A DNA stretch of 64,000 nt from Nitrospirota bacterium. Lineage in GTDB: Bacteria > Nitrospirota > 9FT-COMBO-42-15 > HDB-SIOI813. This document shows positions 1 through 64,000 of this stretch, piece by piece. Below the pieces are notes generated by a model. That model saw nothing but the letters and a program-made list of their open reading frames with translations, did not search any database and had not been told where the DNA came from. The stretch covers positions 1,391 to 65,390 of the forward strand of contig JACRGV010000005.1 of NCBI GenBank assembly GCA_016212215.1. The letters are read 5' to 3'. The position numbers and the translations under genes are program-made. The first letter of the stretch is position 1, and every line of letters starts with the position of its first letter.

Positions 1-571
1 AGAGAACAATCTCCGTCGAATGGGTAAAATACCTACAAGAAAGATTCGGAGGCGCGTTGCGTTTGTACCAAATAATATCATTAAGAATTTTATATCCAAG
101 CTCCTGCATAGCGAAGCCTATGGAGTAAATAATATGAGTTGTGCCGGAAACCCAAATCGTACCGTTAGGTTTCAAGACTCTCTGGCAAGCTCTAAGCCAG
201 TCAAGGGTAAACTCATGATTCTCTTTTACTCCCTTAGATTTATCCCACTTTCCCTTGTTTACAGAAACCATCTTTCCAGCATGGCAGGTAATTCCTCCGT
301 TAGAAAGAAAGTAAGGAGGATCTGCAAAAATCATGTCAACACTGTTTTCCCTTGCCTTATTCAAAATCTCGATGCAATCGCCTTTAAGAAGTTTTAATGA
401 ATATTCAGGGTTGTCATAATAAACAGTGAAAGGTCTTTTGCCGTTATTCCCGTATGTGGCTGTTTCTTCTGATATATAAAATTCAACGGGATGTTCAAGG
501 CTATGCCCGATTGACTTATTAAGCAGTACGGTAGTTCTTGCTTTTTTTTTATTGTCTGTTGGTTTTATCAT
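1..571 (-). CDS. Site-specific DNA methyltransferase (N6-adenine/N4-cytosine, beta-class). 5' portion only; the C-terminus runs off the window edge.
   Basis: Minus-strand translation from the ATG at complement(569-571): MIKPTDNKKKARTTVLLNKSIGHSLEHPV...DMIFADPPYFLSNGG...WVSGTTH. It carries the DPPY catalytic motif of amino-MTases. It is absent from the ORF track because it is open to the window edge. Confidence 0.75.
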   Translation of the reverse strand, partial: MIKPTDNKKKARTTVLLNKSIGHSLEHPVEFYISEETATYGNNGKRPFTVYYDNPEYSLKLLKGDCIEILNKARENSVDMIFADPPYFLSNGGITCHAGKMVSVNKGKWDKSKGVKENHEFTLDWLRACQRVLKPNGTIWVSGTTHIIYSIGFAMQELGYKILNDIIWYKRNAPPNLSCRYFTHSTEIVL

Positions 572-626
572 GGTTGTTTTTCATTAAAGGCATTCTAAGG
601 TGAACTAAGATGAAATCAATTGATAA

Positions 627-818
627 TTATTCCTCAAGCATGTCTGCAATAAACTGAATTGCATCAGGGTTTGCCTTGTATTTCCGCAGTAAAACGACAA
701 TCTCATTAATTGTCATATACCCGTTTTCAGAAATAACATCATTCTCCGGAATAAACGTTTTGTTTACTGTTAGCATGGTGTTCTCCTTTTGTCTTTCTGT
801 TTGTTTTTCAAATTCCAT
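627..818 (-). CDS. Small hypothetical protein immediately upstream of the methyltransferase.
   Basis: 63-aa ORF co-oriented with and 55 bp upstream of the MTase. It has no recognisable motif; it could be a controller or accessory protein, or noise. Confidence 0.3.
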   Translation of the reverse strand: MEFEKQTERQKENTMLTVNKTFIPENDVISENGYMTINEIVVLLRKYKANPDAIQFIADMLEE

Positions 819-1450
819 CTATCCTTTAGATTCCATACTTTTTGCACTAAATGAGTCAACTCAACCAATTAAATAATAACCCTATCTAATACGTATTTGC
901 TTTTCTTCTGATGTTAAAGTAGCAGGATGAGACTATGCTGTCAATAGGAATTTTGCCTGTTGTCAAACTTTGTCAAACCTTGTTGTTGAAAGCAAATAAC
1001 CTGCGGTTTATCTTTATTTCATTAATTGCTACCTTCTCCCTTACCTCATAAAAGGGATATTTGCTGAACATCTCTTTTCGGTGTTCAAGGGTGGGGATAT
1101 ATTTTGCAGCAACATCTCCTATCATTTCCTACTATCTCCGTTATAGTTTAAGGTTACAAAGATTACAAGTAAAAGACGCCAAATTCTAACATTTAGAAAG
1201 AAGCATGTAAACATGCTTCAGTTGCCCCCTTGCATGTTTTTTTCCAGCCTTTTTATCCTCTTCCTGTCTTCAAGTATAATCGCTACAAGCATGGCCTCAT
1301 AAGGGGTGACCCATAGAGGCGTACGCCTGTGCCTGAACGTGCCTGCGTATGTCAATCCAGCATCTCATCAAGGATGGTCTGGCCTTCCTTTCTGAGTGCC
1401 CGGCGGAACTTCTGCCAGCGAAGCCGCTCTTCGTCAAGCAGCATTGTTGG

Positions 1451-1577
1451 CAGCAATTCTCGGTGAATCATATCTCCCTTGCTAATACGGGACAAGAATG
1501 TCCCGCCTATCGCGATAGGCGGGGTTTTCTAACCCCGCTGTAAGAGCATTTGCCCGATATTTCACCGAGAATTGCTG
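1451..1577. mobile_element. MITE copy A: 127 bp with perfect 17-bp terminal inverted repeats (CAGCAATTCTCGGTGAA / TTCACCGAGAATTGCTG), flanked by a 9-bp direct duplication CATTGTTGG.
   Basis: TIRs and TSD were read directly from the sequence. The interior holds nested hairpins (GGGACAAGAATGTCCC; GCCTATCGCGATAGGC; GGCGGGGTTTTCTAACCCCGC). A second near-identical copy lies at 6341-6467. Confidence 0.8.
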
Positions 1578-1683
1578 CATTGTTGGTGTGGGAAGGGTTC
1601 TACCCATTTAGTACCTCATTTCAAATTTATCCACTTCAAATCCCCCCATCCCCCCTTTTCTAAAGAGGGGTATATGAGTTTCT

Positions 1684-1735
1684 CTTGCTTCTTACTTCTG
1701 ACTTCTGCTTACTGCTAACACCTTACTGCTCACTA
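1684..1735. repeat. Heptanucleotide tandem array (CTTNCTN)n.
   Basis: cttacttctgacttctgcttactgctaac..., with 7-nt periodicity, downstream of the lexA stop. Confidence 0.7.
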
Positions 1736-2317
1736 TTTTATCGCCCTGTACAACCCAACAACCTTGCCCAGAATCTCAGGCTGAGGTATATGCCCTTTAA
1801 GGGGAATATCTTTATATGCAGGGTTCGCAGGTTCAAGGAAGACATCTTTCCCTTTCTTTCTAAATGTCTTTACTGTTGCCTCGTCACCAATAAGGGCTAC
1901 AACTATATCTCCTGAATCAGCAGTCTCCTGTTGTTTTACGATAATATAGTCACCATCGAACATGCCTGCACCTGTCATGCTGTCTCCACGCACCCTGAGT
2001 GCAAAATGCACTGAACTGCCCACAAACTTAGCATCAAGAGGAAGCGTGCCTTCTATATTCTCAACAGCCAGAACCGGCATCCCGGCTGCAACACGCCCGA
2101 CCACAGGTATCCCCTCTCCCCTGAAATAGCGGCCATGCAATACCTCAACAGCCCTTCGTTTTCCTGGAGAACATCTCAGATACCCCTTTTTCTCAAGCGC
2201 CCTCAGATGGTCTTTAACACCCTTTACTGTAATACCACCCATAGCCTTCGTCATCTCATAAAGCGTCGGGGGATACCCCAATCCGGCCATTGTGGTCTCT
2301 ATATATGACAACAACTG
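1733..2317 (-). CDS. lexA: LexA repressor (S24 peptidase family).
   Basis: The N-terminal DNA-binding region reads ...LTLRQQQLLSYIETTMAGLGYPPTLYEMTKAMG. The C-terminal autocleavage domain has the GDSM serine motif and a conserved Lys. The frame stays open upstream to ...KLTALTLRQQQ with no canonical ATG (a TTG start was assumed). Confidence 0.9.
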   Translation of the reverse strand, partial: QLLSYIETTMAGLGYPPTLYEMTKAMGGITVKGVKDHLRALEKKGYLRCSPGKRRAVEVLHGRYFRGEGIPVVGRVAAGMPVLAVENIEGTLPLDAKFVGSSVHFALRVRGDSMTGAGMFDGDYIIVKQQETADSGDIVVALIGDEATVKTFRKKGKDVFLEPANPAYKDIPLKGHIPQPEILGKVVGLYRAIK

Positions 2318-2365
2318 CTGCTGCCTTAATGTAAGTGCCGTAAGTTTTTAATCCGTCATAAACAA

Positions 2366-2388
2366 ACTATACTATATATAAGTATAGT
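2366..2388. promoter_or_regulatory. Candidate LexA operator (SOS box): perfect palindrome ACTATACT-ATATATA-AGTATAGT in the divergent lexA/truA promoter region.
   Basis: 8-bp perfect inverted arms with a 7-bp AT spacer, about 30 bp upstream of lexA. It is the only strong palindrome in this intergenic region. Confidence 0.45.
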
Positions 2389-2461
2389 ATGTCAACCCCT
2401 GTTTTATATTTTATGTACCTGCTTGCAAAAATATTGAAGTCGGGTTAATCTCTCAACTTCA

Positions 2462-3265
2462 GTGATGACAAATAATATAAAACTTCTTATTGAGTACGAT
2501 GGGACGAACTATCACGGCTGGCAGAGGCAGGCAAATCTCCTGACAGTACAGGAGGTGCTTGAAGAGGTACTTGGTCGCATTACAAAACAGACCATTAAGG
2601 TAACCGGGGCCTCCCGTACTGATGCGGGCGTACATGCATTAGGACAGTCCGTAAGTTTTAAGAGCAATCTTCAAATAGATGAAACCTCATGGGTAAAGGC
2701 CATCAACTCATTGCTCCCCCATGACATAAGGATAAAAAAAGCAGAGTATGTGCCTATGGAATTTAATGCAAGATTCAGTGCAAAGGGAAAGACATACCAG
2801 TATGCAATATTGAATGTTGAGCAGATGTCTCCTTTCCTGAGGAACTACGCATGGCACATAAAAAGGCCTCTTGATATATATGCAATGAAGGAGGCTGCAG
2901 GGTATCTCTTGGGTACCCATGATTTTTCTTCTTTCAGGTCATCACAGTGCAGTGCCAAATCTCCGGTCAGGACATTGGAGAATATTGAGGTTGCTATGTT
3001 AATCCCCCCTCCCTTGACTGGAGGGGAAAAGGGGGAGGGTGAGCTACGAGTATTTCCAGATAATCCCCTTATCCTTCTCACCTTTGAGGCACGTTCATTC
3101 CTTCAACACATGGTCAGGAATATTGTGGGGACACTTGTGGAGGTTGGAAGAGGGAGGTTTAAACCTGCAGATGTTAAAAATATTTTAGAGAAAAAAGACC
3201 GTCGTCACGCAGGACAGATTGCCCCTTCGCAGGGATTGTTTCTGGTAAAAATAAAGTACGGGTAA
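2462..3265 (+). CDS. truA: tRNA pseudouridine(38-40) synthase TruA, carrying an in-frame repeat insertion.
   Basis: MMTNNIKLLIEYDGTNYHGWQRQ...RTDAGVHA (catalytic Asp)...FLQHMVRNIVGTLVEVG. The segment MLIPPPLTGGEKGEGELRV has no counterpart in other TruA proteins and is encoded by a GC-hairpin repeat copy. Confidence 0.9.
   Translation: MMTNNIKLLIEYDGTNYHGWQRQANLLTVQEVLEEVLGRITKQTIKVTGASRTDAGVHALGQSVSFKSNLQIDETSWVKAINSLLPHDIRIKKAEYVPMEFNARFSAKGKTYQYAILNVEQMSPFLRNYAWHIKRPLDIYAMKEAAGYLLGTHDFSSFRSSQCSAKSPVRTLENIEVAMLIPPPLTGGEKGEGELRVFPDNPLILLTFEARSFLQHMVRNIVGTLVEVGRGRFKPADVKNILEKKDRRHAGQIAPSQGLFLVKIKYG
3004..3044. repeat. GC-rich palindromic hairpin repeat (CCCTCCC-N-GGGGAGGG family), inserted in-frame inside truA.
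   Basis: cccccctcccttgactggaggggaaaagggggagggtgagc. The same family recurs about 30 times in the window. Confidence 0.8.
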
Positions 3266-3295
3266 GTACCCTCCTTCCGTTAGCCGGGAAAATAA

Positions 3296-3634
3296 TTATT
3301 TTTTCTGTGATACAATCTTTGACAGCCTGCCCTTTTCCCTGAGCTGTTCTATCATTACCTCACGCATCAGCTTACATGCCTGAACCACCTTCAGGTTTGA
3401 AATCCTGTAATAGATATTCACCCCATCCCTGCGGAAGTTGAGTATACCCTTTGCCTTCATAATAGAAAGGTGCTGGGACAGGTTTGCCGGCCTGATATCC
3501 ATCTTCTCAGCAATCTCACCCACTGAAAGCTCTTTATCACCAAGAATACTTATAATCTCAAGCCTCTTTGCATTTGCCATAATCTGACAGATACCCGCAT
3601 GCAGTTCAAAAATATCTTTGTCCATATTTAACAC
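3296..3634 (-). CDS. ArsR/SmtB-family transcriptional regulator.
   Basis: Winged-HTH core ICQIMANAKRLEIISILGDKELSVGEIAEKMDIRPANLSQHLSIMKAKGIL. Confidence 0.8.
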   Translation of the reverse strand: MLNMDKDIFELHAGICQIMANAKRLEIISILGDKELSVGEIAEKMDIRPANLSQHLSIMKAKGILNFRRDGVNIYYRISNLKVVQACKLMREVMIEQLREKGRLSKIVSQKK

Positions 3635-3766
3635 CCTCTGAATAAGTTTCGAAACTATGAAACTACTATACTAATTAAAGATAATGGTGTCAATCATTAG
3701 GCTGTTAACAGTACCTTTTGAAGTTTATACTGAAATCAGCGGCGGCGTTTTATTGTTATTATTATA

Positions 3767-4543
3767 TTATATTGGTGTGTTCATGATTTTTTGTGAGAGT
3801 GTTGATTCCCAGCACTGAAGTGTCTTTATTGCGTTGAATTCAGTAAGGTCAAGGCGGAGGGGGGTTATTGATACCATGTTTTCTTCGATTGCTGAGAAAT
3901 CGCTGTCTTCTGTCTTCTCCCATGAGAGTCTGCTCCCGCCGATCCAGTAATATTTCCGGCCCCTCGGATCTACTTTCTCAACTATCGCATTTTTGTCGTA
4001 TATACGCTTACCCTGACGTGTTATCTTCATCCCTCTTATCTCACTCATATCCAGATTGGGGACATTTACATTAAGTAAGACACCGGCAGGCAATGATTGC
4101 TCTTTGACTAATGCGGCAATAATACATGCAATCCGGGCAGATGTCTCAAACTTATAATCTCCCTCTGCAACCTGTGATACAGCAAATGACGGGACTCCGA
4201 GTAATGTGCCTTCAAATGCTGCGGACACTGTCCCTGAATATGTAACATCATCTCCAAGATTTGCACCCTTATTTATACCCGATACAACAATATCCGGCTT
4301 TGCCGGGAGTATCCCATTGATGGCAAGATTAACACAATCAGTCGGCGTACCGCTTACGCTATAGGTTTTATCAGCAACCTCATCCATTCTCAGAGGCTTG
4401 TGTAATGTGAGTGCATGACTTGCCGCAGTCCTCTCCCTGTCAGGAGCAACAATATACACCTCACCAATGACTCTGAGTGCATCAGCAAGTATGTGAAGCC
4501 CCTTTGAATGTATACCATCGTCGTTAGAAACTAAAATTAGCAT
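3767..4543 (-). CDS. surE: 5'/3'-nucleotidase SurE.
   Basis: N-terminus MLILVSNDDGIHSKGL...; the SurE signature DDG and the overall length match. Confidence 0.9.
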   Translation of the reverse strand: MLILVSNDDGIHSKGLHILADALRVIGEVYIVAPDRERTAASHALTLHKPLRMDEVADKTYSVSGTPTDCVNLAINGILPAKPDIVVSGINKGANLGDDVTYSGTVSAAFEGTLLGVPSFAVSQVAEGDYKFETSARIACIIAALVKEQSLPAGVLLNVNVPNLDMSEIRGMKITRQGKRIYDKNAIVEKVDPRGRKYYWIGGSRLSWEKTEDSDFSAIEENMVSITPLRLDLTEFNAIKTLQCWESTLSQKIMNTPI

Positions 4544-4574
4544 ATTTTTAAAAAATCTCCATCCAAAAATCTCT

Positions 4575-4650
4575 CCGGCGGGGTAAGAAAACCCCGCCTA
4601 TCCAGATATATATCAAGGATAGGTGGGACATTCTTGTCCCACTCATTTTC
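4575..4650. repeat. Hairpin-module repeat element (GGCGGGGTAAGAAAACCCCGCC ... GGATAGGTGGGACATTCTTGTCCC), related to the element at 6311-6527 and to the MITE interior.
   Basis: The modules GCGGGGT..ACCCCGC and GGGACATTCTTGTCCC are shared with the other copy and, in inverted orientation, with the MITE core. Confidence 0.65.
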
Positions 4651-4759
4651 ATCCTTTGTGAGCCTATGCTCATGAATCTTTCATTTAATCATTTGACATT
4701 CATTTGGACTTTGATTTTTGATATTTGGATTTATTTCTCTGTGCCTCTGTGGTTATTAT

Positions 4760-4836
4760 TGGTCGGGGCGAGCCGATTTGAACGGCCGGCCACTCCCACC
4801 CCAAGGGAGTGCGCTACCGGGCTGCGCCACGCCCCG
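4760..4836 (-). tRNA. tRNA-Pro (anticodon GGG).
   Basis: Manual fold of the minus strand. Acceptor CGGGGCG/CGCCCCG, D-stem GCGC/GCGC, anticodon stem CUCCC/GGGAG with loop UUGGGGU (anticodon GGG), T-arm GGCCG-UUCAAAU-CGGCU, discriminator A and an encoded CCA. Confidence 0.75.
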
Positions 4837-4839
4837 AAA

Positions 4840-5139
4840 TTAAGACTTCAATAGATTTAGGACACCTTTTAAATCTTCAATGACCTTCTTAATAACCTTA
4901 CTGTCTTTACCGGACTGGTCCTGAAGTTTTTTTCTGGCCCCTGCAATAGTAAAGCCCTCTTCATAGAGCATCTTTTTGATATTCAATATCGCATCAATAT
5001 CTTTTTGCTCGTAAACCCTCTGACCGCCTCTGTTCTTACGGGGAGATAAAAAACGAAATTCTGTTTCCCAGTATCTCAGGACGTAAGACTCAAGTCCTGT
5101 AATTTTGCTGACTTCACTTATCTTGTAGAATAGCTTCAT
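4840..5139 (-). CDS. MerR-family transcriptional regulator.
   Basis: N-terminal MerR HTH: [38 protein letters not shown]. Confidence 0.8.
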
Positions 5140-5167
5140 GATGGTAAAAGTAGATTAGAAACTACAA

Positions 5168-5362
5168 GGTCAGGCCCTAAGGTCTGTCATAAAATAACCT
5201 ATACATTTATGCATCTCATCTTCCGGCCATCTTTGTGTGCTCCTCAATCGCAACCCCTCAGCGTAGATTCTACTACGCCTTCGGGTTTGCTCAATCGGTC
5301 GCACTCAAACCTGACCGAAATCTGAGCGCCTAAATGCACAAGTTATTTCATGACAGACCCTA
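5168..5362 (-). other. About 195-bp element bounded by 15-16-bp inverted repeats (CTTAGGGTCTGTCAT / ATGACAGACCTTAGGG), lying between the ihf stop and the merR start. Candidate structured ncRNA or second MITE-like element.
   Basis: The long-range inverted repeat and an internal hairpin (CGTAG-TAGAAT-CTACG) were read directly. No coding potential. Confidence 0.25.
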
Positions 5363-5406
5363 AGTGAATTTTATATAAACTTCATGCCGCTTCCTAACTC
5401 TGACCT

Positions 5407-5709
5407 TTATTCCTCATCAACCGCATCAATCTTTTCACCGTTAATATACTGTTTAAATATATGGCTTGGCCTGAATGTTACAACCCTGCGGGGTGTTATA
5501 CCAATCTCTTCACCGGTCTTTGGATTGCGCCCCTTTCTCTCACGTTTTTTCCTTATAACAAAATTTCCAAAGCCTGCTATCTTCACTGTCTCACCATGTT
5601 TAAGGCTATCCTTCAGAGTATCCAGGATAAGCTCAACAATATCGAGCGCCTCTTTTTTTGAAATCCCAATCTTGTCATACAGCTCACCGGCAATATCTGC
5701 TTTCTTCAC
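5407..5709 (-). CDS. Integration host factor / HU-family DNA-binding protein.
   Basis: GFGNFVIRKKRERKGRNPKTGEEIGITPRRVVTFRPS is the IHF/HU beta-arm signature. The ihf-MerR pairing is a conserved arrangement. Confidence 0.85.
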   Translation of the reverse strand: MKKADIAGELYDKIGISKKEALDIVELILDTLKDSLKHGETVKIAGFGNFVIRKKRERKGRNPKTGEEIGITPRRVVTFRPSHIFKQYINGEKIDAVDEE

Positions 5710-5798
5710 AAACTATTCCTCCGAAAAACCTAAGCAAATTAACCTAAACTTCCGGTTACTAAGACCCCGAAAATATTATTATAAATAGAAACCAGTGT

Positions 5799-5838
5799 CA
5801 CCCCTCCCCTTAATCCCCTCCCGCAAGGGGAGGGAAAA
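5799..5838. repeat. GC-hairpin repeat copy.
   Basis: cacccctccccttaatcccctcccgcaaggggaggg. Confidence 0.75.
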
Positions 5839-5848
5839 AGTTAGAAAG

Positions 5849-6280
5849 TCAAGGATGCTTCACTGAAATGATCACAGGATTATATTTACCATCTTTAAGA
5901 GCACTTTTATTGTATAACCATATTCCTACATAAAAAATAATCATAAACAATATTCCGGACAGGGCAGCATAAGGGTCTGAACCTGTTACAGCCTTGCCCA
6001 CGAAACTGCCTATAAAGAAACCGATTAGAGGTACCATATACGCAATAAAAGATGCCGTTAAAAAAGTCTTGGACCTCATTGAAACCTCTACCATTTCCCC
6101 AACAGAAGCGCCAAGTTCATTCTTTGCTTCAATAACTACATTTGTATCTGACCCTGACGAGGGCTTGCACAAACTCTTTGATGCACAGCTTCCGCATGAT
6201 GTCCCGCGAACAGCCCTGACCTTCGCCATCCCGTTATGCACCTCAATCACGATGCCTTCTTCTGTCATTCCTTCCTGCAT
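5849..6280 (-). CDS. RseC/MucC-family protein (sigma-E positive regulator / SoxR-reducing system component).
   Basis: N-terminal GIVIEVHNGMAKVRAVRGTSCGSCASKSLC Cys cluster, followed by two hydrophobic helices. Confidence 0.6.
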   Translation of the reverse strand: MQEGMTEEGIVIEVHNGMAKVRAVRGTSCGSCASKSLCKPSSGSDTNVVIEAKNELGASVGEMVEVSMRSKTFLTASFIAYMVPLIGFFIGSFVGKAVTGSDPYAALSGILFMIIFYVGIWLYNKSALKDGKYNPVIISVKHP

Positions 6281-6310
6281 ATTAAAACTCCTTACACCAT
6301 ACCCGAAAAT

Positions 6311-6527
6311 CCCTACGGCGGGGTAAGAAAACCCCGCCTACAGCAATTCTCTGTGAATCATATCTCCATTGCTAATACGGGACAAGAATGTCCCGCCTAT
6401 CGCGATAGGCGGGGTTTTCTAACCCCGCTGTAAGAGCATTTGCCCGATATTTCACCGAGAATTGCTGACCCCGCCTATCCATTTCTATGAGGATAGGCGG
6501 GACATTCTTGTCCCGCTGATTTTCTAA
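6311..6527. repeat. Hairpin-module repeat element (second copy of the 4575-4650 type), split by the nested MITE insertion.
   Basis: cggcggggtaagaaaaccccgccta | MITE | tccatttctatgaggataggcgggacattcttgtcccgc. Confidence 0.7.
6341..6467. mobile_element. MITE copy B: 127 bp with the same 17-bp TIRs, flanked by the 9-bp duplication CCCCGCCTA, inserted into another repeat element.
   Basis: Near-identical to copy A (about 3 substitutions). The TSD was read directly: aaaaCCCCGCCTA|cagcaatt...aattgctg|aCCCCGCCTAtcc. Confidence 0.8.
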
Positions 6528-6622
6528 CTGCCTGTCATGGTTCGACAGGCTCACCATGGCACCTTGGCTGTCATCCTGAGCTTGTCGAAGGATGACCCGA
6601 TTTCCGCTTACCTTTATGACTC

Positions 6623-8206
6623 CTACCCATCATTCATCACCTTATCTTTGAGTAACTTATATTCTATGCTATCCACAAGTGCCAACCAGCTTGCCTCAAT
6701 GATATTATCTGAAACCCCTACTGTCCCCCACTTTCTCTGTTTATCCCCTGATTCAATCAAGACCCTCACCCTTGAGGCCGTACCTCTCACGCCTGTAAGT
6801 ACCCTCACCTTATAATCAATTAAGCCGACATCTTTGAGTGATGGATAAAACTTTTCAAGTGCCTTTCTTAGTGCATTATCAAGTGCATTAACAGGGCCAT
6901 TTCCGACTGCCGCAGTATGCTCAATATCACCGTCTACATTAAGCATTATCGTTGCCTCTGATTCCGTAGATGCCCCTTCTTTTCTCTTCTCCACAATAAC
7001 CCTGAAGCCTATAAGGTTAAAAAAACTCTTATGAAGGCCAAGCGACCTCTTCATCAGGAGTTCAAATGACCCCTCAGCGCCCTCAAACTGATACCCCTTG
7101 TCTTCCATCTCCTTCAATACATTCAGTACATTCTGCAATTTCGGATGGTCTTCCTGTTTAACAATAATACCGTAATCACCGGCCTTCTGAAGAATAGTGC
7201 TTATGCCTGAATAGTCCGATACAAGCATCCTCCGGACATTTCCCACGTCACCAGGATTTACATGCTCATAGGTATTTGATTTCTTCCTGACTGCATGAAC
7301 ATGAAGCCCGCCTTTATGTGTAAAGGCGCTGTCCCCTACATAAGGCTGGCGTCTGTTTGGAGGTATATTGGCTATCTCACTTACAAAATGCGATACATTA
7401 CGCAGATTTCTGAGCTGCTGGTCAGGTATGCAGTCTATATCAAGTTTCAGTTTCAGGTTCGGTATTATTGAACAAAGATTGGCATTCCCGCACCTTTCCC
7501 CCAAGCCATTGATCGTCCCCTGAACATGAGATGCCCCTGCCTCCACTGCCATAATTGAATTGGCAACCGCAAGGTCAGAGTCGTTGTGGGCATGTATCCC
7601 GTAAGATACCTTTACCTCACGCCTTGTATCTTTAAATATCCTCTTTATATCATCAGGCATGGTCCCGCCGTTGGTATCACAGAGTACAACACAATCCGCC
7701 CCGCCTTCGAGAGATGCCTGAAGTGTCTGAATTGCAAATTCCGCATTAGCCTTGAAACCATCGAAGTAATGTTCAGCGTCAAAGAATACATACTTACCTT
7801 CTGACTTCAGATATGAAACAGATTCTTTTATCATCTCTAAATTCTTTTTCAGGGTTATGCCGAGTGCCTCTGTTACATGAAAATCCCAGCTCTTACCGAC
7901 TATTGTAACACAACCGGTCTCTGCCTGCAGAAGTGCAGTAATATTAGGGTCTTTCTTTACATTAGTAGCAGCCTTCTTTGTACTGCCGAAGGCTACTATT
8001 TTTGAATTATTAAGATGAAGATTCTTTACCTCTTTGAAGAACCTTGTATCTTTTGGATTTGCACCAGGGAATCCTCCCTCAATATAATGGACACCAAGAG
8101 AATCCAGCTTTCCGACAATCCTAAGCTTATCTTCAAGCGTAAAAGAGACATCCTCAGCCTGCGCCCCATCACGGAGGGTTGTATCGTAAATTAGTATTTT
8201 TCTCAT
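6623..8206 (-). CDS. cimA: (R)-citramalate synthase / 2-isopropylmalate synthase family, with a LeuA-type C-terminal regulatory domain.
   Basis: MRKILIYDTTLRDGAQAEDVSFTLEDKLRI... DRE-TIM metallolyase N-terminus. The 527-aa length and the C-terminal allosteric domain are typical of CimA. Confidence 0.75.
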   Translation of the reverse strand: MRKILIYDTTLRDGAQAEDVSFTLEDKLRIVGKLDSLGVHYIEGGFPGANPKDTRFFKEVKNLHLNNSKIVAFGSTKKAATNVKKDPNITALLQAETGCVTIVGKSWDFHVTEALGITLKKNLEMIKESVSYLKSEGKYVFFDAEHYFDGFKANAEFAIQTLQASLEGGADCVVLCDTNGGTMPDDIKRIFKDTRREVKVSYGIHAHNDSDLAVANSIMAVEAGASHVQGTINGLGERCGNANLCSIIPNLKLKLDIDCIPDQQLRNLRNVSHFVSEIANIPPNRRQPYVGDSAFTHKGGLHVHAVRKKSNTYEHVNPGDVGNVRRMLVSDYSGISTILQKAGDYGIIVKQEDHPKLQNVLNVLKEMEDKGYQFEGAEGSFELLMKRSLGLHKSFFNLIGFRVIVEKRKEGASTESEATIMLNVDGDIEHTAAVGNGPVNALDNALRKALEKFYPSLKDVGLIDYKVRVLTGVRGTASRVRVLIESGDKQRKWGTVGVSDNIIEASWLALVDSIEYKLLKDKVMNDG

Positions 8207-8220
8207 ATATTCTTTTATAG

Positions 8221-8303
8221 GTTATGGGTAACGGGTTACAGGTAATGAGTAAGAAGTATCCCTTCTTGCTTCTTACCTCTAACTTCTAACTTCTTCCTTC
8301 CAG
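8221..8303. repeat. Heptanucleotide arrays in both orientations (GGTTATG/GGTAACG... then CTTCTTG/CTTCTTA/CCTCTAA...).
   Basis: 7-nt periodicity read directly. The two oppositely oriented halves can pair as a long imperfect hairpin, lying between the lysC stop and the cimA start. Confidence 0.7.
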
Positions 8304-9503
8304 CCCGAACGCTCTATGCAAAGTCCTCACCGCCAACTCAGTATACTTCGCATCTATCACGCAGGAGACTTTTATCTCGGAGGTGCTTATCATCATTATG
8401 TTAATGCCCTCGCCTGCAAGGACTGAAAACATTCTTGCAGCGACGCCGGAGTGGGATTTCATTCCAACACCGACAATAGAAACCTTTGCAATATCCTCTT
8501 TTAACTCATACTCCTTTGCCCCTATCTCTTCTGTGATAGTTTTCATAATCACATTAGTCTTGTTAATATCAGAGCGGGGGACTGTAAAGGATATATCTGT
8601 CAGAGACTCCTGACTGACGTTCTGTATAATCATATCTACATTGATGCTGGCATCTGCCACAGGACCGAATATCTTTGCAGCAATACCCGGCTTATCAGGC
8701 ACACCGACAATTGTTACCTTTGCCTGATTCCTGTCATAAGTAACACCGGAGACAACGACCTTCTCCATATCTTCATCCTCCTCTGTAAGCAATGTACCGC
8801 TTCCATCAACAAACGTGGATACTACGCGGAGCTTTACTCCATGTTTTGCCGCATATTCCACTGACCTGCTCTGCAAAACCTTTGCACCGAGGCTTGCCAG
8901 TTCAAGCATCTCTTCATAAGATATCTTGTCCAATTTCCTTGCATCTGAAACTATATTAGGGTCTGCGGTATAAACCCCATCCACATCCGTATATATATCA
9001 CACAGGTCAGCCTTAATAGCCGCTGCAATCGCAACAGCAGTAAGGTCTGAGCCGCCTCTTCCCAAAGTTGTAACATCTGATGCCTCGCTTATCCCCTGAA
9101 AACCTGCTATTACAGGGATTACACCATGCTTAAGCGCCTCGTGTACACGTTCGCCGCTGACACGCTCTATCCTTGCCTTTGTATGAACACTGTCTGTAAC
9201 AATACCCACCTGGCGGCCTGTAAATGCCTTGGCAGGATACCCTATACTGTTTAAGGCAATCGCAAGAAGTGCTATCGTTACGCGCTCTCCTGATGAAAGG
9301 AGTACATCCATCTCTCTATCAGACGGCGTACCTGTTATCTGGTGGGCAAGGGATACCAGCCTGTCGGTCTCACCGCTCATCGCAGAGACAACCACCACAA
9401 CATCATGCCCTTCATTGCGTGTCCTCGCAACCTTATGAGCAACATTCCTTATCCGCTCAACACTCCCAACCGACGTCCCGCCATATTTCTGTACAATCAA
9501 CAT
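8286..9503 (-). CDS. lysC: Aspartate kinase.
   Basis: [18 protein letters not shown]... kinase N-terminus and two C-terminal ACT domains. Confidence 0.9.
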
Positions 9504-9555
9504 ATAGAAAAGAATCCTCCATGAACACCCACAATATCTTCATATCGCCCACTAT

Positions 9556-9987
9556 TTATAAACTATGGTTCTTAAGATTTTTCTGCGAGTAACTACTTTC
9601 CCCTCCCTTGATGGGAGGGGTTAGGGGAGGGTGATTCAAACAATTCTCCCTAATAACTTCTAATACTCCCTCTATGTTTACTAACACTTCATTATTCCAA
9701 AATCTTAAAACCTTAAACCCCTGTGAGCTAAACCATTCGTCTCTTTCCTTATCTTTGTCTATTTCTATTGAATGCTGTCCCCCGTCAACTTCTATTATTA
9801 TTTGTTTTTCATAACAAACAAAATCTACAACATACTTACCAATAGGCTCCTGCCTTCTGAATTTATATCCTTCTAACTGCTTTGCTCTTAAATATTTCCA
9901 TAATACATTTTCTGTATCAGTTAATCTCTTTCTAAGAGTTTTAGCTATATTATTTATTTTGTTCTTAAATGTCGTAGGCACCCCCAC
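9556..9987 (-). CDS. DUF559-family protein (Vsr-like endonuclease fold), flanked on both sides by GC-hairpin repeats.
   Basis: ...YVVDFVCYEKQIIIEVDGGQHS...RDEWFSSQGFKVLRFWNNEV is the DUF559 core. The C-terminal HPPLTPPIKGGES is read from repeat copy 9598-9633. Confidence 0.6.
   Translation of the reverse strand: MGVPTTFKNKINNIAKTLRKRLTDTENVLWKYLRAKQLEGYKFRRQEPIGKYVVDFVCYEKQIIIEVDGGQHSIEIDKDKERDEWFSSQGFKVLRFWNNEVLVNIEGVLEVIRENCLNHPPLTPPIKGGESSYSQKNLKNHSL
9598..9633. repeat. GC-hairpin repeat copy.
   Basis: ccctcccttgatgggaggggttaggggaggg. Confidence 0.75.
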
Positions 9988-10017
9988 CCTACCCCTCCCC
10001 CATCAAGGGGGAGGGAA
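9980..10017. repeat. GC-hairpin repeat copy.
   Basis: cacccccaccctacccctcccccatcaagggggagggaat. Confidence 0.8.
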
Positions 10018-10320
10018 TCTAATAAACATAGTTATTAATCCACCACTTTTGGATGAACTCTTTCGTCATATAATGAAACTCTCCCATCCTCATGGAGAAA
10101 AAGAAAAGGCTCTATTGACCACCACCGACGCGCTGGTGGAAGGTTTACTACAGAGGCCATTAATGCCTGCCATATCCTGTTGTCCTTCCATAAACCCATT
10201 GGCCTCACCCGACTGAATAGCTCAGAGAAAGATATTATCTCTCCATGTAAAATAGCTTTCCGAATTGCTTCAGGGCAAGACTCCCCCTTAATCCCTTTTC
10301 CCATCTTTTTCTCCTTTCCT

Positions 10321-10383
10321 TTGTCTTCTCCTATCTTGCTTCTTACTTCTGACTTCTTGCTTCTACCTTCTGCTCACTGCTGC
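10321..10383. repeat. Heptanucleotide tandem array.
   Basis: cttgcttcttacttctgacttcttgcttctaccttctgctcactgc. Confidence 0.7.
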
Positions 10384-11606
10384 CTGTCTAAAAACCTCTC
10401 AATCAGCCTCGTCCCATTCTCTACAAAGACCCCGCTGTCAGCCGCATTAAACTCATCATAAGGTCTGTCAGACTTCTCTGTCTCACTGCTGTCATAAAGG
10501 ATAAATGGTATAGGCTCCGGTGAGTGGGTCTTTAAGGCAACAGGGGTCTTATGGTCACACAGTATCAGTATCTTGAAATCACCCTTGCCCTTCATACCTT
10601 CTAAAATCGTCCCGACAACCTTGTCATCAATCTCTTCGATTGCCTTTACCTTGCCGTTGATGTCTCCATTATGTCCGGCCTCATCCGGGGCCTCAACGTG
10701 TATGAATATCATGTCCTTATTTTTATCAAACAGCTCTTTCAGTGCATACTCACCTTTTCCCTTATAGTTTGTATCAATGTAACCTGTTGCCCCGGGGACA
10801 TGTATAATGTCAAACCCAGCATATTTACCTATACCGTTTGTCAGGTCCACTGCTGAAATCATTGAGCCGTTCAGTCCATACTTTACATGAAATGTCTCTA
10901 ACCGAGGTGCCTTGCCCTGCCCCCAGAACCATATCCCGTTTGCAATCTTATCCCCTCTCTCCTTACGCCGGATATTAACTGGGTGGTACTGCAAAATACC
11001 AAGTGCCTTATTCATAATCTCCATCAGGACATCAACCCCGTCACCTGTTGGAAGATAACCCTGAACAGCCTTATCAGTAATATCATGCGGCGGTGTACAC
11101 ATCATCCCAGCCTTACCGTTCTTCCACACGAACAGATGACGGTAACTAACACCGGGGTAAAATTTGAAAGTGTCATTCCCAAGATTTTCATCGAGGAACA
11201 ATAACAATTCTCTTGACTCATCAGTAGTAATGTGTCCGGCACTGAAATCCGCCATAATCACATCATCCGACAGCCTGTCATTAATATACTTCCCGTTCCT
11301 TGTAAGGCTGACCGTATTGCACCTGAATGCAACATCATCCTTCCCCAGAGTTACGCCCATACTTGATGCCTCAAGAGGAGACCTTCCGGTGTAACACTCA
11401 GCAGGGTCATAACCAAGAAGACTCATCTGTGTAACATCACTGCCTGGATAAAACCCATCAGGGGTAAGCTTCACAAGCCCAAGGACTCCCTTTCTTGAAA
11501 GAGAATCCATGTTAGGTATCCTTGCCGCCTGTAAAGGCGTCTTCCCACCCAACTGCTCTACAGGATTATCCCCCATCCCGTCACCGACTAAGATAATATA
11601 TTTCAT
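10374..11606 (-). CDS. apgM: 2,3-bisphosphoglycerate-independent phosphoglycerate mutase, archaeal-type (ApgM).
   Basis: MKYIILVGDGMGD...LQAARIPNMDSL... matches the ApgM family signature; the length is about 410 aa. Confidence 0.85.
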   Translation of the reverse strand: MKYIILVGDGMGDNPVEQLGGKTPLQAARIPNMDSLSRKGVLGLVKLTPDGFYPGSDVTQMSLLGYDPAECYTGRSPLEASSMGVTLGKDDVAFRCNTVSLTRNGKYINDRLSDDVIMADFSAGHITTDESRELLLFLDENLGNDTFKFYPGVSYRHLFVWKNGKAGMMCTPPHDITDKAVQGYLPTGDGVDVLMEIMNKALGILQYHPVNIRRKERGDKIANGIWFWGQGKAPRLETFHVKYGLNGSMISAVDLTNGIGKYAGFDIIHVPGATGYIDTNYKGKGEYALKELFDKNKDMIFIHVEAPDEAGHNGDINGKVKAIEEIDDKVVGTILEGMKGKGDFKILILCDHKTPVALKTHSPEPIPFILYDSSETEKSDRPYDEFNAADSGVFVENGTRLIERFLDRQQ

Positions 11607-11627
11607 AGTTTCCTTCCCTCTATCATT

Positions 11628-11696
11628 TTTCCTTCTTTCTTCTTACATCTTACATCTTACATCTTGCTTCTTACTTCTTACTTCTAACTTCTTCCC
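11628..11696. repeat. Heptanucleotide tandem array.
   Basis: tcttacatcttacatcttacatcttgcttcttacttcttacttctaacttctt. Confidence 0.8.
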
Positions 11697-11713
11697 CTAT
11701 CTCTTCAATTTAA

Positions 11714-12769
11714 TTAATACCCCAGCACCCTCAACACCTCCCCCTTTTCAGCCTTCACTGTTACAGGCTTTTTGGAAAGGTTAATCGCCATCTCTGTATC
11801 TTTAAGGCCATGACCGGTCAGTGTGCAGACAACCCTGTCGCCTTTGGAAAATATGCCCTCTTTATTTTTCTTTATAACACCGGCAATGGATGCGGCGGAG
11901 GCGGCCTCGCAGAATACTCCCTCGTGTGAGGCAAGCATCTTGTATGCCTCAAGGATCTCCTCGTCCGTAACCATATTAATCTCACCCTTTGATTCAGATG
12001 CAGCGGTTACTGCTGTCTTCCAACTGGCAGGATTACCTATCCTGATGGCAGTTGCAATTGTTGAAGGATTTTCCACAACATGGCCAAGCACTATTGGTGC
12101 GGCTCCTGCGGCCTGAAAACCCATCATCTTTGGGAGACCTGAAATCTTCCCCCTTTTATAAAACTCTTTATAACCCATCCAGTAAGCGCTTATATTTCCT
12201 GCATTCCCCACCGGCAGAAAGTGATAATCAGGATACCCGTTAATCTGGTCACACACCTCAAACGCAGCCGACATCTGCCCTTCAAGTCTGTAAGGATTTA
12301 TGGAGTTTACCATTGTAACAGGATATTCAGATGAGATACTCTTTACAATGGTTAAAGCCTCATCAAAATTGCCGTCTACCTGAATAACCACTGCATGATG
12401 AATCATGGCCTGTGCCAGCTTTCCCATAGCTATCTTGCCTTCAGGGATAAGGACAAATACCTTAAGTCCTGCACGTGCACCATACGCAGCGGCAGATGCC
12501 GAGGTATTCCCTGTTGATGCACAGATAACAGCATTCGCCCCTGCCTCCACGGCCTTTGATATTGCCATCGTCATACCCCGGTCTTTAAAAGAACCGGTTG
12601 GATTTGCCCCTTCAAATTTCAGAAAAAGCTCTATATCAGGATTAATCGCCCTTACAAGATTATTGCACGCAATAAATGGTGTATTACCTTCATTCAAGGT
12701 TATAACAGGTGTTTTATCTGTTACTGAAAGATACTCCCTGTACTGCTCAATCACTCCACGCCAGCGCAT
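11714..12769 (-). CDS. thrC: Threonine synthase.
   Basis: PLP-lysine motif FEGANPTGSFKDRGMT; the N-terminus MRWRGVIEQYREYLSVTDKTPVITLNEGNTP is typical. Confidence 0.9.
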   Translation of the reverse strand: MRWRGVIEQYREYLSVTDKTPVITLNEGNTPFIACNNLVRAINPDIELFLKFEGANPTGSFKDRGMTMAISKAVEAGANAVICASTGNTSASAAAYGARAGLKVFVLIPEGKIAMGKLAQAMIHHAVVIQVDGNFDEALTIVKSISSEYPVTMVNSINPYRLEGQMSAAFEVCDQINGYPDYHFLPVGNAGNISAYWMGYKEFYKRGKISGLPKMMGFQAAGAAPIVLGHVVENPSTIATAIRIGNPASWKTAVTAASESKGEINMVTDEEILEAYKMLASHEGVFCEAASAASIAGVIKKNKEGIFSKGDRVVCTLTGHGLKDTEMAINLSKKPVTVKAEKGEVLRVLGY

Positions 12770-12816
12770 AATGTTCCTTTCTTAATCTTAATCTCATTCT
12801 TCTTTTATTAAATTAC

Positions 12817-14124
12817 CTATTGTCCTTCTTCCACCCTTATCATCACTGTTTTATTTGCAATAAAATGAAGCCCGCTTATCTCTTTTAGTGCGTCCTTTAC
12901 ATTCCTCTCCACAGCCTCATGTGTCAGCATAACCAGCGGGACTTCACCGCCCTCTTTTCTACCCTTCTGTATTACCGAGGCTATGCTTATCTTATGGTCA
13001 CCAAGTATACCGGCTATCTTTGAGAGCACACCGGGCATGTCAATAACTGTAAACCGGAAATAGTACATTGACACAATATCATCAATACTCATTATATTCA
13101 GCGGCATCCTGTATTCTTCTTTAAAAGAGGCCGGGGGAATCCTTCCGCAGCAGTTGTTCAGGATATTCCTCGCCACATCAATTATGTCACCAGCAACAGC
13201 ACTGCCGGTTGGTAGACTTCCCGCCCCCCTTCCATAAAACAAGATATGTCCTACTGCATCTCCGGTTACATAGACTGCATTAAATGCCCCGTCTACTGTT
13301 GAGATCAGATGACTGCATGGGACAAAAGTCGGATGTACCCGTGCCTCTATCCTGCCGTCTTTCATTTTTGATATTGCAAGCAGCTTTACCCTGTATTTTA
13401 ATTCTTCAGCATATTCAATATCAAGCGGCTGAATACCGGATATACCCTCTGTATAAACATCTTTAAGATTCACCGGCGTACCGAAGGCGATATTTACAAG
13501 GATAGAGAGTTTATGTGCCGCATCAATACCCTCTACATCATAAGTAGGGTCAGCCTCTGCATATCCAAGCCCCTGTGCATCTTTAAGGGCATCCTTAAAC
13601 TCCTTCCCCTCCTGAGTCATCTTAGTCATTATAAAATTTGACGTACCATTAACAATACCGTACATACTCTCAATCCTGTTCGCAGACAGCCCTTCTCTAA
13701 GTGCCTTGATAATCGGTATACCGCCGCATACACTAGCCTCATAATATAAATCCACACCCTTTTGTGAGGCAGCACGGTACAGGTCATCACCGCTTAATGA
13801 CAGGAGCGCCTTGTTTGCAGTTACAATATGCTTCCCATTCTCAATAGCCCGCAGGGTAAAACTCTTTGCAGGCTCGACCCCGCCCATCAACTCAACCACT
13901 ATGTCTACATCAGGATTATCAATAACCTCTGTTGCATCTGAGCCTACAACAGCAGGATTAAGCCCCTCAGGCAGAGGTCTGGAAGTATCCTTTGTGACTG
14001 CCCTAACAATCTCCAAAGGAACACCTATCCGTCTCTTAATAATATCCGCATTCCTAAGCAGTATCTCAATAACGCCGGAACCAACGGTGCCGATGCCGAT
14101 AATGCCGATGCCGATTTTAGATTT
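12817..14124 (-). CDS. hom: Homoserine dehydrogenase with a C-terminal ACT domain.
   Basis: MKSKIGIGIIGIGTVGSGV Rossmann N-terminus. The track ORF extends 10 codons further (MGVSYGVLC), but those codons are read from a repeat copy, so I called the internal ATG at 14124 as the start. Confidence 0.85.
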   Translation of the reverse strand, partial: KSKIGIGIIGIGTVGSGVIEILLRNADIIKRRIGVPLEIVRAVTKDTSRPLPEGLNPAVVGSDATEVIDNPDVDIVVELMGGVEPAKSFTLRAIENGKHIVTANKALLSLSGDDLYRAASQKGVDLYYEASVCGGIPIIKALREGLSANRIESMYGIVNGTSNFIMTKMTQEGKEFKDALKDAQGLGYAEADPTYDVEGIDAAHKLSILVNIAFGTPVNLKDVYTEGISGIQPLDIEYAEELKYRVKLLAISKMKDGRIEARVHPTFVPCSHLISTVDGAFNAVYVTGDAVGHILFYGRGAGSLPTGSAVAGDIIDVARNILNNCCGRIPPASFKEEYRMPLNIMSIDDIVSMYYFRFTVIDMPGVLSKIAGILGDHKISIASVIQKGRKEGGEVPLVMLTHEAVERNVKDALKEISGLHFIANKTVMIRVEEGQ

Positions 14125-14140
14125 CATGCAAAGAACCCCA

Positions 14141-14220
14141 TAGCTCACCCCCACCCTGACCCTCCCCCCTCAAGGGGGAGGGAAACTTAGTTCCCTCTCC
14201 CTGAGAGAGAGGGAACTCCC
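14141..14220. repeat. GC-hairpin repeat, long form (atagctcacccccaccctgaccctcccccctcaagggggagggaaa, plus a second hairpin ccctctccctgagagagagggaa).
   Basis: The same about 50-bp unit recurs at 46533, 48141 and 45283. Confidence 0.85.
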
Positions 14221-14227
14221 ATCTGTA

Positions 14228-14268
14228 ATCTTACTTCTTGCATCTTTCTTCTTACATCTGCTCAACAC
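14228..14268. repeat. Heptanucleotide tandem array (short).
   Basis: cttacttcttgcatctttcttcttacatctgc. Confidence 0.6.
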
Positions 14269-15441
14269 TTACCTCTGCAATACCTTCTTAATCCCCTTAA
14301 CCGCCTGCCTTATCCTTCGTTCATTCTCCACAAGGGCAAACCTTACGTGGTCATCTCCATACTCTCCAAATCCCACTCCGGGAGATACGGCGACCTTTGC
14401 TTCTGTAAGAAGGAGTTTTGAAAACTCAAGAGAGCCGAGTGCCCTGAATTGCTCTGGTATCTTTGCCCAGACAAACATTGTCCCAAGGGGTTTTTTGATC
14501 TCCCACCCTATCCTCGCAAGACCGTTTATAAGTGCATCTCGTCTTTTTCTGTATATTTCAACTGTCTCCTGAACACATTCCTGAGGACCATTCAAGGCGA
14601 GGATGGCGGCAATCTGTATCGGCTGGAAAACCCCGTAGTCAAGATAGCTCTTTATCTTTATTAATGCCCCGACCATATCTTTATTACCTACACAAAATCC
14701 GACCCTCCAGCCCGGCATATTATAGCTCTTGGACACAGAATAAAACTCAACACCAACATCCTTTGCACCGGGAACCTGCAGGAAACTCGGTGCCTCGTAC
14801 CCATCAAATACAAGGTCTGCGTAAGACAAGTCATGAATAACCATCAGGTCATTATCCTGAGCAAAGTCAACCACCTGCTTAAAAAAACTGATGTCTACAA
14901 CTGCTGTTGTGGGGTTATGTGGAAATGAAATGATGAGCATCTTAGGCCTAGGCCATATCTGTTTATAGGCATTGCACATGTCCTCAAAAAAATCAGAATC
15001 ATCACGAAGAGGGATACTCTTTATCTCACCACCAACTATTATCACGCTGTATGGGTGTATCGGATAAGTCGGATTCGGGGCAAGAACAACATCCCCCGGA
15101 TTTATCGTAGCAAGGGCAAGATGTGATAAACCCTCTTTAGCCCCGATAGTAACAACCGCCTCTGTCTCAGGGTCGAGATCAACATTGTATCTTTTCTTAT
15201 ACCTGTCAACTATGGCAGTCCTGAGCTTTGTAATACCTTTAGATGCCGAGTAACGGTGATTCTTAGGATTCCTTGCGGCCTCAATAAGCTTATCAACAAC
15301 ATGAGGAGGACTACCCATATCAGGATTCCCCATCCCCATATCAATTATGTCCTCCCCCCTCTTCCTCGCCTCTATCTTCATAGAGGTAACAATACTGAAC
15401 ACATAAGGCGGCAGCCTCTGAATCCTGCTGAAATCTCTCAT
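14269..15441 (-). CDS. PLP-dependent aminotransferase, class I/II (alanine/aspartate aminotransferase family).
   Basis: [18 protein letters not shown]...; the PLP-lysine region reads [13 protein letters not shown]. Confidence 0.8.
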
Positions 15442-15473
15442 AATATTTCTTTACAAATCCTTTCTATTTTCAT

Positions 15474-15523
15474 CCCCTCACCCTTACCCTCTCCCCTGAG
15501 GGGAGAGGGTAAGGGTGAGGGGG
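15474..15523. repeat. GC-hairpin repeat: a perfect 50-bp palindrome (cccctcacccttaccctctcccc-TGA-ggggagagggtaagggtgagggg).
   Basis: Perfect inverted repeat read directly, 30 bp upstream of the aminotransferase start. Confidence 0.85.
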
Positions 15524-15888
15524 TAAACATAATCTAAGTAGTGAGATAATAAAGATTTTACCTGTTATTGTCAAACAGAAAATCACTTGATTTTGTTACT
15601 ACGGAGTCATTAATTTTACAAGGACAAAATTTGAGGCTTCCTTTCGTAACCTTTTACAATTTTTTTCAAACCCGTAAGGGGAAAGTTGTAACAGTATGTT
15701 TAAAAGTTCGTGCAGATGTTTCTGATTTTGTGTAATCATTTCCGATAAATCAACAACATCTTCATTGGGTTGTTTTTATAAAAAAGTGCTTGAAAATAAT
15801 AGTTCAATTATGTTATTTTTTCTACCTGTAAATTTTCCTTATTATAATTATAATCTAAACAACTGATAGACAAGTCAGGGGGGAGCTA

Positions 15889-16254
15889 TTGACACGGATA
15901 TTACAGTATTATATTGACCGACATGCGATCAGGACGATTAAGCAGTTCAACAATAAAGTAAGGCGCTTTGTATTGTGTGTCTTTAAACAGAAATATGTGG
16001 AACAGCTTGAGAAGACAAGATTCGGGGATTGTTTTCAATGCGGAAAGTGTTGCAGTCTATTGTACAAGTGTCCTTTCCTTGAGGGGCCTGAAGGGAATAC
16101 AAGATGCACTATATATGATAAAGGAAGGCCAAAACAGTGTGCAGCGTTCCCGATTGATTACAAGGACCTTCATGATGTAGATTATTTATGCGGATATTTC
16201 TTTAGTGAAGAGGTGGAGAAATTAGGTAAGCTCAAAACGCAGAAGCTGTTGTAA
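15889..16254 (+). CDS. YkgJ-family (CxxCxxCC) putative zinc/iron-chelating protein.
   Basis: CFQCGKCCSLLYKCPF...C...C, the Pfam CxxCxxCC-type motif. One of the few plus-strand genes in the window. Confidence 0.55.
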   Translation: MTRILQYYIDRHAIRTIKQFNNKVRRFVLCVFKQKYVEQLEKTRFGDCFQCGKCCSLLYKCPFLEGPEGNTRCTIYDKGRPKQCAAFPIDYKDLHDVDYLCGYFFSEEVEKLGKLKTQKLL

Positions 16255-17490
16255 TACATACTCTCTTATTTCACGGGCAGAGGGTCTGCTGCCCGTTATC
16301 TTACCATTTTCTACAAAAGGCAACAGGATATCGCTGTTTCTGCCGCCGCAATTACAACAAGACAATATAGTATTCTCTTGCGTTTGATCGGAAAACTCCC
16401 GTTGCTCACCCCCACCCTTACCCTCCCCCGTCAATGGGGAGGGAAATTTCGTTGTCTTTAGTTCCATTAAGGGATTAAGAGGTACAATTTCTGATTTATA
16501 ACAGGTATCACACCTCATAACCCTTTTAGAACCTGACATCTTTCCCCGTTTGGCAAGAGGCTTTCCCTCCACTTCCATTATGTCCATTGCAAAATCTATC
16601 ACCTTTGCACTGCTTATCGAAGTCCCAACACCATAAGCATCCACAAAGGGATTTAATTCCGGTATCTTATACTCATCCAGTCCGCCGCTCACATAAAGTT
16701 TCACATGCTTATAACCCCTCAGATCAAGCTCCCACCTTACCTCCTGAAGTATCCTGGGGAAATTACCCCTCCTGCTTGCAGGTGTATCAAGCCTGACACC
16801 ATAGAGTTTATCACCCATTGCCTCAGCAACGGAAAGCACCTCGAACTTTTCATCTCCAAACGTATCCACCAATGCAACCCTTTTTACATGCGGTTCAACG
16901 ACCTCATGGAATGCCTTAGTTGCATCAACAGAATTCCCCATTAATATAATCAGTGCATGAGGCATAGTCCCCATAGGGTCTTCACCGATCATCTCACCGC
17001 TCATCACAACTGCAACACCATCACAACCGCCTATAAAGGCGCTCCGCTCTACCATAGGGGCTATTGCCGGATGCATCCTCCTTGCACCGAAACTTATTAC
17101 ACCTCTACCCTCTGCTGCCTTTTTGCATCTTGCCGCCTTTGTTGCAATACCTGATGCCTGACATAATAAACCGAGTATTGCAGTCTCATAAATACCAAAA
17201 TCCGTATACATACCTTCAATCTCAAGTACCGGTTCATAAGGTCTGAAGAAAGTTCCCTCAGGCATCGAACGGACATTCACTTTCATTCCTTCGAACAGAT
17301 TAAGACATTCATCCAGCCCTGCAAACACGCCCCATTCCCATGTATCAGGAAGGTTTTTGGCAATAAACTCTGCCTTTACCCATTTATCAATACCTTTAGC
17401 CTTTAATATCTTTATTGTCCTGGTAAAATATACATCCGTAATCCTGCCTGCCTTAATATCATCAAAGTCAGCAGTGTATAGTTTAGGCAT
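16222..17490 (-). CDS. pncB: Nicotinate phosphoribosyltransferase, with a C-terminal zinc ribbon interrupted by an in-frame repeat insertion.
   Basis: MPKLYTADFDDIKAGRITDVYF... NAPRTase core. C-terminal RCDTC...[TTKFPSPLTGEGKGGGEQ, repeat-encoded]...CCNCGG. Confidence 0.85.
   Translation of the reverse strand: MPKLYTADFDDIKAGRITDVYFTRTIKILKAKGIDKWVKAEFIAKNLPDTWEWGVFAGLDECLNLFEGMKVNVRSMPEGTFFRPYEPVLEIEGMYTDFGIYETAILGLLCQASGIATKAARCKKAAEGRGVISFGARRMHPAIAPMVERSAFIGGCDGVAVVMSGEMIGEDPMGTMPHALIILMGNSVDATKAFHEVVEPHVKRVALVDTFGDEKFEVLSVAEAMGDKLYGVRLDTPASRRGNFPRILQEVRWELDLRGYKHVKLYVSGGLDEYKIPELNPFVDAYGVGTSISSAKVIDFAMDIMEVEGKPLAKRGKMSGSKRVMRCDTCYKSEIVPLNPLMELKTTKFPSPLTGEGKGGGEQREFSDQTQENTILSCCNCGGRNSDILLPFVENGKITGSRPSAREIREYVLQQLLRFELT
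16404..16448. repeat. GC-hairpin repeat copy inside the pncB coding region.
   Basis: gctcacccccacccttaccctcccccgtcaatggggagggaaa. Confidence 0.8.
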
Positions 17491-17535
17491 CGCCCACCCC
17501 CACCCTACCCCTCCCCCCTCAAGGGGGAGGGAATT
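17491..17535. repeat. GC-hairpin repeat copy.
   Basis: cgcccacccccaccctacccctcccccctcaagggggagggaa. Confidence 0.8.
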
Positions 17536-17546
17536 TTAGTGATTCA

Positions 17547-18131
17547 CTAATCACCAATGTCGCCCAGTTTTATTCTTATCGCCCCTGCTGACAACATTTC
17601 TTTGATTGCTTTATCACTATCACCGGCCTTAACATCTACACCTCGTGAAGCATCCTCAAGAAATACAGTCTGAAAGCCTTCTTTTATGGCATCCAGTACT
17701 GTACTTTTCACACAATAGTCTGTTGCCAGCCCGCCGATAAACAGGCGGTCTATATGTCTTTGTTTAAGATATTCAGAAAGGTTGGTATCCTCAAAACCTG
17801 AGTAAGCATCTTTATCTGACAGCGTTCCCTTTGAAATTATTACTGCATTTGTAGGAATTAGAAGTCCATGATGAAACTCCGCCCCATTAGAATCCTGGAT
17901 ACAATGGGGCGGCCATGTCCCGCCATAAGCATTAAATGATATATGATTCTCAGGATGCCAGTCCCTTGTAAGAAATACCGGTAAACCTCTTTCAATAAAC
18001 TTTTTTGTATAGGAATTAAGAACAGCCACGACCTTATCCCCTTCCGACACAGGCAAAGCCCCGCCTGGACAGAAGTCATTCTGTACATCAACGATAATTA
18101 ATGCAGTGTTGTTGGTAATGAGGATATTCAT
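17547..18131 (-). CDS. pncA: Nicotinamidase/pyrazinamidase (isochorismatase family).
   Basis: ALIIVDVQNDFCPGGAL...catalytic Cys in GGLATDYCVKS; adjacent to pncB. Confidence 0.8.
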   Translation of the reverse strand: MNILITNNTALIIVDVQNDFCPGGALPVSEGDKVVAVLNSYTKKFIERGLPVFLTRDWHPENHISFNAYGGTWPPHCIQDSNGAEFHHGLLIPTNAVIISKGTLSDKDAYSGFEDTNLSEYLKQRHIDRLFIGGLATDYCVKSTVLDAIKEGFQTVFLEDASRGVDVKAGDSDKAIKEMLSAGAIRIKLGDIGD

Positions 18132-18143
18132 TGTTCATCCGTT

Positions 18144-18208
18144 ATCTTACTTCTTAATTCTTGCCTCTTGCTTCTACCTTCTACCTTCAGCCTTACTACC
18201 TCTTACCT
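18144..18208. repeat. Heptanucleotide tandem array.
   Basis: cttacttcttaattcttgcctcttgcttctaccttctaccttcagccttactacctcttacc. Confidence 0.75.
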
Positions 18209-20290
18209 ATCCGTTAAGATATTACTAACCTTTTTCAGAAGCTCCTCTACATTATAAGGTTTTATTATATAATTACTGCCGATTTTTCTAATAATCTTCT
18301 CTGCATGAGGCCCGAGTATATCGCCGGTTGAAAACAGGATGCGGTTTTCCATATTGGGGCGGTTCTCTCTTATCCATTCATATAGAGCAGGGCCGTCAAT
18401 CCCGGGCATCTTAACATCACAAATAACCATATCAAACGCCTCAATCTCTAATCTCTTTATAGCATCTTCTCCGGAACCAGCCCCGGAACAGATATAACGA
18501 CTCATTAAAATATGCCTGATCACATCCCTCTGTTCTTCTTCATCATCTACTATCAGAATCCTCTTCTTATCTGTACTATCCCTTACCTCTCCCTTACCAT
18601 CATCTACTAACCTGAGCAAAGTTGAATAATCTTCTCTTGTTATTACAGGTATCCTTATTGTAAATACAGTCTTCCCCTGCTCACTCTGCACACTTATATC
18701 TCCATTGTGTTCATGGACAATACCATAGCAGAGGCTTAATCCCAAGCCCGTTCCCTTGCCCACGTCCTTACTTGTATAAAATGGGTCAAAAATCTTCTCA
18801 AGTTTATCTTCAGGGATCTGAGGGCCATTGTTGGATATGTCAAAATAAATGTCCATATCCGAATAATAGGACCTTATTTCTATCTCATTTCCCTGCTCAT
18901 TTTTGTCTGTATACATATCCAGTGCATCACATGCATTATTAATGATATTTACAAATACCTGTTCAATTTGCCTGTCATCAGCATACGTCATTGGAAGTGA
19001 TTTATCGAGTTTGATCTTAAGATTTATGCCCATAGAAGATATCCTGTAATGGAGAATATTGATTACGCTATTTAAAACTGTATTAAGATTTACATAGTTC
19101 TTATGAGGTTTTTCCTGCCTTGAGAATCTTAACAAAGATTCAACAATATGTTTAGCGCCGACAGCAGAACGGTTAATCGTCCTGATCAAATTCAGTTCAT
19201 TCTCAGCAATTGACGCCTCCTGCAGGAGTTCAGAATAGACTAATACCGGCAGGAGGCGGTTATTCAATTCATGTGCAATCCCTGAGACAAAAGTCCCCAT
19301 TGATGCAAGCTTCTCAGTCTGAAGGAGTTTCCTTTCCAGCATCTTCCTTTCAGTAATATCCTTTGCAACACCAAGCAGCCCGCTTATCCCTTCACTACTG
19401 CTCTTGAGAGGCGTAAAACTGCATAGGGTCTGACATATATTGCCGTCCTTACCTTTCAGATCAACTTCAATGGTCTTTTTAGAACCTTGTTTTAAGACAT
19501 GAATAAAGGTACGTATTCCTTCTTCACCAATCAGTAAGCTATCAAAAGTTTTTCCGACAAGTTCATCCCTTCTATAGCCGAGCTCCTCTATCTTCTTATT
19601 TAAAAATATAAACCTTCCTTCATTATCAATTGTAAAAATAAGGTCACTTGCATTCTCAAATATATTCTTCAGATAATCATGGGATTCTTCAATCTCTCTC
19701 GTACGCTCCATTACAGTCAACTGAAGGTCTTTGTTTAATCTTTCGAGGTCCTTCTGAAGCTGTACAAAGGTTACAAGGTGACCTATTGTCGAAGATAATA
19801 CTGAGAAAACCTTTTCATGATGTTTGCTGAAGAAATTACGCCTGCTGTGGGATAAGTTTAAAACACCTATAACAGCCGCGCCGGAACATACAGGAAGGCA
19901 TAACAATGACCCAATATCAACAGAAGACTTAACTTTCACATATCTGTTGTCATTATCAACATCAGAGATAAGGATAGCGGCGTTATTCTTTGCAACCATC
20001 CCTGCAACACCTTCACCTATCTTGAAAGAACGATTTACAAATACCTCCCCCTTATTTGCATGGTCTTTAATTGAAACACCTGCCTGATTGACCACATAAT
20101 TTCCGCTTTCGTCCAATAACATTATTGAACAATGGTCAAGTCCAAGTTCATTTGAGAGAATTTTCACTACTTCATTGCAGATAGATTTGACATCGGAACT
20201 CTTATTGACAGTAGTAATAATCCGCTGAAATGCAGAAAGACTCTGCATCACATCATTGTAAAATCTTTGTAGTTCAGTATCCAGATCCAT
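18203..20290 (-). CDS. Hybrid sensor histidine kinase (GAF-PAS-HisKA-HATPase-REC).
   Basis: GAF-like N-terminus, PAS (IFTIDNEGRFIFLNKK...), H-box AHELNNRL, HATPase G-boxes, and a C-terminal receiver ILIVDDEEEQRDVI...DVKMPGIDG. Confidence 0.85.
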   Translation of the reverse strand: MDLDTELQRFYNDVMQSLSAFQRIITTVNKSSDVKSICNEVVKILSNELGLDHCSIMLLDESGNYVVNQAGVSIKDHANKGEVFVNRSFKIGEGVAGMVAKNNAAILISDVDNDNRYVKVKSSVDIGSLLCLPVCSGAAVIGVLNLSHSRRNFFSKHHEKVFSVLSSTIGHLVTFVQLQKDLERLNKDLQLTVMERTREIEESHDYLKNIFENASDLIFTIDNEGRFIFLNKKIEELGYRRDELVGKTFDSLLIGEEGIRTFIHVLKQGSKKTIEVDLKGKDGNICQTLCSFTPLKSSSEGISGLLGVAKDITERKMLERKLLQTEKLASMGTFVSGIAHELNNRLLPVLVYSELLQEASIAENELNLIRTINRSAVGAKHIVESLLRFSRQEKPHKNYVNLNTVLNSVINILHYRISSMGINLKIKLDKSLPMTYADDRQIEQVFVNIINNACDALDMYTDKNEQGNEIEIRSYYSDMDIYFDISNNGPQIPEDKLEKIFDPFYTSKDVGKGTGLGLSLCYGIVHEHNGDISVQSEQGKTVFTIRIPVITREDYSTLLRLVDDGKGEVRDSTDKKRILIVDDEEEQRDVIRHILMSRYICSGAGSGEDAIKRLEIEAFDMVICDVKMPGIDGPALYEWIRENRPNMENRILFSTGDILGPHAEKIIRKIGSNYIIKPYNVEELLKKVSNILTDR

Positions 20291-20404
20291 TTTGGGGGTA
20301 AGGGATTTATCGTTAATAATTAGGACGAATAAATTAATAGGATTTTATATCAAATTTAATTAATAAACAAGTAGGATGAACTATGAATATTTGATGGAAT
20401 AAAT

Positions 20405-20833
20405 CTATAGCTTAATACTTAAATAGGTAGGTGATGTGAACCCTTTTGAAAATGCCTTTGTCATCTGAAACCCCTTATTAACTTGTAAAAGGCGCTCTCC
20501 AATATCTTTATGCAGGATTGTCATTTTACTTTCACATTCTTTTTCATATTCAATTATTTTATTAATGACCCTTTTTATCTTACTTTTAAATTGCACTATA
20601 ATTTCAGTACTGTTTTCAGATAGACAGTGAAGTTCACTCCTGATTATGGATAACTTCTCTACCTCTTCCCTAACTCTTATCTTCTCTGAAATAATATCTT
20701 CCACAAGTCTAAAATCAGTTTCACTTGAGATCGCATCCTTCAATTTAAAACAGATAAATGCAATCTTATTGTAAAGCATTAATTCATTTTCTAAACATAT
20801 TATTATCTCTTTTCCCATATCTTTTGCTGTCAT
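20405..20833 (-). CDS. Hypothetical protein in the fliT position of the fliC-flaG-fliD-fliS operon (putative flagellar chaperone).
   Basis: A 142-aa helical protein translationally coupled to fliS (shared coordinate 20833). Its position suggests a FliT-like role; no motif-level support. Confidence 0.35.
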   Translation of the reverse strand: MTAKDMGKEIIICLENELMLYNKIAFICFKLKDAISSETDFRLVEDIISEKIRVREEVEKLSIIRSELHCLSENSTEIIVQFKSKIKRVINKIIEYEKECESKMTILHKDIGERLLQVNKGFQMTKAFSKGFTSPTYLSIKL

Positions 20834-21258
20834 TATATTTGTACCGGCTGAGCCTGCTGTATAAGGTTGTTTTTACTGTCCGTGTTATTTTTATGTTCAG
20901 GTTTTGAAATTATCTTATCCCATGCCCCTCTCAATTCATTCATGATCTTCAAAGACTCATCTAATCCACGCGTGTCCTTTTTAATATTTGCATCAAATAA
21001 TCTCTTAATCATGTACATATAAAGACTTTTTAGATTAGTTGCAATTGAACCGGCATCCATATTTAAGGCAGCGATAAGCTCAAAAAGTATATCCTGTGCC
21101 TTTGTAATCTTCTCTGACTTACCGATAAAATCCTTTTCCCTGTTCAACTCCTTTGCCTGCTGGAGAAATATGATAGCGCCATCATACATCATCAATATTA
21201 ATTTCCCCTGATCAGCCGTTTTAACATTTATTTCCTGATATTTTAGATATGGATTCAT
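20833..21258 (-). CDS. fliS: Flagellar export chaperone FliS.
   Basis: MNPYLKYQEINVKTADQGKLILMMYDGAIIFL... is typical of FliS. Confidence 0.85.
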   Translation of the reverse strand: MNPYLKYQEINVKTADQGKLILMMYDGAIIFLQQAKELNREKDFIGKSEKITKAQDILFELIAALNMDAGSIATNLKSLYMYMIKRLFDANIKKDTRGLDESLKIMNELRGAWDKIISKPEHKNNTDSKNNLIQQAQPVQI

Positions 21259-21287
21259 CTGTTTAACCTCCTCAGTTACCGATATGT

Positions 21288-23957
21288 TTACATGTGACTC
21301 AACTGTTTAGTAAGCCAGTTACTCATATTCTGTACTTTGCTGATAGCCTTCTCCATTGCGAGAAATTGGTTTGTGAGTTTTTCCCTTTCCCTTGTAAGTC
21401 TTTCATCCATTGTATCCATCTGTTTCTGAAAGTTTTCAATAGAACTCTGCAATCCTGTCTGCCTGTAAGTGACATAACCATCAACAGTATCAAGCATTGT
21501 ATTCAGCTTCTTCTCCATCTGTTCAGCCACACCAAGCGTAAGCTTTAATGTGCCGAGGCTTGCAGGAACAGAGCTGCTATAACTTATTTTTAAACTAAGC
21601 CCGTCAGTGTTGGTATTTCCGCTGTTCCCTATCAAATCCTGCCCGCTGCCTGTTGCTGTCTCACCATTGATAGTACCGGCAACATTAGTCCCGGTATATT
21701 CCTGTGCTGTTATACCCAATTGAGAGGTATTGTTCGTTCCCCCTCCGACATAACTTATTGTAAAACCATTAGTGCTGCCATACTGGTTGTTTGTAATAAC
21801 AAGATTATTTCCACTGCTTGATGCTATTACATCTAATGTATTTCGTCCGGTTGTTGAAACACTAACTGTCCCAAAATCAAGAGAGCCTGCATTCTCCGTC
21901 AACGTCAGACTTGTCTTACTGTCTCCGGCAGTGTTATCTGTAATAGATATCTTTCCATTAGAATCAATTGCAGCAGTTACATTATTCCCGAATTCTGTCT
22001 CAAGTTCCGATAAAAACTCTCCAACCGTTTTGGTCGTCGCACTTGTAATTGTATAACTCCCGCTGAAACTTGCACCGCCTCGTTTTGTACCGGAATATGC
22101 AATCGTACTCCCATCAGTAATATTATTCGCATCGCCGCCGGTATTTATCTCCGACCATTTCGTAGTAGCTGAAATATATCCGCCGCCAGCAGCAGTTGTC
22201 TTTGAATTAGAGACAGATCCGGTCAGTACCTGTGTATACTCTGTTGCAAGCTCGGAATTAATGGCATTAACAATTGTGCTTGTTGAATCTCCATTATTTA
22301 ATGAAACCGATGCAATCCTTCCTGTATACTTATCTGTTATTTTGATTGTATCCGCAGTTGCATCATCTGTATAAGTACCGCTGAATCCGCTCCCTGTAAC
22401 AGTACCCTGAGATGCGGCAGTAGTAAGATATACCTCATAAGTACCTGCCTTAGTATTCTTAGTATGAGAAATATATTCTACTTTACTGTTGGTAGCAGTG
22501 CCTTCATATATGAATAGCCTTTTAACTGCGTTAAAATCGGACTGAAGCTCTTCTGTCAGCTTAGTATCATCTATACTTATCAGACCCTTGCTGTCAATGG
22601 AAATGCCTGCATTGGAGAGCATCTTCATAGTCGAAGAAAGACCGAGTATCTCACCGGCAACAACACTCCTTACATCCGATTGTACAGAGGTAAGGGTAAC
22701 ATCTCCTGAGAGTACTCCTGCTGTCTTCTTTTCCGTATCATAAGTAAATTGTTCATTAGCTAGTTTAATGATTTCGTTATAACTGTTTGTATAATTGCTG
22801 ATAGTTTTTTTAACTGCATCTATATTTCTGGACACGGTTAAGGTCAATGTAGTTGTAGCTTCACTGTTGACAAGGTTTAAGGTGACCCCTTCTATTGCAT
22901 CAGTAATTGTATTTGTTGTCCTTGCCATTGTAATGCCATCAACAGTGATACCGGCATCCTGACCGGCTGTAATCGAATTGGCCAGTCCGCCTTTTAGAAT
23001 TCCAAGTGCCTCAAGGACATTATTGCTGTCTGTAAATGTGTTTGTCCCGCTTATCTTTAGCCGGTATGTAGTTACACCATCTGTTGTTGCAGATTCAATC
23101 GTAGTAGTGACACCGGTCGGCGCCTGTGCATCAATGGCCGTTTTTATATCTGTCAGAGATTGTGTTCCAAGATTAATGCTGACAGTTTTATCACCAATGG
23201 TTACAGTACCGCTTGGCGAAGAGGTCAGACCATATAATGTTCCAACCGCCGTACTGCTGCTTGAGAACTTATCAGACTTTGCACCGGTCGGAGAAACACT
23301 GGTCTTGATTGATGTTGTGGTATTTGTAAAACCAAGGCTTTGTATTACATCTGTACTGCTTGCATCCAAGATACTGAATCCGTCAGCACCCATTTTATCA
23401 CTTGTCAGCACCAGACGGTTGTCTGTACTCGAAACAGAAAGTATATTAGCGGTTACATTGGAAGGAGTTGATCCGGTATTTTTGTTATTTATCTTATCCC
23501 TTAGATTTACTAAGGTATCAGTGGTTTCAAATTTTACATCCTTGCCGTTGATGAGAAATTCACCTGAATAACCAAGTGCCGTTGTTTTACTTGTGAAGGT
23601 AGTTGACGAGGTCTTCTGTGCCTTGGCCAGTGCTGAAACAACAATATTATAGACACCAGAATTTGCCTTGGAACCTACAGAGACATTAAGATAGTTAGCC
23701 GCACTTGTAGAAGTGGATGAGGTTAGACCGGATGTAAATGTATTAAATGTACCGGCCTCTTTTAAAGAAGTAGCTGAGGTCTTTAATGTTTGAAGTTTTC
23801 CTGCTAAACTTTTCCATGCATCCAGTTTATTTTTATACTTAAACTGATTATCATCAATAACCTTAACCTTTTTTCTATCAAGCTCTATCAACTGGTCAAT
23901 AATCTTTTTCCAGTCAATACCTGATGCCAAACCGCTGATTGCACTTGTTGAATCCAT
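21288..23957 (-). CDS. fliD: Flagellar filament cap protein FliD (unusually long at 889 aa, with a Thr/Ser-rich central region).
   Basis: N-terminus MDSTSAISGLASGIDWKKIIDQLIELDRKKV; C-terminus ...LTNQFLAMEKAISKVQNMSNWLTKQL, the FliD terminal helices. Confidence 0.85.
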   Translation of the reverse strand: MDSTSAISGLASGIDWKKIIDQLIELDRKKVKVIDDNQFKYKNKLDAWKSLAGKLQTLKTSATSLKEAGTFNTFTSGLTSSTSTSAANYLNVSVGSKANSGVYNIVVSALAKAQKTSSTTFTSKTTALGYSGEFLINGKDVKFETTDTLVNLRDKINNKNTGSTPSNVTANILSVSSTDNRLVLTSDKMGADGFSILDASSTDVIQSLGFTNTTTSIKTSVSPTGAKSDKFSSSSTAVGTLYGLTSSPSGTVTIGDKTVSINLGTQSLTDIKTAIDAQAPTGVTTTIESATTDGVTTYRLKISGTNTFTDSNNVLEALGILKGGLANSITAGQDAGITVDGITMARTTNTITDAIEGVTLNLVNSEATTTLTLTVSRNIDAVKKTISNYTNSYNEIIKLANEQFTYDTEKKTAGVLSGDVTLTSVQSDVRSVVAGEILGLSSTMKMLSNAGISIDSKGLISIDDTKLTEELQSDFNAVKRLFIYEGTATNSKVEYISHTKNTKAGTYEVYLTTAASQGTVTGSGFSGTYTDDATADTIKITDKYTGRIASVSLNNGDSTSTIVNAINSELATEYTQVLTGSVSNSKTTAAGGGYISATTKWSEINTGGDANNITDGSTIAYSGTKRGGASFSGSYTITSATTKTVGEFLSELETEFGNNVTAAIDSNGKISITDNTAGDSKTSLTLTENAGSLDFGTVSVSTTGRNTLDVIASSSGNNLVITNNQYGSTNGFTISYVGGGTNNTSQLGITAQEYTGTNVAGTINGETATGSGQDLIGNSGNTNTDGLSLKISYSSSVPASLGTLKLTLGVAEQMEKKLNTMLDTVDGYVTYRQTGLQSSIENFQKQMDTMDERLTREREKLTNQFLAMEKAISKVQNMSNWLTKQLSHM

Positions 23958-23962
23958 AATTA

Positions 23963-24337
23963 TTAGATCTCTTTGTCAATAAGCATCCCGACCATATCTT
24001 CAATCTTTGCCTGTAAGTCCAGCAACTCCTTTGCAGGGATCTCTTTGATAACCTCATTGGTATCCTTATTAATAACCTTTACAGCAATCTGGCCGGTAGC
24101 TTCATGAACAAAAAACTTTAAACTTTTATTTGTTGACTCAATTTTACTATTTATTTGATCCGCAACCTTTTCAATATCCCCTTTATTCAGCGTTTTATTT
24201 TCTTTATCATTTTCTGTGTCAATTTTCGTAGTTGAATTGGATAAAGCTGATTCATAATTTTTAGAAGGTGAATTATTATTGCCGGTATCAACTATGGGCT
24301 TATATAAAGAAGCAGATGTATTTATTGGGTCTACCAT
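23963..24337 (-). CDS. flaG: FlaG-family flagellar protein.
   Basis: C-terminal FFVHEATGQIAVKVINKDTNEVIKEIPAKELLDL is the FlaG signature. Confidence 0.75.
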   Translation of the reverse strand: MVDPINTSASLYKPIVDTGNNNSPSKNYESALSNSTTKIDTENDKENKTLNKGDIEKVADQINSKIESTNKSLKFFVHEATGQIAVKVINKDTNEVIKEIPAKELLDLQAKIEDMVGMLIDKEI

Positions 24338-24363
24338 AGTAAGCCACCCCCTGACTATTTAAA

Positions 24364-24417
24364 AGAAAAAACCCTCCGCCCCCAGATAGTGCATCATAAT
24401 TTTAAGGAGCGGAGGGA
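24364..24417 (-). terminator. Rho-independent terminator downstream of flagellin.
   Basis: mRNA-sense CCCUCCGC-(loop)-GCGGAGGG followed by UUUUUUCUUUU. Confidence 0.6.
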
Positions 24418-24440
24418 ATTTTGTTTAATTAATATTAATT

Positions 24441-25559
24441 TTATCCTAATAGCTTAAGAACCATTTGCGGAGTCATGTTTGCCTGGGCAAGCATCGCATT
24501 ACCTGCCTGCATAAGCACCTGGTTCTTTGTAAATGAAGTCATTTCAAAAGCCATATCCGCATCCCTGATAATGGAATCTGCTGCAATAGTATTTTCTATG
24601 GTGGCCGCCAGATTACTTGCTGCAAACTGCAGCCTGTTCTGTTTAGCACCTATATCACCGCGTTTTGTTGTCACATAAGATATTGCAGTATCAATATCAC
24701 TCAGCGCACTCTGGGCAGATGCTGCTGACGTAAGGGTCACATCGAATGTAGCGCCGTCTTTTAAACTAGATGTCTTAAGATTACCTATTGCCAGAGATAT
24801 TCTGTCATCGGAGCTGCTTGATGCTCCAACCTGGAAATCCTGAGTTCCGGCAACTACGGTAAAATAAGCAGCATTCAACTCATTACTTACACTATAATTG
24901 CTGTCAAGGGTTATCTTAACTCCAAGTGATTTGAAGTCCAAAGTCTGTGCCCCTGTCCCTGACAATGTGATCGTCTGGGTTATAGAGCCATTCCAGAGAG
25001 CTATTGTATTATCTCCAGCATCTGTAATTGTATATGTGGCAGATGTATCTACTACCCCTGAAACATCTATCTTTGCAGCACTGGCAATACCGGCGGTGAC
25101 TAAATTCTGGCTGCCTATGCTTGCAGTAGCACCGAAGTTGCCGTTAATAAGGGTATTTGAACCGTACTTTGTAGAATTGGCAATACGATCTATTTCCTGT
25201 TCAAGCTGTGTAGCTTCATCATTCAGCTTAGTCCTGTCTGTAGATGTCAGGTTAGCAGAAGATGCCTGTGTTGCAAGCTCTTTGAGCCGCTGTAAAATAT
25301 TTCCGACTTCATTTGCACCGCCTTCAGCCACCTGTAAAATGGCCATGGCTTGAGATGTATTATCGCTTGCCTTCTTGAATGAACGTATGTTTGCTCTTAA
25401 TGATTCGGAAATTCCAAGACCTGCTGCATCATCACCTGCTCTGTTGATTTTGTAACCTGATGATAATTTTTCCAAAGACTTTGAAAGCATATCATCCGAT
25501 CCGCCTAATGAACGGTGGGCATTGAAAGCGGCTATGTTGTTGTTAATCCTGAGTGACAT
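24441..25559 (-). CDS. fliC: Flagellin.
   Basis: MSLRINNNIAAFNAHRSLGGSDDMLSKSLEKLSSGYKINRAGDDAAGLGISESLR... N-terminal D0/D1; C-terminus ...QANMTPQMVLKLLG. Confidence 0.95.
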   Translation of the reverse strand: MSLRINNNIAAFNAHRSLGGSDDMLSKSLEKLSSGYKINRAGDDAAGLGISESLRANIRSFKKASDNTSQAMAILQVAEGGANEVGNILQRLKELATQASSANLTSTDRTKLNDEATQLEQEIDRIANSTKYGSNTLINGNFGATASIGSQNLVTAGIASAAKIDVSGVVDTSATYTITDAGDNTIALWNGSITQTITLSGTGAQTLDFKSLGVKITLDSNYSVSNELNAAYFTVVAGTQDFQVGASSSSDDRISLAIGNLKTSSLKDGATFDVTLTSAASAQSALSDIDTAISYVTTKRGDIGAKQNRLQFAASNLAATIENTIAADSIIRDADMAFEMTSFTKNQVLMQAGNAMLAQANMTPQMVLKLLG

Positions 25560-25560
25560 G

Positions 25561-25630
25561 GTTAATCCTCCTTGATTGATTTACTAAGGTTTTCTTTGCC
25601 TTAGTTTGTTACGGCATCCTTGCCGTATGA
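25561..25630 (-). promoter_or_regulatory. Flagellin 5' leader with two CsrA-type binding sites: BS1 hairpin ACGGCAAGGAUGCCGU and BS2 AUCAAGGAGGAUUAACC overlapping the SD.
   Basis: BS1 is a 6-bp stem presenting AAGGAU in the loop, matching the CsrA SELEX consensus RUACARGGAUGU. BS2 is CAAGGAGG at the SD, 8 nt from the AUG. The arrangement mirrors the B. subtilis hag leader. Confidence 0.55.
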
Positions 25631-25721
25631 ACCGGACTTATCTTAAAATCGGGAGCCGGCCCTTCTCCACTTTTTCAATCTCACCTGCCTTTCCTTTTTT
25701 ATTGTCTCGTTGATGGTAATT

Positions 25722-25750
25722 TTTATCGGAGATGGTATGAATAACTTTAA
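25722..25750 (-). promoter_or_regulatory. Sigma-28 (FliA) promoter for flagellin: TAAAGTTA-N11-TCCGATAA.
   Basis: mRNA-sense TTAAAGTTATTCATACCATCTCCGATAAA against the consensus TAAAGTTT-N11-GCCGATAA, 14/16 with correct spacing, about 165 nt upstream of the fliC ATG. Confidence 0.6.
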
Positions 25751-28700
25751 TAGGTATCTGCAAGCAATACCAGTGAAGTCTTATAAGACTCCATAGCCTC
25801 ATGCAATAAAGACCTAGCCTCAAATGATTCGCCGATGGAGTCAAAGATTTTTGAAAGTTCTTTTGTTGAATTTATTTCAATATCAATATTCATTTCAGTA
25901 TATTTTAATACCTTGTTACATGCCTCAACACAAGATTGTAAATCTCTTGTAAGTGCAAATAGTCTTGATAAAGAAATGTGCAATGTTAAAGCATTCGGGT
26001 CAATATTCAATGCCTTAGAAAAATATTCTGCGGCTTCATAATATTCCCCGGCTTCCATTAAACAACAGCCGGAATAATAATATTTCAGGTAATCCATTTT
26101 CTTTATTGGTAACGGATATGAGCTGATCTCTATATTTAGATTTTGATGAACTTCCATTTGCTTCAATGCTTCGCTGTATCTTCTTTGAAAGAACAATGCC
26201 TCTCCCAAGAAAAAATATCCGGTAGCAAATTCAGGGAAAAGGGCAATCAACTCCTCGTATATTTTTACGGCATCATCTTGTTTATCCGATTCCCTGTAAA
26301 ATTGGGCCAGCTTAACATAAGCAAACGGATACCAATCCATGTTCCTTACTGCTGATCCCTTCTGAATTCTTGCTTTATCCATATAATATATAGCCTGAAC
26401 AATATCTCCAATGCAATAGAAACTATTCGCCAGATAAAATAGTTTTAAAGGGTCATCCGGAGTTAATGCAAGCTCTTCCATCAGCAGTGGTATATTCCTC
26501 TTAACCTTCATCCTGATTTCATCATCATTCCTGTAACCATAATGTTCAACATTAATATCAAGAGGCGTCACTTTAATACCGGTTTGTTTTAGCGAACCAG
26601 ACACATCCTCATGGACTTTTCCTTTAAATTCAATACCCGGGATATTCGGGAATATCCTGAGACTCCGGAAACTTTCTTCCTCATGATTAAGCTCGTTTAT
26701 TTGATTATTCCGTTTGCTTGTTATAATGATAGAATACGCCTCTGCTTTGCCGTTATAGCTATTAGAACTGTTACGTGTTTCGGGCAGGGTTTCCTTTAAC
26801 TTCAGAATCATATCTTTTGATTCCTGGGATATTTTTTCATCTGCATCAAGCCATAATATATAATCACCGGAGGCATTTTTGATTGATATATTTCGAGGGC
26901 CTGAGAAATCATCTTTCCATTCAGTCTGTAGTATTTTTGCCCCATAAGAAGATGCTATCTTCAGAGTATCATCTATAGAACCGGTATCAACGACTATAAT
27001 CTCATCAACAATATTTGCGACTGATTCAAGACATTCTTTCAACACAGCCTCTTCATTTCTGACTATCATACAAAGTGATAATTTTGGTTTCTTTAAATTT
27101 ACCTTTTTTAATTCATTCAATAACATTGAGACATCATCTAAATGCTGATTCAGCAGCAACGCCTTCTCCAATGACTCAACAGCATGACTTTTGTCGTCTA
27201 ATTTAAGGTAAGATAATCCTATATTTTTATAACATGACGCATAATCAGGTTTTAGATCAATTGCCTTCTTATAATAAATAATGGCCTTATCATAATCTCC
27301 AATCTCATAATAAGCAGAGGCAATGTTATTATATAACCCGGGGTTATCAGGTTCTTTGTTGATACCTTGATTTAAATAAACTATAGCTTCCCTGTGAAAT
27401 CCAAGTGTTATCAGACTTGCCCCAAGATACCCATGAACAAAGGGGAAGTCAGGATTTATGTCCAATACTTTTTTAAATGCCTCAACAGCCTCAGCCGCTA
27501 ATCCATATTCACAGCACTCTATCCCATATTCATAATATGCCTTTGGATTTTCCGGTTCTTCTTCAATCTTCATCCTACAGTAATTTATATACTTAATCCT
27601 TTTCTCTCTTAAAGATAATCCTGATTTTCCTGCACCATAATGATGAACCGGTATGGCAGTCTCTCCAATTATGAGTTTCAGATTTCTTACAGAATCTTCT
27701 ACCAATTCATGAATAACCCCGCTGAATCTTATTCTGCGGTCATTCCTGAACAACCTTACCTTACGGGACGGGAACCATCCTGAATTGCCGCTGCCCTCTT
27801 TATATGAGTTGTCATTTTGTATCCAGACTGCCCCCCTTGAATCATTTATATAATTTCTTGTTAAGAAACTAAAAGCATCATATTCCTTACTTTCACACAG
27901 CAATCTCAATGATTCAATATCTCTCTCTGCAATTATCTCATCCGCATCCAATATTAGTATCCAATCCTTTGTTGCAAGGTCAAGAGACATATTCCTTGCA
28001 TCACTGAAATTATCATTCCATTTAAAGTTGTAGACTTGTGCCCCATATTCGCGTGCAATCTCAATAGTCCTGTCTTCTGAACCGGTATCAACAACTATCA
28101 CTTCGCTTACTATGCGATGCACAGACTTGATGCATTGTGCCAGATTTGCTTCTTCATTTTTAACTATCATGCAAAGAGAAATGCCATGCGTAACTTCTCC
28201 TTCTTTTATACTCTTATTAACTGTCATAAAAAGATCGTTCATAAAGGTCAAAGCAAATCCCCCCCTTTGTTCAAGGGGGGGCTGGGGGGGTATTTTCGGA
28301 TAAAGATCGTTAAGACTTTTTTTAATTAATGTATTGGAAGGATCTTTCTCCAATGCCTTTTTATAATAATATTCTGCATCTGCATATTTACCTGTTTTCT
28401 TATACGCTAATCCAAGATTTAAGAGGAAGGATGATTCATCCTTGTCGAGTGCAGATGCCTCCATGAATATTGGGATACTACTCTCGTATTCCTTATTCTG
28501 TAGAAACGATACTCCGACTGTATTCAGCCGGCAGATATAATTCTTTGACCCCGGGATTAAAGCCTTTTTAAAATGTATACCAGCCTTCTCTTTATTTGAT
28601 AACTTTAGATAAGCCTGTCCTATAAAAAGATTTGCCTTTTCATAAGCCTCCCCCTTCTCCTCCGGTTCATAATTATTATCAGGCATGTTTTCATAAATAT

Positions 28701-29880
28701 TAATAAGCCTTTCCATTCTGTCGGTATATGTATGTTCGCATAGAACCCTCTGATAACCGGCCTCTGCAATCTTTCTCATCTGAGCAGGATTACTCAGGTA
28801 ATAACCGGTAAGTCTGTTTAATTCCTCTTTATCCCTGTAACATATTATCTCTTTTCCTATTAAAAAGTACTCTTCCAATTCCTCTTTGAAATCCGTCAAT
28901 AGAAAGGACATGCATGCAGGGACATCAAATACCCTTTGATTAACTGCTGTAACAAGCTGTGTCCTTGAAATGTTAAGGTTTATCAATGAGGCATTGTATA
29001 CCTTAGGAAGGTCTTCAAAATAATCTACCGCCGGATGAAGGCTGCATTTATCTAAAACCATTAGCCAGCTCTTGTTTCCATATATCCTGATACCATATTT
29101 TAGAAGAGGCCGTATCAATTCTGCTCTGTAATCCCTGCCTGATTCATGCTCAATAATTATATTGATAACCCATGGAATATCCTCCTGCGGATATATTGGA
29201 TTTAATCTAAAGTAATCTAATGCTGACTGATATATTTCAGGAGTACTTTTCTTAGTACCTTTTTTAAGGTTTTCTGAGGCAAGCCTTATTACATCATTCA
29301 TCTCTTTCGGCATGTCAACCCATCTGTTTCTAAGTACATTTCTTAATAATGCACACTTGTCGGCATAACTATAACCCACAAAGCTTATATCTGTTTTGTA
29401 TTTCGCGATATCAGCAGTATCAAGAGTCAGCGGCTTGAAATAATTATCATCTGCACCAAGAGGAAGGTGGTAGGTTTCAGTCATGCCCAGTTTCTTCATC
29501 TCCTCGCACTGATGTTTATCATATACAAGTTTTGTAAATAAATCTGAGTGATTATATTGCCCATAATTAAGCACTATGAGCGGATTATCTACGAACCAGA
29601 TGAATACATGAATATTCAGTATCCTATAGGCTGATAATAATATCCCATCCCTGTCACAGGTTTTTCCATTTATATCCAGAATAAGGTCAGGACCAAAAGG
29701 GATTATCTCTTTGAGCAGGGCTAACGGATCGAATAGGTCGAAGACATTAGAACCCTCCTCGCCCTTCAATTTCATTAGTTGTACGGTATGTCCGATTGCC
29801 TGGAGCCCCCGTACACAGCTTGGGCCGATATAACCTTTTTCATGGTCAATTACAGTAATTTTTAATTTTTCTTTTTTCAT
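25747..29880 (-). CDS. Giant multi-domain glycosyltransferase (1377 aa): CgeB-like GT domain - TPR - GT2 - TPR - GT2 - TPR.
   Basis: CgeB/DUF3880-like tail NISRTQLVTAVNQRVFDVPACMSFLLTDF. Two GT2 cores (LCMIVKNEEANL...VVDTGSEDRT...DADE and LCMIVRNEEAVL...VVDTGSIDDT...DADE). Multiple TPR blocks. An in-frame repeat insertion (KIPPQPPLEQRGG) lies in a linker. Confidence 0.8.
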   Translation of the reverse strand: MKKEKLKITVIDHEKGYIGPSCVRGLQAIGHTVQLMKLKGEEGSNVFDLFDPLALLKEIIPFGPDLILDINGKTCDRDGILLSAYRILNIHVFIWFVDNPLIVLNYGQYNHSDLFTKLVYDKHQCEEMKKLGMTETYHLPLGADDNYFKPLTLDTADIAKYKTDISFVGYSYADKCALLRNVLRNRWVDMPKEMNDVIRLASENLKKGTKKSTPEIYQSALDYFRLNPIYPQEDIPWVINIIIEHESGRDYRAELIRPLLKYGIRIYGNKSWLMVLDKCSLHPAVDYFEDLPKVYNASLINLNISRTQLVTAVNQRVFDVPACMSFLLTDFKEELEEYFLIGKEIICYRDKEELNRLTGYYLSNPAQMRKIAEAGYQRVLCEHTYTDRMERLINIYENMPDNNYEPEEKGEAYEKANLFIGQAYLKLSNKEKAGIHFKKALIPGSKNYICRLNTVGVSFLQNKEYESSIPIFMEASALDKDESSFLLNLGLAYKKTGKYADAEYYYKKALEKDPSNTLIKKSLNDLYPKIPPQPPLEQRGGFALTFMNDLFMTVNKSIKEGEVTHGISLCMIVKNEEANLAQCIKSVHRIVSEVIVVDTGSEDRTIEIAREYGAQVYNFKWNDNFSDARNMSLDLATKDWILILDADEIIAERDIESLRLLCESKEYDAFSFLTRNYINDSRGAVWIQNDNSYKEGSGNSGWFPSRKVRLFRNDRRIRFSGVIHELVEDSVRNLKLIIGETAIPVHHYGAGKSGLSLREKRIKYINYCRMKIEEEPENPKAYYEYGIECCEYGLAAEAVEAFKKVLDINPDFPFVHGYLGASLITLGFHREAIVYLNQGINKEPDNPGLYNNIASAYYEIGDYDKAIIYYKKAIDLKPDYASCYKNIGLSYLKLDDKSHAVESLEKALLLNQHLDDVSMLLNELKKVNLKKPKLSLCMIVRNEEAVLKECLESVANIVDEIIVVDTGSIDDTLKIASSYGAKILQTEWKDDFSGPRNISIKNASGDYILWLDADEKISQESKDMILKLKETLPETRNSSNSYNGKAEAYSIIITSKRNNQINELNHEEESFRSLRIFPNIPGIEFKGKVHEDVSGSLKQTGIKVTPLDINVEHYGYRNDDEIRMKVKRNIPLLMEELALTPDDPLKLFYLANSFYCIGDIVQAIYYMDKARIQKGSAVRNMDWYPFAYVKLAQFYRESDKQDDAVKIYEELIALFPEFATGYFFLGEALFFQRRYSEALKQMEVHQNLNIEISSYPLPIKKMDYLKYYYSGCCLMEAGEYYEAAEYFSKALNIDPNALTLHISLSRLFALTRDLQSCVEACNKVLKYTEMNIDIEINSTKELSKIFDSIGESFEARSLLHEAMESYKTSLVLLADTY
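28255..28292. repeat. GC-hairpin repeat copy in-frame within the 1377-aa GT.
   Basis: cccccctttgttcaagggggggctggggggg. Confidence 0.7.
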
Positions 29881-31160
29881 AACATTTCTAAAATACGTCT
29901 TGCCTCTTCATTTCCGGGGTCATATTTGACGGATAGTCCTATCTCTCTTTTTGCATCCTCTCTTTTCCCTGTTTCAGCGTATATCAGACCAAGATAAAAT
30001 CTCGGCATGCTGTACTGAGGATTTATTCTGACTGCTTCCATAAACTCCTCTGATGCCTCTTTCTTTTTACCGAGTAAATAATAGGCCACACCAAGATTAT
30101 GCCTTGCAATAGAATGATTAGGGTAAACGCGTATAACTTCTCTGAAATGAAGCAAAGAATTGTTAATATCACCGTTTTTAAAGAATATTTCTCCCAGCAT
30201 ATAGTGGGCATTGAAATGCGCTGGTTTTATCCTGATGACATTCAGCAGGAATTTTAATGCCTCATCGGCACGCCCCCTCTTTACCAGAAAATTAGCAAAA
30301 TTATATTGAAACATCGCATTATCGCTATTTAACCTCAATGCCTTTAAATAGAATTTTTCAGACTTCAGGTCATCTGATTTCTCTTCTGATAGTAAAGCAA
30401 GCTCATGATAAGCATCACCAAAACCCGGTTTGGAATCTAATAACTCATTCAGCAATTGTTCTGCCTTTTCAAGTAAGCCTGCTTCTATATTCAGGCGTGA
30501 AGCCCTTAATAAATATTCCGTATTTCCGGGATATTCCCTTGCACGTTTCTCCTCTAATAACGCATAACGCTGTAATTTATTCTTGAATTGATCTTCACCC
30601 CTCATAAATCCATAATGATGAATCGGTATATGAGAATCCTGAAACTGTAATCCTTTATCCTTCATGCTGTCTTCAAGCGTCTCATGAATCCTGCCTTTAT
30701 ATCTTATCCCAAGACCATTCCTGAAAAGCCTGACAAGCGGGAAAGGATGGAACCCTGAAATGCTCATACTTTCTTCATAATCCATTGGATTAGGCAGCCA
30801 TCCGATTATATTTGATTTTTCACTATAATTTCGCAGAATAAAAGTATATCCTGCATATTTTTGGGTTTTTATTAATTCACTTATCTTTGAAAGGTCCCTG
30901 CCTGCGATGGCTTCATCAGCATCAAGTACAAGTATCCAGTCACCTGATGCCTTTGAGATTGAAAAATTCTTTGCCTCACTGAAATCATCATTCCAGTTGA
31001 AGGGGAATACTCTTGCATTGAATCTATTTGCTTCCTCAACCGTCCTGTCGGTAGAGCCTGTATCAACAACAATAATCTCATCTGCTATTTGCTGTACGCT
31101 GGATAATGCCCTGCCGATAACCTCCTCTTCGTTTTTAACAATCATGCAAAGCGTCAACAT
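29877..31160 (-). CDS. GT2 glycosyltransferase with C-terminal TPR repeats.
   Basis: MLTLCMIVKNEEEVIGRAL...IVVDTGSTDRT...LDADE; TPR (AYHELALLSEEKSDDLKSEKFYLKALRLN...). Confidence 0.8.
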   Translation of the reverse strand: MLTLCMIVKNEEEVIGRALSSVQQIADEIIVVDTGSTDRTVEEANRFNARVFPFNWNDDFSEAKNFSISKASGDWILVLDADEAIAGRDLSKISELIKTQKYAGYTFILRNYSEKSNIIGWLPNPMDYEESMSISGFHPFPLVRLFRNGLGIRYKGRIHETLEDSMKDKGLQFQDSHIPIHHYGFMRGEDQFKNKLQRYALLEEKRAREYPGNTEYLLRASRLNIEAGLLEKAEQLLNELLDSKPGFGDAYHELALLSEEKSDDLKSEKFYLKALRLNSDNAMFQYNFANFLVKRGRADEALKFLLNVIRIKPAHFNAHYMLGEIFFKNGDINNSLLHFREVIRVYPNHSIARHNLGVAYYLLGKKKEASEEFMEAVRINPQYSMPRFYLGLIYAETGKREDAKREIGLSVKYDPGNEEARRILEML

Positions 31161-31198
31161 AATATTTCCTTATAGTAACAGTCTTTGTTCATCCAATA

Positions 31199-31290
31199 AC
31201 CCCATCCCCACCCTACCCCTCCCCTTGAAGGGGAGGGAATCAACGTAGCCCCCTCTCCCTCAGGGAGAGTGTCCGGGTGAGGGTGGGGTT
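31199..31290. repeat. GC-hairpin repeat, double-hairpin form.
   Basis: cccatccccaccctacccctccccttgaaggggagggaat...ccctctccctcagggagag...gggtgagggtgggg. Confidence 0.8.
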
Positions 31291-31339
31291 TTCATTGCCC
31301 TTTGTGAGCGCCCCGCTCATGACGGTTCATCCAATAATC

Positions 31340-31378
31340 CCATCCCATCCCTAACCCTCCCCTTGAAGGGGAGGGAAT
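31340..31378. repeat. GC-hairpin repeat copy. Together with 31186-31240 it forms a tandem duplication of the 'ttcatccaataaYcccatccc...' unit.
   Basis: cccatcccatccctaaccctccccttgaaggggagggaat. Confidence 0.8.
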
Positions 31379-31413
31379 GAACTTTAGTATCCCTATACCC
31401 TTCATTTTTTATC

Positions 31414-33123
31414 TTATACATTGACTAAACCGATTCTCTGAAATACAGCACTTGTAATCTCATTCAAAATTATTATCATTCCGGATGATAATAATTTTAA
31501 CAGCCTGTATATCTCCATTGTTTCTCTTATTATCTGTATTGGGTTTTCTTCATGAATACTTGCCTTCTGCATACGGTAAAACGTAGTCAAAGGTCTTATA
31601 TGTTCTGTACCTGAGCCTTTCTCATAAATTAATAAATCAATAATCTCAATATCTTCCATCTTTTCCTGAATGGTGTTTATATAACTTTCTTCATTAGAAA
31701 ATATATTGGAAAGGGTTTCTTCAGCTTTTATTAATCCACGTTCTGCAAAACACTCTAAGACCCTGAGCGCTGATATTAAATCATCAGATTTTTTATCAAA
31801 AGTATCCGGTAAACCTGTTATATCCTTATCTGTTATATCAAAGGTCTCTTTCAGCCATTGGATCTCAGATACAGGAACACTTCCAACTTTTCTGTTGCCC
31901 AGCACATCCTTCCATAGCCTCTTATAGGCAAGCATTAAAATATCATTGAATGTAAGCGGCCTTTTAACAAGCGGGACATACGATATGAACCCGTCATCAT
32001 CAAACATTGAGATATTTACTTCAATGTTTTTGTTATTACAATTTATTGAATTATCCGGATTCAACGCATGGTTAATAACAGAAAACACATCCCCTGAAGA
32101 AATGTTATGCCGGCATTTATAATCAATTGAACATTCATCCTTCCACATACATGGATAACAATCAATAACAGGTGATATTGTTATATGCCCTCTGCCGTAC
32201 GGCCCGGTTTCAATGGGATATGCATGACATATATATAAGCCTATAACCCTTGTGCCGGCTGCGCTTGATAAATGTACAGTTCCTGTGTCATTGCTGACAA
32301 GTAATTTACAACGTTTTAATATGGCGGCAAGCTGTGAAAATGTTGTCTTTCCTGTCAGGTCAACAACGCCGGGATTATCATTTTTAATAGTCTGAGTAAT
32401 ATCCCTTTCAGGGTTTGTTCCAAGGACAATAACCTTTATTCCAGAATTTATGAGCAATCCGGCAAGTTCTGAGAATCTCTCTTTGGGCCAGATACGCCTC
32501 CTGATACTTGCACCCGGCTGTAAGGCTATAACCGGTGTCCCGTCACTCAACCCTTCTTCATGGAATAGCTTCATAGCAAACTCGTCTGCTGAATCACCTG
32601 TCTGGAACCCGCTCATGTCTTCAACAGGGGATCCATATTCGTAATTTCTGAAAACATCAATAATATGGAAAGGGTTGTACTCTCTGGTTTGAACCACACA
32701 CCCCATGTAATTTGCCCATGACCCGTTAACTATCCGTTCGCCATTGCTTCCTGTTGTAAACCCGACCGTGTCAGGTACTTTCAATAGTGACGTTATAAGT
32801 GTTGTTATCTTATTAAAATTAAGATTAATAATGCGATCAAATCTAATATCCCTCAGACCCTCTATAACATTTTTCAGATACCTGTAACCGTATAATATAA
32901 TTTCAGTCTCATCCAATCCGCTCATTCCGCCGGGAAGATTAAGCCAGTCTGCAATCATAACTGAATCAACCTCTTTATAACCCATTAATATATCCTTAAC
33001 TTCTTCACGTGCTAATACTGTGACGTGAGAATCCGGATGAATTTGCTTAATACCCTTTATCAATGGGACTATGAACAGGTTATCCCCAAATCTGTCGAGT
33101 TGAATCAAAAGTATCTTTACCAT
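31414..33123 (-). CDS. GT9-family (heptosyltransferase-like) glycosyltransferase with a C-terminal extension domain.
   Basis: MVKILLIQLDRFGDNLFIVPLIKGIK... and ...SNDTGTVHLSSAAG are GT9 hallmarks; about 220 aa of extra C-terminal sequence. Confidence 0.65.
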   Translation of the reverse strand: MVKILLIQLDRFGDNLFIVPLIKGIKQIHPDSHVTVLAREEVKDILMGYKEVDSVMIADWLNLPGGMSGLDETEIILYGYRYLKNVIEGLRDIRFDRIINLNFNKITTLITSLLKVPDTVGFTTGSNGERIVNGSWANYMGCVVQTREYNPFHIIDVFRNYEYGSPVEDMSGFQTGDSADEFAMKLFHEEGLSDGTPVIALQPGASIRRRIWPKERFSELAGLLINSGIKVIVLGTNPERDITQTIKNDNPGVVDLTGKTTFSQLAAILKRCKLLVSNDTGTVHLSSAAGTRVIGLYICHAYPIETGPYGRGHITISPVIDCYPCMWKDECSIDYKCRHNISSGDVFSVINHALNPDNSINCNNKNIEVNISMFDDDGFISYVPLVKRPLTFNDILMLAYKRLWKDVLGNRKVGSVPVSEIQWLKETFDITDKDITGLPDTFDKKSDDLISALRVLECFAERGLIKAEETLSNIFSNEESYINTIQEKMEDIEIIDLLIYEKGSGTEHIRPLTTFYRMQKASIHEENPIQIIRETMEIYRLLKLLSSGMIIILNEITSAVFQRIGLVNV

Positions 33124-33326
33124 CCCGGCTCTCCTTTATATCTCTTGATTACGCCTTCAAGTAACAGGAATATTTCTTCAGCCTCAGTAAATCTGCCTGA
33201 ACCGCTCTCAATATGTTCTCTGATTGTTCTGAAATTAAATATCTTATCCTGGGGAATATTTTTGAGATATTCGGATAAAGCAGGATCAATACTTTGCATT
33301 TTCAAAACCATTCCGATTGTTGTCAT
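33117..33326 (-). CDS. Small hypothetical protein upstream of, and overlapping, the GT9 gene.
   Basis: 69-aa ORF in operonic position; no motif. Confidence 0.25.
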   Translation of the reverse strand: MTTIGMVLKMQSIDPALSEYLKNIPQDKIFNFRTIREHIESGSGRFTEAEEIFLLLEGVIKRYKGEPGW

Positions 33327-33333
33327 TTATTGA

Positions 33334-33412
33334 CCACCCCCACCCTAACCCTCCCCCGTCAAGGGGGAGGGAATAATTGATATAACCTCTCCGTCAAGTG
33401 GGAGGGAATATT
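33334..33412. repeat. GC-hairpin repeat (two hairpins).
   Basis: ccacccccaccctaaccctcccccgtcaagggggagggaat...ctctccgtcaagtgggagggaat. Confidence 0.8.
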
Positions 33413-33416
33413 ATTT

Positions 33417-36400
33417 TTAGTACGAATTATTTTTCCTCTGTTCAAACTCTGCTACAACCTGTTGTACCTCGGGATTGCCGGGCTGTTTCAAATTAGCGAG
33501 CCGTATCACATCCTCTGCGTCCTTCATATCCCCCTGTTCAAGGAAATACCGGGAAAGGAATATATATGTCTGAATGTAATGGGGGTCAATTTCGAGAGAG
33601 TCCACAGCATATTGAAGTGCTTCAGAGATATTATGTAGTTCCTTTGCAATACAGGCAAGTTTATAGAGGGATTCAGCAAATGTCGGATCTTTGCTTAAAT
33701 CGTCTTTGTATATGGAGATCGCTTCTGTTAATTTCTTATCCTGAACTAATTGTTCCGGTAATGTGTGTGTATCGTACGAATGGTGATTGCATGGTATGTC
33801 TGCATCAACTACTATGCCGCCTGCTTTTATGATAAAAAAACCTTCCCCGCGAACACGACGCTGCAAGAACCAGAACATCTCCTCGTCATTGTTGCTAATG
33901 GCAAGCCCCTGTATACAGGGGCGAATCAGTTTTCCGTTGATTACAGAAATAGACATATCTGCATACTGAATAATCTCTACACTTTTTCCGTTTCCTGTTC
34001 GGTGTGCATGTGTAAGAGGGGCGTAGTTGCCGGTGGGGACAGTTATTGCAGCATCCGGGTATCCTAATGCAATGTCAATTATTGCGCGAACTTTTTCCTG
34101 TGACGGATTCAGTTTTTTATCAATAAGGACAATGAAATCGTATTGTCCCTTCGTCATCGTTTCTATCAGCCAGGGTTGTATCGGATCTCCGCCAGGGGAA
34201 ATGATCTCCCCTCTGTAGAACTCTGCAATGGAAGTGTAGCTTCTCAGGTGATCCGCAGGTATAGATGTGCCGCCGCCTCTTTCTACAATAGCTATACGTG
34301 GGAACCTAATGACAGTGTTTTCCGCCACCGGGATGAGATCGTCCGGTTCATAAGGCATTAATGTAAGTTTACCCTGTTGCCCTACTTCTATTCGTTCATT
34401 TTTATTAAGTTTTATAAAATATTTTTCCTTGTTGATATTTTGAGACGGCCCGAACATATCCGCCCGGTATCTGCTTGTGGTAACGCTGCCGAAGTGGTGG
34501 ATAAAAACGTCATTAGCAACGATCAACCTATATCCTGCTAAAAGAAGCCGCAAGGTTAAATCGTCATCACTAAAGCCATATCCGCCGTCTCTGCCATTGG
34601 TAGGAAGATCAGGGTCCCACCCTCCAATCCTTTCTAATATCTCCTTTTTTATAATATAAAGCATACCAACTACTCTCTGAGTTTCGAAATTCGATCCTTT
34701 GTGGTTCTTTCCCCACTCGGCTGCAAATGTCTGGTAAGCTTCTAAGGTGTCATACTCTGCTTGAGCAGCCTGTGGGCCGCTTATATTGTTTGAGCGTGGC
34801 CCAACCATTGCTATGTCAGGCGCAGATTCGATTTGTCCGATGAAATTATGCAGCCATCCCTCGTGCACAATCGTGTCATTGGTGACAGCGACAATGTATT
34901 TTCCTAGTGTAAGTGAAGCTACATAGTTGCCGAGATATTCAACATTGCGGTTCTGATAATTTCTAATAATGCGGGTATTGGGATGGAATGTCTTGACAGA
35001 TTCAAAATATTCATAAGTACCGTCTGTTGAGCCGTTATCAACGAGCAGTAATTCGTAATGGCCTGTAGTATAATGTAAAATACTCTCTACGCACAGCCTG
35101 GTGTATTGAATCTGATTATATGCTAAAACGATAATACTTGTCATAATGCTTTCGTTATCTCCCAGGTTATTCGATTGCAAGGTATCAATAGAAGAGGAAA
35201 GGCTATTCACAGGAGCAGGCGGAATTGATTGAAGAAAAGGAGATGGGCTGACGTGCGGCAGAGTCTTGGCATTAGCAGGGAATCCGACATGGTTAAATAT
35301 TCCCAAAAGCCGGTGCGTCCAAGTATGTTCGGCAATCGTCCGCTCGTATCCACGCTGTGCAATCACCTCACGTTCGTGAACATGGGAAAGATAATACATG
35401 GATTTGTCAATCAATTCTTCCGGAGAGGATGCAAGCACAACTTCCCTGTCAGGCTCATAGTACTCTTCCAAATGGTCAGCAGGTGTTGTAAGCAGGAATC
35501 CCCTGCACCCCGGTATCTCAAAAATCCTTTTACTAATCTTATGGTCATCGCTGCCAATAGAATCACCAATATTTAGATTTATCTTTGTTTGATTATAAAT
35601 CCTCACCATATCTTGATACGGTATGTCCATTGACCCGGGCCAACCGAAACCGAAAACATCAATAGCGAAACGGTTTTGGCGTATCTTCTCTATTATGTCT
35701 GAACGATTATCCTTAGCCGAACCAACAAAGCTCATATCTCGCGTCCTGACGCCTGGCATTTGTTGATAAGTAAATGGGTTGAATGCCCACTGGCTTTTAA
35801 TAACTTTATGACCGAAACCGGCTTGTTGGTATTTGCCTATGTCTTCATGCGAGGTGGTTATAATGTGGTCAACGCAGGGTGCCCAATGCTGCGCGTTATA
35901 ATCAAAACTATGACGGTCATCGTTCATCCAGATGATTGTTTGTGTATCTGTATGATCAGTAATTGAGCGCAATGCTTCAGGCAGAATGTCCGCATGAATG
36001 TTAAACGGGCTGTATAAGAACAGATCAAACTGTTCTTTACGAACAATTTCCATGAGCCTGTCCGACATGCCGGCAACCCCTCGCTGCTGCGCCTCGGTGA
36101 CGAAATCATAAAATTGCACCTGTACGTCCTCAAAGCGATTAAGTGCATCGTACATGTTCCACCAATTATAATCATATCCTCTTTGTGCATTGCCGGAATT
36201 ATATTTGGCTCCGGCAACCAATACCTTTATCGCCGGTTTCTTTCTGATAAGGGAAAACTTGTGATCCCGCACAGCAGGTACCATAAGCCCCTGTATTCGC
36301 GAGATCAACTGCTCTCTAATGATTTTATTATTATACAGTTCAGGAGGCGAGGCACTCGATAAATGCTTCCATGACCACATCACAGGATTACTTATAAACT

Positions 36401-38843
36401 GCCAGGCCCTTACCGTTGGCGGTACGGCTTTACCTTCTGTCCATGTTCTGTCCCCGTCAAATAGTGTGTCTAATGATTTTGATGATGCTCCGGCACACAC
36501 TTCCACCAGAGAATCATAAAGCGCATAAGAGGAGTACTTACGCAAGTTTCCGTTAATTATCCACGCGTCAATCGCTGAGACATATCCTTCATATTCTTTC
36601 TGGGACATATTTCTAAGATAGTTGTCGAGTTCTCCAAGGCCGGCAAATCTACGAAAATCAATGAAGCATTCTTCTGAAATATAATCCCCGATATTAGAGG
36701 CACCTAAGTATATAGGCACTGTCCTCGCTTCAAAACAATCGAGAATCTTTTCTGTAATGTAACCGGCAGACAGCGTCTGATGGTTAGTGTTCTCAAAACA
36801 TAGGCTGTAGCGGTATTGTTTCAGTACAGATATTTTTTGACCATCCGGGATTGCACCGCAGTAATTGGTCATTTGGAAAGCTGTTCTGCCGTATACATCA
36901 AAGGGGATTGCCGAGTTTTTAGAAAACCACTCTGCAACCTCAATGCGTTTTGAGTAAAGCTCACCTGGTACATGAGAATGTTTATTGCCGCTGATCATAC
37001 AGATCGCATTCTTACGGCCCATTAAAGGGTAAAGCAATTCGCGCTGACGCGGCATTTCAGTGACCGGTTCCTTTGTTGATCCATCAGCACGCGGAAATAG
37101 TATCTTCTTGAATCTATTGTCCTGTCCGATAAGCGCATCGAATAGCGTGAAAACATAGTCAAAATGCTTCCAGACACGCTCATCAAATTCACCGGGTAAC
37201 ACAACAGCAGGTTCGAGCATGACAAGGATATTTAAACCAGGCCGCTTGCCCCGGTAACTGAACGAATTGTGATATGCATAATGGTCACATCCTTCTATAG
37301 GAAGTTGAGACCAGAGAATAGATACATTGCCTCTATGAACTTCAGTAACATAATTCGGGCGTAAATGCCCATATACAATATTTATTGTGAACCTGTGCCG
37401 GCTGCCGGGATGAGGGATTACAGTCCTCAAATTAAACTCCTGTTCAAGTTTTGCAAGCTCTCCACGTATAGGTATAGAATGATCTATGGTTGTACAGAAT
37501 TCTTTGCTGACAAATATACCGTTAGTGCGATTATCAAATACCAAAAGATAATCATGCTGTTCCAGAAATTGTACAATTTCATTACCACCGACATTAATCT
37601 CAATGATTATAAGGGATGGCCGATAACGGTTCCAATCATTGCTTTTCAAAACAGCAAGGTCGTAGCCCTCCGCATCAACAGACAGAAAATCTATCTTCTG
37701 CCCTTTAAGGTGTGACTCTAAAATATCAACAAGTTTTACAACAGGAGCCGGCTCTTCAGAGACTAACGCAGCACCATAGATTTTTCCGGCCTGAATGGCA
37801 GCCTGTTTGTTGAAGGAAGAGAGGGTATCTGCCGACATGCGATAAAATGTCATGGTCCCGGCTTCCGGTCCGACACCGACTTTAAGATTGATATCCCGGA
37901 CTCTCTTTTCACAGAGTTTGGCGTGAAGATTAGGTTCGGGTTCTATATTGATACCGCACCATCCTCTATTATAAAACAGCTTGGTGTTACTGATTACATC
38001 CGGGTCATTTGCCCCAATGTCTATATAGACGCCTGTTTTTTTGTGCGATAGCAGGGCATCTATGACCACATCTTCACCGTATTGACTATACGATTTTAGG
38101 AATGAGTTCGGTAATACCTTGGGGACTAACAGTTCACGTTCCATAATGAATTCAATATGGTCGGATGATTTTTCTCCTTTGACCCTCCACCGGACATCCA
38201 TTTCCCATGCTGCTTCAGCCTGCTGTGGAGATACAGGGTCAATCCACAACACATCATAATTTTCAGATAAGAGTTCTGTAAAATCACTGAATTTACTTTC
38301 CGGTATTCCAAGGTATCTTGGCGGTGTATTGTCAGGTTCAACTTCGCACTGGATTTCACGAATCTGCCCTTTTTGGATCATATCTTTGAGGGATTTCAGG
38401 ACAGTAAGGTCCATCCCCTGCAAATCTGTAATCAGCGTGTCTATTTCCTGAATGTTATTGGTTATACAAAAATCATGAAGATTTATTGCAGGTACTTTTA
38501 TCTTCTTTTGTGAAGTAAGCAAGCCGCTTATCATGTGCCCAAACTCAGGGTTAGGCATGCCGAGAGAAGAAGCAGGGTCCCAATTTGTCGTAATTGTAAA
38601 CTCTACGTCCTCCCCGCTCTTTTCTGTCAAAGCCCCGTAAATAAATTTTACATTGGGATCATTTTTATACATGTTGCCGGCATTTACCACTTTATCCGGA
38701 TTGGCATCAAAGCCATAACACATATCGAAATATGGTCTGATGCGGCTGAAGTTGACTAAATTGTGAATTCCACAATAAAACAATATTTTCATCGGCAAAC
38801 CTCTCATAGTGTTTTCTATTGTTGTAAACTGTTTATTTTGCAA
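33417..38843 (-). CDS. Giant multi-domain protein (1808 aa): 2x FkbM-type methyltransferase - GT10-like fucosyltransferase motif - CgeB-like GT - GT2 - TPR.
   Basis: FkbM motifs (GVYIDIGANDPDVISNTKLFYNRGWCGINIEPEP). GT10 signature YRYSLCFENTNHQTLSAGYITEK. CgeB tail (NIGDSIGSDDHKISKRIFEIPGCRGFLLT). GT2 core (IIVLAYNQIQYTRLC...LLLVDNGSTDGT). C-terminal TPR. Confidence 0.8.
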   Translation of the reverse strand: MQNKQFTTIENTMRGLPMKILFYCGIHNLVNFSRIRPYFDMCYGFDANPDKVVNAGNMYKNDPNVKFIYGALTEKSGEDVEFTITTNWDPASSLGMPNPEFGHMISGLLTSQKKIKVPAINLHDFCITNNIQEIDTLITDLQGMDLTVLKSLKDMIQKGQIREIQCEVEPDNTPPRYLGIPESKFSDFTELLSENYDVLWIDPVSPQQAEAAWEMDVRWRVKGEKSSDHIEFIMERELLVPKVLPNSFLKSYSQYGEDVVIDALLSHKKTGVYIDIGANDPDVISNTKLFYNRGWCGINIEPEPNLHAKLCEKRVRDINLKVGVGPEAGTMTFYRMSADTLSSFNKQAAIQAGKIYGAALVSEEPAPVVKLVDILESHLKGQKIDFLSVDAEGYDLAVLKSNDWNRYRPSLIIIEINVGGNEIVQFLEQHDYLLVFDNRTNGIFVSKEFCTTIDHSIPIRGELAKLEQEFNLRTVIPHPGSRHRFTINIVYGHLRPNYVTEVHRGNVSILWSQLPIEGCDHYAYHNSFSYRGKRPGLNILVMLEPAVVLPGEFDERVWKHFDYVFTLFDALIGQDNRFKKILFPRADGSTKEPVTEMPRQRELLYPLMGRKNAICMISGNKHSHVPGELYSKRIEVAEWFSKNSAIPFDVYGRTAFQMTNYCGAIPDGQKISVLKQYRYSLCFENTNHQTLSAGYITEKILDCFEARTVPIYLGASNIGDYISEECFIDFRRFAGLGELDNYLRNMSQKEYEGYVSAIDAWIINGNLRKYSSYALYDSLVEVCAGASSKSLDTLFDGDRTWTEGKAVPPTVRAWQFISNPVMWSWKHLSSASPPELYNNKIIREQLISRIQGLMVPAVRDHKFSLIRKKPAIKVLVAGAKYNSGNAQRGYDYNWWNMYDALNRFEDVQVQFYDFVTEAQQRGVAGMSDRLMEIVRKEQFDLFLYSPFNIHADILPEALRSITDHTDTQTIIWMNDDRHSFDYNAQHWAPCVDHIITTSHEDIGKYQQAGFGHKVIKSQWAFNPFTYQQMPGVRTRDMSFVGSAKDNRSDIIEKIRQNRFAIDVFGFGWPGSMDIPYQDMVRIYNQTKINLNIGDSIGSDDHKISKRIFEIPGCRGFLLTTPADHLEEYYEPDREVVLASSPEELIDKSMYYLSHVHEREVIAQRGYERTIAEHTWTHRLLGIFNHVGFPANAKTLPHVSPSPFLQSIPPAPVNSLSSSIDTLQSNNLGDNESIMTSIIVLAYNQIQYTRLCVESILHYTTGHYELLLVDNGSTDGTYEYFESVKTFHPNTRIIRNYQNRNVEYLGNYVASLTLGKYIVAVTNDTIVHEGWLHNFIGQIESAPDIAMVGPRSNNISGPQAAQAEYDTLEAYQTFAAEWGKNHKGSNFETQRVVGMLYIIKKEILERIGGWDPDLPTNGRDGGYGFSDDDLTLRLLLAGYRLIVANDVFIHHFGSVTTSRYRADMFGPSQNINKEKYFIKLNKNERIEVGQQGKLTLMPYEPDDLIPVAENTVIRFPRIAIVERGGGTSIPADHLRSYTSIAEFYRGEIISPGGDPIQPWLIETMTKGQYDFIVLIDKKLNPSQEKVRAIIDIALGYPDAAITVPTGNYAPLTHAHRTGNGKSVEIIQYADMSISVINGKLIRPCIQGLAISNNDEEMFWFLQRRVRGEGFFIIKAGGIVVDADIPCNHHSYDTHTLPEQLVQDKKLTEAISIYKDDLSKDPTFAESLYKLACIAKELHNISEALQYAVDSLEIDPHYIQTYIFLSRYFLEQGDMKDAEDVIRLANLKQPGNPEVQQVVAEFEQRKNNSY

Positions 38844-39895
38844 AGTGACAAATGGTGTGCAATTGTTCGTTCAATGGCTGTCCTAAGATCAACGACCTGT
38901 CTAATTCCTAAATTTATTTGTGCCAGCTTTGTCAACGGTACATATCGTTCGGCTGGCCTGTCTGCGTCAGGTAATTTGGCTATTCTCACCTCAATAGGCT
39001 TCTGAAAACTCTTTGCCACCGTATCAGCTACATCCGCAATAGTTATATCATCTTCCGAGCCGACGTTATATGCCCTGCATGACTCGCCATTAAAAAGGAT
39101 CGTCCATAACCAGACGGCCAAATCAGCAGCGTAGAGGTAGGAGCGATAAGGCGTCCCATCCCCGTTGACCAGGATAGGGCCGCCATTCAATGCATCCCGT
39201 ATGAAATTCCCAATTGCGTAATGGATATCTAAGGGCAAGTGGGGGCCGACAAAGGAAAAACATCGGGCGATCTTAGTTTCGATGCCATACCTGCTTGAAT
39301 AATACGCACATAGAAATTCTGCTGCACGTTTGCCTTCTCCCCAAGCGGAGTTTGGATCAGCAGGATCTGGAGCGCCGCAATAATCTTCTGAAATATGGGT
39401 CATGCCGGATGGTTGTTTACCATAGACAACCCCGGAACTTGTATAAAGAAACTTTCTTGCATGACACTGAACAGCAAAATCAAGGGTATGCCTTGTTCCC
39501 TCGACAATGGTATCGAACTTCACCAGTGGGTCTTCGTTGTTGAACGTGGCAATGGCTGATGTGGCGGCGGCGTGAATGATGTGTGAGAATTCCCCTTCAG
39601 GGAAACTGAAATCCCTGACATCTCCAATATGAAATTTGATTGCCGGATTGGCAGCAAGGTGTGGTGCATTCTTTTGGAACGTATCGTAATTCCTCGTAAG
39701 AACAATGGCTGATGCATTAAGATCGAGGTTATCATTCGCCCAGGCAAAACTCTCCAAAAGCCAGCAGCCGAAAAAACCGGTGCCGCCGGTAATAAACAGG
39801 CGTTTCCCCCGGAGGTCTTCCCAAAGACCTCCGGTATGTGTCAGAATATAATCCAAATCCCCTGTAAGAGGGTTATCTCGAAGATTGCTATGCAT
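38816..39895 (-). CDS. NAD-dependent NDP-sugar epimerase/dehydratase/reductase (extended SDR).
   Basis: Rossmann motif ITGGTGFFG, with the YxxxK catalytic region downstream. Confidence 0.8.
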   Translation of the reverse strand: MHSNLRDNPLTGDLDYILTHTGGLWEDLRGKRLFITGGTGFFGCWLLESFAWANDNLDLNASAIVLTRNYDTFQKNAPHLAANPAIKFHIGDVRDFSFPEGEFSHIIHAAATSAIATFNNEDPLVKFDTIVEGTRHTLDFAVQCHARKFLYTSSGVVYGKQPSGMTHISEDYCGAPDPADPNSAWGEGKRAAEFLCAYYSSRYGIETKIARCFSFVGPHLPLDIHYAIGNFIRDALNGGPILVNGDGTPYRSYLYAADLAVWLWTILFNGESCRAYNVGSEDDITIADVADTVAKSFQKPIEVRIAKLPDADRPAERYVPLTKLAQINLGIRQVVDLRTAIERTIAHHLSLCKINSLQQ

Positions 39896-39972
39896 ACAAA
39901 TGGCCTTCTAACGCAAGATGATCCATCGGGTTATCCTCCCCACATAATATCTTTTTCTACGTAATTCATGGC

Positions 39973-41088
39973 TCAAGGACGGAAAAGCTGACGTTGATTC
40001 GGATCAATTAAATCCTCGCTTGTAAATACTTCGGAATAAGGTACCGGGAGCGGTTTGCCATAAACATTTTTTGCCACAATATCAATAAATTCATTGTTTT
40101 CACCAATAAGACACTTAGGAGTATATTTCCCGAACCACTTAACACTTAAACCCCTTTCGATAATATCTTTTAATGGCTCCTTAAAAAAATTCCCAAGCGA
40201 AATATGGATGTAAGGGCATGGCATCACATCACCATACTTAGTAATTGAAACCATTCTTTTGACTGCTATGCAGCCTAAATCAAGACCATACGACGGAGTC
40301 ATATGTGTAAACACAGGATATTTTTTCTCGAGTTCTCTCACATAATCTGCATCATCTTGAGTGATAAGGACATCAAAATTACCTTCCCATGCCCCAACGG
40401 GCTTAGCATATGTGACATAAACACCTATTCCCCTTGCTTGCGAAAACTCCAATAAATCAAGAAACTCCTGTGATCTGGCCCTGTGCTTTGTGAGCACCGT
40501 TTGAAAAATCAGATTTAATCCTACGTCCAATGCTGCATCAACAGCCCTCATGATTCTTTCATACGAATTGTCTTTATGTCTGAATTTATCATGTTCCGTT
40601 GGTGAAAAGTTATCAAGGCTCAACTGAATTTTATCAATGCCTATCTTTTTCATATGTTTCGCTCTTTTTTCATCCAATAGCCATCCATTAGTATCAGAAG
40701 TTATGTAGAATTTATTTGGGTTGATTGCCTCAACTATATCATCAAAATCCGGGAATATTAATGGTTCGCCGCCTGTGATTACAATATGCGCAAGTCCCAT
40801 TTCGTCAGCTTGTCGTGAAAGTTCTTTTACATCTTTAGGTGTAAAAAATCTCCGCGTGTCAGCTTCACGTTCTTTCTTGGTTTTGTGCTGGAATTTATCT
40901 ATTGAACAATGTTCACAAGTAAAATTGCACGTATAATCATATTGGAATTGAAGTATCGCTATGCTCTCTCCATTTTTAATTTTATCATCATATTTCATGA
41001 TTTTATCATAGACATAAGGTTTTTCTTTTTTTAGCAGGTTCCTTTTATCTGTTTCATGAGCTTTTACTTGTTCTTGTTGAGTTGACAT
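39973..41088 (-). CDS. Radical SAM protein with a SPASM/twitch-like C-terminal Cys cluster.
   Basis: CNFTCEHC (CxxxCxxC), then the later cluster ...LDLGCIAVKRMVSITKYGDVMPCPY. Confidence 0.75.
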   Translation of the reverse strand: MSTQQEQVKAHETDKRNLLKKEKPYVYDKIMKYDDKIKNGESIAILQFQYDYTCNFTCEHCSIDKFQHKTKKEREADTRRFFTPKDVKELSRQADEMGLAHIVITGGEPLIFPDFDDIVEAINPNKFYITSDTNGWLLDEKRAKHMKKIGIDKIQLSLDNFSPTEHDKFRHKDNSYERIMRAVDAALDVGLNLIFQTVLTKHRARSQEFLDLLEFSQARGIGVYVTYAKPVGAWEGNFDVLITQDDADYVRELEKKYPVFTHMTPSYGLDLGCIAVKRMVSITKYGDVMPCPYIHISLGNFFKEPLKDIIERGLSVKWFGKYTPKCLIGENNEFIDIVAKNVYGKPLPVPYSEVFTSEDLIDPNQRQLFRP

Positions 41089-41152
41089 AATATTTATCTC
41101 CTTATTAAATTGATTTAATATCTAAGAACCATAACTAAGAGTTTATAATCAG

Positions 41153-42817
41153 CTATATGGGGACATTAAACATATCCACATAGTTGCGCCAAAAAGGCTT
41201 TTCTGTTGCAATCATCTTTGCAGTATTCATGTATTGTTGTGCTTTTCCCGAATCACCGAGTTTTTCGTAGCATTTCGCTGCATAGTAATATGCAATGGCA
41301 TGGTCATTTTTGGCTCTTATTGCATTCTCAAATCCATCCAACGCCATTTTGTAATTGCCCAAACGGAAATCGCTGTTTTCTACAAGATTAAGCTCCAGAT
41401 TTAAGATATAGGCCATTTCCTGTATATATTCAGCGGTAAAATCCTCAGTTTCGACAATGGCTTTTTTGTAATCGCAATCAGTATAATTACCTTTAAGATA
41501 ATTATTATTAAGAGATATATCAAACATTTCACTTCCTACAAGAGGGGTTGCAACATTTATTCTAAACCAGTTTGCATTAATGGTTTTTAAAAATGACCTT
41601 GTATCCTCAATATCCTGCTTCGTTTCACCCGGAAGCCCTATTAATATATTCACATCCGTATATATTCCAAGTTCACGGCAATCGTCAGCTACGCGCTTTA
41701 CTATTGAAAGGTTAAGGGGTTTATGCATTACTTCCTTTAAAACTCTATTGCTTCCCGATTCTATAGACAAAACAAGCTGATTAACCTCTACACTTTTTAA
41801 GGCCTCAAGCATCTTTCTATCAAGAGCATATAGAGCCAATGAATTAGGGAAAAAAGCAGTTAATTGAAATTCATGCAATATATCAATGAGTCCCATGGCT
41901 CTTTTTTTATCCGCCATGAAGTGATCGTCCTGAAAAATAATTGTTTTTGCCCCATATTGGTCTCTTAGGCGTATAAAATCTTCTCTGACTCTGTTGATGC
42001 TGTAATAGCGCATCATTCTTCCGTGGACCGTGTGTGATGAGCAAAAACAACAACGGAAAGTACACCCCCTTGAGGTCATCACGGGCATATTTTTCTTTTT
42101 TCCGTTTATAGAAAGGTAAGCTGATATTGTTGGATTTAATCTATATTCATCCGGATCTAAAATACCATAATCATAAAAAGGTATTTCATCAAGGTTTTCA
42201 ATAAAATCATATTGAAATGTCTGTCCGTTTTCAATCTTTCCCCGCGTAATCCACGAAGGATTTTCTTCAAGGTACCTCAATTTATCATCGGCTTCCACAA
42301 GACCTAACAGAGACTTTTCGCCCTCACCATAGCAAAGTGCGTCAAAGCATGCGCTGTTTCTAAATATTTCTCTATACATATTTGTTGGCACACCGCCACC
42401 TGCAATTATAACAGCGCCGGGAAATATATCACGGCAGCACTGTGCAATATCCAGCATATTTTGGTAGGATGGCGCAAATAATGCGGATATGCCTATTATG
42501 CTGGGAGCATACTCCATCCAAATTGGATTTGAAATAGAGCTATAGAAAAACTCTGCAAAAGAACTAAATTTAAAACTTTCCAATTTATTTAAAACAATGT
42601 TAAAATCCAAAAGCTTGGTTTCTGCTGCAGTATGCTTTTTCACATACGAGCTCAAAGATAGTACACCTAGATAAATATCTGTAATGACTGCTCCATAGCT
42701 TCCTGATTCTTTTATTACTATTTTTACATTGGCAGGAGGATTGACAAAATCCTCATAATTAATATTAGGCGGAACTATAAATAAAATTTTATCCATTATT
42801 ATCAACCCCATCTGCAC
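41153..42817 (-). CDS. B12-binding-domain radical SAM protein (class B methyltransferase-like) with a C-terminal TPR.
   Basis: N-terminal cobalamin-binding-like Rossmann (KILFIVPP...), CTFRCCFC radical SAM motif, C-terminal TPR (AIAYYYAAKCYEKLGDSGKAQQYM). Confidence 0.75.
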   Translation of the reverse strand: MQMGLIIMDKILFIVPPNINYEDFVNPPANVKIVIKESGSYGAVITDIYLGVLSLSSYVKKHTAAETKLLDFNIVLNKLESFKFSSFAEFFYSSISNPIWMEYAPSIIGISALFAPSYQNMLDIAQCCRDIFPGAVIIAGGGVPTNMYREIFRNSACFDALCYGEGEKSLLGLVEADDKLRYLEENPSWITRGKIENGQTFQYDFIENLDEIPFYDYGILDPDEYRLNPTISAYLSINGKKKNMPVMTSRGCTFRCCFCSSHTVHGRMMRYYSINRVREDFIRLRDQYGAKTIIFQDDHFMADKKRAMGLIDILHEFQLTAFFPNSLALYALDRKMLEALKSVEVNQLVLSIESGSNRVLKEVMHKPLNLSIVKRVADDCRELGIYTDVNILIGLPGETKQDIEDTRSFLKTINANWFRINVATPLVGSEMFDISLNNNYLKGNYTDCDYKKAIVETEDFTAEYIQEMAYILNLELNLVENSDFRLGNYKMALDGFENAIRAKNDHAIAYYYAAKCYEKLGDSGKAQQYMNTAKMIATEKPFWRNYVDMFNVPI

Positions 42818-42825
42818 TTTTCATG

Positions 42826-43965
42826 TTAAACCACTTCCAATCCAAAATCTCTCAATATAGCAATATTTATATTTCTATCAAACTTCTGTCGTATGGTCCT
42901 CGCTACTTCATCAGAGTAACTTGCCGCCATTACAATAACCGCATCTACCGGATCGGAGTCAAGTGTATCAGGAGGAACGATGCGAAGATGGGTAGCCGGA
43001 GTATATTTACCCTGTTTAAAGAGTGCAGAGTCAACAACATACTTTATTTTACCGGCTAAATTTATCAGAGAAATAACAGATAGCGTCTGATGCCCGGCGC
43101 CCCATATCGCCACCTGCTTATCCTTAAAACCACCGATATATTCTTCAATATTATTTTTAAGTTGCACCTGACATTTGTAAAAATGCGATATGTCTAACCT
43201 TTCCCTTTTCTTTACAATCGCTGAAATTATGTAATTGTGCCACACTTCATTACACTCAATAATCTCAAATCCATTTAGCCTTAATGTTGCAATTAATGTT
43301 TCTCTGGTGAAATAAAACAGATGATCAGATATAAATTCAGAGAAAAGTTTGTTCCTCAAAATCATATCAAAATTCGGAACCTCAACAAGACCTACAGCGC
43401 CATATGTCAAATTGTTATATATTCCTCTGAGGGTTGAATTTGGGTCAGGCAAGTGCTCAAGAAAATTCAATATATAAAAGGCATCAAATGGGGCATAGTT
43501 TAACCTATCAGTATTGTTTTGCACAAATCCTTTTGATACCTTCAGGCTATTCCGGACACATTGCATCACTGATTCTTCTGAATGCTCCAATCCATAGGCA
43601 TCTGCACCGCATTGCTGAATAACTGACAGATATTCTCCCCGGCCGCAGCCGATCTCGATAACTTTCTTATTTTTAAGAGAAAAAGTTCGCACGAAACTGC
43701 TGAATTGCTTATTCCTGAAATCCTTCATTTCCTCTGAAAAAGCAGCAGCGCGTATAACCTCTTTATAATAAGGGACTGGAGCATTGCTCAGTTGCACCAA
43801 TCCACAACCGGAACACTGACAGACTTCCAGATCAATCCCTCTGTCTCTTTCGAGAGACTCTGCGTCCGGCAAATATTGCGCAGCCCCCGGCATATTCTCA
43901 TATCGTAGCAATGGTTCTTTGAAAAATTTATGCCCACAAACTCTACACTTGTTTATTAATTTCAT
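42826..43965 (-). CDS. NDP-hexose C-methyltransferase-like (TylCIII/Methyltransf_13-14 architecture): N-terminal Zn ribbon plus class I SAM MTase.
   Basis: CRVCGHKF...CQCSGCG zinc ribbon; SAM motif VIEIGCGRGEY. Confidence 0.7.
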   Translation of the reverse strand: MKLINKCRVCGHKFFKEPLLRYENMPGAAQYLPDAESLERDRGIDLEVCQCSGCGLVQLSNAPVPYYKEVIRAAAFSEEMKDFRNKQFSSFVRTFSLKNKKVIEIGCGRGEYLSVIQQCGADAYGLEHSEESVMQCVRNSLKVSKGFVQNNTDRLNYAPFDAFYILNFLEHLPDPNSTLRGIYNNLTYGAVGLVEVPNFDMILRNKLFSEFISDHLFYFTRETLIATLRLNGFEIIECNEVWHNYIISAIVKKRERLDISHFYKCQVQLKNNIEEYIGGFKDKQVAIWGAGHQTLSVISLINLAGKIKYVVDSALFKQGKYTPATHLRIVPPDTLDSDPVDAVIVMAASYSDEVARTIRQKFDRNINIAILRDFGLEVV

Positions 43966-44020
43966 AATCGTTTAGATGAATTTTCTATACATCTCGTGTT
44001 CAGGGATTATAATGTGCACC

Positions 44021-45928
44021 CTATCCTTCTTTCAGAAGAGGAATAATCATATTTGCAGCAAATTCATCTCTATCTAAAAAAGGCCACAAATCTTCAAGCG
44101 GTTTAGAAACCATCGCCCCATCCGGTCTCGCCGATGATGAAAGTCTTGGGGCCATTTGCATATCCGTGTCGATCATCACATCACATACAACAGGACCATC
44201 CATGTCGAGGATTTTGGAGACTTCATGCACAAGATTGTTTTGGTTCAATATTCTGACAGTCTTTAATCCATAAGCAGAGGCGATTCTGCATGTATCCGGC
44301 AGTGTAAGTCCGCTTGAAGGGTCACAGCATACCAGACGTCCATCAAAGAAACGCTTATGGGTATTTCTTATGGCAGCATAACCGTTGTTATTGAGGACAA
44401 ATATTTTTACAGGGATATTCAGCCTCTTCAGGGTCTCCAATTCCTGAATATTGTGCTGAAGCCCGCCGTCGCCAATAATACAGATAGTCCTTCTACCGCT
44501 TGCAACACATGCACCTATACTTTGCGGAAGTCCAAAGCCCATAGAACCAAGTCCTGGTGAATTCAAAAGCCTCTGCCCCTTTTTTATTCTGAAAGCCTGG
44601 CATGTTATCTCAGCACAGCTCCCTGAACTGCCTGGGACAATAACATCATCACTGCCTGATATCTCTGAAAGCACATCTATAAGTGCATAAGTATTTACAT
44701 ATTTCGCAGGTTCTAAGTACTCAGGAAGTATGACCGGATATTTCCCCTTCCATTCCCTGCATTTTGACAACCATACTGTGCGGTCTTTGGGCCTGACCAT
44801 TGCTATTTTATTGTAGAATTCAGATAAGAACTTTTTTGAATCTGCTGTTATAGTCACATCAACCTTAGAATCTATTTTGTTAATTTCAGCAGGGTCAATA
44901 TCAACGATTATCTTTTTTGCATTACGGGCGAAATTGGGATAACTATGGCCCACCTGGGGTAAATCAAGTCGTGCACCTATTGTTAGTATGAAGTCTGCAT
45001 TCTGTTGAACAAAATTGGCACCTCTTGATGCAATAGAGCCAGGCCTGCCGAAGTAAAGTTCATTATCCTCGGAAAGGATATCCATTATTCTCCAAGTTGT
45101 CAGTACAGGGATTTTTAAGGTCTCAATTACCTTTAAAAATTCCTCCTCTGCATGTCCCAGCCGTATGCCTCTTCCTGCAAGAATTACAGGGCGTTCGGAT
45201 TCATTCAATAGACTTATTGTCTCTTCAATACAATTGTCCATCAGAATGTCTTGTCCATGTTGGGTTTCGCTGGAAAATCTCCATAGCTCACCCTCACCCC
45301 CTCCCGTCATTTCAATTTGGGGAGGGGGGATAAACTTTGCATCCTCCCCCATCAAAGAGGATGGAATAAACTTATAATGGTCAAACGGACTGAGCGTTTC
45401 CTCATCAATTATTGCTGCCTGTACATCAAGCGGTATATCAATCCAAACCGGCCCAGGCCGCCCATTCATAGCAAGGTATATCGCCTTCTCAAGATGATAG
45501 CGAATACTATCAGGTTCAAGCACTGTAACGGCATATTTTGTAATGGGTTTCACGAGCGGGATAATATCTACTTCTTGTATCCCCATCTGCCTGATTCCCT
45601 TTCCTTGAAGCATGTCTTTACGTTTAACCTGTCCGGACAAAACCAGTAGAGGGGTAGAATCAATCCATGAGGCAGTGACTCCTGTTATCGTATTTGTGCC
45701 TCCTGGGCCTGTGGTAACAAGGGCAACACCTATGTCATTCTTATATTGGGCATATCCATCAGCCGCTATTACAGCGGCCTGTTCATGGAGGGTTCCAATA
45801 AATTCAATATCTTTATGCCTTCCGACTGAATCAACAAGATGCATACATCCGCCGCCGGGGAGCATAAAGATATTCTTAACTCCGAGGTCAGCAACAAAAT
45901 TTATTACATAATCCGACAGCTTAATCAT
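44021..45928 (-). CDS. Thiamine-pyrophosphate-dependent enzyme, acetolactate-synthase-like (YerE-like sugar two-carbon branching enzyme candidate), with an in-frame repeat insertion.
   Basis: TPP_enzyme N (MLPGGGCMHLVD), central and C-terminal TPP-binding (GLGSMGFGLP...IGDGG) domains. The inter-domain segment IEMTGGGEGELWRF is encoded by a GC-hairpin repeat copy. Confidence 0.8.
   Translation of the reverse strand: MIKLSDYVINFVADLGVKNIFMLPGGGCMHLVDSVGRHKDIEFIGTLHEQAAVIAADGYAQYKNDIGVALVTTGPGGTNTITGVTASWIDSTPLLVLSGQVKRKDMLQGKGIRQMGIQEVDIIPLVKPITKYAVTVLEPDSIRYHLEKAIYLAMNGRPGPVWIDIPLDVQAAIIDEETLSPFDHYKFIPSSLMGEDAKFIPPPQIEMTGGGEGELWRFSSETQHGQDILMDNCIEETISLLNESERPVILAGRGIRLGHAEEEFLKVIETLKIPVLTTWRIMDILSEDNELYFGRPGSIASRGANFVQQNADFILTIGARLDLPQVGHSYPNFARNAKKIIVDIDPAEINKIDSKVDVTITADSKKFLSEFYNKIAMVRPKDRTVWLSKCREWKGKYPVILPEYLEPAKYVNTYALIDVLSEISGSDDVIVPGSSGSCAEITCQAFRIKKGQRLLNSPGLGSMGFGLPQSIGACVASGRRTICIIGDGGLQHNIQELETLKRLNIPVKIFVLNNNGYAAIRNTHKRFFDGRLVCCDPSSGLTLPDTCRIASAYGLKTVRILNQNNLVHEVSKILDMDGPVVCDVMIDTDMQMAPRLSSSARPDGAMVSKPLEDLWPFLDRDEFAANMIIPLLKEG
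45283..45366. repeat. GC-hairpin repeat copy inside the TPP-enzyme CDS.
   Basis: atagctcaccctcaccccctcccgtcatttcaatttggggagggggg...cctcccccatcaaagaggatgg. Confidence 0.8.
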
Positions 45929-46521
45929 TCGTTCGCCTCATTAATTGAATTATTCAGAATTAACAGCGCCTCTGCCGGCGTCAGTTTTGAATCATTCCAT
46001 GGCCGCGGCCAAAGAATACCGTTTATCCCAATACTTTTGGCCGCTTTTATATTATCCGGGTTGTCATCAATAAATACATCAACCTTTGACTGCCATTTCA
46101 GGAAATCGGATTTATCACTGTCGTAAGACGGTAATGATTCGCCGGCCCGGTTCGATGGCACAAAATGAAATGTCCTGATCCACATACCAAAGTTCTTAAA
46201 AACCCACTGTGCAGAGGCTGATGCAGCAATCAAAGGCACTGCTGTTAGTGCAATATGCCGGCATTTATCTCCGTATTCCACAAACCACTCCATTATCTCT
46301 TTTACCGGCGGCATTTGTTGATAAAAATCCGAAAGACGATATTCATCCAAAGACCTTAAATATTCATTAATGTCTGCTCCCAATAAATTATGCGGTGGAT
46401 TCTTTGTTATTTCTTTATAACTTAATCTACAGTCTTTGTGCCCCATAACCCATTTCTCCTGAAACCACATCCTCATTAAATCATTAAGCACATCATCCAC
46501 ATCCCAGGCTATTGTTATCAC
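45925..46521 (-). CDS. HAD-superfamily hydrolase, 5'(3')-deoxyribonucleotidase-like.
   Basis: IAWDVDDVL (HAD motif I DxDxV), with later conserved Asp/Lys motifs. GTG start. Confidence 0.5.
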   Translation of the reverse strand: MITIAWDVDDVLNDLMRMWFQEKWVMGHKDCRLSYKEITKNPPHNLLGADINEYLRSLDEYRLSDFYQQMPPVKEIMEWFVEYGDKCRHIALTAVPLIAASASAQWVFKNFGMWIRTFHFVPSNRAGESLPSYDSDKSDFLKWQSKVDVFIDDNPDNIKAAKSIGINGILWPRPWNDSKLTPAEALLILNNSINEANE

Positions 46522-46532
46522 TCAGAAATCTC

Positions 46533-46579
46533 CATAGCTCACCCCCACCCTGACCCTCCCCCCTCAAGGGGGAGGGAAA
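46533..46579. repeat. GC-hairpin repeat, long form (atctccatagctcacccccaccctgaccctcccccctcaagggggagggaaa).
   Basis: Identical unit to 14141 and 48141. Confidence 0.85.
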
Positions 46580-46598
46580 GAAACATAGATCCATTTTC

Positions 46599-48125
46599 TT
46601 ATGAAACTGGCTTTAATAGCCAATCTGACCAGAAGGTGAGAAAGGTTTTTCTGTTTTTATTGTTAAGTACATTGCTATCATTATAAAAGGAGTCGTCTTT
46701 ATAATGTGTTGTTGATATTTCCTCAAATATTGCCCCAAGTGCAGAGCTAAAGCTGTGTTTCATTTCCCTTTCCACTATTACCATTTCTCCGGCCTTACAA
46801 TTTCTTTCTTCCCCGTCAAGGTTTACAGCTAAATCACCATACAATACATGAAATGTCTCTTCCTTCATTTTATGATGATGAATAGGGTGTTTCTGACCCG
46901 GAAGGAGAATAATAAGTTTCTTGCAATATTCACGGTTAATGCAATTTATAATAACAGCACCCCATTCATCAAACATGTCAATTCCATAATGGTGAGATAT
47001 TTCCATTTCGAGTTTATCAGGGAGAACGACTTTACTCTCCATGAGGAGGTGACTTATCTTATTAACAATCTGCAAAACCCTCCCGCGAAGATTAGTTATA
47101 GTAACATCCGTCCGCATAACAGGCTGATTAATCTCAATATCTTTGTTCGCGATAAATTCTGTATATTTAGACATATCGTTTGCTGTAATCTGCATTTCAA
47201 TATTAGGTATTGCTAAAAAGGAATTTTCGATAACGATCCTTTCACCTTTCTTAATCCCGTGTTTCGCAAATACACCCCTTTGCAGTCCCCTTAAATCCGT
47301 CCTCTCCTTTTCTGAACCCTCAAGTCTTTCTCCGGCAACTCCACACATTTCATAAGCCTCCTGTGCGACATCAAGCCATGCAGAAATCTGTTCCGGAGTT
47401 GATGAATAACCGTTTATTGCATATTTCTCTGTTTTTAAACCTACATGCCTCTCAAATACCCTTGCCCCTTTTGCAATTGCAATCTTAATCGCATCCAAGT
47501 TGTCAGGGGACTCATGTGTTGAATAACCTATTTGAATATTTGCATATCTATTTTTCAGCAAGTCAATCTGATTCAATTGCAAATTATTCCTGCCTGTAGG
47601 GTACTCGCCTACGCAATGCATTATGCAAAATTGTTTATCTCTATGTTCAAAGAAAGATACAACCTTATCAATATCTTCAATAGAGGCACCGGCTGTAGAG
47701 GCAATAATCGGTTTATCTGTTTTTGCTATCTTCTCCAACAAAGGCCAGTCCGTGAATGAACAGCTCGCAATCTTAATGATATCGAAATTGTGCTTCTCTA
47801 TTAAATCAACGGCAATTTCATCAAAGGGTGTGCATATTGAAATAAATCCAAGCCTCATAACCTCTTCCTTCAGAAGGGCCTGGTGAGTCTCAGATAGTCT
47901 TGTTTCCTGAAAGCGTTTTACATATTTGACATCAGTCCGGTTTCTATAATCAGGATGAATAAAAGTGTCTATATCTCTATATTGAAATTTAAAGGCAAAT
48001 TTGAAATTATATTTTTTGCAAACATCATACATTCTTCTTATAATTTTTAGACCATGTTCAACATCACCATTATGATTGTTGGCCATTTCGAATATGAATA
48101 GATTGTTAAAGTAATTCATGTTTTT
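46599..48125 (-). CDS. NeuB-family (N-acetylneuraminate/pseudaminate synthase-like) - SAF - cupin fusion protein.
   Basis: MKNMNYFNNLFIFEMANNHNGDVEHG...(NeuB TIM barrel)...SAF-like GVFAKHGIKKGERIVIE...cupin HPIHHHKMKEETFHVLYGDL. The track's MGVSYGDIE prefix is repeat-derived. Confidence 0.75.
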   Translation of the reverse strand, partial: KNMNYFNNLFIFEMANNHNGDVEHGLKIIRRMYDVCKKYNFKFAFKFQYRDIDTFIHPDYRNRTDVKYVKRFQETRLSETHQALLKEEVMRLGFISICTPFDEIAVDLIEKHNFDIIKIASCSFTDWPLLEKIAKTDKPIIASTAGASIEDIDKVVSFFEHRDKQFCIMHCVGEYPTGRNNLQLNQIDLLKNRYANIQIGYSTHESPDNLDAIKIAIAKGARVFERHVGLKTEKYAINGYSSTPEQISAWLDVAQEAYEMCGVAGERLEGSEKERTDLRGLQRGVFAKHGIKKGERIVIENSFLAIPNIEMQITANDMSKYTEFIANKDIEINQPVMRTDVTITNLRGRVLQIVNKISHLLMESKVVLPDKLEMEISHHYGIDMFDEWGAVIINCINREYCKKLIILLPGQKHPIHHHKMKEETFHVLYGDLAVNLDGEERNCKAGEMVIVEREMKHSFSSALGAIFEEISTTHYKDDSFYNDSNVLNNKNRKTFLTFWSDWLLKPVS

Positions 48126-48140
48126 CATTTCAATATCTCC

Positions 48141-48268
48141 ATAGCTCACCCCCACCCTGACCCTCCCCCCTCAAGGGGGAGGGGATAGATACGCAACGCC
48201 CTATCCATTCAGTTGCTCTTCTGATCTCCCCTCCCCTTGCGGGAGGGGATTATGGGGAGGGGGGGTTA
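48141..48268. repeat. GC-hairpin repeat cluster (long form plus two additional hairpins).
   Basis: atagctcacccccaccctgaccctcccccctcaagggggagggg...tcccctccccttgcgggaggggattatggggaggggggg. Confidence 0.85.
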
Positions 48269-49592
48269 CAAATTTCCTGACAGTATCTATAACGTATTCA
48301 ATCATCTCTGCCGTCATTCCTGGATAGACTCCAACAAGGAATGTGTTTCTCATGATCATGTCAGTATTATCAAGTTTTCCTGCAATACGATAACCATCGC
48401 CGCTCTTCCTCATATCATCAAAACAGGGATGTTTCAGAAGATTCCCTGCAAATAGCATCCTAGTCTGTATATTTTTTGATTCAAGGTGGTTTACAATCAT
48501 ATTCCTCGTAAATCCTGCATCCTCTCTAACTGTAAGCATAAAACCGAACCATGAAGGGTCTGAACATTCCGCCGGTTCAGGAAGAATAAATCTGTCAGAG
48601 AGGTCTGCCAGACCATCATGCAGGAGTTTCCAATTCAGCTTTCTTGCTTCAATAAAAAACGGCAGTTTCTCAAGCTGGGCACAACCTACTGCTGCCTGCA
48701 TATCCGTGACCTTCAGGTTATAACCAAAATGTGAATACACATATTTATGGTCATAACCGTGCGGTAAATCCCCATGCCTCTGTCCGAAACGGTTGCCGCA
48801 TCTATTATCCCTGCCGGGATTGCAGCTACAGTCACGCCCCCAGTCACGAAATGATGCGAGCAGTCTTTTAATATGCCCGTCATTGGTATAAACCGCCCCG
48901 CCTTCTCCCATAGTAATATGGTGCGGCGGATAAAAACTCGATGTAGCTACATTCCCAAAAGTTCCTGTATATCTCCACTCTCCATTATAAAAATAGCGGG
49001 ATCCGAGTGAATCACAATTATCTTCAATAAGCCACAGGTTATGCCTGTTACAAAAATCCATTATATAATTCAGATTAAATGGGTTTCCAAGTGTATGTGC
49101 AATCATGATTGCCTTTGTTTTCTCAGACAGGGCATCCTCAAGTTGAGTGCAATCAATATTGTATTCAGGAATTGTCACATCAACAAACACCGGTATTGCG
49201 CCATATTGAATAATAGGTGCTACTGTAGTTGGAAACGCCGCTGCTACAGTAATAACTTCATCGCCCCTTTTAATTCTCCTCTCACCAAGCTTAGGTGAAG
49301 TAAGGGCCATAAAGGCGAGTAAATTTGCCGATGATCCCGAATTTACCAGTAACGAGTATTTAACCCCAAGAAACCGGGCAAATTCTTTTTCAAACTTTTC
49401 TGCATACCGGCCGGCAGTGAGCCAGAAATCAAGGGAAGAGTCAACAAGATTAATCAGCTCCTTTTCATCAAAGTACCTGCCTGCATAGTTAATCTGATCT
49501 CCGGCATTAAATATACTTTCCCTTCCGTATACCATTTGATAGTACTGAATGGTCTTTAACAGGATATCCTCTCTAAGCTCCTGTTCGCTCAT
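48201..49592 (-). CDS. ddhC: CDP-6-deoxy-D-xylo-4-hexulose-3-dehydrase (E1; DegT/RfbH family); the C-terminus reads through a repeat.
   Basis: MSEQELREDILLKTIQYYQMVYGRE...AGRYAEKFEKEFARFLG...SGSSANLL is RfbH-like. The final TPPPHNPLPQGEGRSEEQLNG is repeat-encoded. Confidence 0.8.
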   Translation of the reverse strand: MSEQELREDILLKTIQYYQMVYGRESIFNAGDQINYAGRYFDEKELINLVDSSLDFWLTAGRYAEKFEKEFARFLGVKYSLLVNSGSSANLLAFMALTSPKLGERRIKRGDEVITVAAAFPTTVAPIIQYGAIPVFVDVTIPEYNIDCTQLEDALSEKTKAIMIAHTLGNPFNLNYIMDFCNRHNLWLIEDNCDSLGSRYFYNGEWRYTGTFGNVATSSFYPPHHITMGEGGAVYTNDGHIKRLLASFRDWGRDCSCNPGRDNRCGNRFGQRHGDLPHGYDHKYVYSHFGYNLKVTDMQAAVGCAQLEKLPFFIEARKLNWKLLHDGLADLSDRFILPEPAECSDPSWFGFMLTVREDAGFTRNMIVNHLESKNIQTRMLFAGNLLKHPCFDDMRKSGDGYRIAGKLDNTDMIMRNTFLVGVYPGMTAEMIEYVIDTVRKFVTPPPHNPLPQGEGRSEEQLNG

Positions 49593-49605
49593 CTGAATAA
49601 TCTCG

Positions 49606-49708
49606 TTGCTCACCCCCACTCTAACCCTCCCTCGTCAAGGGGGAGGGAATTTTCGTTTCCATCTGCCCCCCTATCCCCTCCCGTCTTATTAATTAGCGAA
49701 GGGGGAAT
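49606..49708. repeat. GC-hairpin repeat (two hairpins).
   Basis: gctcacccccactctaaccctccctcgtcaagggggagggaat...cccccctatcccctcccgtc...gaagggggaat. Confidence 0.8.
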
Positions 49709-49718
49709 TTTCAGTTGT

Positions 49719-49770
49719 ACTTCTTACTTCTGCCTTTCTTGCTTCTTACTTCTAACTTCTTACTTCTGTT
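49719..49770. repeat. Heptanucleotide tandem array.
   Basis: cttcttacttctgcctttcttgcttcttacttctaacttcttacttctg. Confidence 0.75.
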
Positions 49771-50843
49771 TACATATCCTTAATATATTCATTTATCTGA
49801 TTCAAACACAAGGCCCTTGAGCCAACGCCCCCAATGTACCCCTTTGTCCACTCAACAATGCTTTGGAGTGCCCTGTCAAGGTTCCATCGCGTCCTCCACC
49901 CCAACATCATCCTTGCTTTTGAAGAATCAAGTTTTAAATATTTCGCCTCAGTCAATTGCTTTGATTTTTTGACTGAATATGCAGCACCTTTTCCCCACAT
50001 AAGGCAGAATATTTTTACTACTGACTCAATATTTTTTGTCTCTATATCATCTGTACCGAAGTTCCATGCATCTGCTGATGCCGGGTCACCTTCGTATAGC
50101 CTTTGCGAAAGCATCATATAACCGGCAAGCGGTTCAAGCACATGCTGCCATGACCTGGTAAAATTCGGGTTCCTGATGATAATCTTTTTATTATCCGAGA
50201 TCGCCCTGATACAATCAGGGATGAGCCTGTTCTCAGCCCAGTCACCTCCGCCTATTACGTTACCTGCCCGGGCAGTTGCAATAAGGACGCGATGTTTTTT
50301 GTAGTCAGACAAATTAAAAAATGAATGACGATACGATGCAGTAACCATTTCTGAACACACCTTGCTGCCTGAATACGGGTCATGGCCGCCAAGTGTATCG
50401 TTTTCCCTGTATCCCCATGTCCACTCTTTATTCTCATAACATTTGTCGGTGGTTACATTGAGTACTGCCCTTATGTTTTTAGTGTTCCTTACTGCCTCCA
50501 AAAGATTAACCGTACCCATTACATTTGTTGAAAATGTTTCTACAGGGTGTTCATAAGAGTGGAGGACGAGAGACTGTGCCGCCAGATGGATTACAATATC
50601 GGGTTTGCTTTCCTGAATTGCGGTTAAGAGGTGTTTATAATCTCTTATGTCACCCTTTATTGAGTGAACCGATTCTCCTATCTTGCATAATTCATATAAA
50701 GACGGTACGGTCGGTGGATCAAGGGCGTAACCTGTTACCTTAGCCCCCATAGCCGTTAGCCAGAGTGACAGCCACGACCCTTTAAATCCGGTGTGTCCTG
50801 TAATAAATACCTTTTTCCTGTCCCAGAATTCTTTCTTTATCAT
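49770..50843 (-). CDS. ddhB: CDP-glucose 4,6-dehydratase.
   Basis: MIKKEFWDRKKVFITGHTGFKGSWLSLWL... The track ORF extends 57 codons upstream, overlapping ddhA, so the internal ATG was chosen. Confidence 0.85.
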   Translation of the reverse strand: MIKKEFWDRKKVFITGHTGFKGSWLSLWLTAMGAKVTGYALDPPTVPSLYELCKIGESVHSIKGDIRDYKHLLTAIQESKPDIVIHLAAQSLVLHSYEHPVETFSTNVMGTVNLLEAVRNTKNIRAVLNVTTDKCYENKEWTWGYRENDTLGGHDPYSGSKVCSEMVTASYRHSFFNLSDYKKHRVLIATARAGNVIGGGDWAENRLIPDCIRAISDNKKIIIRNPNFTRSWQHVLEPLAGYMMLSQRLYEGDPASADAWNFGTDDIETKNIESVVKIFCLMWGKGAAYSVKKSKQLTEAKYLKLDSSKARMMLGWRTRWNLDRALQSIVEWTKGYIGGVGSRALCLNQINEYIKDM

Positions 50844-50868
50844 AAATATTATTTTTAGTTCAGATGAA

Positions 50869-51645
50869 CTACTCCCATATTTTCCATGGTGGTTTTCCGG
50901 ATTTCCAGAGTTCCTCCAGATATACTTTGTCACGCATCGTATCCATAGGCTGCCAGAAACCAAAATGCTTATGAGCCATAAACTGTTTATCCCTTTGTAA
51001 TCCCGGCAGGGCATTTACCTCAAGATTCGGGTCATTCTCATGCAGATAATCAAAGACTTCAGGCTGCATAACAAAAAAACCGCCATTAATCCAACTGCCG
51101 TTGGCCTTAGGCTTCTCTTTAAATCCATCCACCACGCCGGCGCTGTTTATATGCATTGCACCGAATCTGGAAAGCGGCTGAAGGGCGGTGACTGTGACAA
51201 ACTTACCATGAGATTTATGGAAGTTGATCAGTTCTGTTATGTTTATGTCTGCAACCCCGTCACCATAAGTCAGCATAAACGGTTCATTCCCTACATATTT
51301 TTGTATACGTTTTACCCTGCCGCCGGTCATTGTTTCCAATCCTGTATTGACTAATGTTACTGACCATTTTTCAGCAAAATGCTCGTGTGTATATACCTCT
51401 TTTCCATTCTTGAAATTGAAGGTAACATCAGACTCATATACAAAGTAATTGGCAAAATAGTCTTTAATAACATTTCCTTTATATCCAAGACAGATAATAA
51501 AATCATTAAAACCATAATGGGAATATATCTTCATAATGTGCCATAGAATGGGTTTTTCACCTATCTCTATCATAGGCTTAGGCTTGAGATGAGATTCTTC
51601 ACTGATTCGTGTACCCATTCCACCTGCCAGAATAACTACCTTCAT
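50869..51645 (-). CDS. ddhA: Glucose-1-phosphate cytidylyltransferase.
   Basis: MKVVILAGGMGTRISEESHLKPKPMIEIGEKPILWHIMKIYSHYG is a near-invariant RfbF N-terminus. Confidence 0.9.
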   Translation of the reverse strand: MKVVILAGGMGTRISEESHLKPKPMIEIGEKPILWHIMKIYSHYGFNDFIICLGYKGNVIKDYFANYFVYESDVTFNFKNGKEVYTHEHFAEKWSVTLVNTGLETMTGGRVKRIQKYVGNEPFMLTYGDGVADINITELINFHKSHGKFVTVTALQPLSRFGAMHINSAGVVDGFKEKPKANGSWINGGFFVMQPEVFDYLHENDPNLEVNALPGLQRDKQFMAHKHFGFWQPMDTMRDKVYLEELWKSGKPPWKIWE

Positions 51646-51660
51646 TTGTCTCCTCCAAAT

Positions 51661-53067
51661 TCACGCTGTTGCAAGTCTTCTTTTTCCGGCAATCCTGTTG
51701 ATAACCGCCAATCCCTTTTTTCCATCAGTATTAAACGGGTCTAAGGATAATCCAAGTTTAAAAAACTCTTCTGCAAGAACATTCTGCTTTATCTCATAAG
51801 CAGCAGCCCCAAGAAGATTCAACGCATCTATGTAACTGTGGTCCGTCCGTATCAATCTGTTCATCTGTTCACTGTACTCTGAATCAGTTAAACATAAACT
51901 CACATACTTAAACATCTCCGACATTCTTATTTCAAAAGTATGTTTCTCCATGACCTTTTCTTTTGCAGAATCTGCAATCTTTCTTCTTTCATCCGGGTGA
52001 GAAAGGAAATATCTTATATGGCCTTTTAACTCTTCAATATTCCTGTAACTGACTATCTCCCTGCCTGATGCAAATAGCTCTTCAACATCCTCACGAAAAT
52101 CTGTAATCAGAAAACCTCCTGAAGCAGGTACGTCAAACAGCCTCTGATTAACAGCAGTCCTTAATTGCATTCTTGATATATTGAGATTGATCTTGGTATT
52201 TTTATATATTGAGGCAAGCCCTGAAAAATAATTTACCTCATTGAGATAATGTCTCTTATCAACTACATCAAGCCATTCCCATCCGCCGCATACTGTTATA
52301 TTAAAAGGCTTTAATGCCCTGATAGTCTCAGTCCTGTGAAGGACATTAGCCATATACTCTACTGAATTATAAAACAGGGTCTTAATATCATTTGAGGGAA
52401 ATCTAAATGGAAAACCGCAATCATTAAATGTTGTCTCAGATATTAATTCTATTGATATTCCTGATCTGTTTCGATATGAATTGATAATCCTTTTAAAAAT
52501 ATTATCAAAATCAGCAGGTTTGTTCTGCCACCTGTCTTTCAGTGTATTGAAATATGTATTAGCCTTTTCTCTATCTAATTTCCCTACAAAGACAATATCC
52601 TTTAATCTGTCTTTATATTGTTCTGTTCCTTCACTAAATCGTGCAGGGTTTGTTGCAAGCGGCAGGAAAAATGCCTTCTTAATCCCTGAATATCTCAAAT
52701 CTCCAACATAAGATTTATCTGTTACAAACACTACAGTAGTCGGTGATATATTTTCTTTATTCCAGTTCTCAAGCGTATCCGGCCTGTCCACGTACCATAA
52801 GGCAAGAGGTATTTTTAATAATGCCGCTATCCTTGGAATAAAACCCCTCTCGTCAATTCCATTGCCGTTCACCATAAACAGGAGGTCAGGCATAAATGTT
52901 AGAAGCTCAGATACCCTTTCAATAATATTATAGGGAAGTGTTATGTCAGGGTTTGCAGGGTCCCTATCAAGGCTTATGACCTTTATCTTATGTCCCAGGC
53001 TCTGAAATGCATTAACACATTCAGGTTCTATAAATCCCGCTGAGTCTTGAAACACTGCAATTTTCAT
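51661..53067 (-). CDS. CgeB-family (DUF3880/Glyco_trans_1_2) glycosyltransferase with a C-terminal TPR.
   Basis: NISRMQLRTAVNQRLFDVPASGGFLITDFREDVEELF is the CgeB signature; TPR tail. Confidence 0.7.
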   Translation of the reverse strand: MKIAVFQDSAGFIEPECVNAFQSLGHKIKVISLDRDPANPDITLPYNIIERVSELLTFMPDLLFMVNGNGIDERGFIPRIAALLKIPLALWYVDRPDTLENWNKENISPTTVVFVTDKSYVGDLRYSGIKKAFFLPLATNPARFSEGTEQYKDRLKDIVFVGKLDREKANTYFNTLKDRWQNKPADFDNIFKRIINSYRNRSGISIELISETTFNDCGFPFRFPSNDIKTLFYNSVEYMANVLHRTETIRALKPFNITVCGGWEWLDVVDKRHYLNEVNYFSGLASIYKNTKINLNISRMQLRTAVNQRLFDVPASGGFLITDFREDVEELFASGREIVSYRNIEELKGHIRYFLSHPDERRKIADSAKEKVMEKHTFEIRMSEMFKYVSLCLTDSEYSEQMNRLIRTDHSYIDALNLLGAAAYEIKQNVLAEEFFKLGLSLDPFNTDGKKGLAVINRIAGKRRLATA

Positions 53068-53084
53068 ATAAGACTTCTCCTATG

Positions 53085-53174
53085 CCCACCCTCCCCCTAC
53101 CCCCTCCCGTCAAGGGAGGGGGAATTAAGATAGCAACCTCTCCCCTGGCGGAAGATGGCCCTGGTGAGTGGGTC
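53085..53174. repeat. GC-hairpin repeat (two hairpins).
   Basis: cccaccctccccctaccccctcccgtcaagggagggggaat...cctctcccctggcggaag. Confidence 0.8.
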
Positions 53175-53184
53175 ATTCTTTTTT

Positions 53185-53289
53185 CTTGCATCTTACCTCT
53201 AACTTCTTACCTCTAACATCTTACTTCTTGCATCTTACATCTTACTTCTTACTTCTTGCATCTAACTTCTTACTTCTGACTTCTTACCT
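53185..53289. repeat. Heptanucleotide tandem array, the largest in the window (15 units: CTTGCAT CTTACCT CTAACTT CTTACCT CTAACAT CTTACTT CTTGCAT CTTACAT CTTACTT CTTACTT CTTGCAT CTAACTT CTTACTT CTGACTT CTTACCT).
   Basis: Units read directly. It overlaps the stop codon of the 849-aa GT gene. Confidence 0.9.
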
Positions 53290-55819
53290 CAGGTCTTACA
53301 ATCTTTTTTGCCCCTTCATGGTTAGGTTCGATCTCAAGAACCCTGCGATAAAAAGTGGTCGAATCTTCCACATATCCATTGGATTTAAGCAGTGATGCCA
53401 GCCTGAATATAGCCTCTGCATGCTCAGGATTAGATGAGATGGCCTCACGATATTGATCAAAGGCATCCTGTGGAAAACCCAGTGCCTCCAGCATCAGACC
53501 GCAGTTATATCTTGCGCTTGCATCTCTCCTGTCAAGCTCCAGTGTGCTTGTAAAATATTTTAATGCCTCGACATAGTTATTCTGTTTTGCATAGAGGACA
53601 CCGAGATTGAAATGCGTCCTCTTTCTTGATGAATCAATTACAAGGGATTTTTTCAGCAGCTCCTCAGCACGGAAATAATCCCCTGATGCGGTATAATGAC
53701 TGCCGAGGTCACACATAGATTTAGAATCAAACGGGTTTTCCTGTATCCCCTTCTCCCCCAACTCCCTGTAATATTCAAATTTTTTATTATTATCACGATC
53801 ACTCCTGACGTAACCATAATGATGAACAGGTATATCTGTATTTATAATTGATATACCTAAATTACTCATTGATGGTTCAACGACCTCATGCGATTTTCCT
53901 ATGTACCTTAATCCCTCTTTCCTCCTGAAAAGCCTCGTTAACGGTACCTCTCCATATCCGGGGTAATCTTTACCTTCTTCATAATCATAAGAGTTATGAT
54001 GCCATCCTGTGATTCCACCCTTAAATTCATAATTTCTCAGAATCAGACTATATGCATCTATCCCAGGATGCTTAATAATTTCCCGTATCTTCTTTATATC
54101 CTTTTCAGCAATAACCTCATCTGCATCCAATACAAGTATCCATTCACCGCCTGCATTTTCAAGGCATACATTCCTTGCCGCACTAAAGTCACCTTCCCAG
54201 TTATGATTAATTAGATTTGCGCCAAACCCCTTTGCAATCTCAATAGTACGGTCAGTTGAGCCTGTATCCACAATGATTATTTCATCTACATAACCTTTGA
54301 CACTTTCAAGACATCTGGAAAGATATTCTTCTTCATCCTTAACAATCATGCAGAGGGAGAGGCGTGGTTCAGGCGTAGTTAAACCCATCCCCACCCTAAC
54401 CCTCCCCTTGAAGGGGAGGGAATCTTGTGGAGGGGGCGGCAATTCGACACTTCTTGACTTTCCATCCCCTTGCGGGAGGGCTGCAATTATGTTACTTCCA
54501 AATTCCTCCCCCACTTGCGGGGGGAGGCAGGAGGGGGGGGGATTAGCGGGGGTCTGGTTTGCCTTATCCGTATGCTCAAGCTCCTCTGCCTTTCTAACCA
54601 AGGCATCTCCGGTGACATTGTCTCCGAGCTTCATACTTACATGCCCAAGTCTTTTATATGCATCAGGGAAATCCGGTTTGATTGAAAGGGCCTTTTCATA
54701 ACATTCAATAGCCTTCAGAAAATCAGAAACCTTCTCAAGTAATATTCCGTAATTGAATAAAACAATATAGTGGTCAGGATTCGCTTTTATTGCATTTTCA
54801 TAATAACCCTTTGCCTCATCGAATCTACCCTCTTCATTCAATATGCCGGCAAGATTATTACTTGCACCGACATTTCCTGTTTCAAGTCTTAATGCCTCAA
54901 GATAACATGATTTTGCCTCAGCCTTTTTCCCCAAATTCTCATAAGCTACACCAAGGTTAAAATGTGCATGGGCTGATGACGGGTCAAGCTCTACAGCCTT
55001 CTTTAAGACGGTTTCTGCCTCTCTGAATAATCCCATTTCAATATACTGGGTTCCAAGGTCCCTTTGTGCACGTGCATCCTCAGGATTCAACGCAACCTTT
55101 TTCTCACCGGCCTCCACATATATTTGATTTTTCTGGTCCATACGCCCCTTTTCCAGCATCCTTCCATAATGATGAATGGGAATATCCGTAAGAACGATAA
55201 TGCCGCCTCTATCCGTTATAGAGTACTCAACCACTTCATGTACAACGCCCTGAAAAAGAATCCCGTCTCCCCTGCGGAACAGCCTGACAAGGTATGCAGG
55301 TACATAGCCGGATGCACCAAGTGCTTCAGGACAATCTCTCTCAACACTGTACCAGTTTGCAATCCCGCCATTATCCTGATAATTCCTGAGGACAAAGCGG
55401 TAACCAGTAACTTTTTCGCTCGAAAATACCCCCCCAAGCCCCCCCTTGTTAAGGGGGGGATGTTCGTTATCCTTCAAAATTATCCCCCCCTTTATAAGGG
55501 GGGGCTTGGGGGGGTGATTTTCATCAGTAAGTAATGTCTTAATCCTCTCATGGTCTTTCTTTGCAATAACCTCATCTGCATCCAAAACAAGAATCCAATC
55601 TCCGGATGCATGCTTCAGGGATTCATTCCGTGTCTTACTGAAGTCATTTTCCCATTGATGGAAATAAACTTTTGCCTCAAATTCTTTTGCAATACTAACC
55701 GTATTATCAACTGAACCCGTATCAACAATAATTATCTCATCAACAAGACCCTGCACACTTTCAAGACACCTCTTAATATGTCTTTCCTCATTACGTACAA
55801 TCATGCACAACGAAAGCAT
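53270..55819 (-). CDS. Dual-GT2 glycosyltransferase with TPR repeats (849 aa); two repeat copies inserted in-frame in linkers.
   Basis: GT2 #1 MLSLCMIVRNEERHI...IIVDTGSVDNT...LDADE; GT2 #2 LSLCMIVKDEEEYL...IIVDTGSTDRT...LDADE. Linker segments PPKPPLIKGG...PPLNKGGLGG and LPPQVGEEFG...LPQGDGK...TTPEPR are repeat-encoded. Confidence 0.8.
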   Translation of the reverse strand: MLSLCMIVRNEERHIKRCLESVQGLVDEIIIVDTGSVDNTVSIAKEFEAKVYFHQWENDFSKTRNESLKHASGDWILVLDADEVIAKKDHERIKTLLTDENHPPKPPLIKGGIILKDNEHPPLNKGGLGGVFSSEKVTGYRFVLRNYQDNGGIANWYSVERDCPEALGASGYVPAYLVRLFRRGDGILFQGVVHEVVEYSITDRGGIIVLTDIPIHHYGRMLEKGRMDQKNQIYVEAGEKKVALNPEDARAQRDLGTQYIEMGLFREAETVLKKAVELDPSSAHAHFNLGVAYENLGKKAEAKSCYLEALRLETGNVGASNNLAGILNEEGRFDEAKGYYENAIKANPDHYIVLFNYGILLEKVSDFLKAIECYEKALSIKPDFPDAYKRLGHVSMKLGDNVTGDALVRKAEELEHTDKANQTPANPPPSCLPPQVGEEFGSNIIAALPQGDGKSRSVELPPPPQDSLPFKGRVRVGMGLTTPEPRLSLCMIVKDEEEYLSRCLESVKGYVDEIIIVDTGSTDRTIEIAKGFGANLINHNWEGDFSAARNVCLENAGGEWILVLDADEVIAEKDIKKIREIIKHPGIDAYSLILRNYEFKGGITGWHHNSYDYEEGKDYPGYGEVPLTRLFRRKEGLRYIGKSHEVVEPSMSNLGISIINTDIPVHHYGYVRSDRDNNKKFEYYRELGEKGIQENPFDSKSMCDLGSHYTASGDYFRAEELLKKSLVIDSSRKRTHFNLGVLYAKQNNYVEALKYFTSTLELDRRDASARYNCGLMLEALGFPQDAFDQYREAISSNPEHAEAIFRLASLLKSNGYVEDSTTFYRRVLEIEPNHEGAKKIVRPEVRSQK
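54384..54545. repeat. GC-hairpin repeat cluster (4 hairpins) in-frame inside the 849-aa GT.
   Basis: cccatccccaccctaaccctccccttgaaggggagggaat...tccatccccttgcgggagggc...cctcccccacttgcggggggagg. Confidence 0.85.
55428..55518. repeat. GC-hairpin repeat variant (poly-C/G arms) in-frame inside the 849-aa GT.
   Basis: cccccccaagcccccccttgttaaggggggga...tcccccccctttataagggggggcttggggggg. Confidence 0.8.
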
Positions 55820-56268
55820 GTCAGAGTCCTCCTGATTTTTAAATTTATAAAACTGTTCTGCCCTGAGACCCTAAATTGCAATCAATATGCCATAAAGATA
55901 TGTTTTTTTTGACGCTATATAACTAATTGATATTTAAGGATAATACTTTGAAGAGCAGTTTAACTAGCGATATTTATAAAGCGGCCCTTATGTCAATTTA
56001 AACGATAAACTGTCAATACATTGACTGGGCATTTAATAGAGACTCGGGGAAAAATAATCGGCATGGCCGCCTGACCATAAATCTGTTTATTTAATCTTAT
56101 CTTATGCCTATTAAATTATGCAATCCCGTTCTGCAATGATTGGGTAACAATTCTAATTTAATCAATCATAACAAATAGATACATTCACTAATTTATTGAG
56201 GCACACATGTTGCTCTTTATACCTGAATAGATATTAACAATTAACATCTTTTCAGAGGAGGATCAATT

Positions 56269-57054
56269 ATGTCCAAAACAAAAATCAATGTAACAATCAT
56301 AGCTTTATTCATCCATGCAATCTTCTTAATATGCGGACACACTGGAAATGCCGGGACTATTTTCTTTGATGACTTTAATCAAAACAGCTTAGATGAATCA
56401 AAATGGAATATAAAGTTGAAATACGGGTCATACCGATTCTTAAATGGTTCTCTGTTGTTGTATTCCACTAATTATTCATCGAGTGGTGATGGTTTCCCTG
56501 AAATATACACTAAGTATAATCCATTCCCGATAGATTCCGACTGGACACTCACTACAATGATGCACTATATAACCAGCCCACGTAACTTTGGTGACGGCAT
56601 GGCTATCTATGATGACCAGCATTACCGCAAGATAGCTTATGTTTACCAAAGCAATTACATTGGAAGATTTAAAATGTGGGATTCAAGGGAAAATAAAGAA
56701 AAAATAATATGGGACGGCGATACATCAGATGATAGCCACAAATTTTCTGTGAAGAGAAATGGAGATTATTATGAGGGATATGTTGATGGAGTATTAAAAG
56801 GCTCTGTTTACAATGAATCGGATGCCGGAGGGCTTTCTTTTGGTAATTATGATTTAGCACCAGTGTTCGGTAACTGGAACCCTGTGTCAATTAATTATGT
56901 GGATATCGCTGAAAAAGATCCGGAGATTAAGCTGCCCCCTGCACCTGTACCGGAGCCTGGTTCTTTCATAATGACATTGGCAGGGATAACCGCTGTCATC
57001 TCTATTCCGGTATTACGCCTTAGAGCCGGCCACAGCGGGCATGTTGTTCAATAA
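56269..57054 (+). CDS. Secreted PEP-CTERM-anchored protein (lectin/glucanase-like fold), a putative exosortase substrate.
   Basis: N-terminal signal peptide MSKTKINVTIIALFIHAIFLICG. C-terminal PAPVPEPGSFIMTLAGITAVISIPVLRLRAG (VPEP, then a TM helix, then a basic tail). Confidence 0.55.
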   Translation: MSKTKINVTIIALFIHAIFLICGHTGNAGTIFFDDFNQNSLDESKWNIKLKYGSYRFLNGSLLLYSTNYSSSGDGFPEIYTKYNPFPIDSDWTLTTMMHYITSPRNFGDGMAIYDDQHYRKIAYVYQSNYIGRFKMWDSRENKEKIIWDGDTSDDSHKFSVKRNGDYYEGYVDGVLKGSVYNESDAGGLSFGNYDLAPVFGNWNPVSINYVDIAEKDPEIKLPPAPVPEPGSFIMTLAGITAVISIPVLRLRAGHSGHVVQ

Positions 57055-57492
57055 TGGAAAACGAACCTGATATTCTTCTCCTGTAAGGACTATCTGCTTT
57101 GCTGTTCTTGAACTTAGATTAACAACAACAGGCCCCTGTAAGTTTGCCGTCATCTTTTCAGGCTCACCATGCGGTATTGTAACAATAACAATAATACCGC
57201 GTTCAGATAAATCTTTAATGCCGAGTTCCTTTAACTCCTGTTCGTTAATAGAAGGGTTATAAGCAGGCTCAAATAACAAAGGGTCAGTAATAACAAAAGC
57301 AAGTTCAGGACTGTCTATTGCCTGAAGCCATTTGAAGGGTATATCAGGCTTATTCAGATGATTTAATACAATATATCTTTTGATATTCGGGAATCCTAAT
57401 ATGCCATGCGGAAAATGTATTATCTTCTCTTCCTCGATCTCAATCTCACCGAACCTTTTAGTAAATAGTTTCACCTGAAATGCTCCTTTCAA
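57013..57492 (-). CDS. fliW: Flagellar assembly factor FliW.
   Basis: IHFPHGILGFPNIKRYIVLNHLNKPDIPFKWLQAIDSPELAFVITDP is the FliW core. Confidence 0.85.
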   Translation of the reverse strand: MKGAFQVKLFTKRFGEIEIEEEKIIHFPHGILGFPNIKRYIVLNHLNKPDIPFKWLQAIDSPELAFVITDPLLFEPAYNPSINEQELKELGIKDLSERGIIVIVTIPHGEPEKMTANLQGPVVVNLSSRTAKQIVLTGEEYQVRFPLLNNMPAVAGSKA

Positions 57493-57499
57493 TATCTAA

Positions 57500-57591
57500 C
57501 CCCATCCCCACCCTAACCCTCCCCTTGAAGGGGAGGGAATTCTGGGGTAACGACAACCCCATCCCGTCAATTCCATGTAAGGGTGGATTTC
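57500..57591. repeat. GC-hairpin repeat (two hairpins).
   Basis: cccatccccaccctaaccctccccttgaaggggagggaat...ccccatcccgtcaattccatgtaagggtgg. Confidence 0.8.
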
Positions 57592-57602
57592 TTGTGATAT
57601 CC

Positions 57603-57654
57603 TTGCTTCTTACATCTAACTTCTTACTTCTGCTAACTGCTTACTCTTTCTTAT
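57603..57654. repeat. Heptanucleotide tandem array (overlaps the csrA stop).
   Basis: cttgcttcttacatctaacttcttacttctgctaactgcttac. Confidence 0.7.
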
Positions 57655-57877
57655 CAGTCCATAACTTAAACAGCTTTTGTAAATAATCAGGCGTTACGGA
57701 TGCTGCCTTTATGTTCTCTGCCTTAATCCTTTCAAAAACTTCATCCCTGTGAACCTGTATTTCCTGCGGTGCCTCTATACCTATCCTGACCTGATTTCCT
57801 TTTACTTCAAGTATTACAACCTTAATATCCTCTCCAATCCTTAATCCCTCTCCGGACCTCCTTGTCAATATAAGCAT
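57641..57877 (-). CDS. csrA: Carbon storage regulator CsrA.
   Basis: [47 protein letters not shown] is near-canonical CsrA. Confidence 0.9.
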
Positions 57878-57923
57878 TTTATGCCCTCCCTGGCATTGTA
57901 AGACTTAGTAACTTCTTTATTAC

Positions 57924-58814
57924 TTATTTAAGAAAATCCATAATAGACTGCTGAAGTACCCTTGAAACAGATGCCCTTGAAATCTCCACACTATTCTGTT
58001 GCATAGTTAGTTTTGTTATTACCTCAGTCAGGTCGGCATCCTCTGTCTGACTCTTAAAATCCGTAAGGTCAAGCTTTAATTTGCTCAGATAACTCTTTGC
58101 AGTATCTAACCTGTTTGTCTTTGCCCCGACCTCTGCACGAGCATTATTCAACTGCTCAAGCGAAGAATCAAGTGTTGTCATGGCAGTGCCTATTCCATCA
58201 GTGTTGTTATTTTCAAGGGCAGTCTGAAGACTATTGAGAGCACTAAGTATATTTGTGCCATACGCTGAAGAACCGAATACCATGTAACCGGGCATATTTA
58301 TTTCTACTGTAGAACCTGAGTCCACCTCAACTTCCATGTAGCCGCCGGGATAAGTCCCGTTATAAGTACCATCTGAGCTGTAAGGTGCAGTGCTGTTATT
58401 ATAACCTGCAAAGATGTATTTGCCGTTCACCTTTGTATTTGCCGTTGACAATACCTGATTGTATATCTGCTCAACCTCTTTTGCAATTATTGCCCTGTCA
58501 GAACTGTCGTTCGATGCATCCGATGCCTGTACAGTAAGTTCCTTTGCCCTTTGAACAACCTCCTGAACACTTGATATTGCAGATTCTGTTGCAGTTAAAT
58601 TAGAATTTCCATTACCGACATTCCTCTCATGCTGTTCAACCTTCGATATCGCAGTATCATAATCCATGACCTTAATTACACCGGAAGGGTCATCAGAAGG
58701 CCGGTTAATCCTTTTACCGGACGAGGCGCTTTCCTGTAACTGTAAAAGTCTCTCTAATCCGGCCTGAAGATTATTGGTAATTGTATTATATAATGACTTA
58801 TCCGATACCCGCAT
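57924..58814 (-). CDS. flgL: Flagellar hook-associated protein 3 (FlgL).
   Basis: MRVSDKSLYNTITNNLQAGLERLLQLQESASSGKRINRPSDDP; flagellin-like N- and C-terminal helices. Confidence 0.85.
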   Translation of the reverse strand: MRVSDKSLYNTITNNLQAGLERLLQLQESASSGKRINRPSDDPSGVIKVMDYDTAISKVEQHERNVGNGNSNLTATESAISSVQEVVQRAKELTVQASDASNDSSDRAIIAKEVEQIYNQVLSTANTKVNGKYIFAGYNNSTAPYSSDGTYNGTYPGGYMEVEVDSGSTVEINMPGYMVFGSSAYGTNILSALNSLQTALENNNTDGIGTAMTTLDSSLEQLNNARAEVGAKTNRLDTAKSYLSKLKLDLTDFKSQTEDADLTEVITKLTMQQNSVEISRASVSRVLQQSIMDFLK

Positions 58815-58817
58815 CTT

Positions 58818-60482
58818 TTATTTCAACATCCCCAATAAGGTTTGAAGCATATCATCACCGACTGTTATAAGACGTGCAGATGCCTCATAAGCACGCTGAT
58901 ATTTCATCAGATTTGTCATCTCCTCATCCAAAGAAACCCCGGATACGGACTCCCTCATGTTTTCCATCTGCTTTAATGAGAAATCCTGTGCAGTATAAGA
59001 ACTGTTTACATACTGTGAGTCAGCCCCTATTGCCCCGACAATTGAGCTATAGTAGCCGTTAAATGTTGACGTGCCGTCTACAGATAGTTCATCCTGAAGC
59101 TGTGATATGGCAACAGCATTCCTGTTATCACCCCTGTTGTCGGCATTAACAGTTGCGGCCGCAATCTTGTCAGTCTCAGACGATGATAAGGCAACCGTCA
59201 GATTTTTTCCGGCATCTTTATGTGCACTGATTGTGTATATATCTCCATCAGCATGAGCACCTGTAATATTAAAAGAAAGTCCTTGAAAAGTTACAACAGC
59301 AGGGTCAGCATAAACATTGGACTGCAACTCATTGGTGGATTTATTTGTAATTATATAACTCCCGCTTGAAAACGTGAGTTCATAATCCTGATAAGTCAGA
59401 ATAGACGGGTCATCTATGGTTACATCCACTCCGGTCTTATTCGTATTTGTGCTTTGTGGGCTCACAGAGACTGCATCCCCTGCCTCAAACGCAGGTGTAA
59501 ACAGATTCTCTCCTGTAGAACCATCAAGTCCGAATCCCCCCCTGTGCAACTGGTTAATCTCATTGGCCACAGCCGCGGCAAATCGGTCTACCTTATCAAT
59601 AATAGCTGTTGTTGTATTATCCCTGACAGTCACCAGACCTTTGAGTTTACCGTTTGAGATATTGTTTGTTATATCAACACTGTTATTGCCGGAGGGATCA
59701 AATACTATATTGTAGTATCCTTTATTATCAGCATTACTTTCTACACCTAAATTCCATGACTTGCCCTTCTCTACCAGTAAGGCAGAGCCTGCGCCTATAA
59801 TTGAAACCTGACCGGAAGCATCCTCATAAAATGAAATATCTACTTTATCTGAAAGTTCATTTAAGAGATTCCCTCTCTTGTCCCTGATATCGTTTGCATT
59901 TTGTCCGCCATTCTCCGCCTGACTGATTTTAACATTCAGGTCTGCTATCTGTGATGTAATGCTGTTTATATTCGTTACGGTCTGATTTATCTGGGTATTC
60001 ATGTCTTTTTGAAGTTGTAGAAGATTTGTAGAAGTGCTGTTGATGGTATCGGCAAATGCCCCTGCCTTAGACAAAATAGATATCCGCTCAGGTGTACCTG
60101 ATGGATTAGCAGAAAGGTCATGAAATGCCTTAAAGAAGTCCTGCAAAAGTCTGTTAATACCTGAACCCTGTGAGTCATAAAACATAGTCTCGAGCTTTGA
60201 AAGGGCTGATTTCTTTATGTCAAGATTACCGAAACTCTCCCTGCTGTCTACTAACTGACTTTCAATAAAGCTATCGTATTTTCTCCTTATTGTAGCGGCA
60301 TTTACCCCCTTACCAATCTGACCGGGATTTCCATTAACCGGATCTGCCTCATCAAATACAACCTCCTGACGTGAATATCCCTGAGTATTAATGTTCGATA
60401 TATTATGTGACGTTACCTGGATTGCGGTCTGCTGTGCCCTGATCCCGTGCTTTCCAATATCAAATATGTCATATATACCCAT
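58818..60482 (-). CDS. flgK: Flagellar hook-associated protein 1 (FlgK).
   Basis: MGIYDIFDIGKHGIRAQQTAIQVTSHNISNINTQGYSRQ. The start is set at the internal ATG; the track ORF's extra 28 codons overlap flgN. Confidence 0.85.
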   Translation of the reverse strand: MGIYDIFDIGKHGIRAQQTAIQVTSHNISNINTQGYSRQEVVFDEADPVNGNPGQIGKGVNAATIRRKYDSFIESQLVDSRESFGNLDIKKSALSKLETMFYDSQGSGINRLLQDFFKAFHDLSANPSGTPERISILSKAGAFADTINSTSTNLLQLQKDMNTQINQTVTNINSITSQIADLNVKISQAENGGQNANDIRDKRGNLLNELSDKVDISFYEDASGQVSIIGAGSALLVEKGKSWNLGVESNADNKGYYNIVFDPSGNNSVDITNNISNGKLKGLVTVRDNTTTAIIDKVDRFAAAVANEINQLHRGGFGLDGSTGENLFTPAFEAGDAVSVSPQSTNTNKTGVDVTIDDPSILTYQDYELTFSSGSYIITNKSTNELQSNVYADPAVVTFQGLSFNITGAHADGDIYTISAHKDAGKNLTVALSSSETDKIAAATVNADNRGDNRNAVAISQLQDELSVDGTSTFNGYYSSIVGAIGADSQYVNSSYTAQDFSLKQMENMRESVSGVSLDEEMTNLMKYQRAYEASARLITVGDDMLQTLLGMLK

Positions 60483-60486
60483 ATCT

Positions 60487-60981
60487 CTATGCCTTTTTAC
60501 AGACCAATTTGCCTGTCTGATAACCCTGTTCAATCTGACCTGTAGGGCGATATACCGGCAGTTCATGGATAAGACGGTTCAGGAATGTTAGAGAAGTTCT
60601 TGTATAGTTCACCGCCCTCTCTGCAAGGATTCCGTTAATCTGATTTATCTCTCTTATGCTGTTTACAAGAGACAAAAGGTTTGAGCGGCATGATTCAAGG
60701 GCCTTCTTATAACGCATTGGGGCGATATTAATTATCATTAATAATGTAAGCGGCCCGGAATGGTATTCATCCTGAATCATCCCTGTTACGTCAACCCGGG
60801 ATTCTTCCAATATCTTTAGGTTTAATATTATGGTCTCCTTATGATTAGCACACTCATGCAGCTTATCTAATGACAGGTCTACCATATACTGCCTCTCAAC
60901 CTGAAGAATACTCAAAAATTCATGGTAAACATCAACCTCTTTTTCAAGTATCTCCAGGAGATTTTCAAAATTCTTATCCAC
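60487..60981 (-). CDS. flgN: FlgN-family flagellar export chaperone.
   Basis: MDKNFENLLEILEKEVDVYHEFLSILQVERQYMV... FlgN-like helical protein lying between flgM and flgK. Confidence 0.6.
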   Translation of the reverse strand: MDKNFENLLEILEKEVDVYHEFLSILQVERQYMVDLSLDKLHECANHKETIILNLKILEESRVDVTGMIQDEYHSGPLTLLMIINIAPMRYKKALESCRSNLLSLVNSIREINQINGILAERAVNYTRTSLTFLNRLIHELPVYRPTGQIEQGYQTGKLVCKKA

Positions 60982-61002
60982 TACAACCCTCTATGTTATT
61001 AA

Positions 61003-61338
61003 CTATTTAATCAGCCTGTCTGCAATGGTTTCTTTTACTAAACCTGATGCAACCGATTCTGCATCAACCCTGTAAGTCCCGTTCTTCACCTGATCCGACA
61101 CCTCTTTAACCTTCTCCTCCCTGATGTCCGGCATTCCCTTAACAGCAGTCTTAATATTGTTAAACTCTTTTGCCCTGTCGGACACTTCAATCCTGTCATC
61201 TGAATACCCCGGCTTATTAACATCATCTGCATCTCCGTCATTTTTACCCTTAACCAGCGAAGTCGTACGAACTACATTTACACCTGTTGCTGCCTGATTC
61301 TCAGGATTTTTTGGGATGTTCTGTCCAATAATTTTCAT
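61003..61338 (-). CDS. flgM: Anti-sigma-28 factor FlgM.
   Basis: C-terminal ...VSDQVKNGTYRVDAESVASGLV is the FlgM sigma-binding region. Confidence 0.75.
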   Translation of the reverse strand: MKIIGQNIPKNPENQAATGVNVVRTTSLVKGKNDGDADDVNKPGYSDDRIEVSDRAKEFNNIKTAVKGMPDIREEKVKEVSDQVKNGTYRVDAESVASGLVKETIADRLIK

Positions 61339-61369
61339 ATAATCCTCCGGATATAGTTAGTTAAATTGC

Positions 61370-61405
61370 CTTTATATCGGCATAAGTACCGGAGATTATT
61401 AAAAC
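61370..61405 (-). promoter_or_regulatory. Candidate sigma-28 promoter upstream of flgM (-10 GCCGATAT perfect; -35 weak).
   Basis: mRNA-sense ...TTTTAATAATCTCCGGTACTTATGCCGATATAAAGG. Confidence 0.4.
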
Positions 61406-61686
61406 TATTTTACTCCTTTATCTTTTACTTCCATTTGCCTGATTAAAAGGTCCGAAAGCCCAAGACCGCCTCTAGCTGCAATACCTTCTGCGATGTTTTC
61501 ATCTATAATAGAATTATAGATATTTTCACTCATCCCTGAATTCAGTAATCCGCTTTTCGGAACAGACTCCCTCATTACCTTCAAAAGGTAAAATGCAAAG
61601 AACGATTCAAACTCTTTAGCCGCCTTCGCAACATCTGTCTTAGATGTTGGAATATTCGTCCCCTGCATTAATTGATCTATTTTCAT
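61405..61686 (-). CDS. Rod-binding protein (FlgJ N-terminal domain only; no muramidase domain).
   Basis: AAKEFESFFAFYLLKVMRESV is the Rod_binding signature. The track ORF's first 19 codons are repeat-derived, so the internal ATG was used. Confidence 0.7.
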   Translation of the reverse strand: MKIDQLMQGTNIPTSKTDVAKAAKEFESFFAFYLLKVMRESVPKSGLLNSGMSENIYNSIIDENIAEGIAARGGLGLSDLLIRQMEVKDKGVK

Positions 61687-61696
61687 GTGAAAATAA

Positions 61697-61817
61697 CCCC
61701 ATCCCCACCCTAACCCTCCCCTTGAAGGGGAGGGAATAAACATAGCACCCTCTCCCCTCTTGCTTGCTCGTCTAATCTCCCCTCCCCTTGCGGGAGGGGA
61801 TTAAGGGGAGGGGGGGC
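61697..61817. repeat. GC-hairpin repeat cluster (3 hairpins).
   Basis: ccccatccccaccctaaccctccccttgaaggggagggaat...ccctctcccctcttg...tcccctccccttgcgggaggggattaaggggaggggggg. Confidence 0.85.
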
Positions 61818-61884
61818 TTCTTACTTCTTGCTTCTAACTTCTTGCTTCTTTTATCTGCTAACTGCTTACTGCTTACTGCTCACT
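61817..61884. repeat. Heptanucleotide tandem array.
   Basis: cttcttacttcttgcttctaacttcttgcttctt...ctgctaactgcttactgcttactgctcac. Confidence 0.75.
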
Positions 61885-62977
61885 ATATTATTTCAAGGTC
61901 CGCCTGCAACGCCCCTGCCTCTTTAATCGCCTGCAGTATTGCTATCAAATCGCGCGGCGTAACACCGACAGAGTTGAGTGCCCTTACAACCTCATCAACT
62001 GTCACACCTGACTGCAGTACCATCAGCCTTGCCTGCGGCTCATCAACTGAGACATCAGGCTGAGGCACAACCACTGTCTCGCCCTTTGAAAATGGCCCGG
62101 GCTGAGAGACCTTCATCTGTGTCTTTATTTGAATAGTAAGATTCCCATGAGATATGGCTACAGTTGATATTCTTACATTCTCTCCCATAACCACAGTGCC
62201 GGTACGTTCATTTAAAACGATTCTTGCAGGCGCATCAACTTTAATGTCAAGATTTTCTACAGATGCTATAAGCTCTACAACCCTATTCTTATATTCCTCA
62301 GGTATAGATAGAACAACAGTGCTTGAGTCTTTTGGATAGGCCAGTTTCTTCTGAGTAAAACGGTTAATTGAATCAGAAAGCCTGACTGCTGTACTGAAAT
62401 CCTGTTGTCTCAGAGAGATCATAACTTCATCTTTGGCATTCATATCCATCTCTACTTCCCGCTCTATTATTGCACCATTTGCAATCCTGCCTACAGTTGA
62501 ATGATTCTTCTGAACACTATTACCCTCAGAGCCTCCGGTATACCCTCCAAGGGACATTGGCCCCTGTGCAACTGCATACACAACCTGATTTGCACCTTTC
62601 AGAGGGGTCATCAAAAGTGTCCCTCCCTGAAGACTTGTGGAGTCCCCGATTGACGAAACTATCACATCAAGTTTATTCCCTTTTTTTGCAAATGGCGGAA
62701 GCTTCGCAGTAACCACAACAGCCGCAATATTCTTAACACTTATAACCGAAGGGTCTACAGTAATACCCATTTTTGTAAGCATTGTTGCTGTACTTCTAAT
62801 AGTAAAATCAGTCCCCTTCTTATCACCGGTACCATTAAGCCCAATCACGAGGCCATAACCGACAAGCTGATTATCCCTCACCCCACCAACAGTAGCCACA
62901 TCCTTCACACGAACAGCATGGGCAACGCCGGCAAAGAGGAGAAATATTAATAATGTTAATGATAGAATCTTTTTCAT
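61883..62977 (-). CDS. flgI: Flagellar P-ring protein FlgI.
   Basis: Signal peptide, then VRVKDVATVGGVRDNQLVGYGLVIGLNGTGDK, the canonical FlgI start. Confidence 0.95.
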   Translation of the reverse strand: MKKILSLTLLIFLLFAGVAHAVRVKDVATVGGVRDNQLVGYGLVIGLNGTGDKKGTDFTIRSTATMLTKMGITVDPSVISVKNIAAVVVTAKLPPFAKKGNKLDVIVSSIGDSTSLQGGTLLMTPLKGANQVVYAVAQGPMSLGGYTGGSEGNSVQKNHSTVGRIANGAIIEREVEMDMNAKDEVMISLRQQDFSTAVRLSDSINRFTQKKLAYPKDSSTVVLSIPEEYKNRVVELIASVENLDIKVDAPARIVLNERTGTVVMGENVRISTVAISHGNLTIQIKTQMKVSQPGPFSKGETVVVPQPDVSVDEPQARLMVLQSGVTVDEVVRALNSVGVTPRDLIAILQAIKEAGALQADLEII

Positions 62978-62993
62978 GATTTCACCTGTAAAA

Positions 62994-63033
62994 CCCCACC
63001 CTCACCCTACCCCTCTCCCTGAGGGAGAGGGAA
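62994..63033. repeat. GC-hairpin repeat copy.
   Basis: ccccaccctcaccctacccctctccctgagggagagggaat. Confidence 0.8.
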
Positions 63034-63040
63034 TCTTAGT

Positions 63041-63090
63041 GTCTAACTTCTTGCTTCTTGTTTCTTGCTTATAATTTCTTCCTTCTAACC
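63041..63090. repeat. Heptanucleotide tandem array.
   Basis: ctaacttcttgcttcttgtttcttgcttataatttcttccttctaacc. Confidence 0.65.
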
Positions 63091-63110
63091 TATGCTAACA
63101 ACCGCCTATG

Positions 63111-63152
63111 CTCACCCTCCCCCTGCCCCCCTCCCGTCAAGGGAGGGGGAAT
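63111..63152. repeat. GC-hairpin repeat copy.
   Basis: ctcaccctccccctgcccccctcccgtcaagggagggggaat. Confidence 0.8.
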
Positions 63153-63188
63153 TCTTGCTTCTGCTAACTATTCACTATTCACTGCCTT

Positions 63189-63986
63189 TTAGAACGGCCA
63201 TATAAAATCAATCACCCTCACAAGCCAGCCTACACGTTGTTTATCGCCGATAACACCGCTTCCTGTATATGTAATCTTTGCATCGGCAATATAAGATGAC
63301 AATATTGTATTTCCGGGGCCTATATCTTCGGGCCTGATTATCCCGTTTATAGAGATTATCTGGGTTTCATTATTTACAACAACTTCTCTTTTACCATCAA
63401 TTACAAGGTTACCGTTAGGCAATACATCAAGGACTTTTGCTGTCATAACAGCAGTGAGCTGGCTGCTCCTTGAGGTAGTCCCTGAACCATCATGTTTTTC
63501 ACTGGTCTCTGCGCCTACTGACCCTTTTGATAATTTGTCTGTCGGTATCCCGAATAATGCAGATAATGAGGTTGAGATACTTGAATCCTTCTCAGTCTTG
63601 GTTGACGCATTCTTATTACCCTTTGAACTCTCTACTATCCGTACTGTAAGGATATCCCCTACACTGTTTGCCCTGAAGTCACTGAAAAGGAATGACTGTG
63701 GTTTATCCTCAGACCAGAGAGAACCGTTGTTTTCATGGCCATTAGAAACCACCCCCCCTCCCCCCCCCTTAACTACAGGGGGGGAATTCTGAATATCCCC
63801 CTGACCCCTCGATTGCTCAACTAATTTCCCATCCCCTTGCGGGAGGGGATTAAACTTAGCACCCTCTCCCCTGGCGGGAGAGGGTCCGGGTGAGGGGGCC
63901 TTATCGTTTTCATTTATCTGCCCGGCATATACAGTATTCATGCTTATTACTGCAATAAATAATAGTACTCCAATGATGTATTTCAT
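63189..63986 (-). CDS. flgH: Flagellar L-ring protein FlgH with an about 50-aa in-frame repeat-encoded insertion.
   Basis: C-terminal ...VMTAKVLDVLPNGNLVIDGKREVVVNNETQIISINGIIRPEDIGPGNTILSSYIADAKITYTGSG is canonical FlgH. The N-proximal PSPGPSPARGEGAKFNPLPQGDGK...PPVVKGGGGG is read from repeat 63752-63900. Confidence 0.85.
   Translation of the reverse strand: MKYIIGVLLFIAVISMNTVYAGQINENDKAPSPGPSPARGEGAKFNPLPQGDGKLVEQSRGQGDIQNSPPVVKGGGGGVVSNGHENNGSLWSEDKPQSFLFSDFRANSVGDILTVRIVESSKGNKNASTKTEKDSSISTSLSALFGIPTDKLSKGSVGAETSEKHDGSGTTSRSSQLTAVMTAKVLDVLPNGNLVIDGKREVVVNNETQIISINGIIRPEDIGPGNTILSSYIADAKITYTGSGVIGDKQRVGWLVRVIDFIWPF
63752..63900. repeat. GC-hairpin repeat cluster (4 hairpins, about 150 bp, a multiple of 3) in-frame inside flgH.
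   Basis: ccccccctcccccccccttaactacagggggggaat...tcccatccccttgcgggaggggatt...ccctctcccctggcgggagagggtccgggtgaggggg. Confidence 0.85.
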
Positions 63987-64000
63987 ACAGTGCCCCCTAC

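Follow-up and report, generated by a model that had tools for sequence, protein, structure and literature searches.

The flagellar locus and its probable glycosylation island

The analysed window is a 64,000-nt stretch of a Nitrospirota metagenome-assembled genome (MAG), in which a ~32-kb island lies between flgK-flgL-csrA-fliW on one side and fliC-flaG-fliD-fliS on the other. Two giant genes, g1377 and g1808, lie in the 3′ half of what is probably a flagellin glycosylation island. A sequence-only reading had placed them directly downstream of the flagellin promoter, which is wrong: every gene of the giant and glycosyltransferase (GT) set is on the minus strand, and the giants are therefore upstream of fliC. 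All coordinates below refer to minus-strand features.

The fliC gene (24441..25559; 372 aa; Pfam Flagellin_N and Flagellin_C) encodes the presumed acceptor, whose central domain is 27% Ser+Thr by composition. A sigma-28-type promoter-like site read from the sequence, TAAAGTTA-N11-TCCGATAA (25723..25749), is the sole zero-mismatch match of its type in the window and overlaps the g1377 stop codon; judged by the known FliA consensus, it would act as the fliC promoter. A scan of the window found no sigma-28-type promoter before the GT genes, which leaves their co-regulation with the late flagellar genes unsupported. The FliD encoded in the window is unusually long (889 aa), with two FliD_C stretches.

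The island encodes 11 recognisable GT domains and two methyltransferase (MT) domains in six genes, together with seven TPR blocks and, on top of the 11, one cryptic GT-A-like domain. Its proteins contain no TM-like segment and are all soluble; none has a Pfam match to a phosphoglycosyl transferase, flippase, polymerase or oligosaccharyltransferase, and genes for a carrier lipid, a flippase, a polymerase or a transporter were likewise absent from the island. Domain calls in both giants exceed Pfam gathering scores, except for a region termed domain X, which has no Pfam match.

The smaller giant, g1377 (25747..29880; 1377 aa), has the Pfam order DUF3880/CgeB-like GT-B, TPR, GT2, TPR, GT2, TPR, so that the CgeB-like GT, two GT2 cores and three TPR blocks proposed earlier all pass threshold. 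The N-terminal GT-B (aa 94-393; 28702..29601; PF12996 and PF13524) consists of DUF3880 (94-172) and Glyco_trans_1_2 (253-393). Two GmaR-like GT2 modules follow, module 1 at aa 568-689 (27814..28179; PF00535; DADE motif) and module 2 at aa 935-1137 (26470..27078; PF00535, Pfam domain 935-1030), the latter matching GmaR with E 1.6e-28, and the TPR blocks lie at about 420-525, 769-931 and 1187-1330. A GC-rich palindromic element forms an in-frame linker insertion at about aa 528-556 (28213..28299) that homologues lack. A search for terminators picked out this insertion too, as a terminator-like hairpin of the coding strand at a domain junction. A hairpin inside g1377 could lead to shorter products, which counts against the explanation preferred below.

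The larger giant, g1808, was listed as an 1808-aa open reading frame with a TTG start at 38843 (33417-38843). The probable start is ATG 38792, which has a GAGAGG ribosome-binding site in front of it and gives a 1791-aa protein (33417..38792), the length also found in NCBI record MBI5191898.1 and in most homologues. The protein is a seven-module fusion in the order FkbM, FkbM, GT10, CgeB-like GT-B, GT2, cryptic GT-A-like domain and TPR (residues counted on the 1808-aa frame). FkbM-like domain 1 (aa 43-172; 38328..38717; PF05050, 31 bits, cut-off 22.7) is divergent, matching the profile only in part and lacking the canonical glycine-rich SAM motif, and is the best-conserved N-terminal block of the homologues (64-68% identity). 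FkbM domain 2 (aa 275-433; 37545..38021; PF05050, 94 bits) keeps the D[IV]GAND and SVDAEG motifs and is missing as a clean block from seven homologues.

The GT10 (fucosyltransferase-family) core (aa 631-756; 36576..36953; PF00852, 56 bits) belongs to a conserved module spanning about aa 485-830. It aligns with the Helicobacter pylori alpha1,3-fucosyltransferase (PDB 2nzw, E 5e-9), and the GT10 motif noticed earlier is indeed present; LCFEN / GY.TEK are invariant across 26 homologues. Pfam and NCBIfam searches found no GDP-fucose pathway in the island, which counts against our preferred explanation; a different 6-deoxy or 3,6-dideoxy sugar may serve as donor. The CgeB-like GT-B (aa 1048-1179; 35307..35702; PF13524, Glyco_trans_1_2, 110 bits) belongs to a module beginning at about aa 870. 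The GT2 domain (GT-A; aa 1235-1451; 34491..35141; PF00535 and PF13641) was modelled by AF2 with pLDDT about 90, and its Foldseek matches are ppGalNAc-transferases, PmHS2 and K4CP; its DNGS.DGT and SDDD blocks are invariant among homologues.

Domain X (aa 1509-1686; 33786..34319) has a predicted cryptic GT-A / nucleotide-diphospho-sugar-transferase-like fold (AF2 pLDDT 83); GlmU, CMP-Kdo synthetase, HAS and ppGalNAcT are its Foldseek matches, all weak (E about 1e-4, TM about 0.5). It has no recognisable DXD motif and may be non-catalytic. The C-terminal TPR block (aa 1716-1798; 33450..33698; PF14559) matches the OGT TPR domain in PDB and is modelled by AF2 as helical repeats. The two FkbM, GT10, CgeB-like, GT2 and TPR assignments of the sequence-only reading thus passed curated thresholds, and the cryptic domain is an addition to them.

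Further GT genes that had been described as following the giants do exist, but g569 and g427 sit between them. The GT9-family protein g569 (31414..33123; PF01075, 103 bits; PDB 3tov, E 3e-19) continues at its C-terminus for a further 240 aa that match no Pfam family. The start of its gene overlaps by 7 nt a conserved 69-aa ORF (33117..33326), homologues of which occupy the equivalent position in loci L007 and L008. The stop codon of g427 (29877..31160), a single GmaR-like GT2-TPR module (Pfam; E 2.4e-29 against GmaR 22ao and 6e-14 against SunS), overlaps the g1377 start (ATGA). A supposed CgeB/TPR gene corresponds to g468 (51661..53067; PF12996 and PF13524), a stand-alone DUF3880 plus CgeB-like GT-B with 32% identity to g1377 residues 6-393; it is CgeB-like as claimed, but lies 13 kb upstream of the giants and has no TPR at E<=0.001.

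The first island gene, g849 (53270..55819; 849 aa), was absent from the earlier account. By Pfam it has the order GT2-TPR-GT2-TPR; both GT2 modules are GmaR-like and retain SLCMIVKNEE..VDTGS..LDADE, and palindromic elements are inserted in frame at two places, aa 99-133 and the linker (aa 432-474). The island therefore holds five GmaR-like GT2-TPR modules (one in g427, two each in g849 and g1377), all five with the DADE motif.

Ten sugar-nucleotide biosynthesis and tailoring genes (38816..51645; Pfam) encode RfbF, CDP-glucose 4,6-dehydratase, RfbH, a NeuB-like protein with a cupin, a HAD-like protein, a TPP enzyme, a C-methyltransferase, a B12-radical SAM protein (with a weak TPR), a radical SAM/SPASM protein and an SDR epimerase/reductase. 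RfbF, the CDP-glucose dehydratase and RfbH match NCBIfam equivalogs above cut-off, and a TPP enzyme / NeuB-like / SDR cassette is found again upstream of genes homologous to g1808.

Conservation of the fusions and their proposed role

Both giants are genuine single genes for soluble multi-enzyme fusions. At the base composition here, stop-free runs of their lengths would arise by chance with probabilities of about 1e-55 (g1808) and 1e-42 (g1377). Assemblies of unrelated samples in NCBI, JGI, ENA and Logan yielded about 26 colinear g1808 homologues (47-70% identity) and, in independent assemblies, at least three full-length g1377 homologues; the two very large frames first pointed out from the sequence are thus both present and conserved. 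The homologues include proteins of 2724 and 2888 aa, encoded on contigs of 1.08 and 1.24 Mb. Across homologues the catalytic cores are conserved and the linkers variable. One relative, at 61-65% identity, has the whole gene order and gene sizes alike, with both giants directly upstream of fliC. The same kinds of modules are fused elsewhere, as radical SAM + CgeB-like + GT9 (P0062), GT2 + radical SAM/SPASM + TPR (P0046) and GT-B + MT + GT2 (L008), which argues that they work together.

A comparison with related taxa, suggested earlier, placed all eight homologous loci that we inspected (Nitrospirota, Desulfobacterota) beside flagellin or other flagellar filament genes, with flagellin, FlaF/FlbT or FliD within 10 kb. 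In deltaproteobacterial relatives the homologues adjoin flagellin/FlaF/FlbT independently of fliD.

Because the island sits just upstream of the flagellin gene, the most likely role of the giants is to assemble a complex, methylated glycan on the protein of the flagellar filament. The homology to GmaR, the flagellar loci and the lack of membrane segments and lipid-carrier enzymes in the island together argue for direct, stepwise flagellin glycosylation in the cytoplasm by multi-domain enzymes, and we consider this reading of the island likely. We infer flagellin as the acceptor, the sugars used and an ordered, assembly-line action of the domains. TPR blocks would capture new flagellin monomers in the cytoplasm before type III export, and GmaR-like GT2 modules would attach the first sugars to Ser/Thr of the Ser/Thr-rich central domain. 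The GT10, CgeB-like GT-B, GT9 and second-type GT2 domains would then lengthen these into an oligosaccharide, with donors partly from the CDP-3,6-dideoxyhexose / TPP-enzyme / radical-SAM sugar pathway just upstream, and the two FkbM domains would O-methylate the sugars, possibly capping them. Having three to six catalytic domains and a docking domain in one protein would hold successive steps on one scaffold.

The earlier suggestion that the TPRs recognise flagellin gains support from homology to GmaR (E 2e-29), from the binding of flagellins by the FlmG TPR domain (PMC7591256) and from the eight flagellar loci. The blocks could instead serve module-module or regulatory contacts, which counts against a flagellin-binding role; the GmaR TPR domain also serves anti-repression (PMC9638930).

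Acceptor, catalytic activity and gene integrity

Adjacency is the sole direct link to fliC, and the enzymes could be real while acting mainly on another flagellar protein (the 889-aa FliD, FlgL or the hook), on another cytoplasmic protein, or on a free or lipid-bound glycan exported by genes elsewhere. In favour of this, LPS cores are the classical substrate of GT9 enzymes, the tandem GT-A part of g1808 is similar to PmHS2 and K4CP, which are polysaccharide polymerases, and FliD has its unusual length and two FliD_C stretches. However, all five GT2-TPR modules share homology with an enzyme proven to O-glycosylate flagellin, the deltaproteobacterial homologues have their flagellin/FlaF/FlbT neighbours independently of fliD, and the island proteins are soluble and unaccompanied by carrier-lipid, flippase, polymerase or transporter genes. 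We therefore regard a main acceptor other than flagellin as unlikely.

Somewhat less likely still, several fused domains might be catalytically dead and the giants might serve mainly to scaffold or regulate, tying flagellin synthesis to glycosylation status rather than building a glycan in several steps, a moonlighting role like that of the bifunctional GmaR. Canonical motifs are missing from FkbM domain 1 and domain X, and the regulators csrA/fliW flank the island. On the other hand, the DADE motifs of the GmaR-like modules, the GT10 catalytic motif and the g1808 GT2 blocks are all retained, conservation peaks in catalytic cores, and the searches detected neither a DNA-binding domain nor any Pfam family other than GT and TPR domains. 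Stepwise flagellin glycosylation by active enzymes thus remains our preferred reading.

That the giant frames are artefacts, through the merging of separate neighbouring genes when repeated GT/TPR modules were misassembled, or through loss of a stop codon or frameshift by sequencing error, is brought to mind by the MAG source, the several paralogous GT2-TPR and CgeB-like modules and the homopolymer-rich palindromic elements inside the frames, but is effectively refuted by the colinear homologues (two on contigs >1 Mb), the similarly organised relative, an independent Logan re-assembly with an identical 1791-aa ORF, and the divergence of the paralogous modules (28-38% protein identity; 60-78% DNA identity over at most 263 nt), which makes repeat collapse impossible.

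Comparison with known systems

In GmaR, the Listeria monocytogenes flagellin O-GlcNAc transferase and MogR anti-repressor, the TPR comes after a GT domain that glycosylates flagellin (PMC9638930). The likeness lies in an N-terminal GT2 (GT-A) of ~180-200 aa followed by TPR repeats and in cytoplasmic action on flagellin; the GT2 of g427 and module 2 of g1377 resemble GmaR by sequence, and g849 modules 1-2 and g1377 module 1 by motifs. GmaR itself consists of one such module plus an additional linker and anti-repressor domain, and it adds one GlcNAc, whereas here there are five modules, two per protein in g849 and g1377, fused in g1377 to a CgeB-like GT-B. No anti-repressor domain or MogR was detected here. 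Flagellin capture by TPR is carried out by FlmG and has been proposed for GmaR.

FlmG, the Caulobacter / Brevundimonas flagellin pseudaminyl / legionaminyl transferase, is alike in its bipartite logic, the TPR binding flagellin and the GT-B setting the donor; this likeness is drawn on domain layout. The FlmG domains can be swapped, and, as here, the gene lies with flagellar genes. It differs in its reverse order (TPR then GT-B), single catalytic domain and nonulosonic-acid donor. WsaE (Geobacillus stearothermophilus, S-layer glycan) is a soluble trifunctional fusion of an N-terminal O-methyltransferase and two GT domains (PMC2943079) in which methylation caps the chain, and g1808 shares its layout of N-terminal MT then GTs. 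Unlike the proteins here, WsaE has no TPR and no link to flagellin, and its glycan is lipid-linked, exported by an ABC transporter and transferred by an oligosaccharyltransferase.

The H. pylori alpha1,3/4-fucosyltransferase (GT10) shares the C-terminal catalytic motif (..LCFEN.., ..GY.TEK..) but is a stand-alone LPS Lewis-antigen enzyme using GDP-fucose, whereas the g1808 domain is internal to a 1791-aa protein. PmHS2 and K4CP, bifunctional tandem GT-A polymerases, are the best structural matches to GT2 plus domain X (about 570-606 columns), which in the model fits two GT-A-like folds in tandem; identity is only 10-13% with TM about 0.3, and those enzymes polymerise glycosaminoglycans.

Known flagellin glycans include oligosaccharides of 7-11 sugars as well as methylated ones (PMC3958885). 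The flagellin glycosylation islands of a-type strains of Pseudomonas aeruginosa, of P. syringae and of Aeromonas hydrophila are fliC-adjacent like this one and combine sugar biosynthesis with several GTs; their O-linked products are oligosaccharides of up to 11 sugars, a heptasaccharide, and chains of rhamnose with a 2-O-methylated sugar cap (PMC3958885). They are polymorphic between strains, comparable to the variation between the window, L007 and L008. They are described as clusters of separate genes, whereas here the GT and MT domains are packed into six. The kind of system is thus known, and the degree of domain fusion sets this putative flagellin-glycosylating variant apart.

The two giant fusion proteins

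The two giant ORFs described in a sequence-only reading of this DNA are present exactly as claimed, at 25747-29880 (1377 aa, hereafter g1377) and 33417-38843 (1808 aa, g1808). Both lie on the minus strand, which holds every sizeable gene from ~6 to 64 kb except a 261-aa ORF at 56269-57054. At the base composition of the window, the chance of a stop-free run this long is ~1e-42 for the 1377-aa ORF and ~1e-55 for the 1808-aa ORF. The TTG start of the 1808-aa ORF overlaps the preceding gene. The ATG at 38792 lies 7 nt downstream of a GAGAGG ribosome-binding site, is the start in NCBI record MBI5191898.1 (1791 aa, "FkbM family methyltransferase", Nitrospirota MAG), and is equivalent to the start used by most g1808 homologues; we therefore take the gene as 33417-38792, keeping residue numbers of the 1808-aa ORF.

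An identical 1791-aa ORF was found in an independent Logan assembly of run SRR12113407. Searching 5.8 billion proteins, we recovered about 26 full-length homologues of g1808 from NCBI, JGI, ENA, and Logan, 47-70% identical, and pairwise maps showed an unchanged domain order throughout. Two of these homologues (2724 and 2888 aa) sit on contigs of 1.08 and 1.24 Mb. Full-length homologues of g1377 (1347-1364 aa) are 60-68% identical to it when aligned over the full length; shorter homologues differ only by missing the first TPR block. Across the g1808 homologues, identity is high in the catalytic cores and low in the linkers (aa 768-867, 1168-1217, and 1518-1567), which is the pattern of a true multi-domain protein. 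Paralogous modules within the island share 28-38% protein identity, and their DNA identity is 60-78% over at most 263 nt; with only such short module-level similarities, repeat-driven misassembly is not credible. The assembly or frameshift artefact named in the sequence-only reading as a refuter is excluded in practice by the re-assembly, the colinear homologues, the conservation pattern, and the divergent paralogues. Both giant fusions are genuine.

GC-rich palindromic REP-like elements (CCCTCCCC-TCAA/TTGAA-GGGGAGGG; also a C7-N7-9-G7 type) follow many stop codons across the window. Some copies lie in frame, namely in g1377 (28259-28281, aa 534-541) and in g849, a GT2-TPR-GT2-TPR protein of the same island (55439-55459 and 55484-55504, aa 106-127; 54400-54420 and 54508-54524, in a linker). 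About 20 further copies are mostly intergenic, for example at 31217-31237, 31355-31375, 33349-33371, 46554-46576, 48161-48183, 49625-49647, 53102-53120, 57517-57537, and 61714-61734. The in-frame copies encode PP..PPL..KGG-type peptides and are reminiscent of the in-frame palindromic elements known in Rickettsia. A twin copy adds 34 aa just past the DXD motif of the first GT2 module of g849, and the g1377 copy adds ~28 aa to a linker and is absent from homologues. We considered that g1377 arose by read-through of a formerly intergenic element and rejected this, as the homologues are fused without it. On the coding strand, 28259-28281 (-) also scores as an intrinsic-terminator-like hairpin (9-bp stem, 7 GC pairs, T-rich tail) precisely where the CgeB-TPR part meets the GT2-TPR parts; this hairpin might shorten the transcript or the product. 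Tandem repeats of a heptamer, (TACTTCT)n when read on the plus strand and AGAAGTA on the coding strand, form a 7-copy array right after the CDP-glucose dehydratase stop (49718-49767) and a 15-copy array spanning the g849 stop (53184-53287).

Domains, catalytic motifs, and module exchange

Every domain previously read from motifs in the two giants is backed by Pfam, all above gathering scores. Along g1377, we found DUF3880 (aa 94-172), a CgeB-like GT-B domain (Glyco_trans_1_2, 253-393), TPR (~420-525), GT2 (568-689), TPR (769-931), GT2 (935-1030), and TPR (1187-1330). Along g1808, the order is FkbM 1 (43-172), FkbM 2 (275-433), a GT10 catalytic domain (631-756), Glyco_trans_1_2 (1048-1179), GT2 (1235-1451), and TPR (1716-1798). 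The CgeB-like profile PF13524 scores 107 bits in g1377 and 110 bits in g1808, and PF12996 (DUF3880) scores 47 bits in g1377; g468, another glycosyltransferase of the island, matches both above the gathering score. The GT10 domain (PF00852, 56-57 bits against a cut-off of 23.9) aligns by sequence alone with the solved H. pylori alpha1,3-fucosyltransferase (E 5e-9), and its LCFEN, GY.TEK, and P.Y.GA.N residues are invariant in 26 homologues. FkbM 2 matches PF05050 at 94 bits over profile positions 1-172 of 173 and carries a SAM-binding motif, DIGAND. The match of FkbM 1 to the same profile is weak (31 bits, cut-off 22.7, positions 27-152 only), with FYCGIHN where D.GA..G is expected; its sequence is strongly conserved nonetheless, and we treat its activity as putative.

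Pfam gave no match for g1808 aa ~1490-1700 or for the C-terminal 240 aa of g569, the GT9 protein of the island. An AlphaFold2 model of g1808 aa 1225-1808, built with 15 homologues (pLDDT 81, pTM 0.82), contains a GT-A domain, a second alpha/beta domain, and a TPR solenoid, and the best PDB fold matches of this 584-residue model are the tandem-GT-A polymerases PmHS2 and K4CP and polypeptide GalNAc-transferases. This search was dominated by the GT-A domain; the second domain (domain X, aa 1509-1686) was modelled separately (pLDDT 83) and showed weak matches (E ~1e-4, TM ~0.5) to the nucleotide-diphospho-sugar transferase fold. On the basis of the model, we call domain X a cryptic GT-A-like domain of putative activity only. 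Just past its GT9 catalytic domain, g569 carries a four-cysteine cluster (CYPCMWKDECSIDYKC, aa ~322-338), and it has a C-terminal 240-aa extension (330-569); the cluster recalls the metal-binding motif of the autotransporter heptosyltransferases, which are protein-glycosylating enzymes.

The g1808-type family ranges from 1,550 to 3,080 aa, with up to seven or more modules, and occurs in two phyla (Nitrospirota and Desulfobacterota). FkbM 2 is cleanly missing in seven homologues and FkbM 1 in three, and most variants extend C-terminally by GT2/TPR units, typically GT2-TPR-GT2-TPR, to 2400-3077 aa. A full HMMER search of 1.84 billion cluster representatives, which matched 530 clusters at E<=1e-30, shows that GT10-like and FkbM-like modules exist on their own, as proteins of ~350 and 240 aa, as well as within giants of up to 3928 aa. 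This bears out the earlier claim that the domains fused here are often encoded separately. In other genomes, radical SAM/SPASM is fused to GT2-TPR (P0046, 2312 aa) or joined to CgeB-like and GT9 domains (P0062, 1409 aa), and the related locus L008 has an 899-aa GT-B+MT+GT2 fusion, one of two extra GT genes inserted there. As radical SAM, GT9, CgeB-like, GT2, MT, and TPR modules are thus fused in other combinations, we argue that they cooperate. Public records label the giants only "FkbM family methyltransferase" and "tetratricopeptide repeat protein".

The flagellar neighbourhood and the sugar genes

Read 5′ to 3′ on the minus strand, flgI ... flgK, flgL, csrA, and fliW are followed by a ~30-kb block and then by fliC, flaG, fliD, and fliS; the island (25747-55819, -) lies between the flgK-flgL-csrA-fliW and fliC-flaG-fliD-fliS groups. 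The block comprises g849, g468 (DUF3880/CgeB-like), ten sugar genes, g1808, a 69-aa ORF, g569, g427 (GT2-TPR), and g1377, the last two overlapping by ATGA. The sequence-only reading had placed the giants downstream of the flagellin promoter region, which is incorrect, as they are upstream of fliC. The sole perfect match to a sigma-28-type site in the window (TAAAGTTA-N11-TCCGATAA, 25723-25749) overlaps the g1377 stop codon, 164 nt ahead of the fliC ATG. We found no sigma-28 site ahead of the GT genes, and one-mismatch matches in the window are no more than chance. A sigma-70 promoter and terminator scan of 24300-39900 was uninformative, with counts fewer than or no higher than in shuffles.

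Comparison with related taxa, which had been proposed as a check, places g1808 homologues beside flagellar-filament genes: flagellin, FlaF/FlbT, or FliD is within 10 kb in 8/8 loci examined. The distant homologues come from Smithella and other deltaproteobacterial MAGs. One related MAG, GCA_023248365.1, keeps the gene order at nearly the same sizes (radical SAM/SPASM, epimerase, 1716 aa, 69 aa, GT9 570, GT2-TPR 427, 1360 aa, fliC 372, flaG, fliD 889, fliS). With its two extra GT genes, L008 shows that island content differs among relatives, as is known of other flagellin glycosylation islands (PMC3958885).

Several smaller features accompany this layout. The 69-aa ORF (33117-33326, -; ..FNFRTIREHIESGSGRFTEAEEIFLLLEGVIKRYKGEPGW) lies between g1808 and the GT9 gene, whose start it overlaps by 7 nt, and a homologous ORF occupies the same place in the related loci L007 and L008. 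FliD (21288-23957, -) is unusually long at 889 aa, with two FliD_C stretches, and is of equal length in L007 and L008. Between flgL and the island, we assigned csrA (78 aa, 57641-57877, -) and fliW (159 aa, 57013-57492, -) by eye from their translations. GGA motifs occur in the fliC leader (25560-25722), both within a hairpin loop (GGCAAGGATGCC) and within the Shine-Dalgarno sequence (AAGGAGGA), as expected for CsrA/FliW control of flagellin translation; deltaproteobacterial relatives have FlaF/FlbT in place of CsrA/FliW. The product of the lone plus-strand gene of the flagellar region (56269-57054, 261 aa) has a signal-like segment at its N-terminus and, at its C-terminus, a VPEPGS + hydrophobic + RLR tail resembling a PEP-CTERM sorting signal; it has no Pfam match.

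Together with its glycosyltransferases, the island carries nucleotide-sugar biosynthesis enzymes. RfbF, CDP-glucose 4,6-dehydratase (RfbG), and RfbH all score above NCBIfam equivalog cut-offs, so the donors probably include a CDP-3,6-dideoxyhexose derivative. The island has no GDP-fucose genes (gmd/fcl equivalogs), its dehydratase being the CDP-glucose 4,6-dehydratase, and for this reason we do not assign the GT10 donor to GDP-fucose. After the RfbF, RfbG, and RfbH genes come those for a TPP enzyme, a C-methyltransferase, B12-radical SAM and radical SAM/SPASM enzymes, and an SDR, and the gene content suggests that the block makes a branched, C-methylated deoxysugar.

The sugar genes (38816-51645, -) are unusual for a flagellin island and include a complete entry from CDP-glucose to 3,6-dideoxyhexose. 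The TPP enzyme is acetolactate-synthase-like, raising the question of YerE-like branching; the block also encodes a HAD-like protein and a divergent NeuB-like enzyme (134 bits, below the equivalog cut-offs of 340-400) fused to a cupin. In Smithella and other MAGs (L002/L011, L010), a TPP-enzyme/NeuB-like/SDR cassette is found again immediately upstream of the g1808 homologues. The B12-radical SAM enzyme (41153-42817, -) ends in a weak TPR or LcrH-SycD-like segment. Given this segment and the radical SAM/SPASM-GT fusions P0046 and P0062, some tailoring steps may act on the protein-bound glycan or on the GT scaffold.

Proposed route of glycan synthesis and comparison with known systems

The best matches of the GT2-TPR modules are to the GT domain of GmaR (PDB 22ao), at E 2.4e-29 for the g427 GT2 and E 1.6e-28 for the second GT2 of g1377 (aa 931-1137), followed by the peptide S-glycosyltransferase SunS. 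Pfam places TPR blocks directly C-terminal to each GT2 module in g427, g849, and g1377. All five GmaR-like modules retain the SLCMIVKNEE..VDTGS..LDADE signature, in which LDADE is the DXD motif for metal and nucleotide-sugar binding. Of all the evidence, this argues most strongly for direct action of the TPR-bearing modules on flagellin.

No island protein has a membrane-like segment, and Pfam returned no phosphoglycosyl transferase, flippase, polymerase, or oligosaccharyltransferase match among them. Soluble proteins and a lack of carrier machinery fit a cytoplasmic, carrier-free, stepwise route on flagellin before type III export. We propose that TPR blocks would dock flagellin monomers and that GmaR-like GT2 modules would begin chains on Ser/Thr of the FliC central domain, whose 27% Ser+Thr content is the sole sequence-level hint of an acceptor role. 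The chains would then be extended by the GT10, CgeB-like GT-B, GT9, and second-type GT2 domains, and the sugars O-methylated by the FkbM domains. The acceptor could instead be FliD, some other protein, or a lipid-bound glycan whose export genes lie elsewhere; we disfavour this, given the absence of carrier machinery from the island and the GmaR homology of the GT2-TPR modules. That the giants are mainly scaffolding or regulatory proteins with dead domains is likewise disfavoured by their invariant catalytic motifs.

A stricter version of the flagellin route is a true glycan assembly line, in which a single polypeptide would grip a flagellin monomer through its TPR block and send every acceptor site through its catalytic domains in fixed order, so that module order would encode the glycan. 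We regard it as rather unlikely. If it held, glycan structure could be predicted from which domains are present and in what order, much as under the colinearity rule of NRPS/PKS systems, and whole-module gain or loss (the missing FkbM 2, added GT2-TPR pairs, and L008 fusions) would directly reprogramme the flagellar glycan from one strain to another. If the domains act sequentially on tethered flagellin, these proteins would serve as a compact system, readable from the genes, in which to study specificity and order in O-glycan synthesis without template or lipid carrier, and as a source of parts for cytoplasmic protein glyco-engineering. The neighbouring CDP-dideoxyhexose, TPP enzyme, and B12-radical-SAM genes suggest an unusual sugar, branched and methylated, that merits structural work. 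The finding rests on sequence inference and, though of interest to specialists, holds no surprise in kind. Literature searches yielded no account of such fusions at flagellin loci; their coverage is incomplete, making this absence of evidence only.

Multi-domain GT-TPR proteins are common in metagenomes, and to our knowledge the characterised flagellin enzymes GmaR, FlmG, and Maf have one catalytic domain each. Listeria GmaR transfers GlcNAc to flagellin through an N-terminal domain of ~180 residues. A TPR domain comes next, and the authors of that study propose it to be the flagellin recogniser (PMC9638930). GmaR also has a C-terminal anti-repressor domain binding MogR, whereas Pfam, which may hold no anti-repressor model, finds only GT and TPR domains in the island proteins; we therefore class the modules as GmaR-like catalytic modules, not GmaR orthologues. 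In Caulobacter FlmG, the TPR domain bound flagellins and the GT-B domain could not (PMC7591256). FlmG has an N-terminal TPR and then a C-terminal GT-B, whereas here GT-B precedes TPR, and the likeness is functional only. The Maf domain (MAF_flag10) had no match in any Pfam-scanned island protein (all but the 69-aa ORF). Like WsaE, g1808 puts a methyltransferase at the N-terminus and GTs after it; the layout has been tested in WsaE, whose methylation step caps the chain (PMC2943079). Both methylated glycans and oligosaccharides of 7-11 residues have precedents on flagellin (PMC3958885). In kind, the block is a probable flagellin glycosylation island equipped with TPR-bearing glycosyltransferases, a type already known. 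What sets it apart is the degree of fusion: six genes encode 11 recognisable GT domains, 2 methyltransferase domains, and 7 TPR blocks, and one seven-module architecture is conserved over two phyla and exceeds 3000 aa in relatives.

Follow-up and report, generated by a model that had tools for sequence, protein, structure and literature searches.

The closest described counterpart of the locus considered here is the gastriose pathway of Mycobacterium gastri, which involves the ThDP enzyme MyGE, the 'MygI aldolase' and the reductase MygF, and whose product "gastriose" is a 3,6-dideoxyhexose with a C7 acyl branch and no ulosonic acid (Steitz et al. 2022, PMC9306805). The same work reported that the YerE-like enzymes ErwE, MMAR_2332 and M. 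gastri MyGE accept functionalised C4-C8 2-oxo acids and put forward a 'unifying scheme' for acyl-branched sugars, in which a cluster-encoded 'aldolase' is predicted to make a polyhydroxy 2-oxo acid donor, which the YerE-like enzyme joins to CDP-4-keto-3,6-dideoxyglucose (PMC9306805).

The window analysed here, i.e., the whole 64-kb stretch of DNA, derives from an uncultured Nitrospirota bacterium, and the ten genes listed in an earlier sequence-only reading are all present, contiguous and on the minus strand. Families were assigned with Pfam profiles and NCBIfam equivalog cut-offs, and scans for absent genes covered window ORFs with a length of 120 aa or more. The combination had been regarded as undescribed, which does not hold for the core, as this matches the gastriose/caryophyllose class known from mycobacteria, but does hold for the radical-enzyme decorations and the flagellar setting; these are the new part, the core chemistry being known. 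With moderate confidence, the cassette is suggested to make a CDP-activated long-chain acyl-branched 3,6-dideoxyhexose of this class, which TPR-glycosyltransferases would put on flagellin.

The flagellar setting

The cluster is bounded by fliW/flgL on one side and flagellin on the other, and glycosylation genes of about 30 kb, all on one strand, exactly span the gap from fliW/flgL to fliC-flaG-fliD-fliS. The flagellin-side flank comprises flagellin, flaG, fliD and fliS, while on the opposite side fliW and flgL are followed by flgK, flgN, flgI and flgH.

24441-25559, minus strand: flagellin (Flagellin_N and Flagellin_C), presumed acceptor
25747-29880, minus strand: one gene with CgeB-like, two GT2 and TPR domains (domain profiles)
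29877-31160, minus strand: GT2-TPR gene (domain profiles)
31414-33123, minus strand: GT9 gene (domain profiles)
33417-38843, minus strand: one gene with two FkbM, GT10-like, CgeB-like, GT2 and TPR domains (domain profiles)
51661-53067, minus strand: CgeB-like glycosyltransferase (DUF3880 and Glyco_trans_1_2)
53270-55819, minus strand: protein with two GT2 domains and TPR repeats (domain profiles)
57013-57492, minus strand: fliW, far-side island boundary
57924-58814, minus strand: flgL, far-side island boundary

Seven genes for TPR and/or glycosyltransferase proteins accompany the sugar cluster between fliW/flgL and fliC, and fusion of TPR to a glycosyltransferase is a typical trait of transferases acting on proteins such as flagellin. 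The protein encoded at 53270-55819 has a 66% identical orthologue immediately upstream of ddhA on Nitrospirae contig L038, and an independent metagenome contig carries flagellin, GT2-TPR, GT2 and ddhA in this order. Domain profiles detected neither Wzx/Wzy nor an ABC transporter nor an initiating phosphotransferase in the island, and neither Maf nor another known flagellin transferase family was identified. The location of the sugar cassette in a flagellin glycosylation island is hence supported, and gene context makes flagellin, with its Ser- and Thr-rich central domain, a reasonably probable acceptor of the sugar. The glycosyltransferase at 51661-53067 falls within the interval 38816-53067 given in the sequence-only reading and was unmentioned there.

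CDP-sugar core and probable branching unit

The core genes and those of the putative branching unit are the following:

50869-51645, minus strand: ddhA, glucose-1-phosphate cytidylyltransferase (TIGR02623, 395 bits versus cut-off 300, full length)
49770-50843 (start corrected), minus strand: ddhB, CDP-glucose 4,6-dehydratase (TIGR02622, 491 bits versus cut-off 278)
48201-49619, minus strand: ddhC/RfbH, E1 CDP-6-deoxy-L-threo-D-glycero-4-hexulose-3-dehydrase (NF011936, 730 bits versus cut-off 423)
47094-48107, minus strand: NeuB-type (PEP-condensing) TIM-barrel plus SAF/AFP-like domain (Pfam NeuB 3e-41; PDB 3g8r 4.6e-118)
46602-47090, minus strand: cupin domain, predicted aldose-ketose isomerase (Cupin_2 6.5e-10)
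45925-46521, minus strand: HAD phosphomonoesterase, NT5C-like (PF06941, 25.7 bits)
44021-45928, minus strand: YerE-like ThDP-dependent carboligase (three TPP domains)
45272-45373, minus strand: in-frame 34-codon insertion in the TPP gene (REP-like palindromes in the DNA)

As ddhA, ddhB and ddhC all exceed their NCBIfam equivalog cut-offs, their earlier assignment as the CDP-4-keto-3,6-dideoxyglucose core was confirmed. For ddhB an ORF of 49770-51014 had been listed, in which the TIGR02622 alignment begins at residue 63; the true start is almost certainly Met58 of this ORF (ATG at 50843), which abolishes the 146-bp overlap with ddhA. DdhC possesses the E1 hallmarks, i.e., the cysteines C202...C264-x-C266-x7-C274 (C-x61-C-x-C-x7-C) and a His replacing the PLP lysine (motif 'HHITMGEGG'), and its last ~20 C-terminal residues are encoded by a REP-like palindrome (48226-48248). 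Scanning window ORFs of 120 aa or longer revealed no ddhD/E3-like gene for the reductase recycling E1, in agreement with what had been noted before.

The closest solved relatives of the TPP enzyme are JanthE (8rph, 3e-117) and PpYerE (5ahk), which bears out the proposed analogy to YerE, and the enzyme shares 43% identity across its entire length with its counterpart in the M. gastri locus. Its motifs are HEQ (residue 48) and GDG-x24-NN (residue 486), and the 34-codon insertion, missing from five orthologues, locates to the linker joining the N-terminal and middle domains. A genuine IlvB was considered and rejected, as the score against the ALS (IlvB) equivalog is 379, below the cut-off of 538, and no ilvN occurs among window ORFs of 120 aa or longer.

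The NeuB-cupin fusion (ORF 46599-48155, with the NCBI start probably at 48119) was found as described earlier: NeuB and Cupin_2 both match, and the SAF/AFP-like part is accounted for by full-length alignments with NeuB models and PDB 3g8r, the Pfam SAF profile itself giving no score. The NeuB domain retains both metal-binding His and the Lys, Ser and Glu that bind PEP, is devoid of an equivalent of the ManNAc-binding Arg314 and scores far under the NCBIfam cut-offs for the NeuB and PseI equivalogs. AF2 modelling (pLDDT 84) gives the cupin domain a D-lyxose-isomerase fold, the top Foldseek matches being D-lyxose isomerases with a TM of 0.68-0.72 over the whole domain, and its His/Glu metal site is invariant. 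The HAD gene overlaps the TPP gene start by 4 bp; its product possesses the full phosphatase motif set (D7, D9, D10, T93, K137 and D153, all invariant) and a fold resembling 5'(3')-deoxyribonucleotidases (AF2, pLDDT 95.7). D-lyxose isomerases use free sugars, which fits uneasily with the need for a phosphatase.

In other genomes, the TPP gene is present in 33 of 39 non-redundant NeuB-cupin loci, with a gap of less than 1 kb to NeuB-cupin in 27 of these 33, while three of the six loci devoid of it end at contig ends. The order NeuB-cupin, HAD, TPP, with overlapping or abutting genes, is almost invariant across more than 15 bacterial and archaeal phyla. As the same gene order recurs in dozens of unrelated genomes, the grouping is no chance assembly of domains. 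This HAD gene is always placed between NeuB-cupin and TPP. In the M. gastri locus, the NeuB-cupin orthologue (55% identity) immediately precedes the TPP gene, an HAD phosphatase that is not orthologous immediately follows it, and the NeuB-cupin orthologue is the only aldolase-like gene within 10 kb of the TPP enzyme in both directions. Among window ORFs of 120 aa or more there is no CMP-ulosonate synthetase (CTP_transf_3), and the window holds no hexosamine-pathway genes. Considering the conserved unit, the branched M. gastri product, which is not an ulosonic acid, the lack of CMP activation and hexosamine genes in the window and the donor-making enzyme predicted by the published scheme, the NeuB homologue most likely supplies the branch and probably does not, as had been thought, build an octulosonic/nonulosonic-type acid on the dideoxyhexose; NeuB-cupin and HAD are likely the makers of the donor acid.

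The accessory module

Four further genes encode putative tailoring enzymes:

42826-43965, minus strand: TylCIII/TcaB9-type sugar C-methyltransferase homologue (Methyltransf_13, Methyltransf_23, Methyltransf_14)
41153-42817, minus strand: B12-binding-domain radical SAM enzyme with C-terminal TPR tail (B12-binding 37.8 bits versus cut-off 32.1; Radical_SAM)
39973-41088, minus strand: radical SAM enzyme with partial SPASM/twitch domain (Radical_SAM and SPASM)
38816-39895, minus strand: extended SDR, UXS-like (Epimerase family)

The C-methyltransferase matches TylC3 (4rv9, 6e-17) and TcaB9 and possesses four Zn cysteines and an EH motif. The B12 radical SAM enzyme (motif CTFRCCFC) attains no NCBIfam equivalog cut-off, its closest solved structure being the diol-dehydratase AprD4 (2.6e-14), while the twitch/SPASM enzyme carries a CX3CX2C motif at residue 54 plus three conserved Cys towards its C-terminus and, profile versus PDB, matches MoaA (1e-23), SkfB, BlsE, PqqE and BtrN. 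For the SDR, the best PDB match is UDP-glucuronate decarboxylase (1e-30), and Trp185 occupies the position of the catalytic Tyr ('CYDEGKR' aligns with 'AWGEGKR'). SDR orthologues accompanying the rSAM/C-methyltransferase module carry W or L there, and as this state is kept in orthologues of other phyla (52-84% identity) it characterises the family and does not indicate decay. The suggested analogy of this epimerase to YerF is therefore doubtful, and YerF-type ketoreduction is unaccounted for, as the sole SDR is devoid of the catalytic Tyr. The C-methyltransferase, both radical SAM enzymes and the Tyr-less SDR are a travelling accessory module.

Proposed pathway, alternatives and known systems

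The suggested pathway assumes that DdhA, DdhB and DdhC (E1), assigned to their families by profile, convert glucose-1-phosphate to CDP-4-keto-3,6-dideoxy-D-glucose. The cupin would turn a ketose, more likely a ketose phosphate (e.g., xylulose-5-P), into a lyxo/manno-configured aldose, which the NeuB domain would condense with PEP to a 3-deoxy-2-ulosonic acid (phosphate), whereby the HAD enzyme would take off the phosphate; fold, conserved residues, synteny and the analogy to the Kdo and Neu5Ac-9-P pathways suggest this step. Next, the YerE-like ThDP enzyme, judged by homology and the published scheme, would decarboxylate the 2-oxo acid and attach the acyl anion to the CDP-ketosugar at C4, yielding a tertiary alcohol bearing a 1'-keto-2'-deoxy-polyhydroxyalkyl branch. 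With a C7 branch the residue would be C13H24O9, with a calculated mass of about 324 Da, and with a C8 branch it would have about 354 Da. The accessory module may tailor this product by methylation and/or deoxygenation, oxidation or cyclisation, and glycosyltransferases and FkbM methyltransferases would, based on gene context, assemble the flagellin glycan. The earlier idea of a heavily tailored branched deoxysugar is supported, the core resembling the gastriose/caryophyllose class, and an acyl-branched dideoxyhexose is quite likely the product.

Alternatively, the dideoxyhexose may be freed from CDP and condensed with PEP by NeuB to a new octulosonic/nonulosonic acid on flagellin, as the sequence-only reading had proposed. 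NeuB-family enzymes usually act on 6-deoxy or N-acyl hexoses freed from nucleotide sugars, nonulosonic acids are a classic decoration of flagellins, and a NUDIX hydrolase, frequent in related cassettes, could free the sugar. However, the window holds neither a NUDIX gene nor a CMP-ulosonate synthetase, the tightly linked TPP enzyme would be left without a role, the same core in the M. gastri locus yields a C7-branched 3,6-dideoxyhexose and not an ulosonic acid, and the NeuB/PseI equivalog scores are far under the cut-offs, which renders this route highly improbable. Two separate sugars within the same glycan, i.e., a yersiniose-type C2 branch made by the TPP enzyme from pyruvate and a Kdo/KDN-like acid made by NeuB-cupin and HAD, would agree with the use of pyruvate by YerE and its in vitro acceptance by MyGE and JanthE, and isomerase, synthase and phosphatase are combined as in Kdo and KDN biosynthesis. 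This is improbable given the near-invariant linkage of NeuB-cupin, HAD and TPP and the missing cytidylyltransferase for activation of the ulosonic acid; moreover, the known gastriose and caryophyllose branches show the 2'-deoxy pattern expected of a decarboxylated 3-deoxy-2-ulosonate.

The same sugar could end up on an acceptor other than flagellin (LPS, a lipid-linked glycan, an S-layer protein), in which case the flagellar neighbourhood would be incidental. None of the other 41 cassette loci has flagellar genes within 10 kb, hence the cassette itself is not flagellum-specific, and the mycobacterial one serves lipooligosaccharide; several loci pair it with GtrA and GT2, suggesting a polyprenol carrier, and the island holds a GT9 gene, of the heptosyltransferase family typical of LPS cores. 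The one-strand block fitting exactly between flagellar genes, the TPR-fused transferases, the second contig with flagellin and ddhA and the lack of detected Wzx/Wzy, ABC transporter and initiating phosphotransferase genes in the island nevertheless make this unlikely. A decaying or inactive cassette was considered in view of REP-like elements in coding sequence (the TPP-gene insertion, the REP-derived ddhC tail and four REP copies within the GT2-TPR gene) and the Tyr-to-Trp exchange of the SDR. Yet all reading frames are intact, with insertions in frame and at a domain linker or terminus, the exchange is conserved in orthologues and the other catalytic motifs are intact; decay is thus very improbable.

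Compared with known systems, the acyl-branched dideoxyhexose pathway suggested here shares with the Kdo and Neu5Ac-9-P/KDN-9-P pathways the succession of isomerase or epimerase, PEP-dependent synthase and HAD phosphatase and a NeuB fold with metal and PEP residues kept. There is no cytidylyltransferase here, the ulosonic acid being proposed as a consumed 2-oxo-acid donor and not as a transferred sugar, and the isomerase is a cupin of lyxose-isomerase fold and not, as for Kdo, the SIS-domain KdsD. Yersiniose A biosynthesis (DdhABCD, YerE, YerF) likewise involves CDP-4-keto-3,6-dideoxyglucose as acceptor and ThDP-dependent C4 branching, but YerE takes pyruvate to give a C2 branch, and that pathway has an E3 (ddhD) and a canonical reductase, neither of which was found here. 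As in flagellin glycosylation islands (Pse/Leg of Campylobacter and Helicobacter; Pseudomonas), sugar and transferase genes, including TPR-bearing transferases, lie between flagellin and hook-associated genes, whereas those islands provide CMP-nonulosonic acid or dTDP-sugars and the sugar here is predicted to be CDP-derived and C-branched. Caryophyllose (M. marinum MMAR_2331/2332) and erwiniose (Pectobacterium ErwE/ErwI/ErwJ) formation also combines a YerE-like enzyme, a cluster-made hydroxy-2-oxo acid and CDP-4-keto-3,6-dideoxyglucose; there the donor acid comes from pyruvate aldolases (HpcH/citrate-lyase-like or BphI-like), here from a predicted PEP-dependent NeuB-type synthase fused to an isomerase, together with a phosphatase. 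The gastriose locus differs in having neither a TylCIII-type C-methyltransferase nor radical SAM enzymes, in an SDR retaining the catalytic Tyr, in a HAD_2-subfamily enzyme encoded after and not before the TPP gene, and in serving a lipooligosaccharide and not a flagellar glycan. It nonetheless shares ddhA, ddhB, ddhC, NeuB-cupin, the YerE-like TPP enzyme, a phosphatase beside the TPP gene, an SDR and methyltransferases, as well as the predicted product class, i.e., 3,6-dideoxyhexoses whose C4 bears a long polyhydroxyalkyl branch.

Gene content of the cluster and its dideoxyhexose core

The sugar-pathway genes listed in the sequence-only reading were all confirmed to locate to 38816-53067 on the minus strand. 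The interval comprises eleven genes on this strand, separated by mainly short or negative gaps, and a scan of it for promoters and terminators returned nothing above shuffled expectation that would define operons. Three of its genes are referred to below by position:

51661-53067, minus strand, CgeB-like glycosyltransferase
41153-42817, minus strand, B12-binding radical SAM enzyme
38816-39895, minus strand, extended SDR

The three genes attributed to the formation of CDP-4-keto-3,6-dideoxy-D-glucose each exceed the respective NCBIfam equivalog cut-off (ddhA, 395 bits versus 300; ddhB, 491 versus 278; ddhC, 730 versus 423), and this part of the earlier assignment holds. The ddhC product carries the E1 signature, i.e., the Fe-S ligands Cys202 and Cys264-x-Cys266-x7-Cys274 together with the motif 'HHITMGEGG', in which a histidine replaces the PLP lysine, and hence was assigned as a 3-dehydrase and not as an aminotransferase. 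As listed, the ddhB reading frame overlaps ddhA by 146 bp; the likely start is Met58 (position 50843), the family alignment beginning at residue 63. Downstream (3') of ddhC follow the NeuB-cupin fusion, a 198-aa HAD protein and a three-domain TPP enzyme, after which genes for a methyltransferase (Methyltransf_13/23/14), a B12-binding radical SAM enzyme with a TPR tail, a radical SAM/SPASM enzyme and the extended SDR are found. The reported absence of the E3 reductase gene (ddhD) was borne out, as neither Pfam searches of the window nor a motif scan covering it and 42 related loci (L001-L042) identified an FNR-type or 2Fe-2S reductase. The Mycobacterium gastri locus likewise lacks E3, which documents that clustering of E3 is not obligatory; since M. 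gastri makes a 3,6-dideoxy sugar although its locus is devoid of E3, an unlinked reductase must suffice.

The window is further interspersed with a family of about 25 GC-rich palindromes, which are 19-33 nt in length (most 21-24) and read CCCTCCCC...GGGGAGGG, their general form being CCCTCCCC(C)-loop-GGGG(G)AGGG. They look like REP elements and are mostly intergenic, four gaps within the sugar cluster included.

Examples of the palindromes
5814-5834, REP-like palindrome
9992-10015, REP-like palindrome
14160-14182, REP-like palindrome
17508-17531, REP-like palindrome
31216-31237, REP-like palindrome
33349-33371, REP-like palindrome
46554-46576, REP-like palindrome
48161-48184, REP-like palindrome
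49625-49647, REP-like palindrome
53100-53122, REP-like palindrome
57517-57537, REP-like palindrome
61714-61734, REP-like palindrome

Coding sequence is also affected. The TPP gene possesses a REP-like in-frame insertion of 34 codons at 45272-45373 ('...IPPPQIEMTGGGEGE...'), which locates to the linker of the N-terminal and middle domains and is absent from five orthologues. The last approximately 20 codons of ddhC (palindrome 48226-48248; tail 'PLPQGEG') share this REP-like origin, and four copies reside at 54400-55504, within the coding sequence of the GT2-TPR gene. Despite the REP-like sequence all reading frames are open.

The branching enzyme and a putative donor-acid route

The TPP enzyme had been proposed to be analogous to YerE, with a genuine IlvB encoded next to ilvN as the reading to be weighed against it. 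The latter was rejected, considering that the enzyme scores 379 bits versus the 538-bit cut-off of TIGR00118 (acetolactate synthase), that no ilvN or other gene for an acetolactate synthase regulatory subunit was found in the window, and the genomic context. Its closest solved relatives in the PDB are 8rph (3e-117), which is JanthE, a YerE-like enzyme of Janthinobacterium, and 5ahk (7e-78), which we take to be Pseudomonas protegens YerE (PpYerE). Both the catalytic glutamate (HEQ, residue 48) and the ThDP motif GDG-x24-NN are preserved, and the identity to the counterpart from the M. gastri locus amounts to 43%. The enzyme is thus predicted to be a YerE-like ThDP carboligase and not a biosynthetic acetolactate synthase. 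A structure of PpYerE exists according to a review, and the physiological substrates of JanthE are stated in the literature to be unknown.

The NeuB domain of the fusion protein yielded 134 bits versus a NeuB equivalog cut-off of 400 and 132 bits versus a PseI cut-off of 340; with scores that far under the cut-offs and in view of its context, an identity as plain PseI or NeuB, considered already in the sequence-only reading, was likewise rejected. Alignment to the Neisseria meningitidis NeuB revealed that both metal-binding histidines (YSTHE, ERH) are kept, as are the equivalents of E25, K53/Q55 (KFQ), K129, S132, S154, S213 and E234. The equivalents of E134 and N184 are altered, and an isoleucine stands in for Arg314, the residue in contact with the N-acetyl group of ManNAc. 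The conservation of the metal and PEP residues together with the loss of Arg314 suggests that PEP-condensing chemistry is retained, with a different aldose serving as substrate. Among the window ORFs scanned, no CMP-ulosonate synthetase (CTP_transf_3), PseB, PseH, PseG or NeuC was identified, and the window holds no pyruvate aldolase gene.

The cupin domain (residues 356-518) possesses an invariant His/Glu metal site, and its model (pLDDT 84) finds as top whole-domain structural matches the D-lyxose isomerases 2y0o, 7nzo-q and 3kmh/3mpb (E 4e-10 to 6e-9, TM 0.68-0.72), followed by L-ribose isomerases and phosphomannose isomerases. The configuration preferred by NeuB-type enzymes is that common to lyxose and mannose. 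As a minor alternative, the domain might be a ring-opening enzyme like KdgF, which does appear among the structural matches, but far below the lyxose isomerases and covering half of the domain only; the isomerase-like assignment is preferred. The HAD protein belongs to a small family whose members are mostly annotated as 'hypothetical', and the phosphatase-motif positions D7, D9, D10, T93, K137 and D153 are invariant within it. The model is of very high confidence (pLDDT 95.7) and resembles in fold the 5'(3')-deoxyribonucleotidases as well as other phosphomonoesterases of the HAD type.

Judged from synteny, predicted fold and conserved residues, the NeuB-cupin fusion and the HAD protein fit a role in providing a donor 2-oxo acid. 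The suggested route assumes that the lyxose-isomerase-like cupin domain would deliver the substrate for the NeuB-type PEP-dependent synthase, the product of which would be dephosphorylated by the HAD phosphatase and finally used by the YerE-like ThDP enzyme for decarboxylative addition. It is the NeuB, cupin and HAD results and the absence of an ulosonic-acid cytidylyltransferase from the window, taken together, which support this order of steps. Starting from a pentose, the branch would be C7, as it is in gastriose, and starting from a hexose it would be C8, a choice that the sequence cannot fix.

Accessory module, cassette distribution and flagellar setting

For the methyltransferase, Pfam returned Methyltransf_13 (28.4 bits, just under the cut-off of 31.3), Methyltransf_23 and Methyltransf_14 (46.8 bits), and TylC3 and TcaB9 are its best PDB matches. 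With cysteines at 7, 10, 51 and 54 and the EH pair at 170, it is by sequence a remote, architecture-complete TylC3/TcaB9 relative, possessing the predicted Zn-Cys4 N-terminus, SAM core, Methyltransf_14 domain and E-H pair. Enzymes of the TylC3/TcaB9 type methylate the carbon adjacent to a keto group; candidate sites would be C3 or C5 of the 4-ketosugar, or C2' beside the new 1'-keto group. The B12-binding radical SAM enzyme possesses the B12-binding domain and the CX3CX2C core, reaches no NCBIfam subfamily cut-off (best, 144 bits versus 575) and has AprD4, a non-methylating diol-dehydratase, as nearest solved relative; it might either methylate an unactivated carbon or carry out a radical deoxygenation. 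The protein ends in a TPR segment (residues about 485-545), which to our knowledge is unusual for this class; as orthologues encoded outside flagellar loci are about as long, at 550-553 aa, it may be a conserved feature. The SPASM-type enzyme is 41-73% identical across phyla and shares three conserved C-terminal cysteines. Its profile retrieved generic PDB relatives only (MoaA, SkfB, BlsE, PqqE, BtrN), which fix no function; the substrates of MoaA, BlsE and BtrN are nucleotides or sugars.

The SDR is closest to UDP-glucuronate decarboxylase (UXS; 1e-30). Its GxxGxxG motif, Ser/Thr and Lys are intact, but Trp185 replaces the catalytic tyrosine ('AWGEGKR' versus 'CYDEGKR' in UXS). At this position Trp or Leu is found in every orthologue that exceeds about 40% identity, each of which comes from a locus with the methyltransferase/radical SAM module, while the mycobacterial SDRs retain Tyr, as do those of the related loci L001, L002, L035 and L036. 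As the tyrosine is replaced in the enzyme and its module-linked orthologues, the identity as YerF is uncertain, and it is more likely that the Tyr-less SDR works with the radical SAM enzymes. The earlier interpretation of the cluster was supported in part only, the YerE analogy standing and the YerF analogy being in doubt.

The NeuB-cupin protein is part of a family of striking conservation. Its relatives are about 509 aa in length, the best 119 database relatives being 64-81% identical, and named sources include Nitrospirae, Omnitrophica, Desantisbacteria and archaea. The neighbourhoods of five relatives share the window order ddhA, ddhB, ddhC, NeuB-cupin, HAD, TPP, often followed by a NUDIX gene and then by the C-methyltransferase, sometimes the B12 radical SAM enzyme, the SPASM enzyme, the SDR and a glycosyltransferase. 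A scan with one genome per species yielded 36 loci, from Nitrospirota, Omnitrophota, Elusimicrobia, Saganbacteria, Margulisbacteria, Patescibacteria, Ignavibacteriales, Planctomycetia, Lachnospiraceae, Marinitoga and deltaproteobacterial groups, from the archaeal Methanoperedens and Pacearchaeota, and from four mycobacteria including M. gastri. When all loci were scored with the window proteins, 39 non-redundant NeuB-cupin loci resulted, 33 of which hold a TPP homologue; in 27 loci the gap between both genes is below 1 kb, the genes abutting or being separated by the HAD gene alone, and in three of the six TPP-less loci the sequence ends within 1.3 kb of the NeuB-cupin gene. The remaining counts (ddhA/ddhC, 22-23 loci; C-methyltransferase, 22; SPASM enzyme, 18; B12 radical SAM enzyme, 6) identify ddhABC, NeuB-cupin, phosphatase and TPP enzyme as the core and the methyltransferase/radical SAM/SDR block as an accessory module.

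Several loci show peculiarities of their own. A small NUDIX hydrolase gene, absent from the window, usually goes with the methyltransferase/radical SAM module (L002, L003/L004, L010, L015, L016, L018, L019, L027-L029, L031, L032, L035, L036, L039, L042). The cassette copy in L003 is interrupted by toxin-antitoxin-like pairs at 14008-14669 and 8921-9828 (FitA-like/PIN and nucleotidyltransferase/HEPN), which fits a mobile-DNA nature of the cassette. In the Firmicutes loci L025-L028 and L030 (Lachnospiraceae, Eubacterium) the TPP gene lies directly upstream of the NeuB-cupin gene, and window-type HAD, ddhB and ddhC were not detected; another keto-sugar acceptor may be used there.

On one side, the cluster is flanked by a GT2-TPR protein gene, fliW, flgL, flgK, flgN, flgI and flgH, on the other by four more glycosyltransferase/methyltransferase genes, two of them giant, and then by flagellin, flaG, fliD and fliS. 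With sugar-synthesis and transferase genes placed between flagellin and other late flagellar genes, the location within a flagellin glycosylation island was confirmed. About 30 kb of glycosylation genes on one strand, several of them with TPR repeats, fill the fliW/flgL-fliC space, and no polysaccharide export or polymerase genes were detected in this island. The central domain of the flagellin is Ser/Thr-rich. The two giant proteins resemble assembly lines that would build a complex methylated glycan:

33417-38843, giant protein (1808 aa) with two FkbM methyltransferase domains, GT10-like, CgeB-like and GT2 domains and TPR repeats
25747-29880, giant protein (1377 aa) with a DUF3880/CgeB-like domain, two GT2 domains and many TPR repeats

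A metagenome scan with the GT2-TPR protein gave mainly weak, TPR-driven matches of 25-40% identity, and a single contig was informative (L044, Ga0196971_1003000). Over positions 1-5687 it encodes a flagellin C-terminus, a GT2-TPR protein (861 aa), a GT2 protein (588 aa) and a ddhA 70% identical to that of the window, where the contig ends; it provides a second, independent instance of CDP-hexose synthesis encoded next to flagellin. Flagellin is considered the probable acceptor. No flagellar genes were found within 10 kb at any other cassette locus, and the sugar of the mycobacterial counterpart goes to a glycolipid, which argues for the cassette being a portable sugar module that was recruited here to a flagellar island.

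Comparison with known acyl-branched sugar pathways

A unifying scheme for acyl-branched sugars was proposed by Steitz et al. 2022 (PMC9306805), according to which an 'aldolase' encoded in the cluster makes a functionalised 2-oxo acid that is joined to CDP-4-keto-3,6-dideoxy-D-glucose by a YerE-like ThDP enzyme, with YerF-like reduction coming after branching. Products within this scheme are erwiniose (C4 branch), caryophyllose (C6, M. marinum) and 'gastriose' (C7, M. gastri), and the YerE-like enzymes ErwE, MMAR_2332 and M. gastri MyGE were reported to take hydroxylated C4-C8 2-oxo acids (PMC9306805). The M. gastri locus (L024) begins with GtrA, ddhB, ddhC, ddhA, GT2, NeuB-cupin and TPP enzyme, continues with a HAD_2-type phosphatase, two methyltransferases and an SDR with intact Tyr, and encodes a NeuB-cupin protein 55% identical to that of the window. 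No second aldolase-like gene is present within 10 kb on either side, and we infer that this NeuB-cupin gene is 'MygI' of PMC9306805. The proteins of a further locus, assigned to M. ostraviense (L023), are 100% identical to those of M. gastri over the sugar genes compared, though the species names differ. In M. gastri and in the window non-orthologous HAD phosphatases occupy the same place, which argues for dephosphorylation being a required step. The branches of caryophyllose and gastriose are 1'-hydroxy/alkoxy-2'-deoxy-polyols, as expected from a decarboxylated 3-deoxy-2-ulosonic acid after carbonyl reduction, which supports the link of the window to this known chemistry.

A far-reaching joint reading, held tentatively and with less confidence than the flagellin assignment, is that the filament bears an unseen C13-C15 sugar, a 3,6-dideoxyhexose to whose C4 the relay of NeuB-isomerase, phosphatase and ThDP enzyme would deliver a Kdo-like chain. 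The four-gene module (C-methyltransferase, B12 radical SAM enzyme, MoaA-like twitch radical SAM enzyme and Tyr-less SDR) would then rework the branch on the nucleotide sugar by chemistry new for sugars, which might, e.g., methylate an unactivated carbon, remove oxygen through a radical mechanism or close a carbocycle like that of caryose. If this holds true, the cassette, horizontally spread through >15 bacterial and archaeal phyla, would mark a widespread, chemically unknown surface sugar.

In the searchable literature, no paper was found in which acyl-branched sugars are connected with flagellin or their donors with a NeuB-type synthase, and no precedent for flagellin glycosylation with CDP-glucose, acetolactate synthase, thiamine or a branched sugar, or for the combination of CDP-glucose, acetolactate synthase and sialic-acid synthase; as far as this search showed, the present flagellin glycosylation island would be the first to involve an acyl-branched sugar. 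Only few organisms are known to contain higher sugars of the acyl-branched type (caryophyllose, gastriose, erwiniose, aurantose), and the formation of the donors has been worked out only in part. The cassette itself occurs very widely among uncultured bacteria and archaea. The locus and 40 relatives point to one specific, testable donor route via cupin, NeuB-type synthase, HAD and ThDP enzyme, and this route offers a candidate natural donor for JanthE and other biocatalysts of the YerE type; to the conserved radical SAM/Tyr-less SDR module no chemistry has yet been assigned. Essentially, the core of the cluster adds a new member to the acyl-branched dideoxyhexose pathways already known, from which the cluster is set apart by three elements for which no description was found in the searchable literature, namely the NeuB-isomerase/phosphatase donor route, the conserved methyltransferase/radical SAM/Tyr-less SDR tailoring module and the flagellar setting.

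Follow-up and report, generated by a model that had tools for sequence, protein, structure and literature searches.

The DNA analysed here, a 64,000-nt stretch of a Nitrospirota bacterium (the window, to which all coordinates refer), is about 89% coding and about 11% non-coding, and by simple ORF calls its minus strand carries nearly all of its genes. Thirteen arrays of tandem 7-nt units, joined head to tail and longer than expected by chance, are spread over 11 intergenic spacers of the window, and every one of them lies between or behind minus-strand genes. The arrays were called by Tandem Repeats Finder, with the single array of opposite orientation (8221-8260) found besides those calls. 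Some of the program's spans are narrower than the extents given below, namely 1683-1734, 8262-8300, 10334-10371, 18145-18201, 49718-49767, 57602-57631, 61817-61884 and 63167-63183. In a self-identity scan, period 7 gave 11 runs and its multiple, period 14, gave seven, while each of the other periods from 3 to 13 gave 0 to 3 runs; 100 local, dinucleotide-preserving shuffles contained on average 0.09 period-7 runs and never more than one. The heptanucleotide arrays described at gene boundaries in the original prediction are therefore borne out, as is the enrichment at period 7, and all arrays lie in the small non-coding fraction. Along the window, the arrays are clustered at 1.6-18.2 kb and 49.7-63.2 kb, and none was found in the flagellin/glycosylation island between the two clusters. 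The GC content of this island is lower than elsewhere.

The largest array (53184-53287, minus strand; 14.9 copies with 77% matches in Tandem Repeats Finder) is built, in mRNA sense, from the units GTAAGAA, GTAAGAT, GCAAGAA and GTTAGAG. It starts inside the GT2-TPR gene (53270-55819), a few codons before the end, and provides the TAA stop codon of that gene, and the protein tail EVRSQK preceding that stop is encoded by units of the array. A GC-rich hairpin repeat without strand assignment, CCCCCTCCC-GTCAA-GGGAGGGGG, lies nearby at 53100-53122 and is a member of a separate dispersed family. The second gene with an array-supplied stop codon encodes aspartate kinase; the array over its 3' end (8262-8303, minus strand) contributes the unit in which the frame terminates, and the protein ends in LEGRS in the window and in LEG in the sister contig L127, a difference of two added residues (RS). 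Next to it lies the only array of opposite orientation (8221-8260, plus strand), which ends 15 nt upstream of a cimA-like start codon and reads GTTATGG, GTAACGG, GTTACAG, GTAATGA, GTAAGAA on the plus strand; the equivalent position in L127 is occupied by four copies of CCATAAC.

The remaining arrays are all on the minus strand. The array at 1683-1735 follows directly behind the LexA stop codon, where TAG is succeeded by the units TGAGCAG, TAAGGTG, TTAGCAG, TAAGCAG, AAGTCAG, AAGTAAG and AAGCAAG. The array at 10334-10376 runs from the ApgM stop codon itself (TGA continued by GCAG, then AAGGTAG, AAGCAAG and further units) and has an orthologous array with different units in L127, and about nine units occupy the spacer between the ThrC-like gene and ApgM (11632-11693). 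Some 4.6 units behind an aminotransferase stop codon (14228-14259) come before a GC hairpin (14160-14182), and the array at 18145-18205 fills the spacer between a hybrid histidine kinase and an isochorismatase (PncA-like) gene, beginning at the stop codon of the one and ending 14 nt ahead of the start codon of the other. In the second cluster, about seven units behind an epimerase stop codon (49718-49769) are followed by GC hairpin elements at 49625-49647, and the array at 57602-57643, upstream of fliW, begins in the CsrA stop codon (GAG, then TAA continued by GCAG, TTAGCAG, AAGTAAG and further units), with a GC hairpin behind it at 57517-57537. About ten units stand right behind the FlgI stop codon (61817-61885), with TWAGCAG units proximal to the stop and GYWAGAA units more distal. 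The array between FlgH and FlgI starts about 5 nt past the FlgH stop codon and is split by an inserted GC hairpin element into a proximal half (63150-63186) and a distal half (63042-63088).

Read in mRNA sense, all 11 spacers share one order of elements, i.e., stop codon, array, optional GC-rich hairpin, Shine-Dalgarno-like sequence and start codon. Relative to the upstream stop codon, every sense array (11 of 11) begins at a position from -9 to +23 nt, and units of the TGAGCAG, TAAGCAG or TTAGCAG type adjoin the stop while units of the GAAG type lie farther off. The distance from the end of the array to the next start codon ranges from 14 to about 115 nt, and only three or four arrays end about 14-26 nt from it; the weight given earlier to start codons is thus not upheld, the constant anchor being the upstream stop codon. 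As for the frequent abutting of a GC hairpin that had been noticed, array and hairpin do share 6 of the 11 spacers, with the array preceding the hairpin in mRNA sense in all six, but this is not significantly above the roughly four shared spacers that, by a rough hand count, are expected simply because both elements are restricted to spacers, and a specific association between the two elements was rejected.

From 82 phased units, the consensus on the mRNA strand is G-Y-W-A-G-A-W (WTCTWRC on the plus strand), with GTAAGAA (15), GCAAGAA (13), GTAAGAT (8) and GTTAGAA (5) as the commonest units. The heptamer proposed at the outset, (CTTNCNT)n or (AAGNAAG)n on the mRNA, is better written in this form. 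Positions 1, 4 and 5 (G..AG) are near-invariant and the rest vary, in a tally that is partly circular, as the units were chosen by those same positions. All arrays but one (12 of 13) are rich in purines on the mRNA strand, in agreement with the original prediction, and their composition over 706 nt in mRNA sense is 48% A, 30.5% G, 15% T and 6.3% C. The AAGG and GAGG motifs noted earlier turned out to be minor, with GGA present 7 times where about 31 occurrences are expected from composition; GGG occurs three times and stop triplets 69 times in the same 706 nt.

A stable RNA structure of single arrays was ruled out on folding grounds, the largest array being predicted to be unstructured (-2.5 kcal/mol over 111 nt, z = 0.44). 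At the aspartate kinase-cimA boundary, where a hairpin of roughly 35 bp had been proposed across 8221-8303, the two opposed arrays form a weak inverted repeat with 22-nt arms (8235-8256 and 8269-8290) that are 73% complementary; its predicted fold (-24.3 kcal/mol, z = -1.77) is not conserved at the corresponding site of L127 (z = 0.07), and a long conserved hairpin was dismissed accordingly. The window contains no further pair of opposed arrays. No match was obtained when the whole window was scanned against Rfam at gathering thresholds.

For FlgI and ApgM, the best protein matches belong to metagenome-assembled genomes of uncultured Nitrospirota, which supports the earlier remark that repeats resembling the heptameric STRRs of cyanobacteria occur here in a non-cyanobacterial genome. 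A 1.2-kb Logan contig of the same strain (L126), carrying the exact FlgI protein, has an identical FlgI array. Sister genomes with 85-95% protein identity keep arrays in the same spacers, as in L001 and L002 (FlgI 95% identical in amino acids, 89% in nucleotides) and in L127 (ApgM 93% identical in amino acids), with L128, whose ApgM is 85% identical, retaining vestigial units only. At 88% FlgI identity (L003), three degenerate units remain after FlgH and a 14-nt spacer without an array follows FlgI; at 78% (L004 and L005), arrays are absent; and a 74% relative has the same operon gene order with spacers of 11-30 nt according to its gene table. Where arrays are shared, the flanks are conserved and the unit numbers differ, the ThrC-ApgM spacer holding about nine units in the window and about five in L127. 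The order of units in the ApgM and FlgI spacers also differs in L127, L001 and L002; it differs even between L001 and L002, whose FlgI proteins are identical, and the FlgH-FlgI spacer of L001 contains one unbroken array lacking the GC hairpin inserts of the window. Such differences in unit number between related genomes are in line with what was anticipated earlier. Because relatives differ in their units, retain only vestiges or have no arrays, the arrays are, on the sequences compared, lineage-specific and hypervariable elements inside apparent operons.

Repeats of this kind have been described before. Among the long simple sequence repeats of prokaryotes, those with heptanucleotide units form the most frequent class, the distribution of such repeats is phylogenetically sporadic, and polymerase slippage has been proposed as their origin (Mrazek 2007, summarised in PMC4679880 and PMC4692102). 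Long simple sequence repeats as outlined in these summaries, i.e., tandems of 5-11 nt units that are longer than expected by chance, are of the same kind as the arrays here, and compared with that outline the window adds only another lineage and another unit family. The nearest likeness is with the heptamers GGGAATC of Xanthomonas and GGGGA(C/T)T of Nostoc PCC 7120, which are placed on the coding strand, no more than 50 bp away from a stop codon or overlapping it, are enriched between co-directional ORFs, are nearer to the 5'-side ORF regardless of its orientation, vary between species and are mostly transcribed, with no function found (Rehm et al. 2015, PMC4692102). The arrays of the window share the 7-nt, purine-rich, tandem and intergenic character of those repeats, their stop-proximal coding-strand placement between co-directional ORFs, the wide variation of length and sequence at the same loci among related species, and the occurrence of inverted pairs. 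They differ in that their units lack G-tracts and would form no G-quadruplex, tandem GGGNATC or GGGGAYT being absent from the window; the four-unit preference is likewise absent (2.4-15 units per array here), the units are a degenerate mixture, and the host phylum is Nitrospirota. The stop-codon placement rule itself is already published for G-rich heptamers (Rehm et al. 2015, PMC4692102), and the original prediction missed that this rule and comparable heptamer families are on record (PMC4692102, PMC4679880). What is new is the Nitrospirota lineage and the fact that A/G-rich, quadruplex-incapable units obey a rule published for G-rich heptamers.

Another related family consists of the TAACTGA direct repeats of marine Beggiatoaceae, some Cyanobacteria and Bacteroidetes (MacGregor 2015, PMC4679880), which in their dominant orientation place stops in all frames and so limit ORF overlap, and for which a post-transcriptional role has been proposed. 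In Beggiatoaceae, 2-6 copies are most often found 1 nt before a start codon, where they replace the ribosome-binding site (PMC4679880). The arrays of the window resemble them as direct repeats of heptamers in intergenic DNA that mostly face one way with respect to genes, and in having stops in all frames, a predicted lack of structure and a patchy phylogenetic distribution; unlike the start-abutting repeats, they comprise 4-15 units, are anchored at stop codons and have Shine-Dalgarno-like sequences after them, none ends immediately before a start codon, and tandem TAACTGA is absent from both strands of the window. The cyanobacterial STRR families have the consensus sequences CCCCA(A/G)T, TT(G/T)GTCA and CAACAGT. 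They too are tandem heptanucleotide arrays dispersed through the non-coding DNA of one lineage, and none of the STRR1-3 units occurs in tandem in the window, whose closest proteins are not cyanobacterial.

Beyond the Nitrospirota, a pattern scan of species-representative genomes for AGAWGYWAGAWGYWAGAWGYWAGA returned at least 120 loci; the matches listed include Bacteroidota, Acidobacteriota, Cyanobacteria, Bacillota, Proteobacteria, Nitrospinota, Nitrospirae, Patescibacteria and others, and many of them carry several period-7 arrays per locus. Culturable carriers of such arrays include Chryseobacterium sp. JM1, Chishuiella changwenlii DSM 27989 and Flavobacterium profundi. We took 232 purine-biased period-7 arrays from the matches listed and read them along the purine-rich strand. 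With simple ORF calls and a unit family restricted by the seed pattern, an ORF of at least 120 codons ended at the 5' edge of the array (ORF end within -40 to +21 nt) in purine sense 90 times and in pyrimidine sense 23 times (p = 1.5e-10; n = 232), and restricting the count to stops located ahead of the array gave 52 against 15 for the same 232 arrays from the matches listed. Among the matches listed, all six phylum groups showed a bias in this direction, which reached significance in four of them, with a non-significant polarity of 5:1 in cyanobacteria, and the array was nearer to the 5'-side ORF than to the 3'-side ORF in 104 cases against 49. For antisense 5'-side ORFs this closeness is weaker but still present (median 75 vs 150 nt). 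Adjacent opposed arrays among the matches listed were arranged head to head by 13:1, and in several other lineages such head-to-head arrays are predicted to form very stable long hairpins (z = -3 to -10). No gradient of unit homogeneity between the 5' and 3' ends of arrays was detected (n = 48, p = 0.6), which rules against polar growth. An origin from ribosome-binding-site sequence was discarded as well, since arrays track the upstream stop and not the downstream start, and their occurrence between convergent genes counts against it too. A G-quadruplex cannot cause the 5'-side-ORF rule in the window because the units there are without G-tracts, and taken together with the survey this suggests that the stop-codon rule may be general across phyla and would not be caused by quadruplex formation.

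We favour, with slightly better than even confidence, the explanation that the arrays are heptanucleotide microsatellites which, driven by slippage, multiplied within a single Nitrospirota lineage and were filtered by selection for position and orientation. The arrays would grow and shrink by whole 7-nt units and swap unit variants, probably through replication slippage or unequal recombination between units, as the variable-number pattern suggests, and would persist only where they do little harm, namely in the spacer right behind a stop codon, presumably transcribed as part of the operon mRNA. The tolerated orientation would be the one that puts the purine-rich strand on the mRNA, and selection of this sort would be the probable cause of the polarity. 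A transcript of this polarity is predicted to be unstructured and, being poor in C, may offer a poor Rho loading site, and about three units would be enough to bring TAA, TAG or TGA into each of the three reading frames. Three-frame stops imply that an array may abut or overwrite the end of the upstream gene and translation would still terminate, as the two array-supplied stop codons of the window illustrate. The net effect would be an enlargement of intercistronic spacers from about 10-75 nt to 70-210 nt of hypervariable sequence. Two survey results sit uneasily with this explanation: the closeness to antisense 5'-side ORFs is not accounted for by arguments from stop codons or Rho, and the polarity appears in cyanobacteria too (among the matches listed, and not significant there), which to our knowledge lack Rho.

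Alternatively, the arrays could be cis-acting RNA elements, in which unstructured purine tracts bind a single-strand factor such as ribosomal protein S1, the 30S subunit (as a standby site), a cold-shock protein or Hfq, and thereby tune translation, re-initiation or stability. We regard this as possible although rather unlikely. The polarity that follows the mRNA in 12 of 13 arrays, the predicted lack of structure and the three or four arrays that end 14-26 nt from a start codon would all fit, and two observations that weigh against selection-filtered slippage count in favour of RNA function, i.e., the near-invariance of G1, A4 and G5, which may stem from a binding motif instead of common descent, and the retention of arrays in the same spacers of sister genomes though the FlgI genes are only about 89% identical in nucleotides, which fits maintenance by selection. 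Comparable proposals have been made for the TAACTGA repeats (PMC4679880) and for the Nostoc heptamers, for which a preprint describes only modest effects (10.1101/2022.06.06.494920). What speaks against such a role is the anchoring at the stop codon, with a GC hairpin and 60-115 nt interposed before the next start codon in 6 of 11 spacers, together with the unconserved number and order of units and the vestigial or missing arrays of relatives with the same operon. Moreover, arrays in other phyla showed no correlation with how the downstream gene is oriented (39 vs 37 in the seed set), and in the fuller set neither orientation was significantly preferred by arrays facing a gene 5' end (64 vs 48), whose median distance from the start was 86 nt. 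A narrower RNA-level reading, contained in the original prediction and tied to the csrA-fliW genes of the window, took the arrays for sponge sites that titrate CsrA, and we find it scarcely credible. One array does start at the csrA stop codon and the arrays are purine-rich, but the core motif GGA is depleted about four-fold, arrays predicted to be unstructured would not present it in hairpin loops and thus lack the many loop-presented GGA motifs of a CsrB/RsmZ-like sponge, the Rfam scan of the window was empty, and the same arrays occur at many unrelated loci and phyla.

The other two candidates place the cause in transcription rather than in the mature message. Hybrids of purine RNA with pyrimidine DNA are unusually stable, and it is established that the instability of GAA.TTC repeats depends on transcription. 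The purine RNA left free of ribosomes behind a stop codon could accordingly form R-loops in which the displaced strand slips and purine-sense repeats expand. Such mutational polarity would account both for the sense orientation and for array starts at the stop codon, and would cover the A/G-rich units here as well as the G-rich units of Xanthomonas and Nostoc (PMC4692102); still, we think it quite unlikely, as the homogeneity of units shows no 5'-to-3' gradient that would point to growth from one end, and the weaker closeness to antisense 5'-side ORFs is left unaccounted for. On the opposite strand, (CUUCUUA)n could serve as a Rho loading site that, with the GC hairpins, stops antisense or read-in transcripts entering the 3' ends of genes. 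That strand is indeed predicted to be unstructured, with 30% C and 6% G; several of the GC hairpins resemble terminators on the plus strand, with AATT and a T-rich sequence after them, and the antisense order of hairpin and then pyrimidine tract holds in all six shared spacers. Nevertheless, the T-rich tail is mostly the AATT flank of the hairpin element itself and not the array, hairpin-free arrays are common, and the counts of intrinsic terminators and promoters at arrays in the window did not exceed those of shuffle controls, the 18 terminator-like sites comparing with 11.1 +/- 3.8 and 14.5 +/- 4.1 in shuffles (not significant). This makes an antisense role improbable.

A broader claim would be that the (GYWAGAW)n arrays and the GGGNATC arrays form one cross-phylum class, anchored at stop codons and polar with respect to mRNA, whose placement is due to one common, quadruplex-independent mechanism. 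This unification seems to us unlikely at present. The common mechanism could be a transcription-coupled (R-loop) expansion of repeats behind stop codons, or a common function of the RNA, by which adjacent cistrons would be terminated or insulated and which would include the long hairpins of head-to-head arrays. The value added by the present data is modest and lies in the cross-phylum, quadruplex-independent generality that they suggest for the stop-codon rule, a generality that narrows the candidate explanations. In practice, the arrays rewrite the C-termini of proteins, inflate operon spacers and break short-read assemblies, and they could serve as strain markers in this uncultured group. 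Short-read contigs of this lineage were seen to break off inside the arrays.

A GC-rich hairpin repeat of the form CCCTCCCCC-N5-GGGGGAGGG, flanked by AATT, is dispersed over the window in about 20 copies, among them those at 9993-10015, 14160-14182, 17509-17531, 33349-33371, 46554-46576, 48161-48183, 49625-49647, 53100-53122, 57517-57537, 61714-61734 and 63127-63149, besides others. This repeat is missing from the FlgH-FlgI spacer of L001, the sister contig with an FlgI of 95% amino acid identity, and one of its copies interrupts a heptamer array in the window; the element therefore looks mobile and younger than the array that it splits. On the mRNA sense, G-runs such as GGGGGAGGGTGGG often lie 3' of the hairpin repeat and look able to form quadruplexes. 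A direct repeat of 127 nt with three GC hairpins inside occurs at 1451-1577 and 6341-6467 (98% identity), and because the start of sister contig L127 (ApgM 93%) carries part of the same sequence, this lineage has here another dispersed element besides the hairpin repeat.

The orthologous spacers of the more distant relative L128 (GCA_023248365.1, ApgM 85%) hold, at L128 positions 1640-1823, 4230-4307 and 6842-6962, repeats unlike those of the window; here ACGG-type heptamers (GGTTTAC GGATAAC GGTAAC GGATCAC) are found together with a hairpin element, TGTCATTCCCAC...GGGAATGAC. Both L127 and L128 lack the two small ORFs, of 143 and 89 aa, that separate apgM from the gene for aspartate kinase in the window (9556-10304); the 89-aa ORF gave no match in Pfam.

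Heptamer arrays meeting head to head were found at L089 1886-1993, L119 2830-2955, L085 2309-2400 and L114 3646-3771, loci that belong to Nitrospinota, Nitrospirae, Omnitrophota and Saprospiraceae from groundwater and sediment. The hairpins predicted for these four loci reach -44 to -55 kcal/mol with z of -6 to -10, and over all the retrieved loci the opposed array pairs are head-to-head rather than tail-to-tail by 13:1. Within the window, no heptamer array occurs in the island for the flagellar filament and flagellin glycosylation (18300-49700), even though its spacers measure 50-290 nt; the island encodes FliD, flagellin, giant GT/TPR/methyltransferase proteins and radical SAM enzymes, and its GC content falls to 0.37-0.38 in parts.

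Two further palindromic structures were observed in the window. An inverted repeat with 39-nt arms that are 90% complementary (55423-55461 / 55482-55520) lies inside the GT2-TPR ORF, between the glycosyltransferase and TPR domains, and may represent the in-frame insertion of a palindromic element. The other, at 15465-15531, is a near-perfect palindrome (CCCTCACCC/GGGTGAGGG type) whose two arms of 33 nt are 91% complementary. It sits in the spacer of 447 nt that lies upstream of the gene row aminotransferase-hom-thrC-apgM, and is adjoined by a strong TTGACA-17-TATTAT match at 15574-15546.
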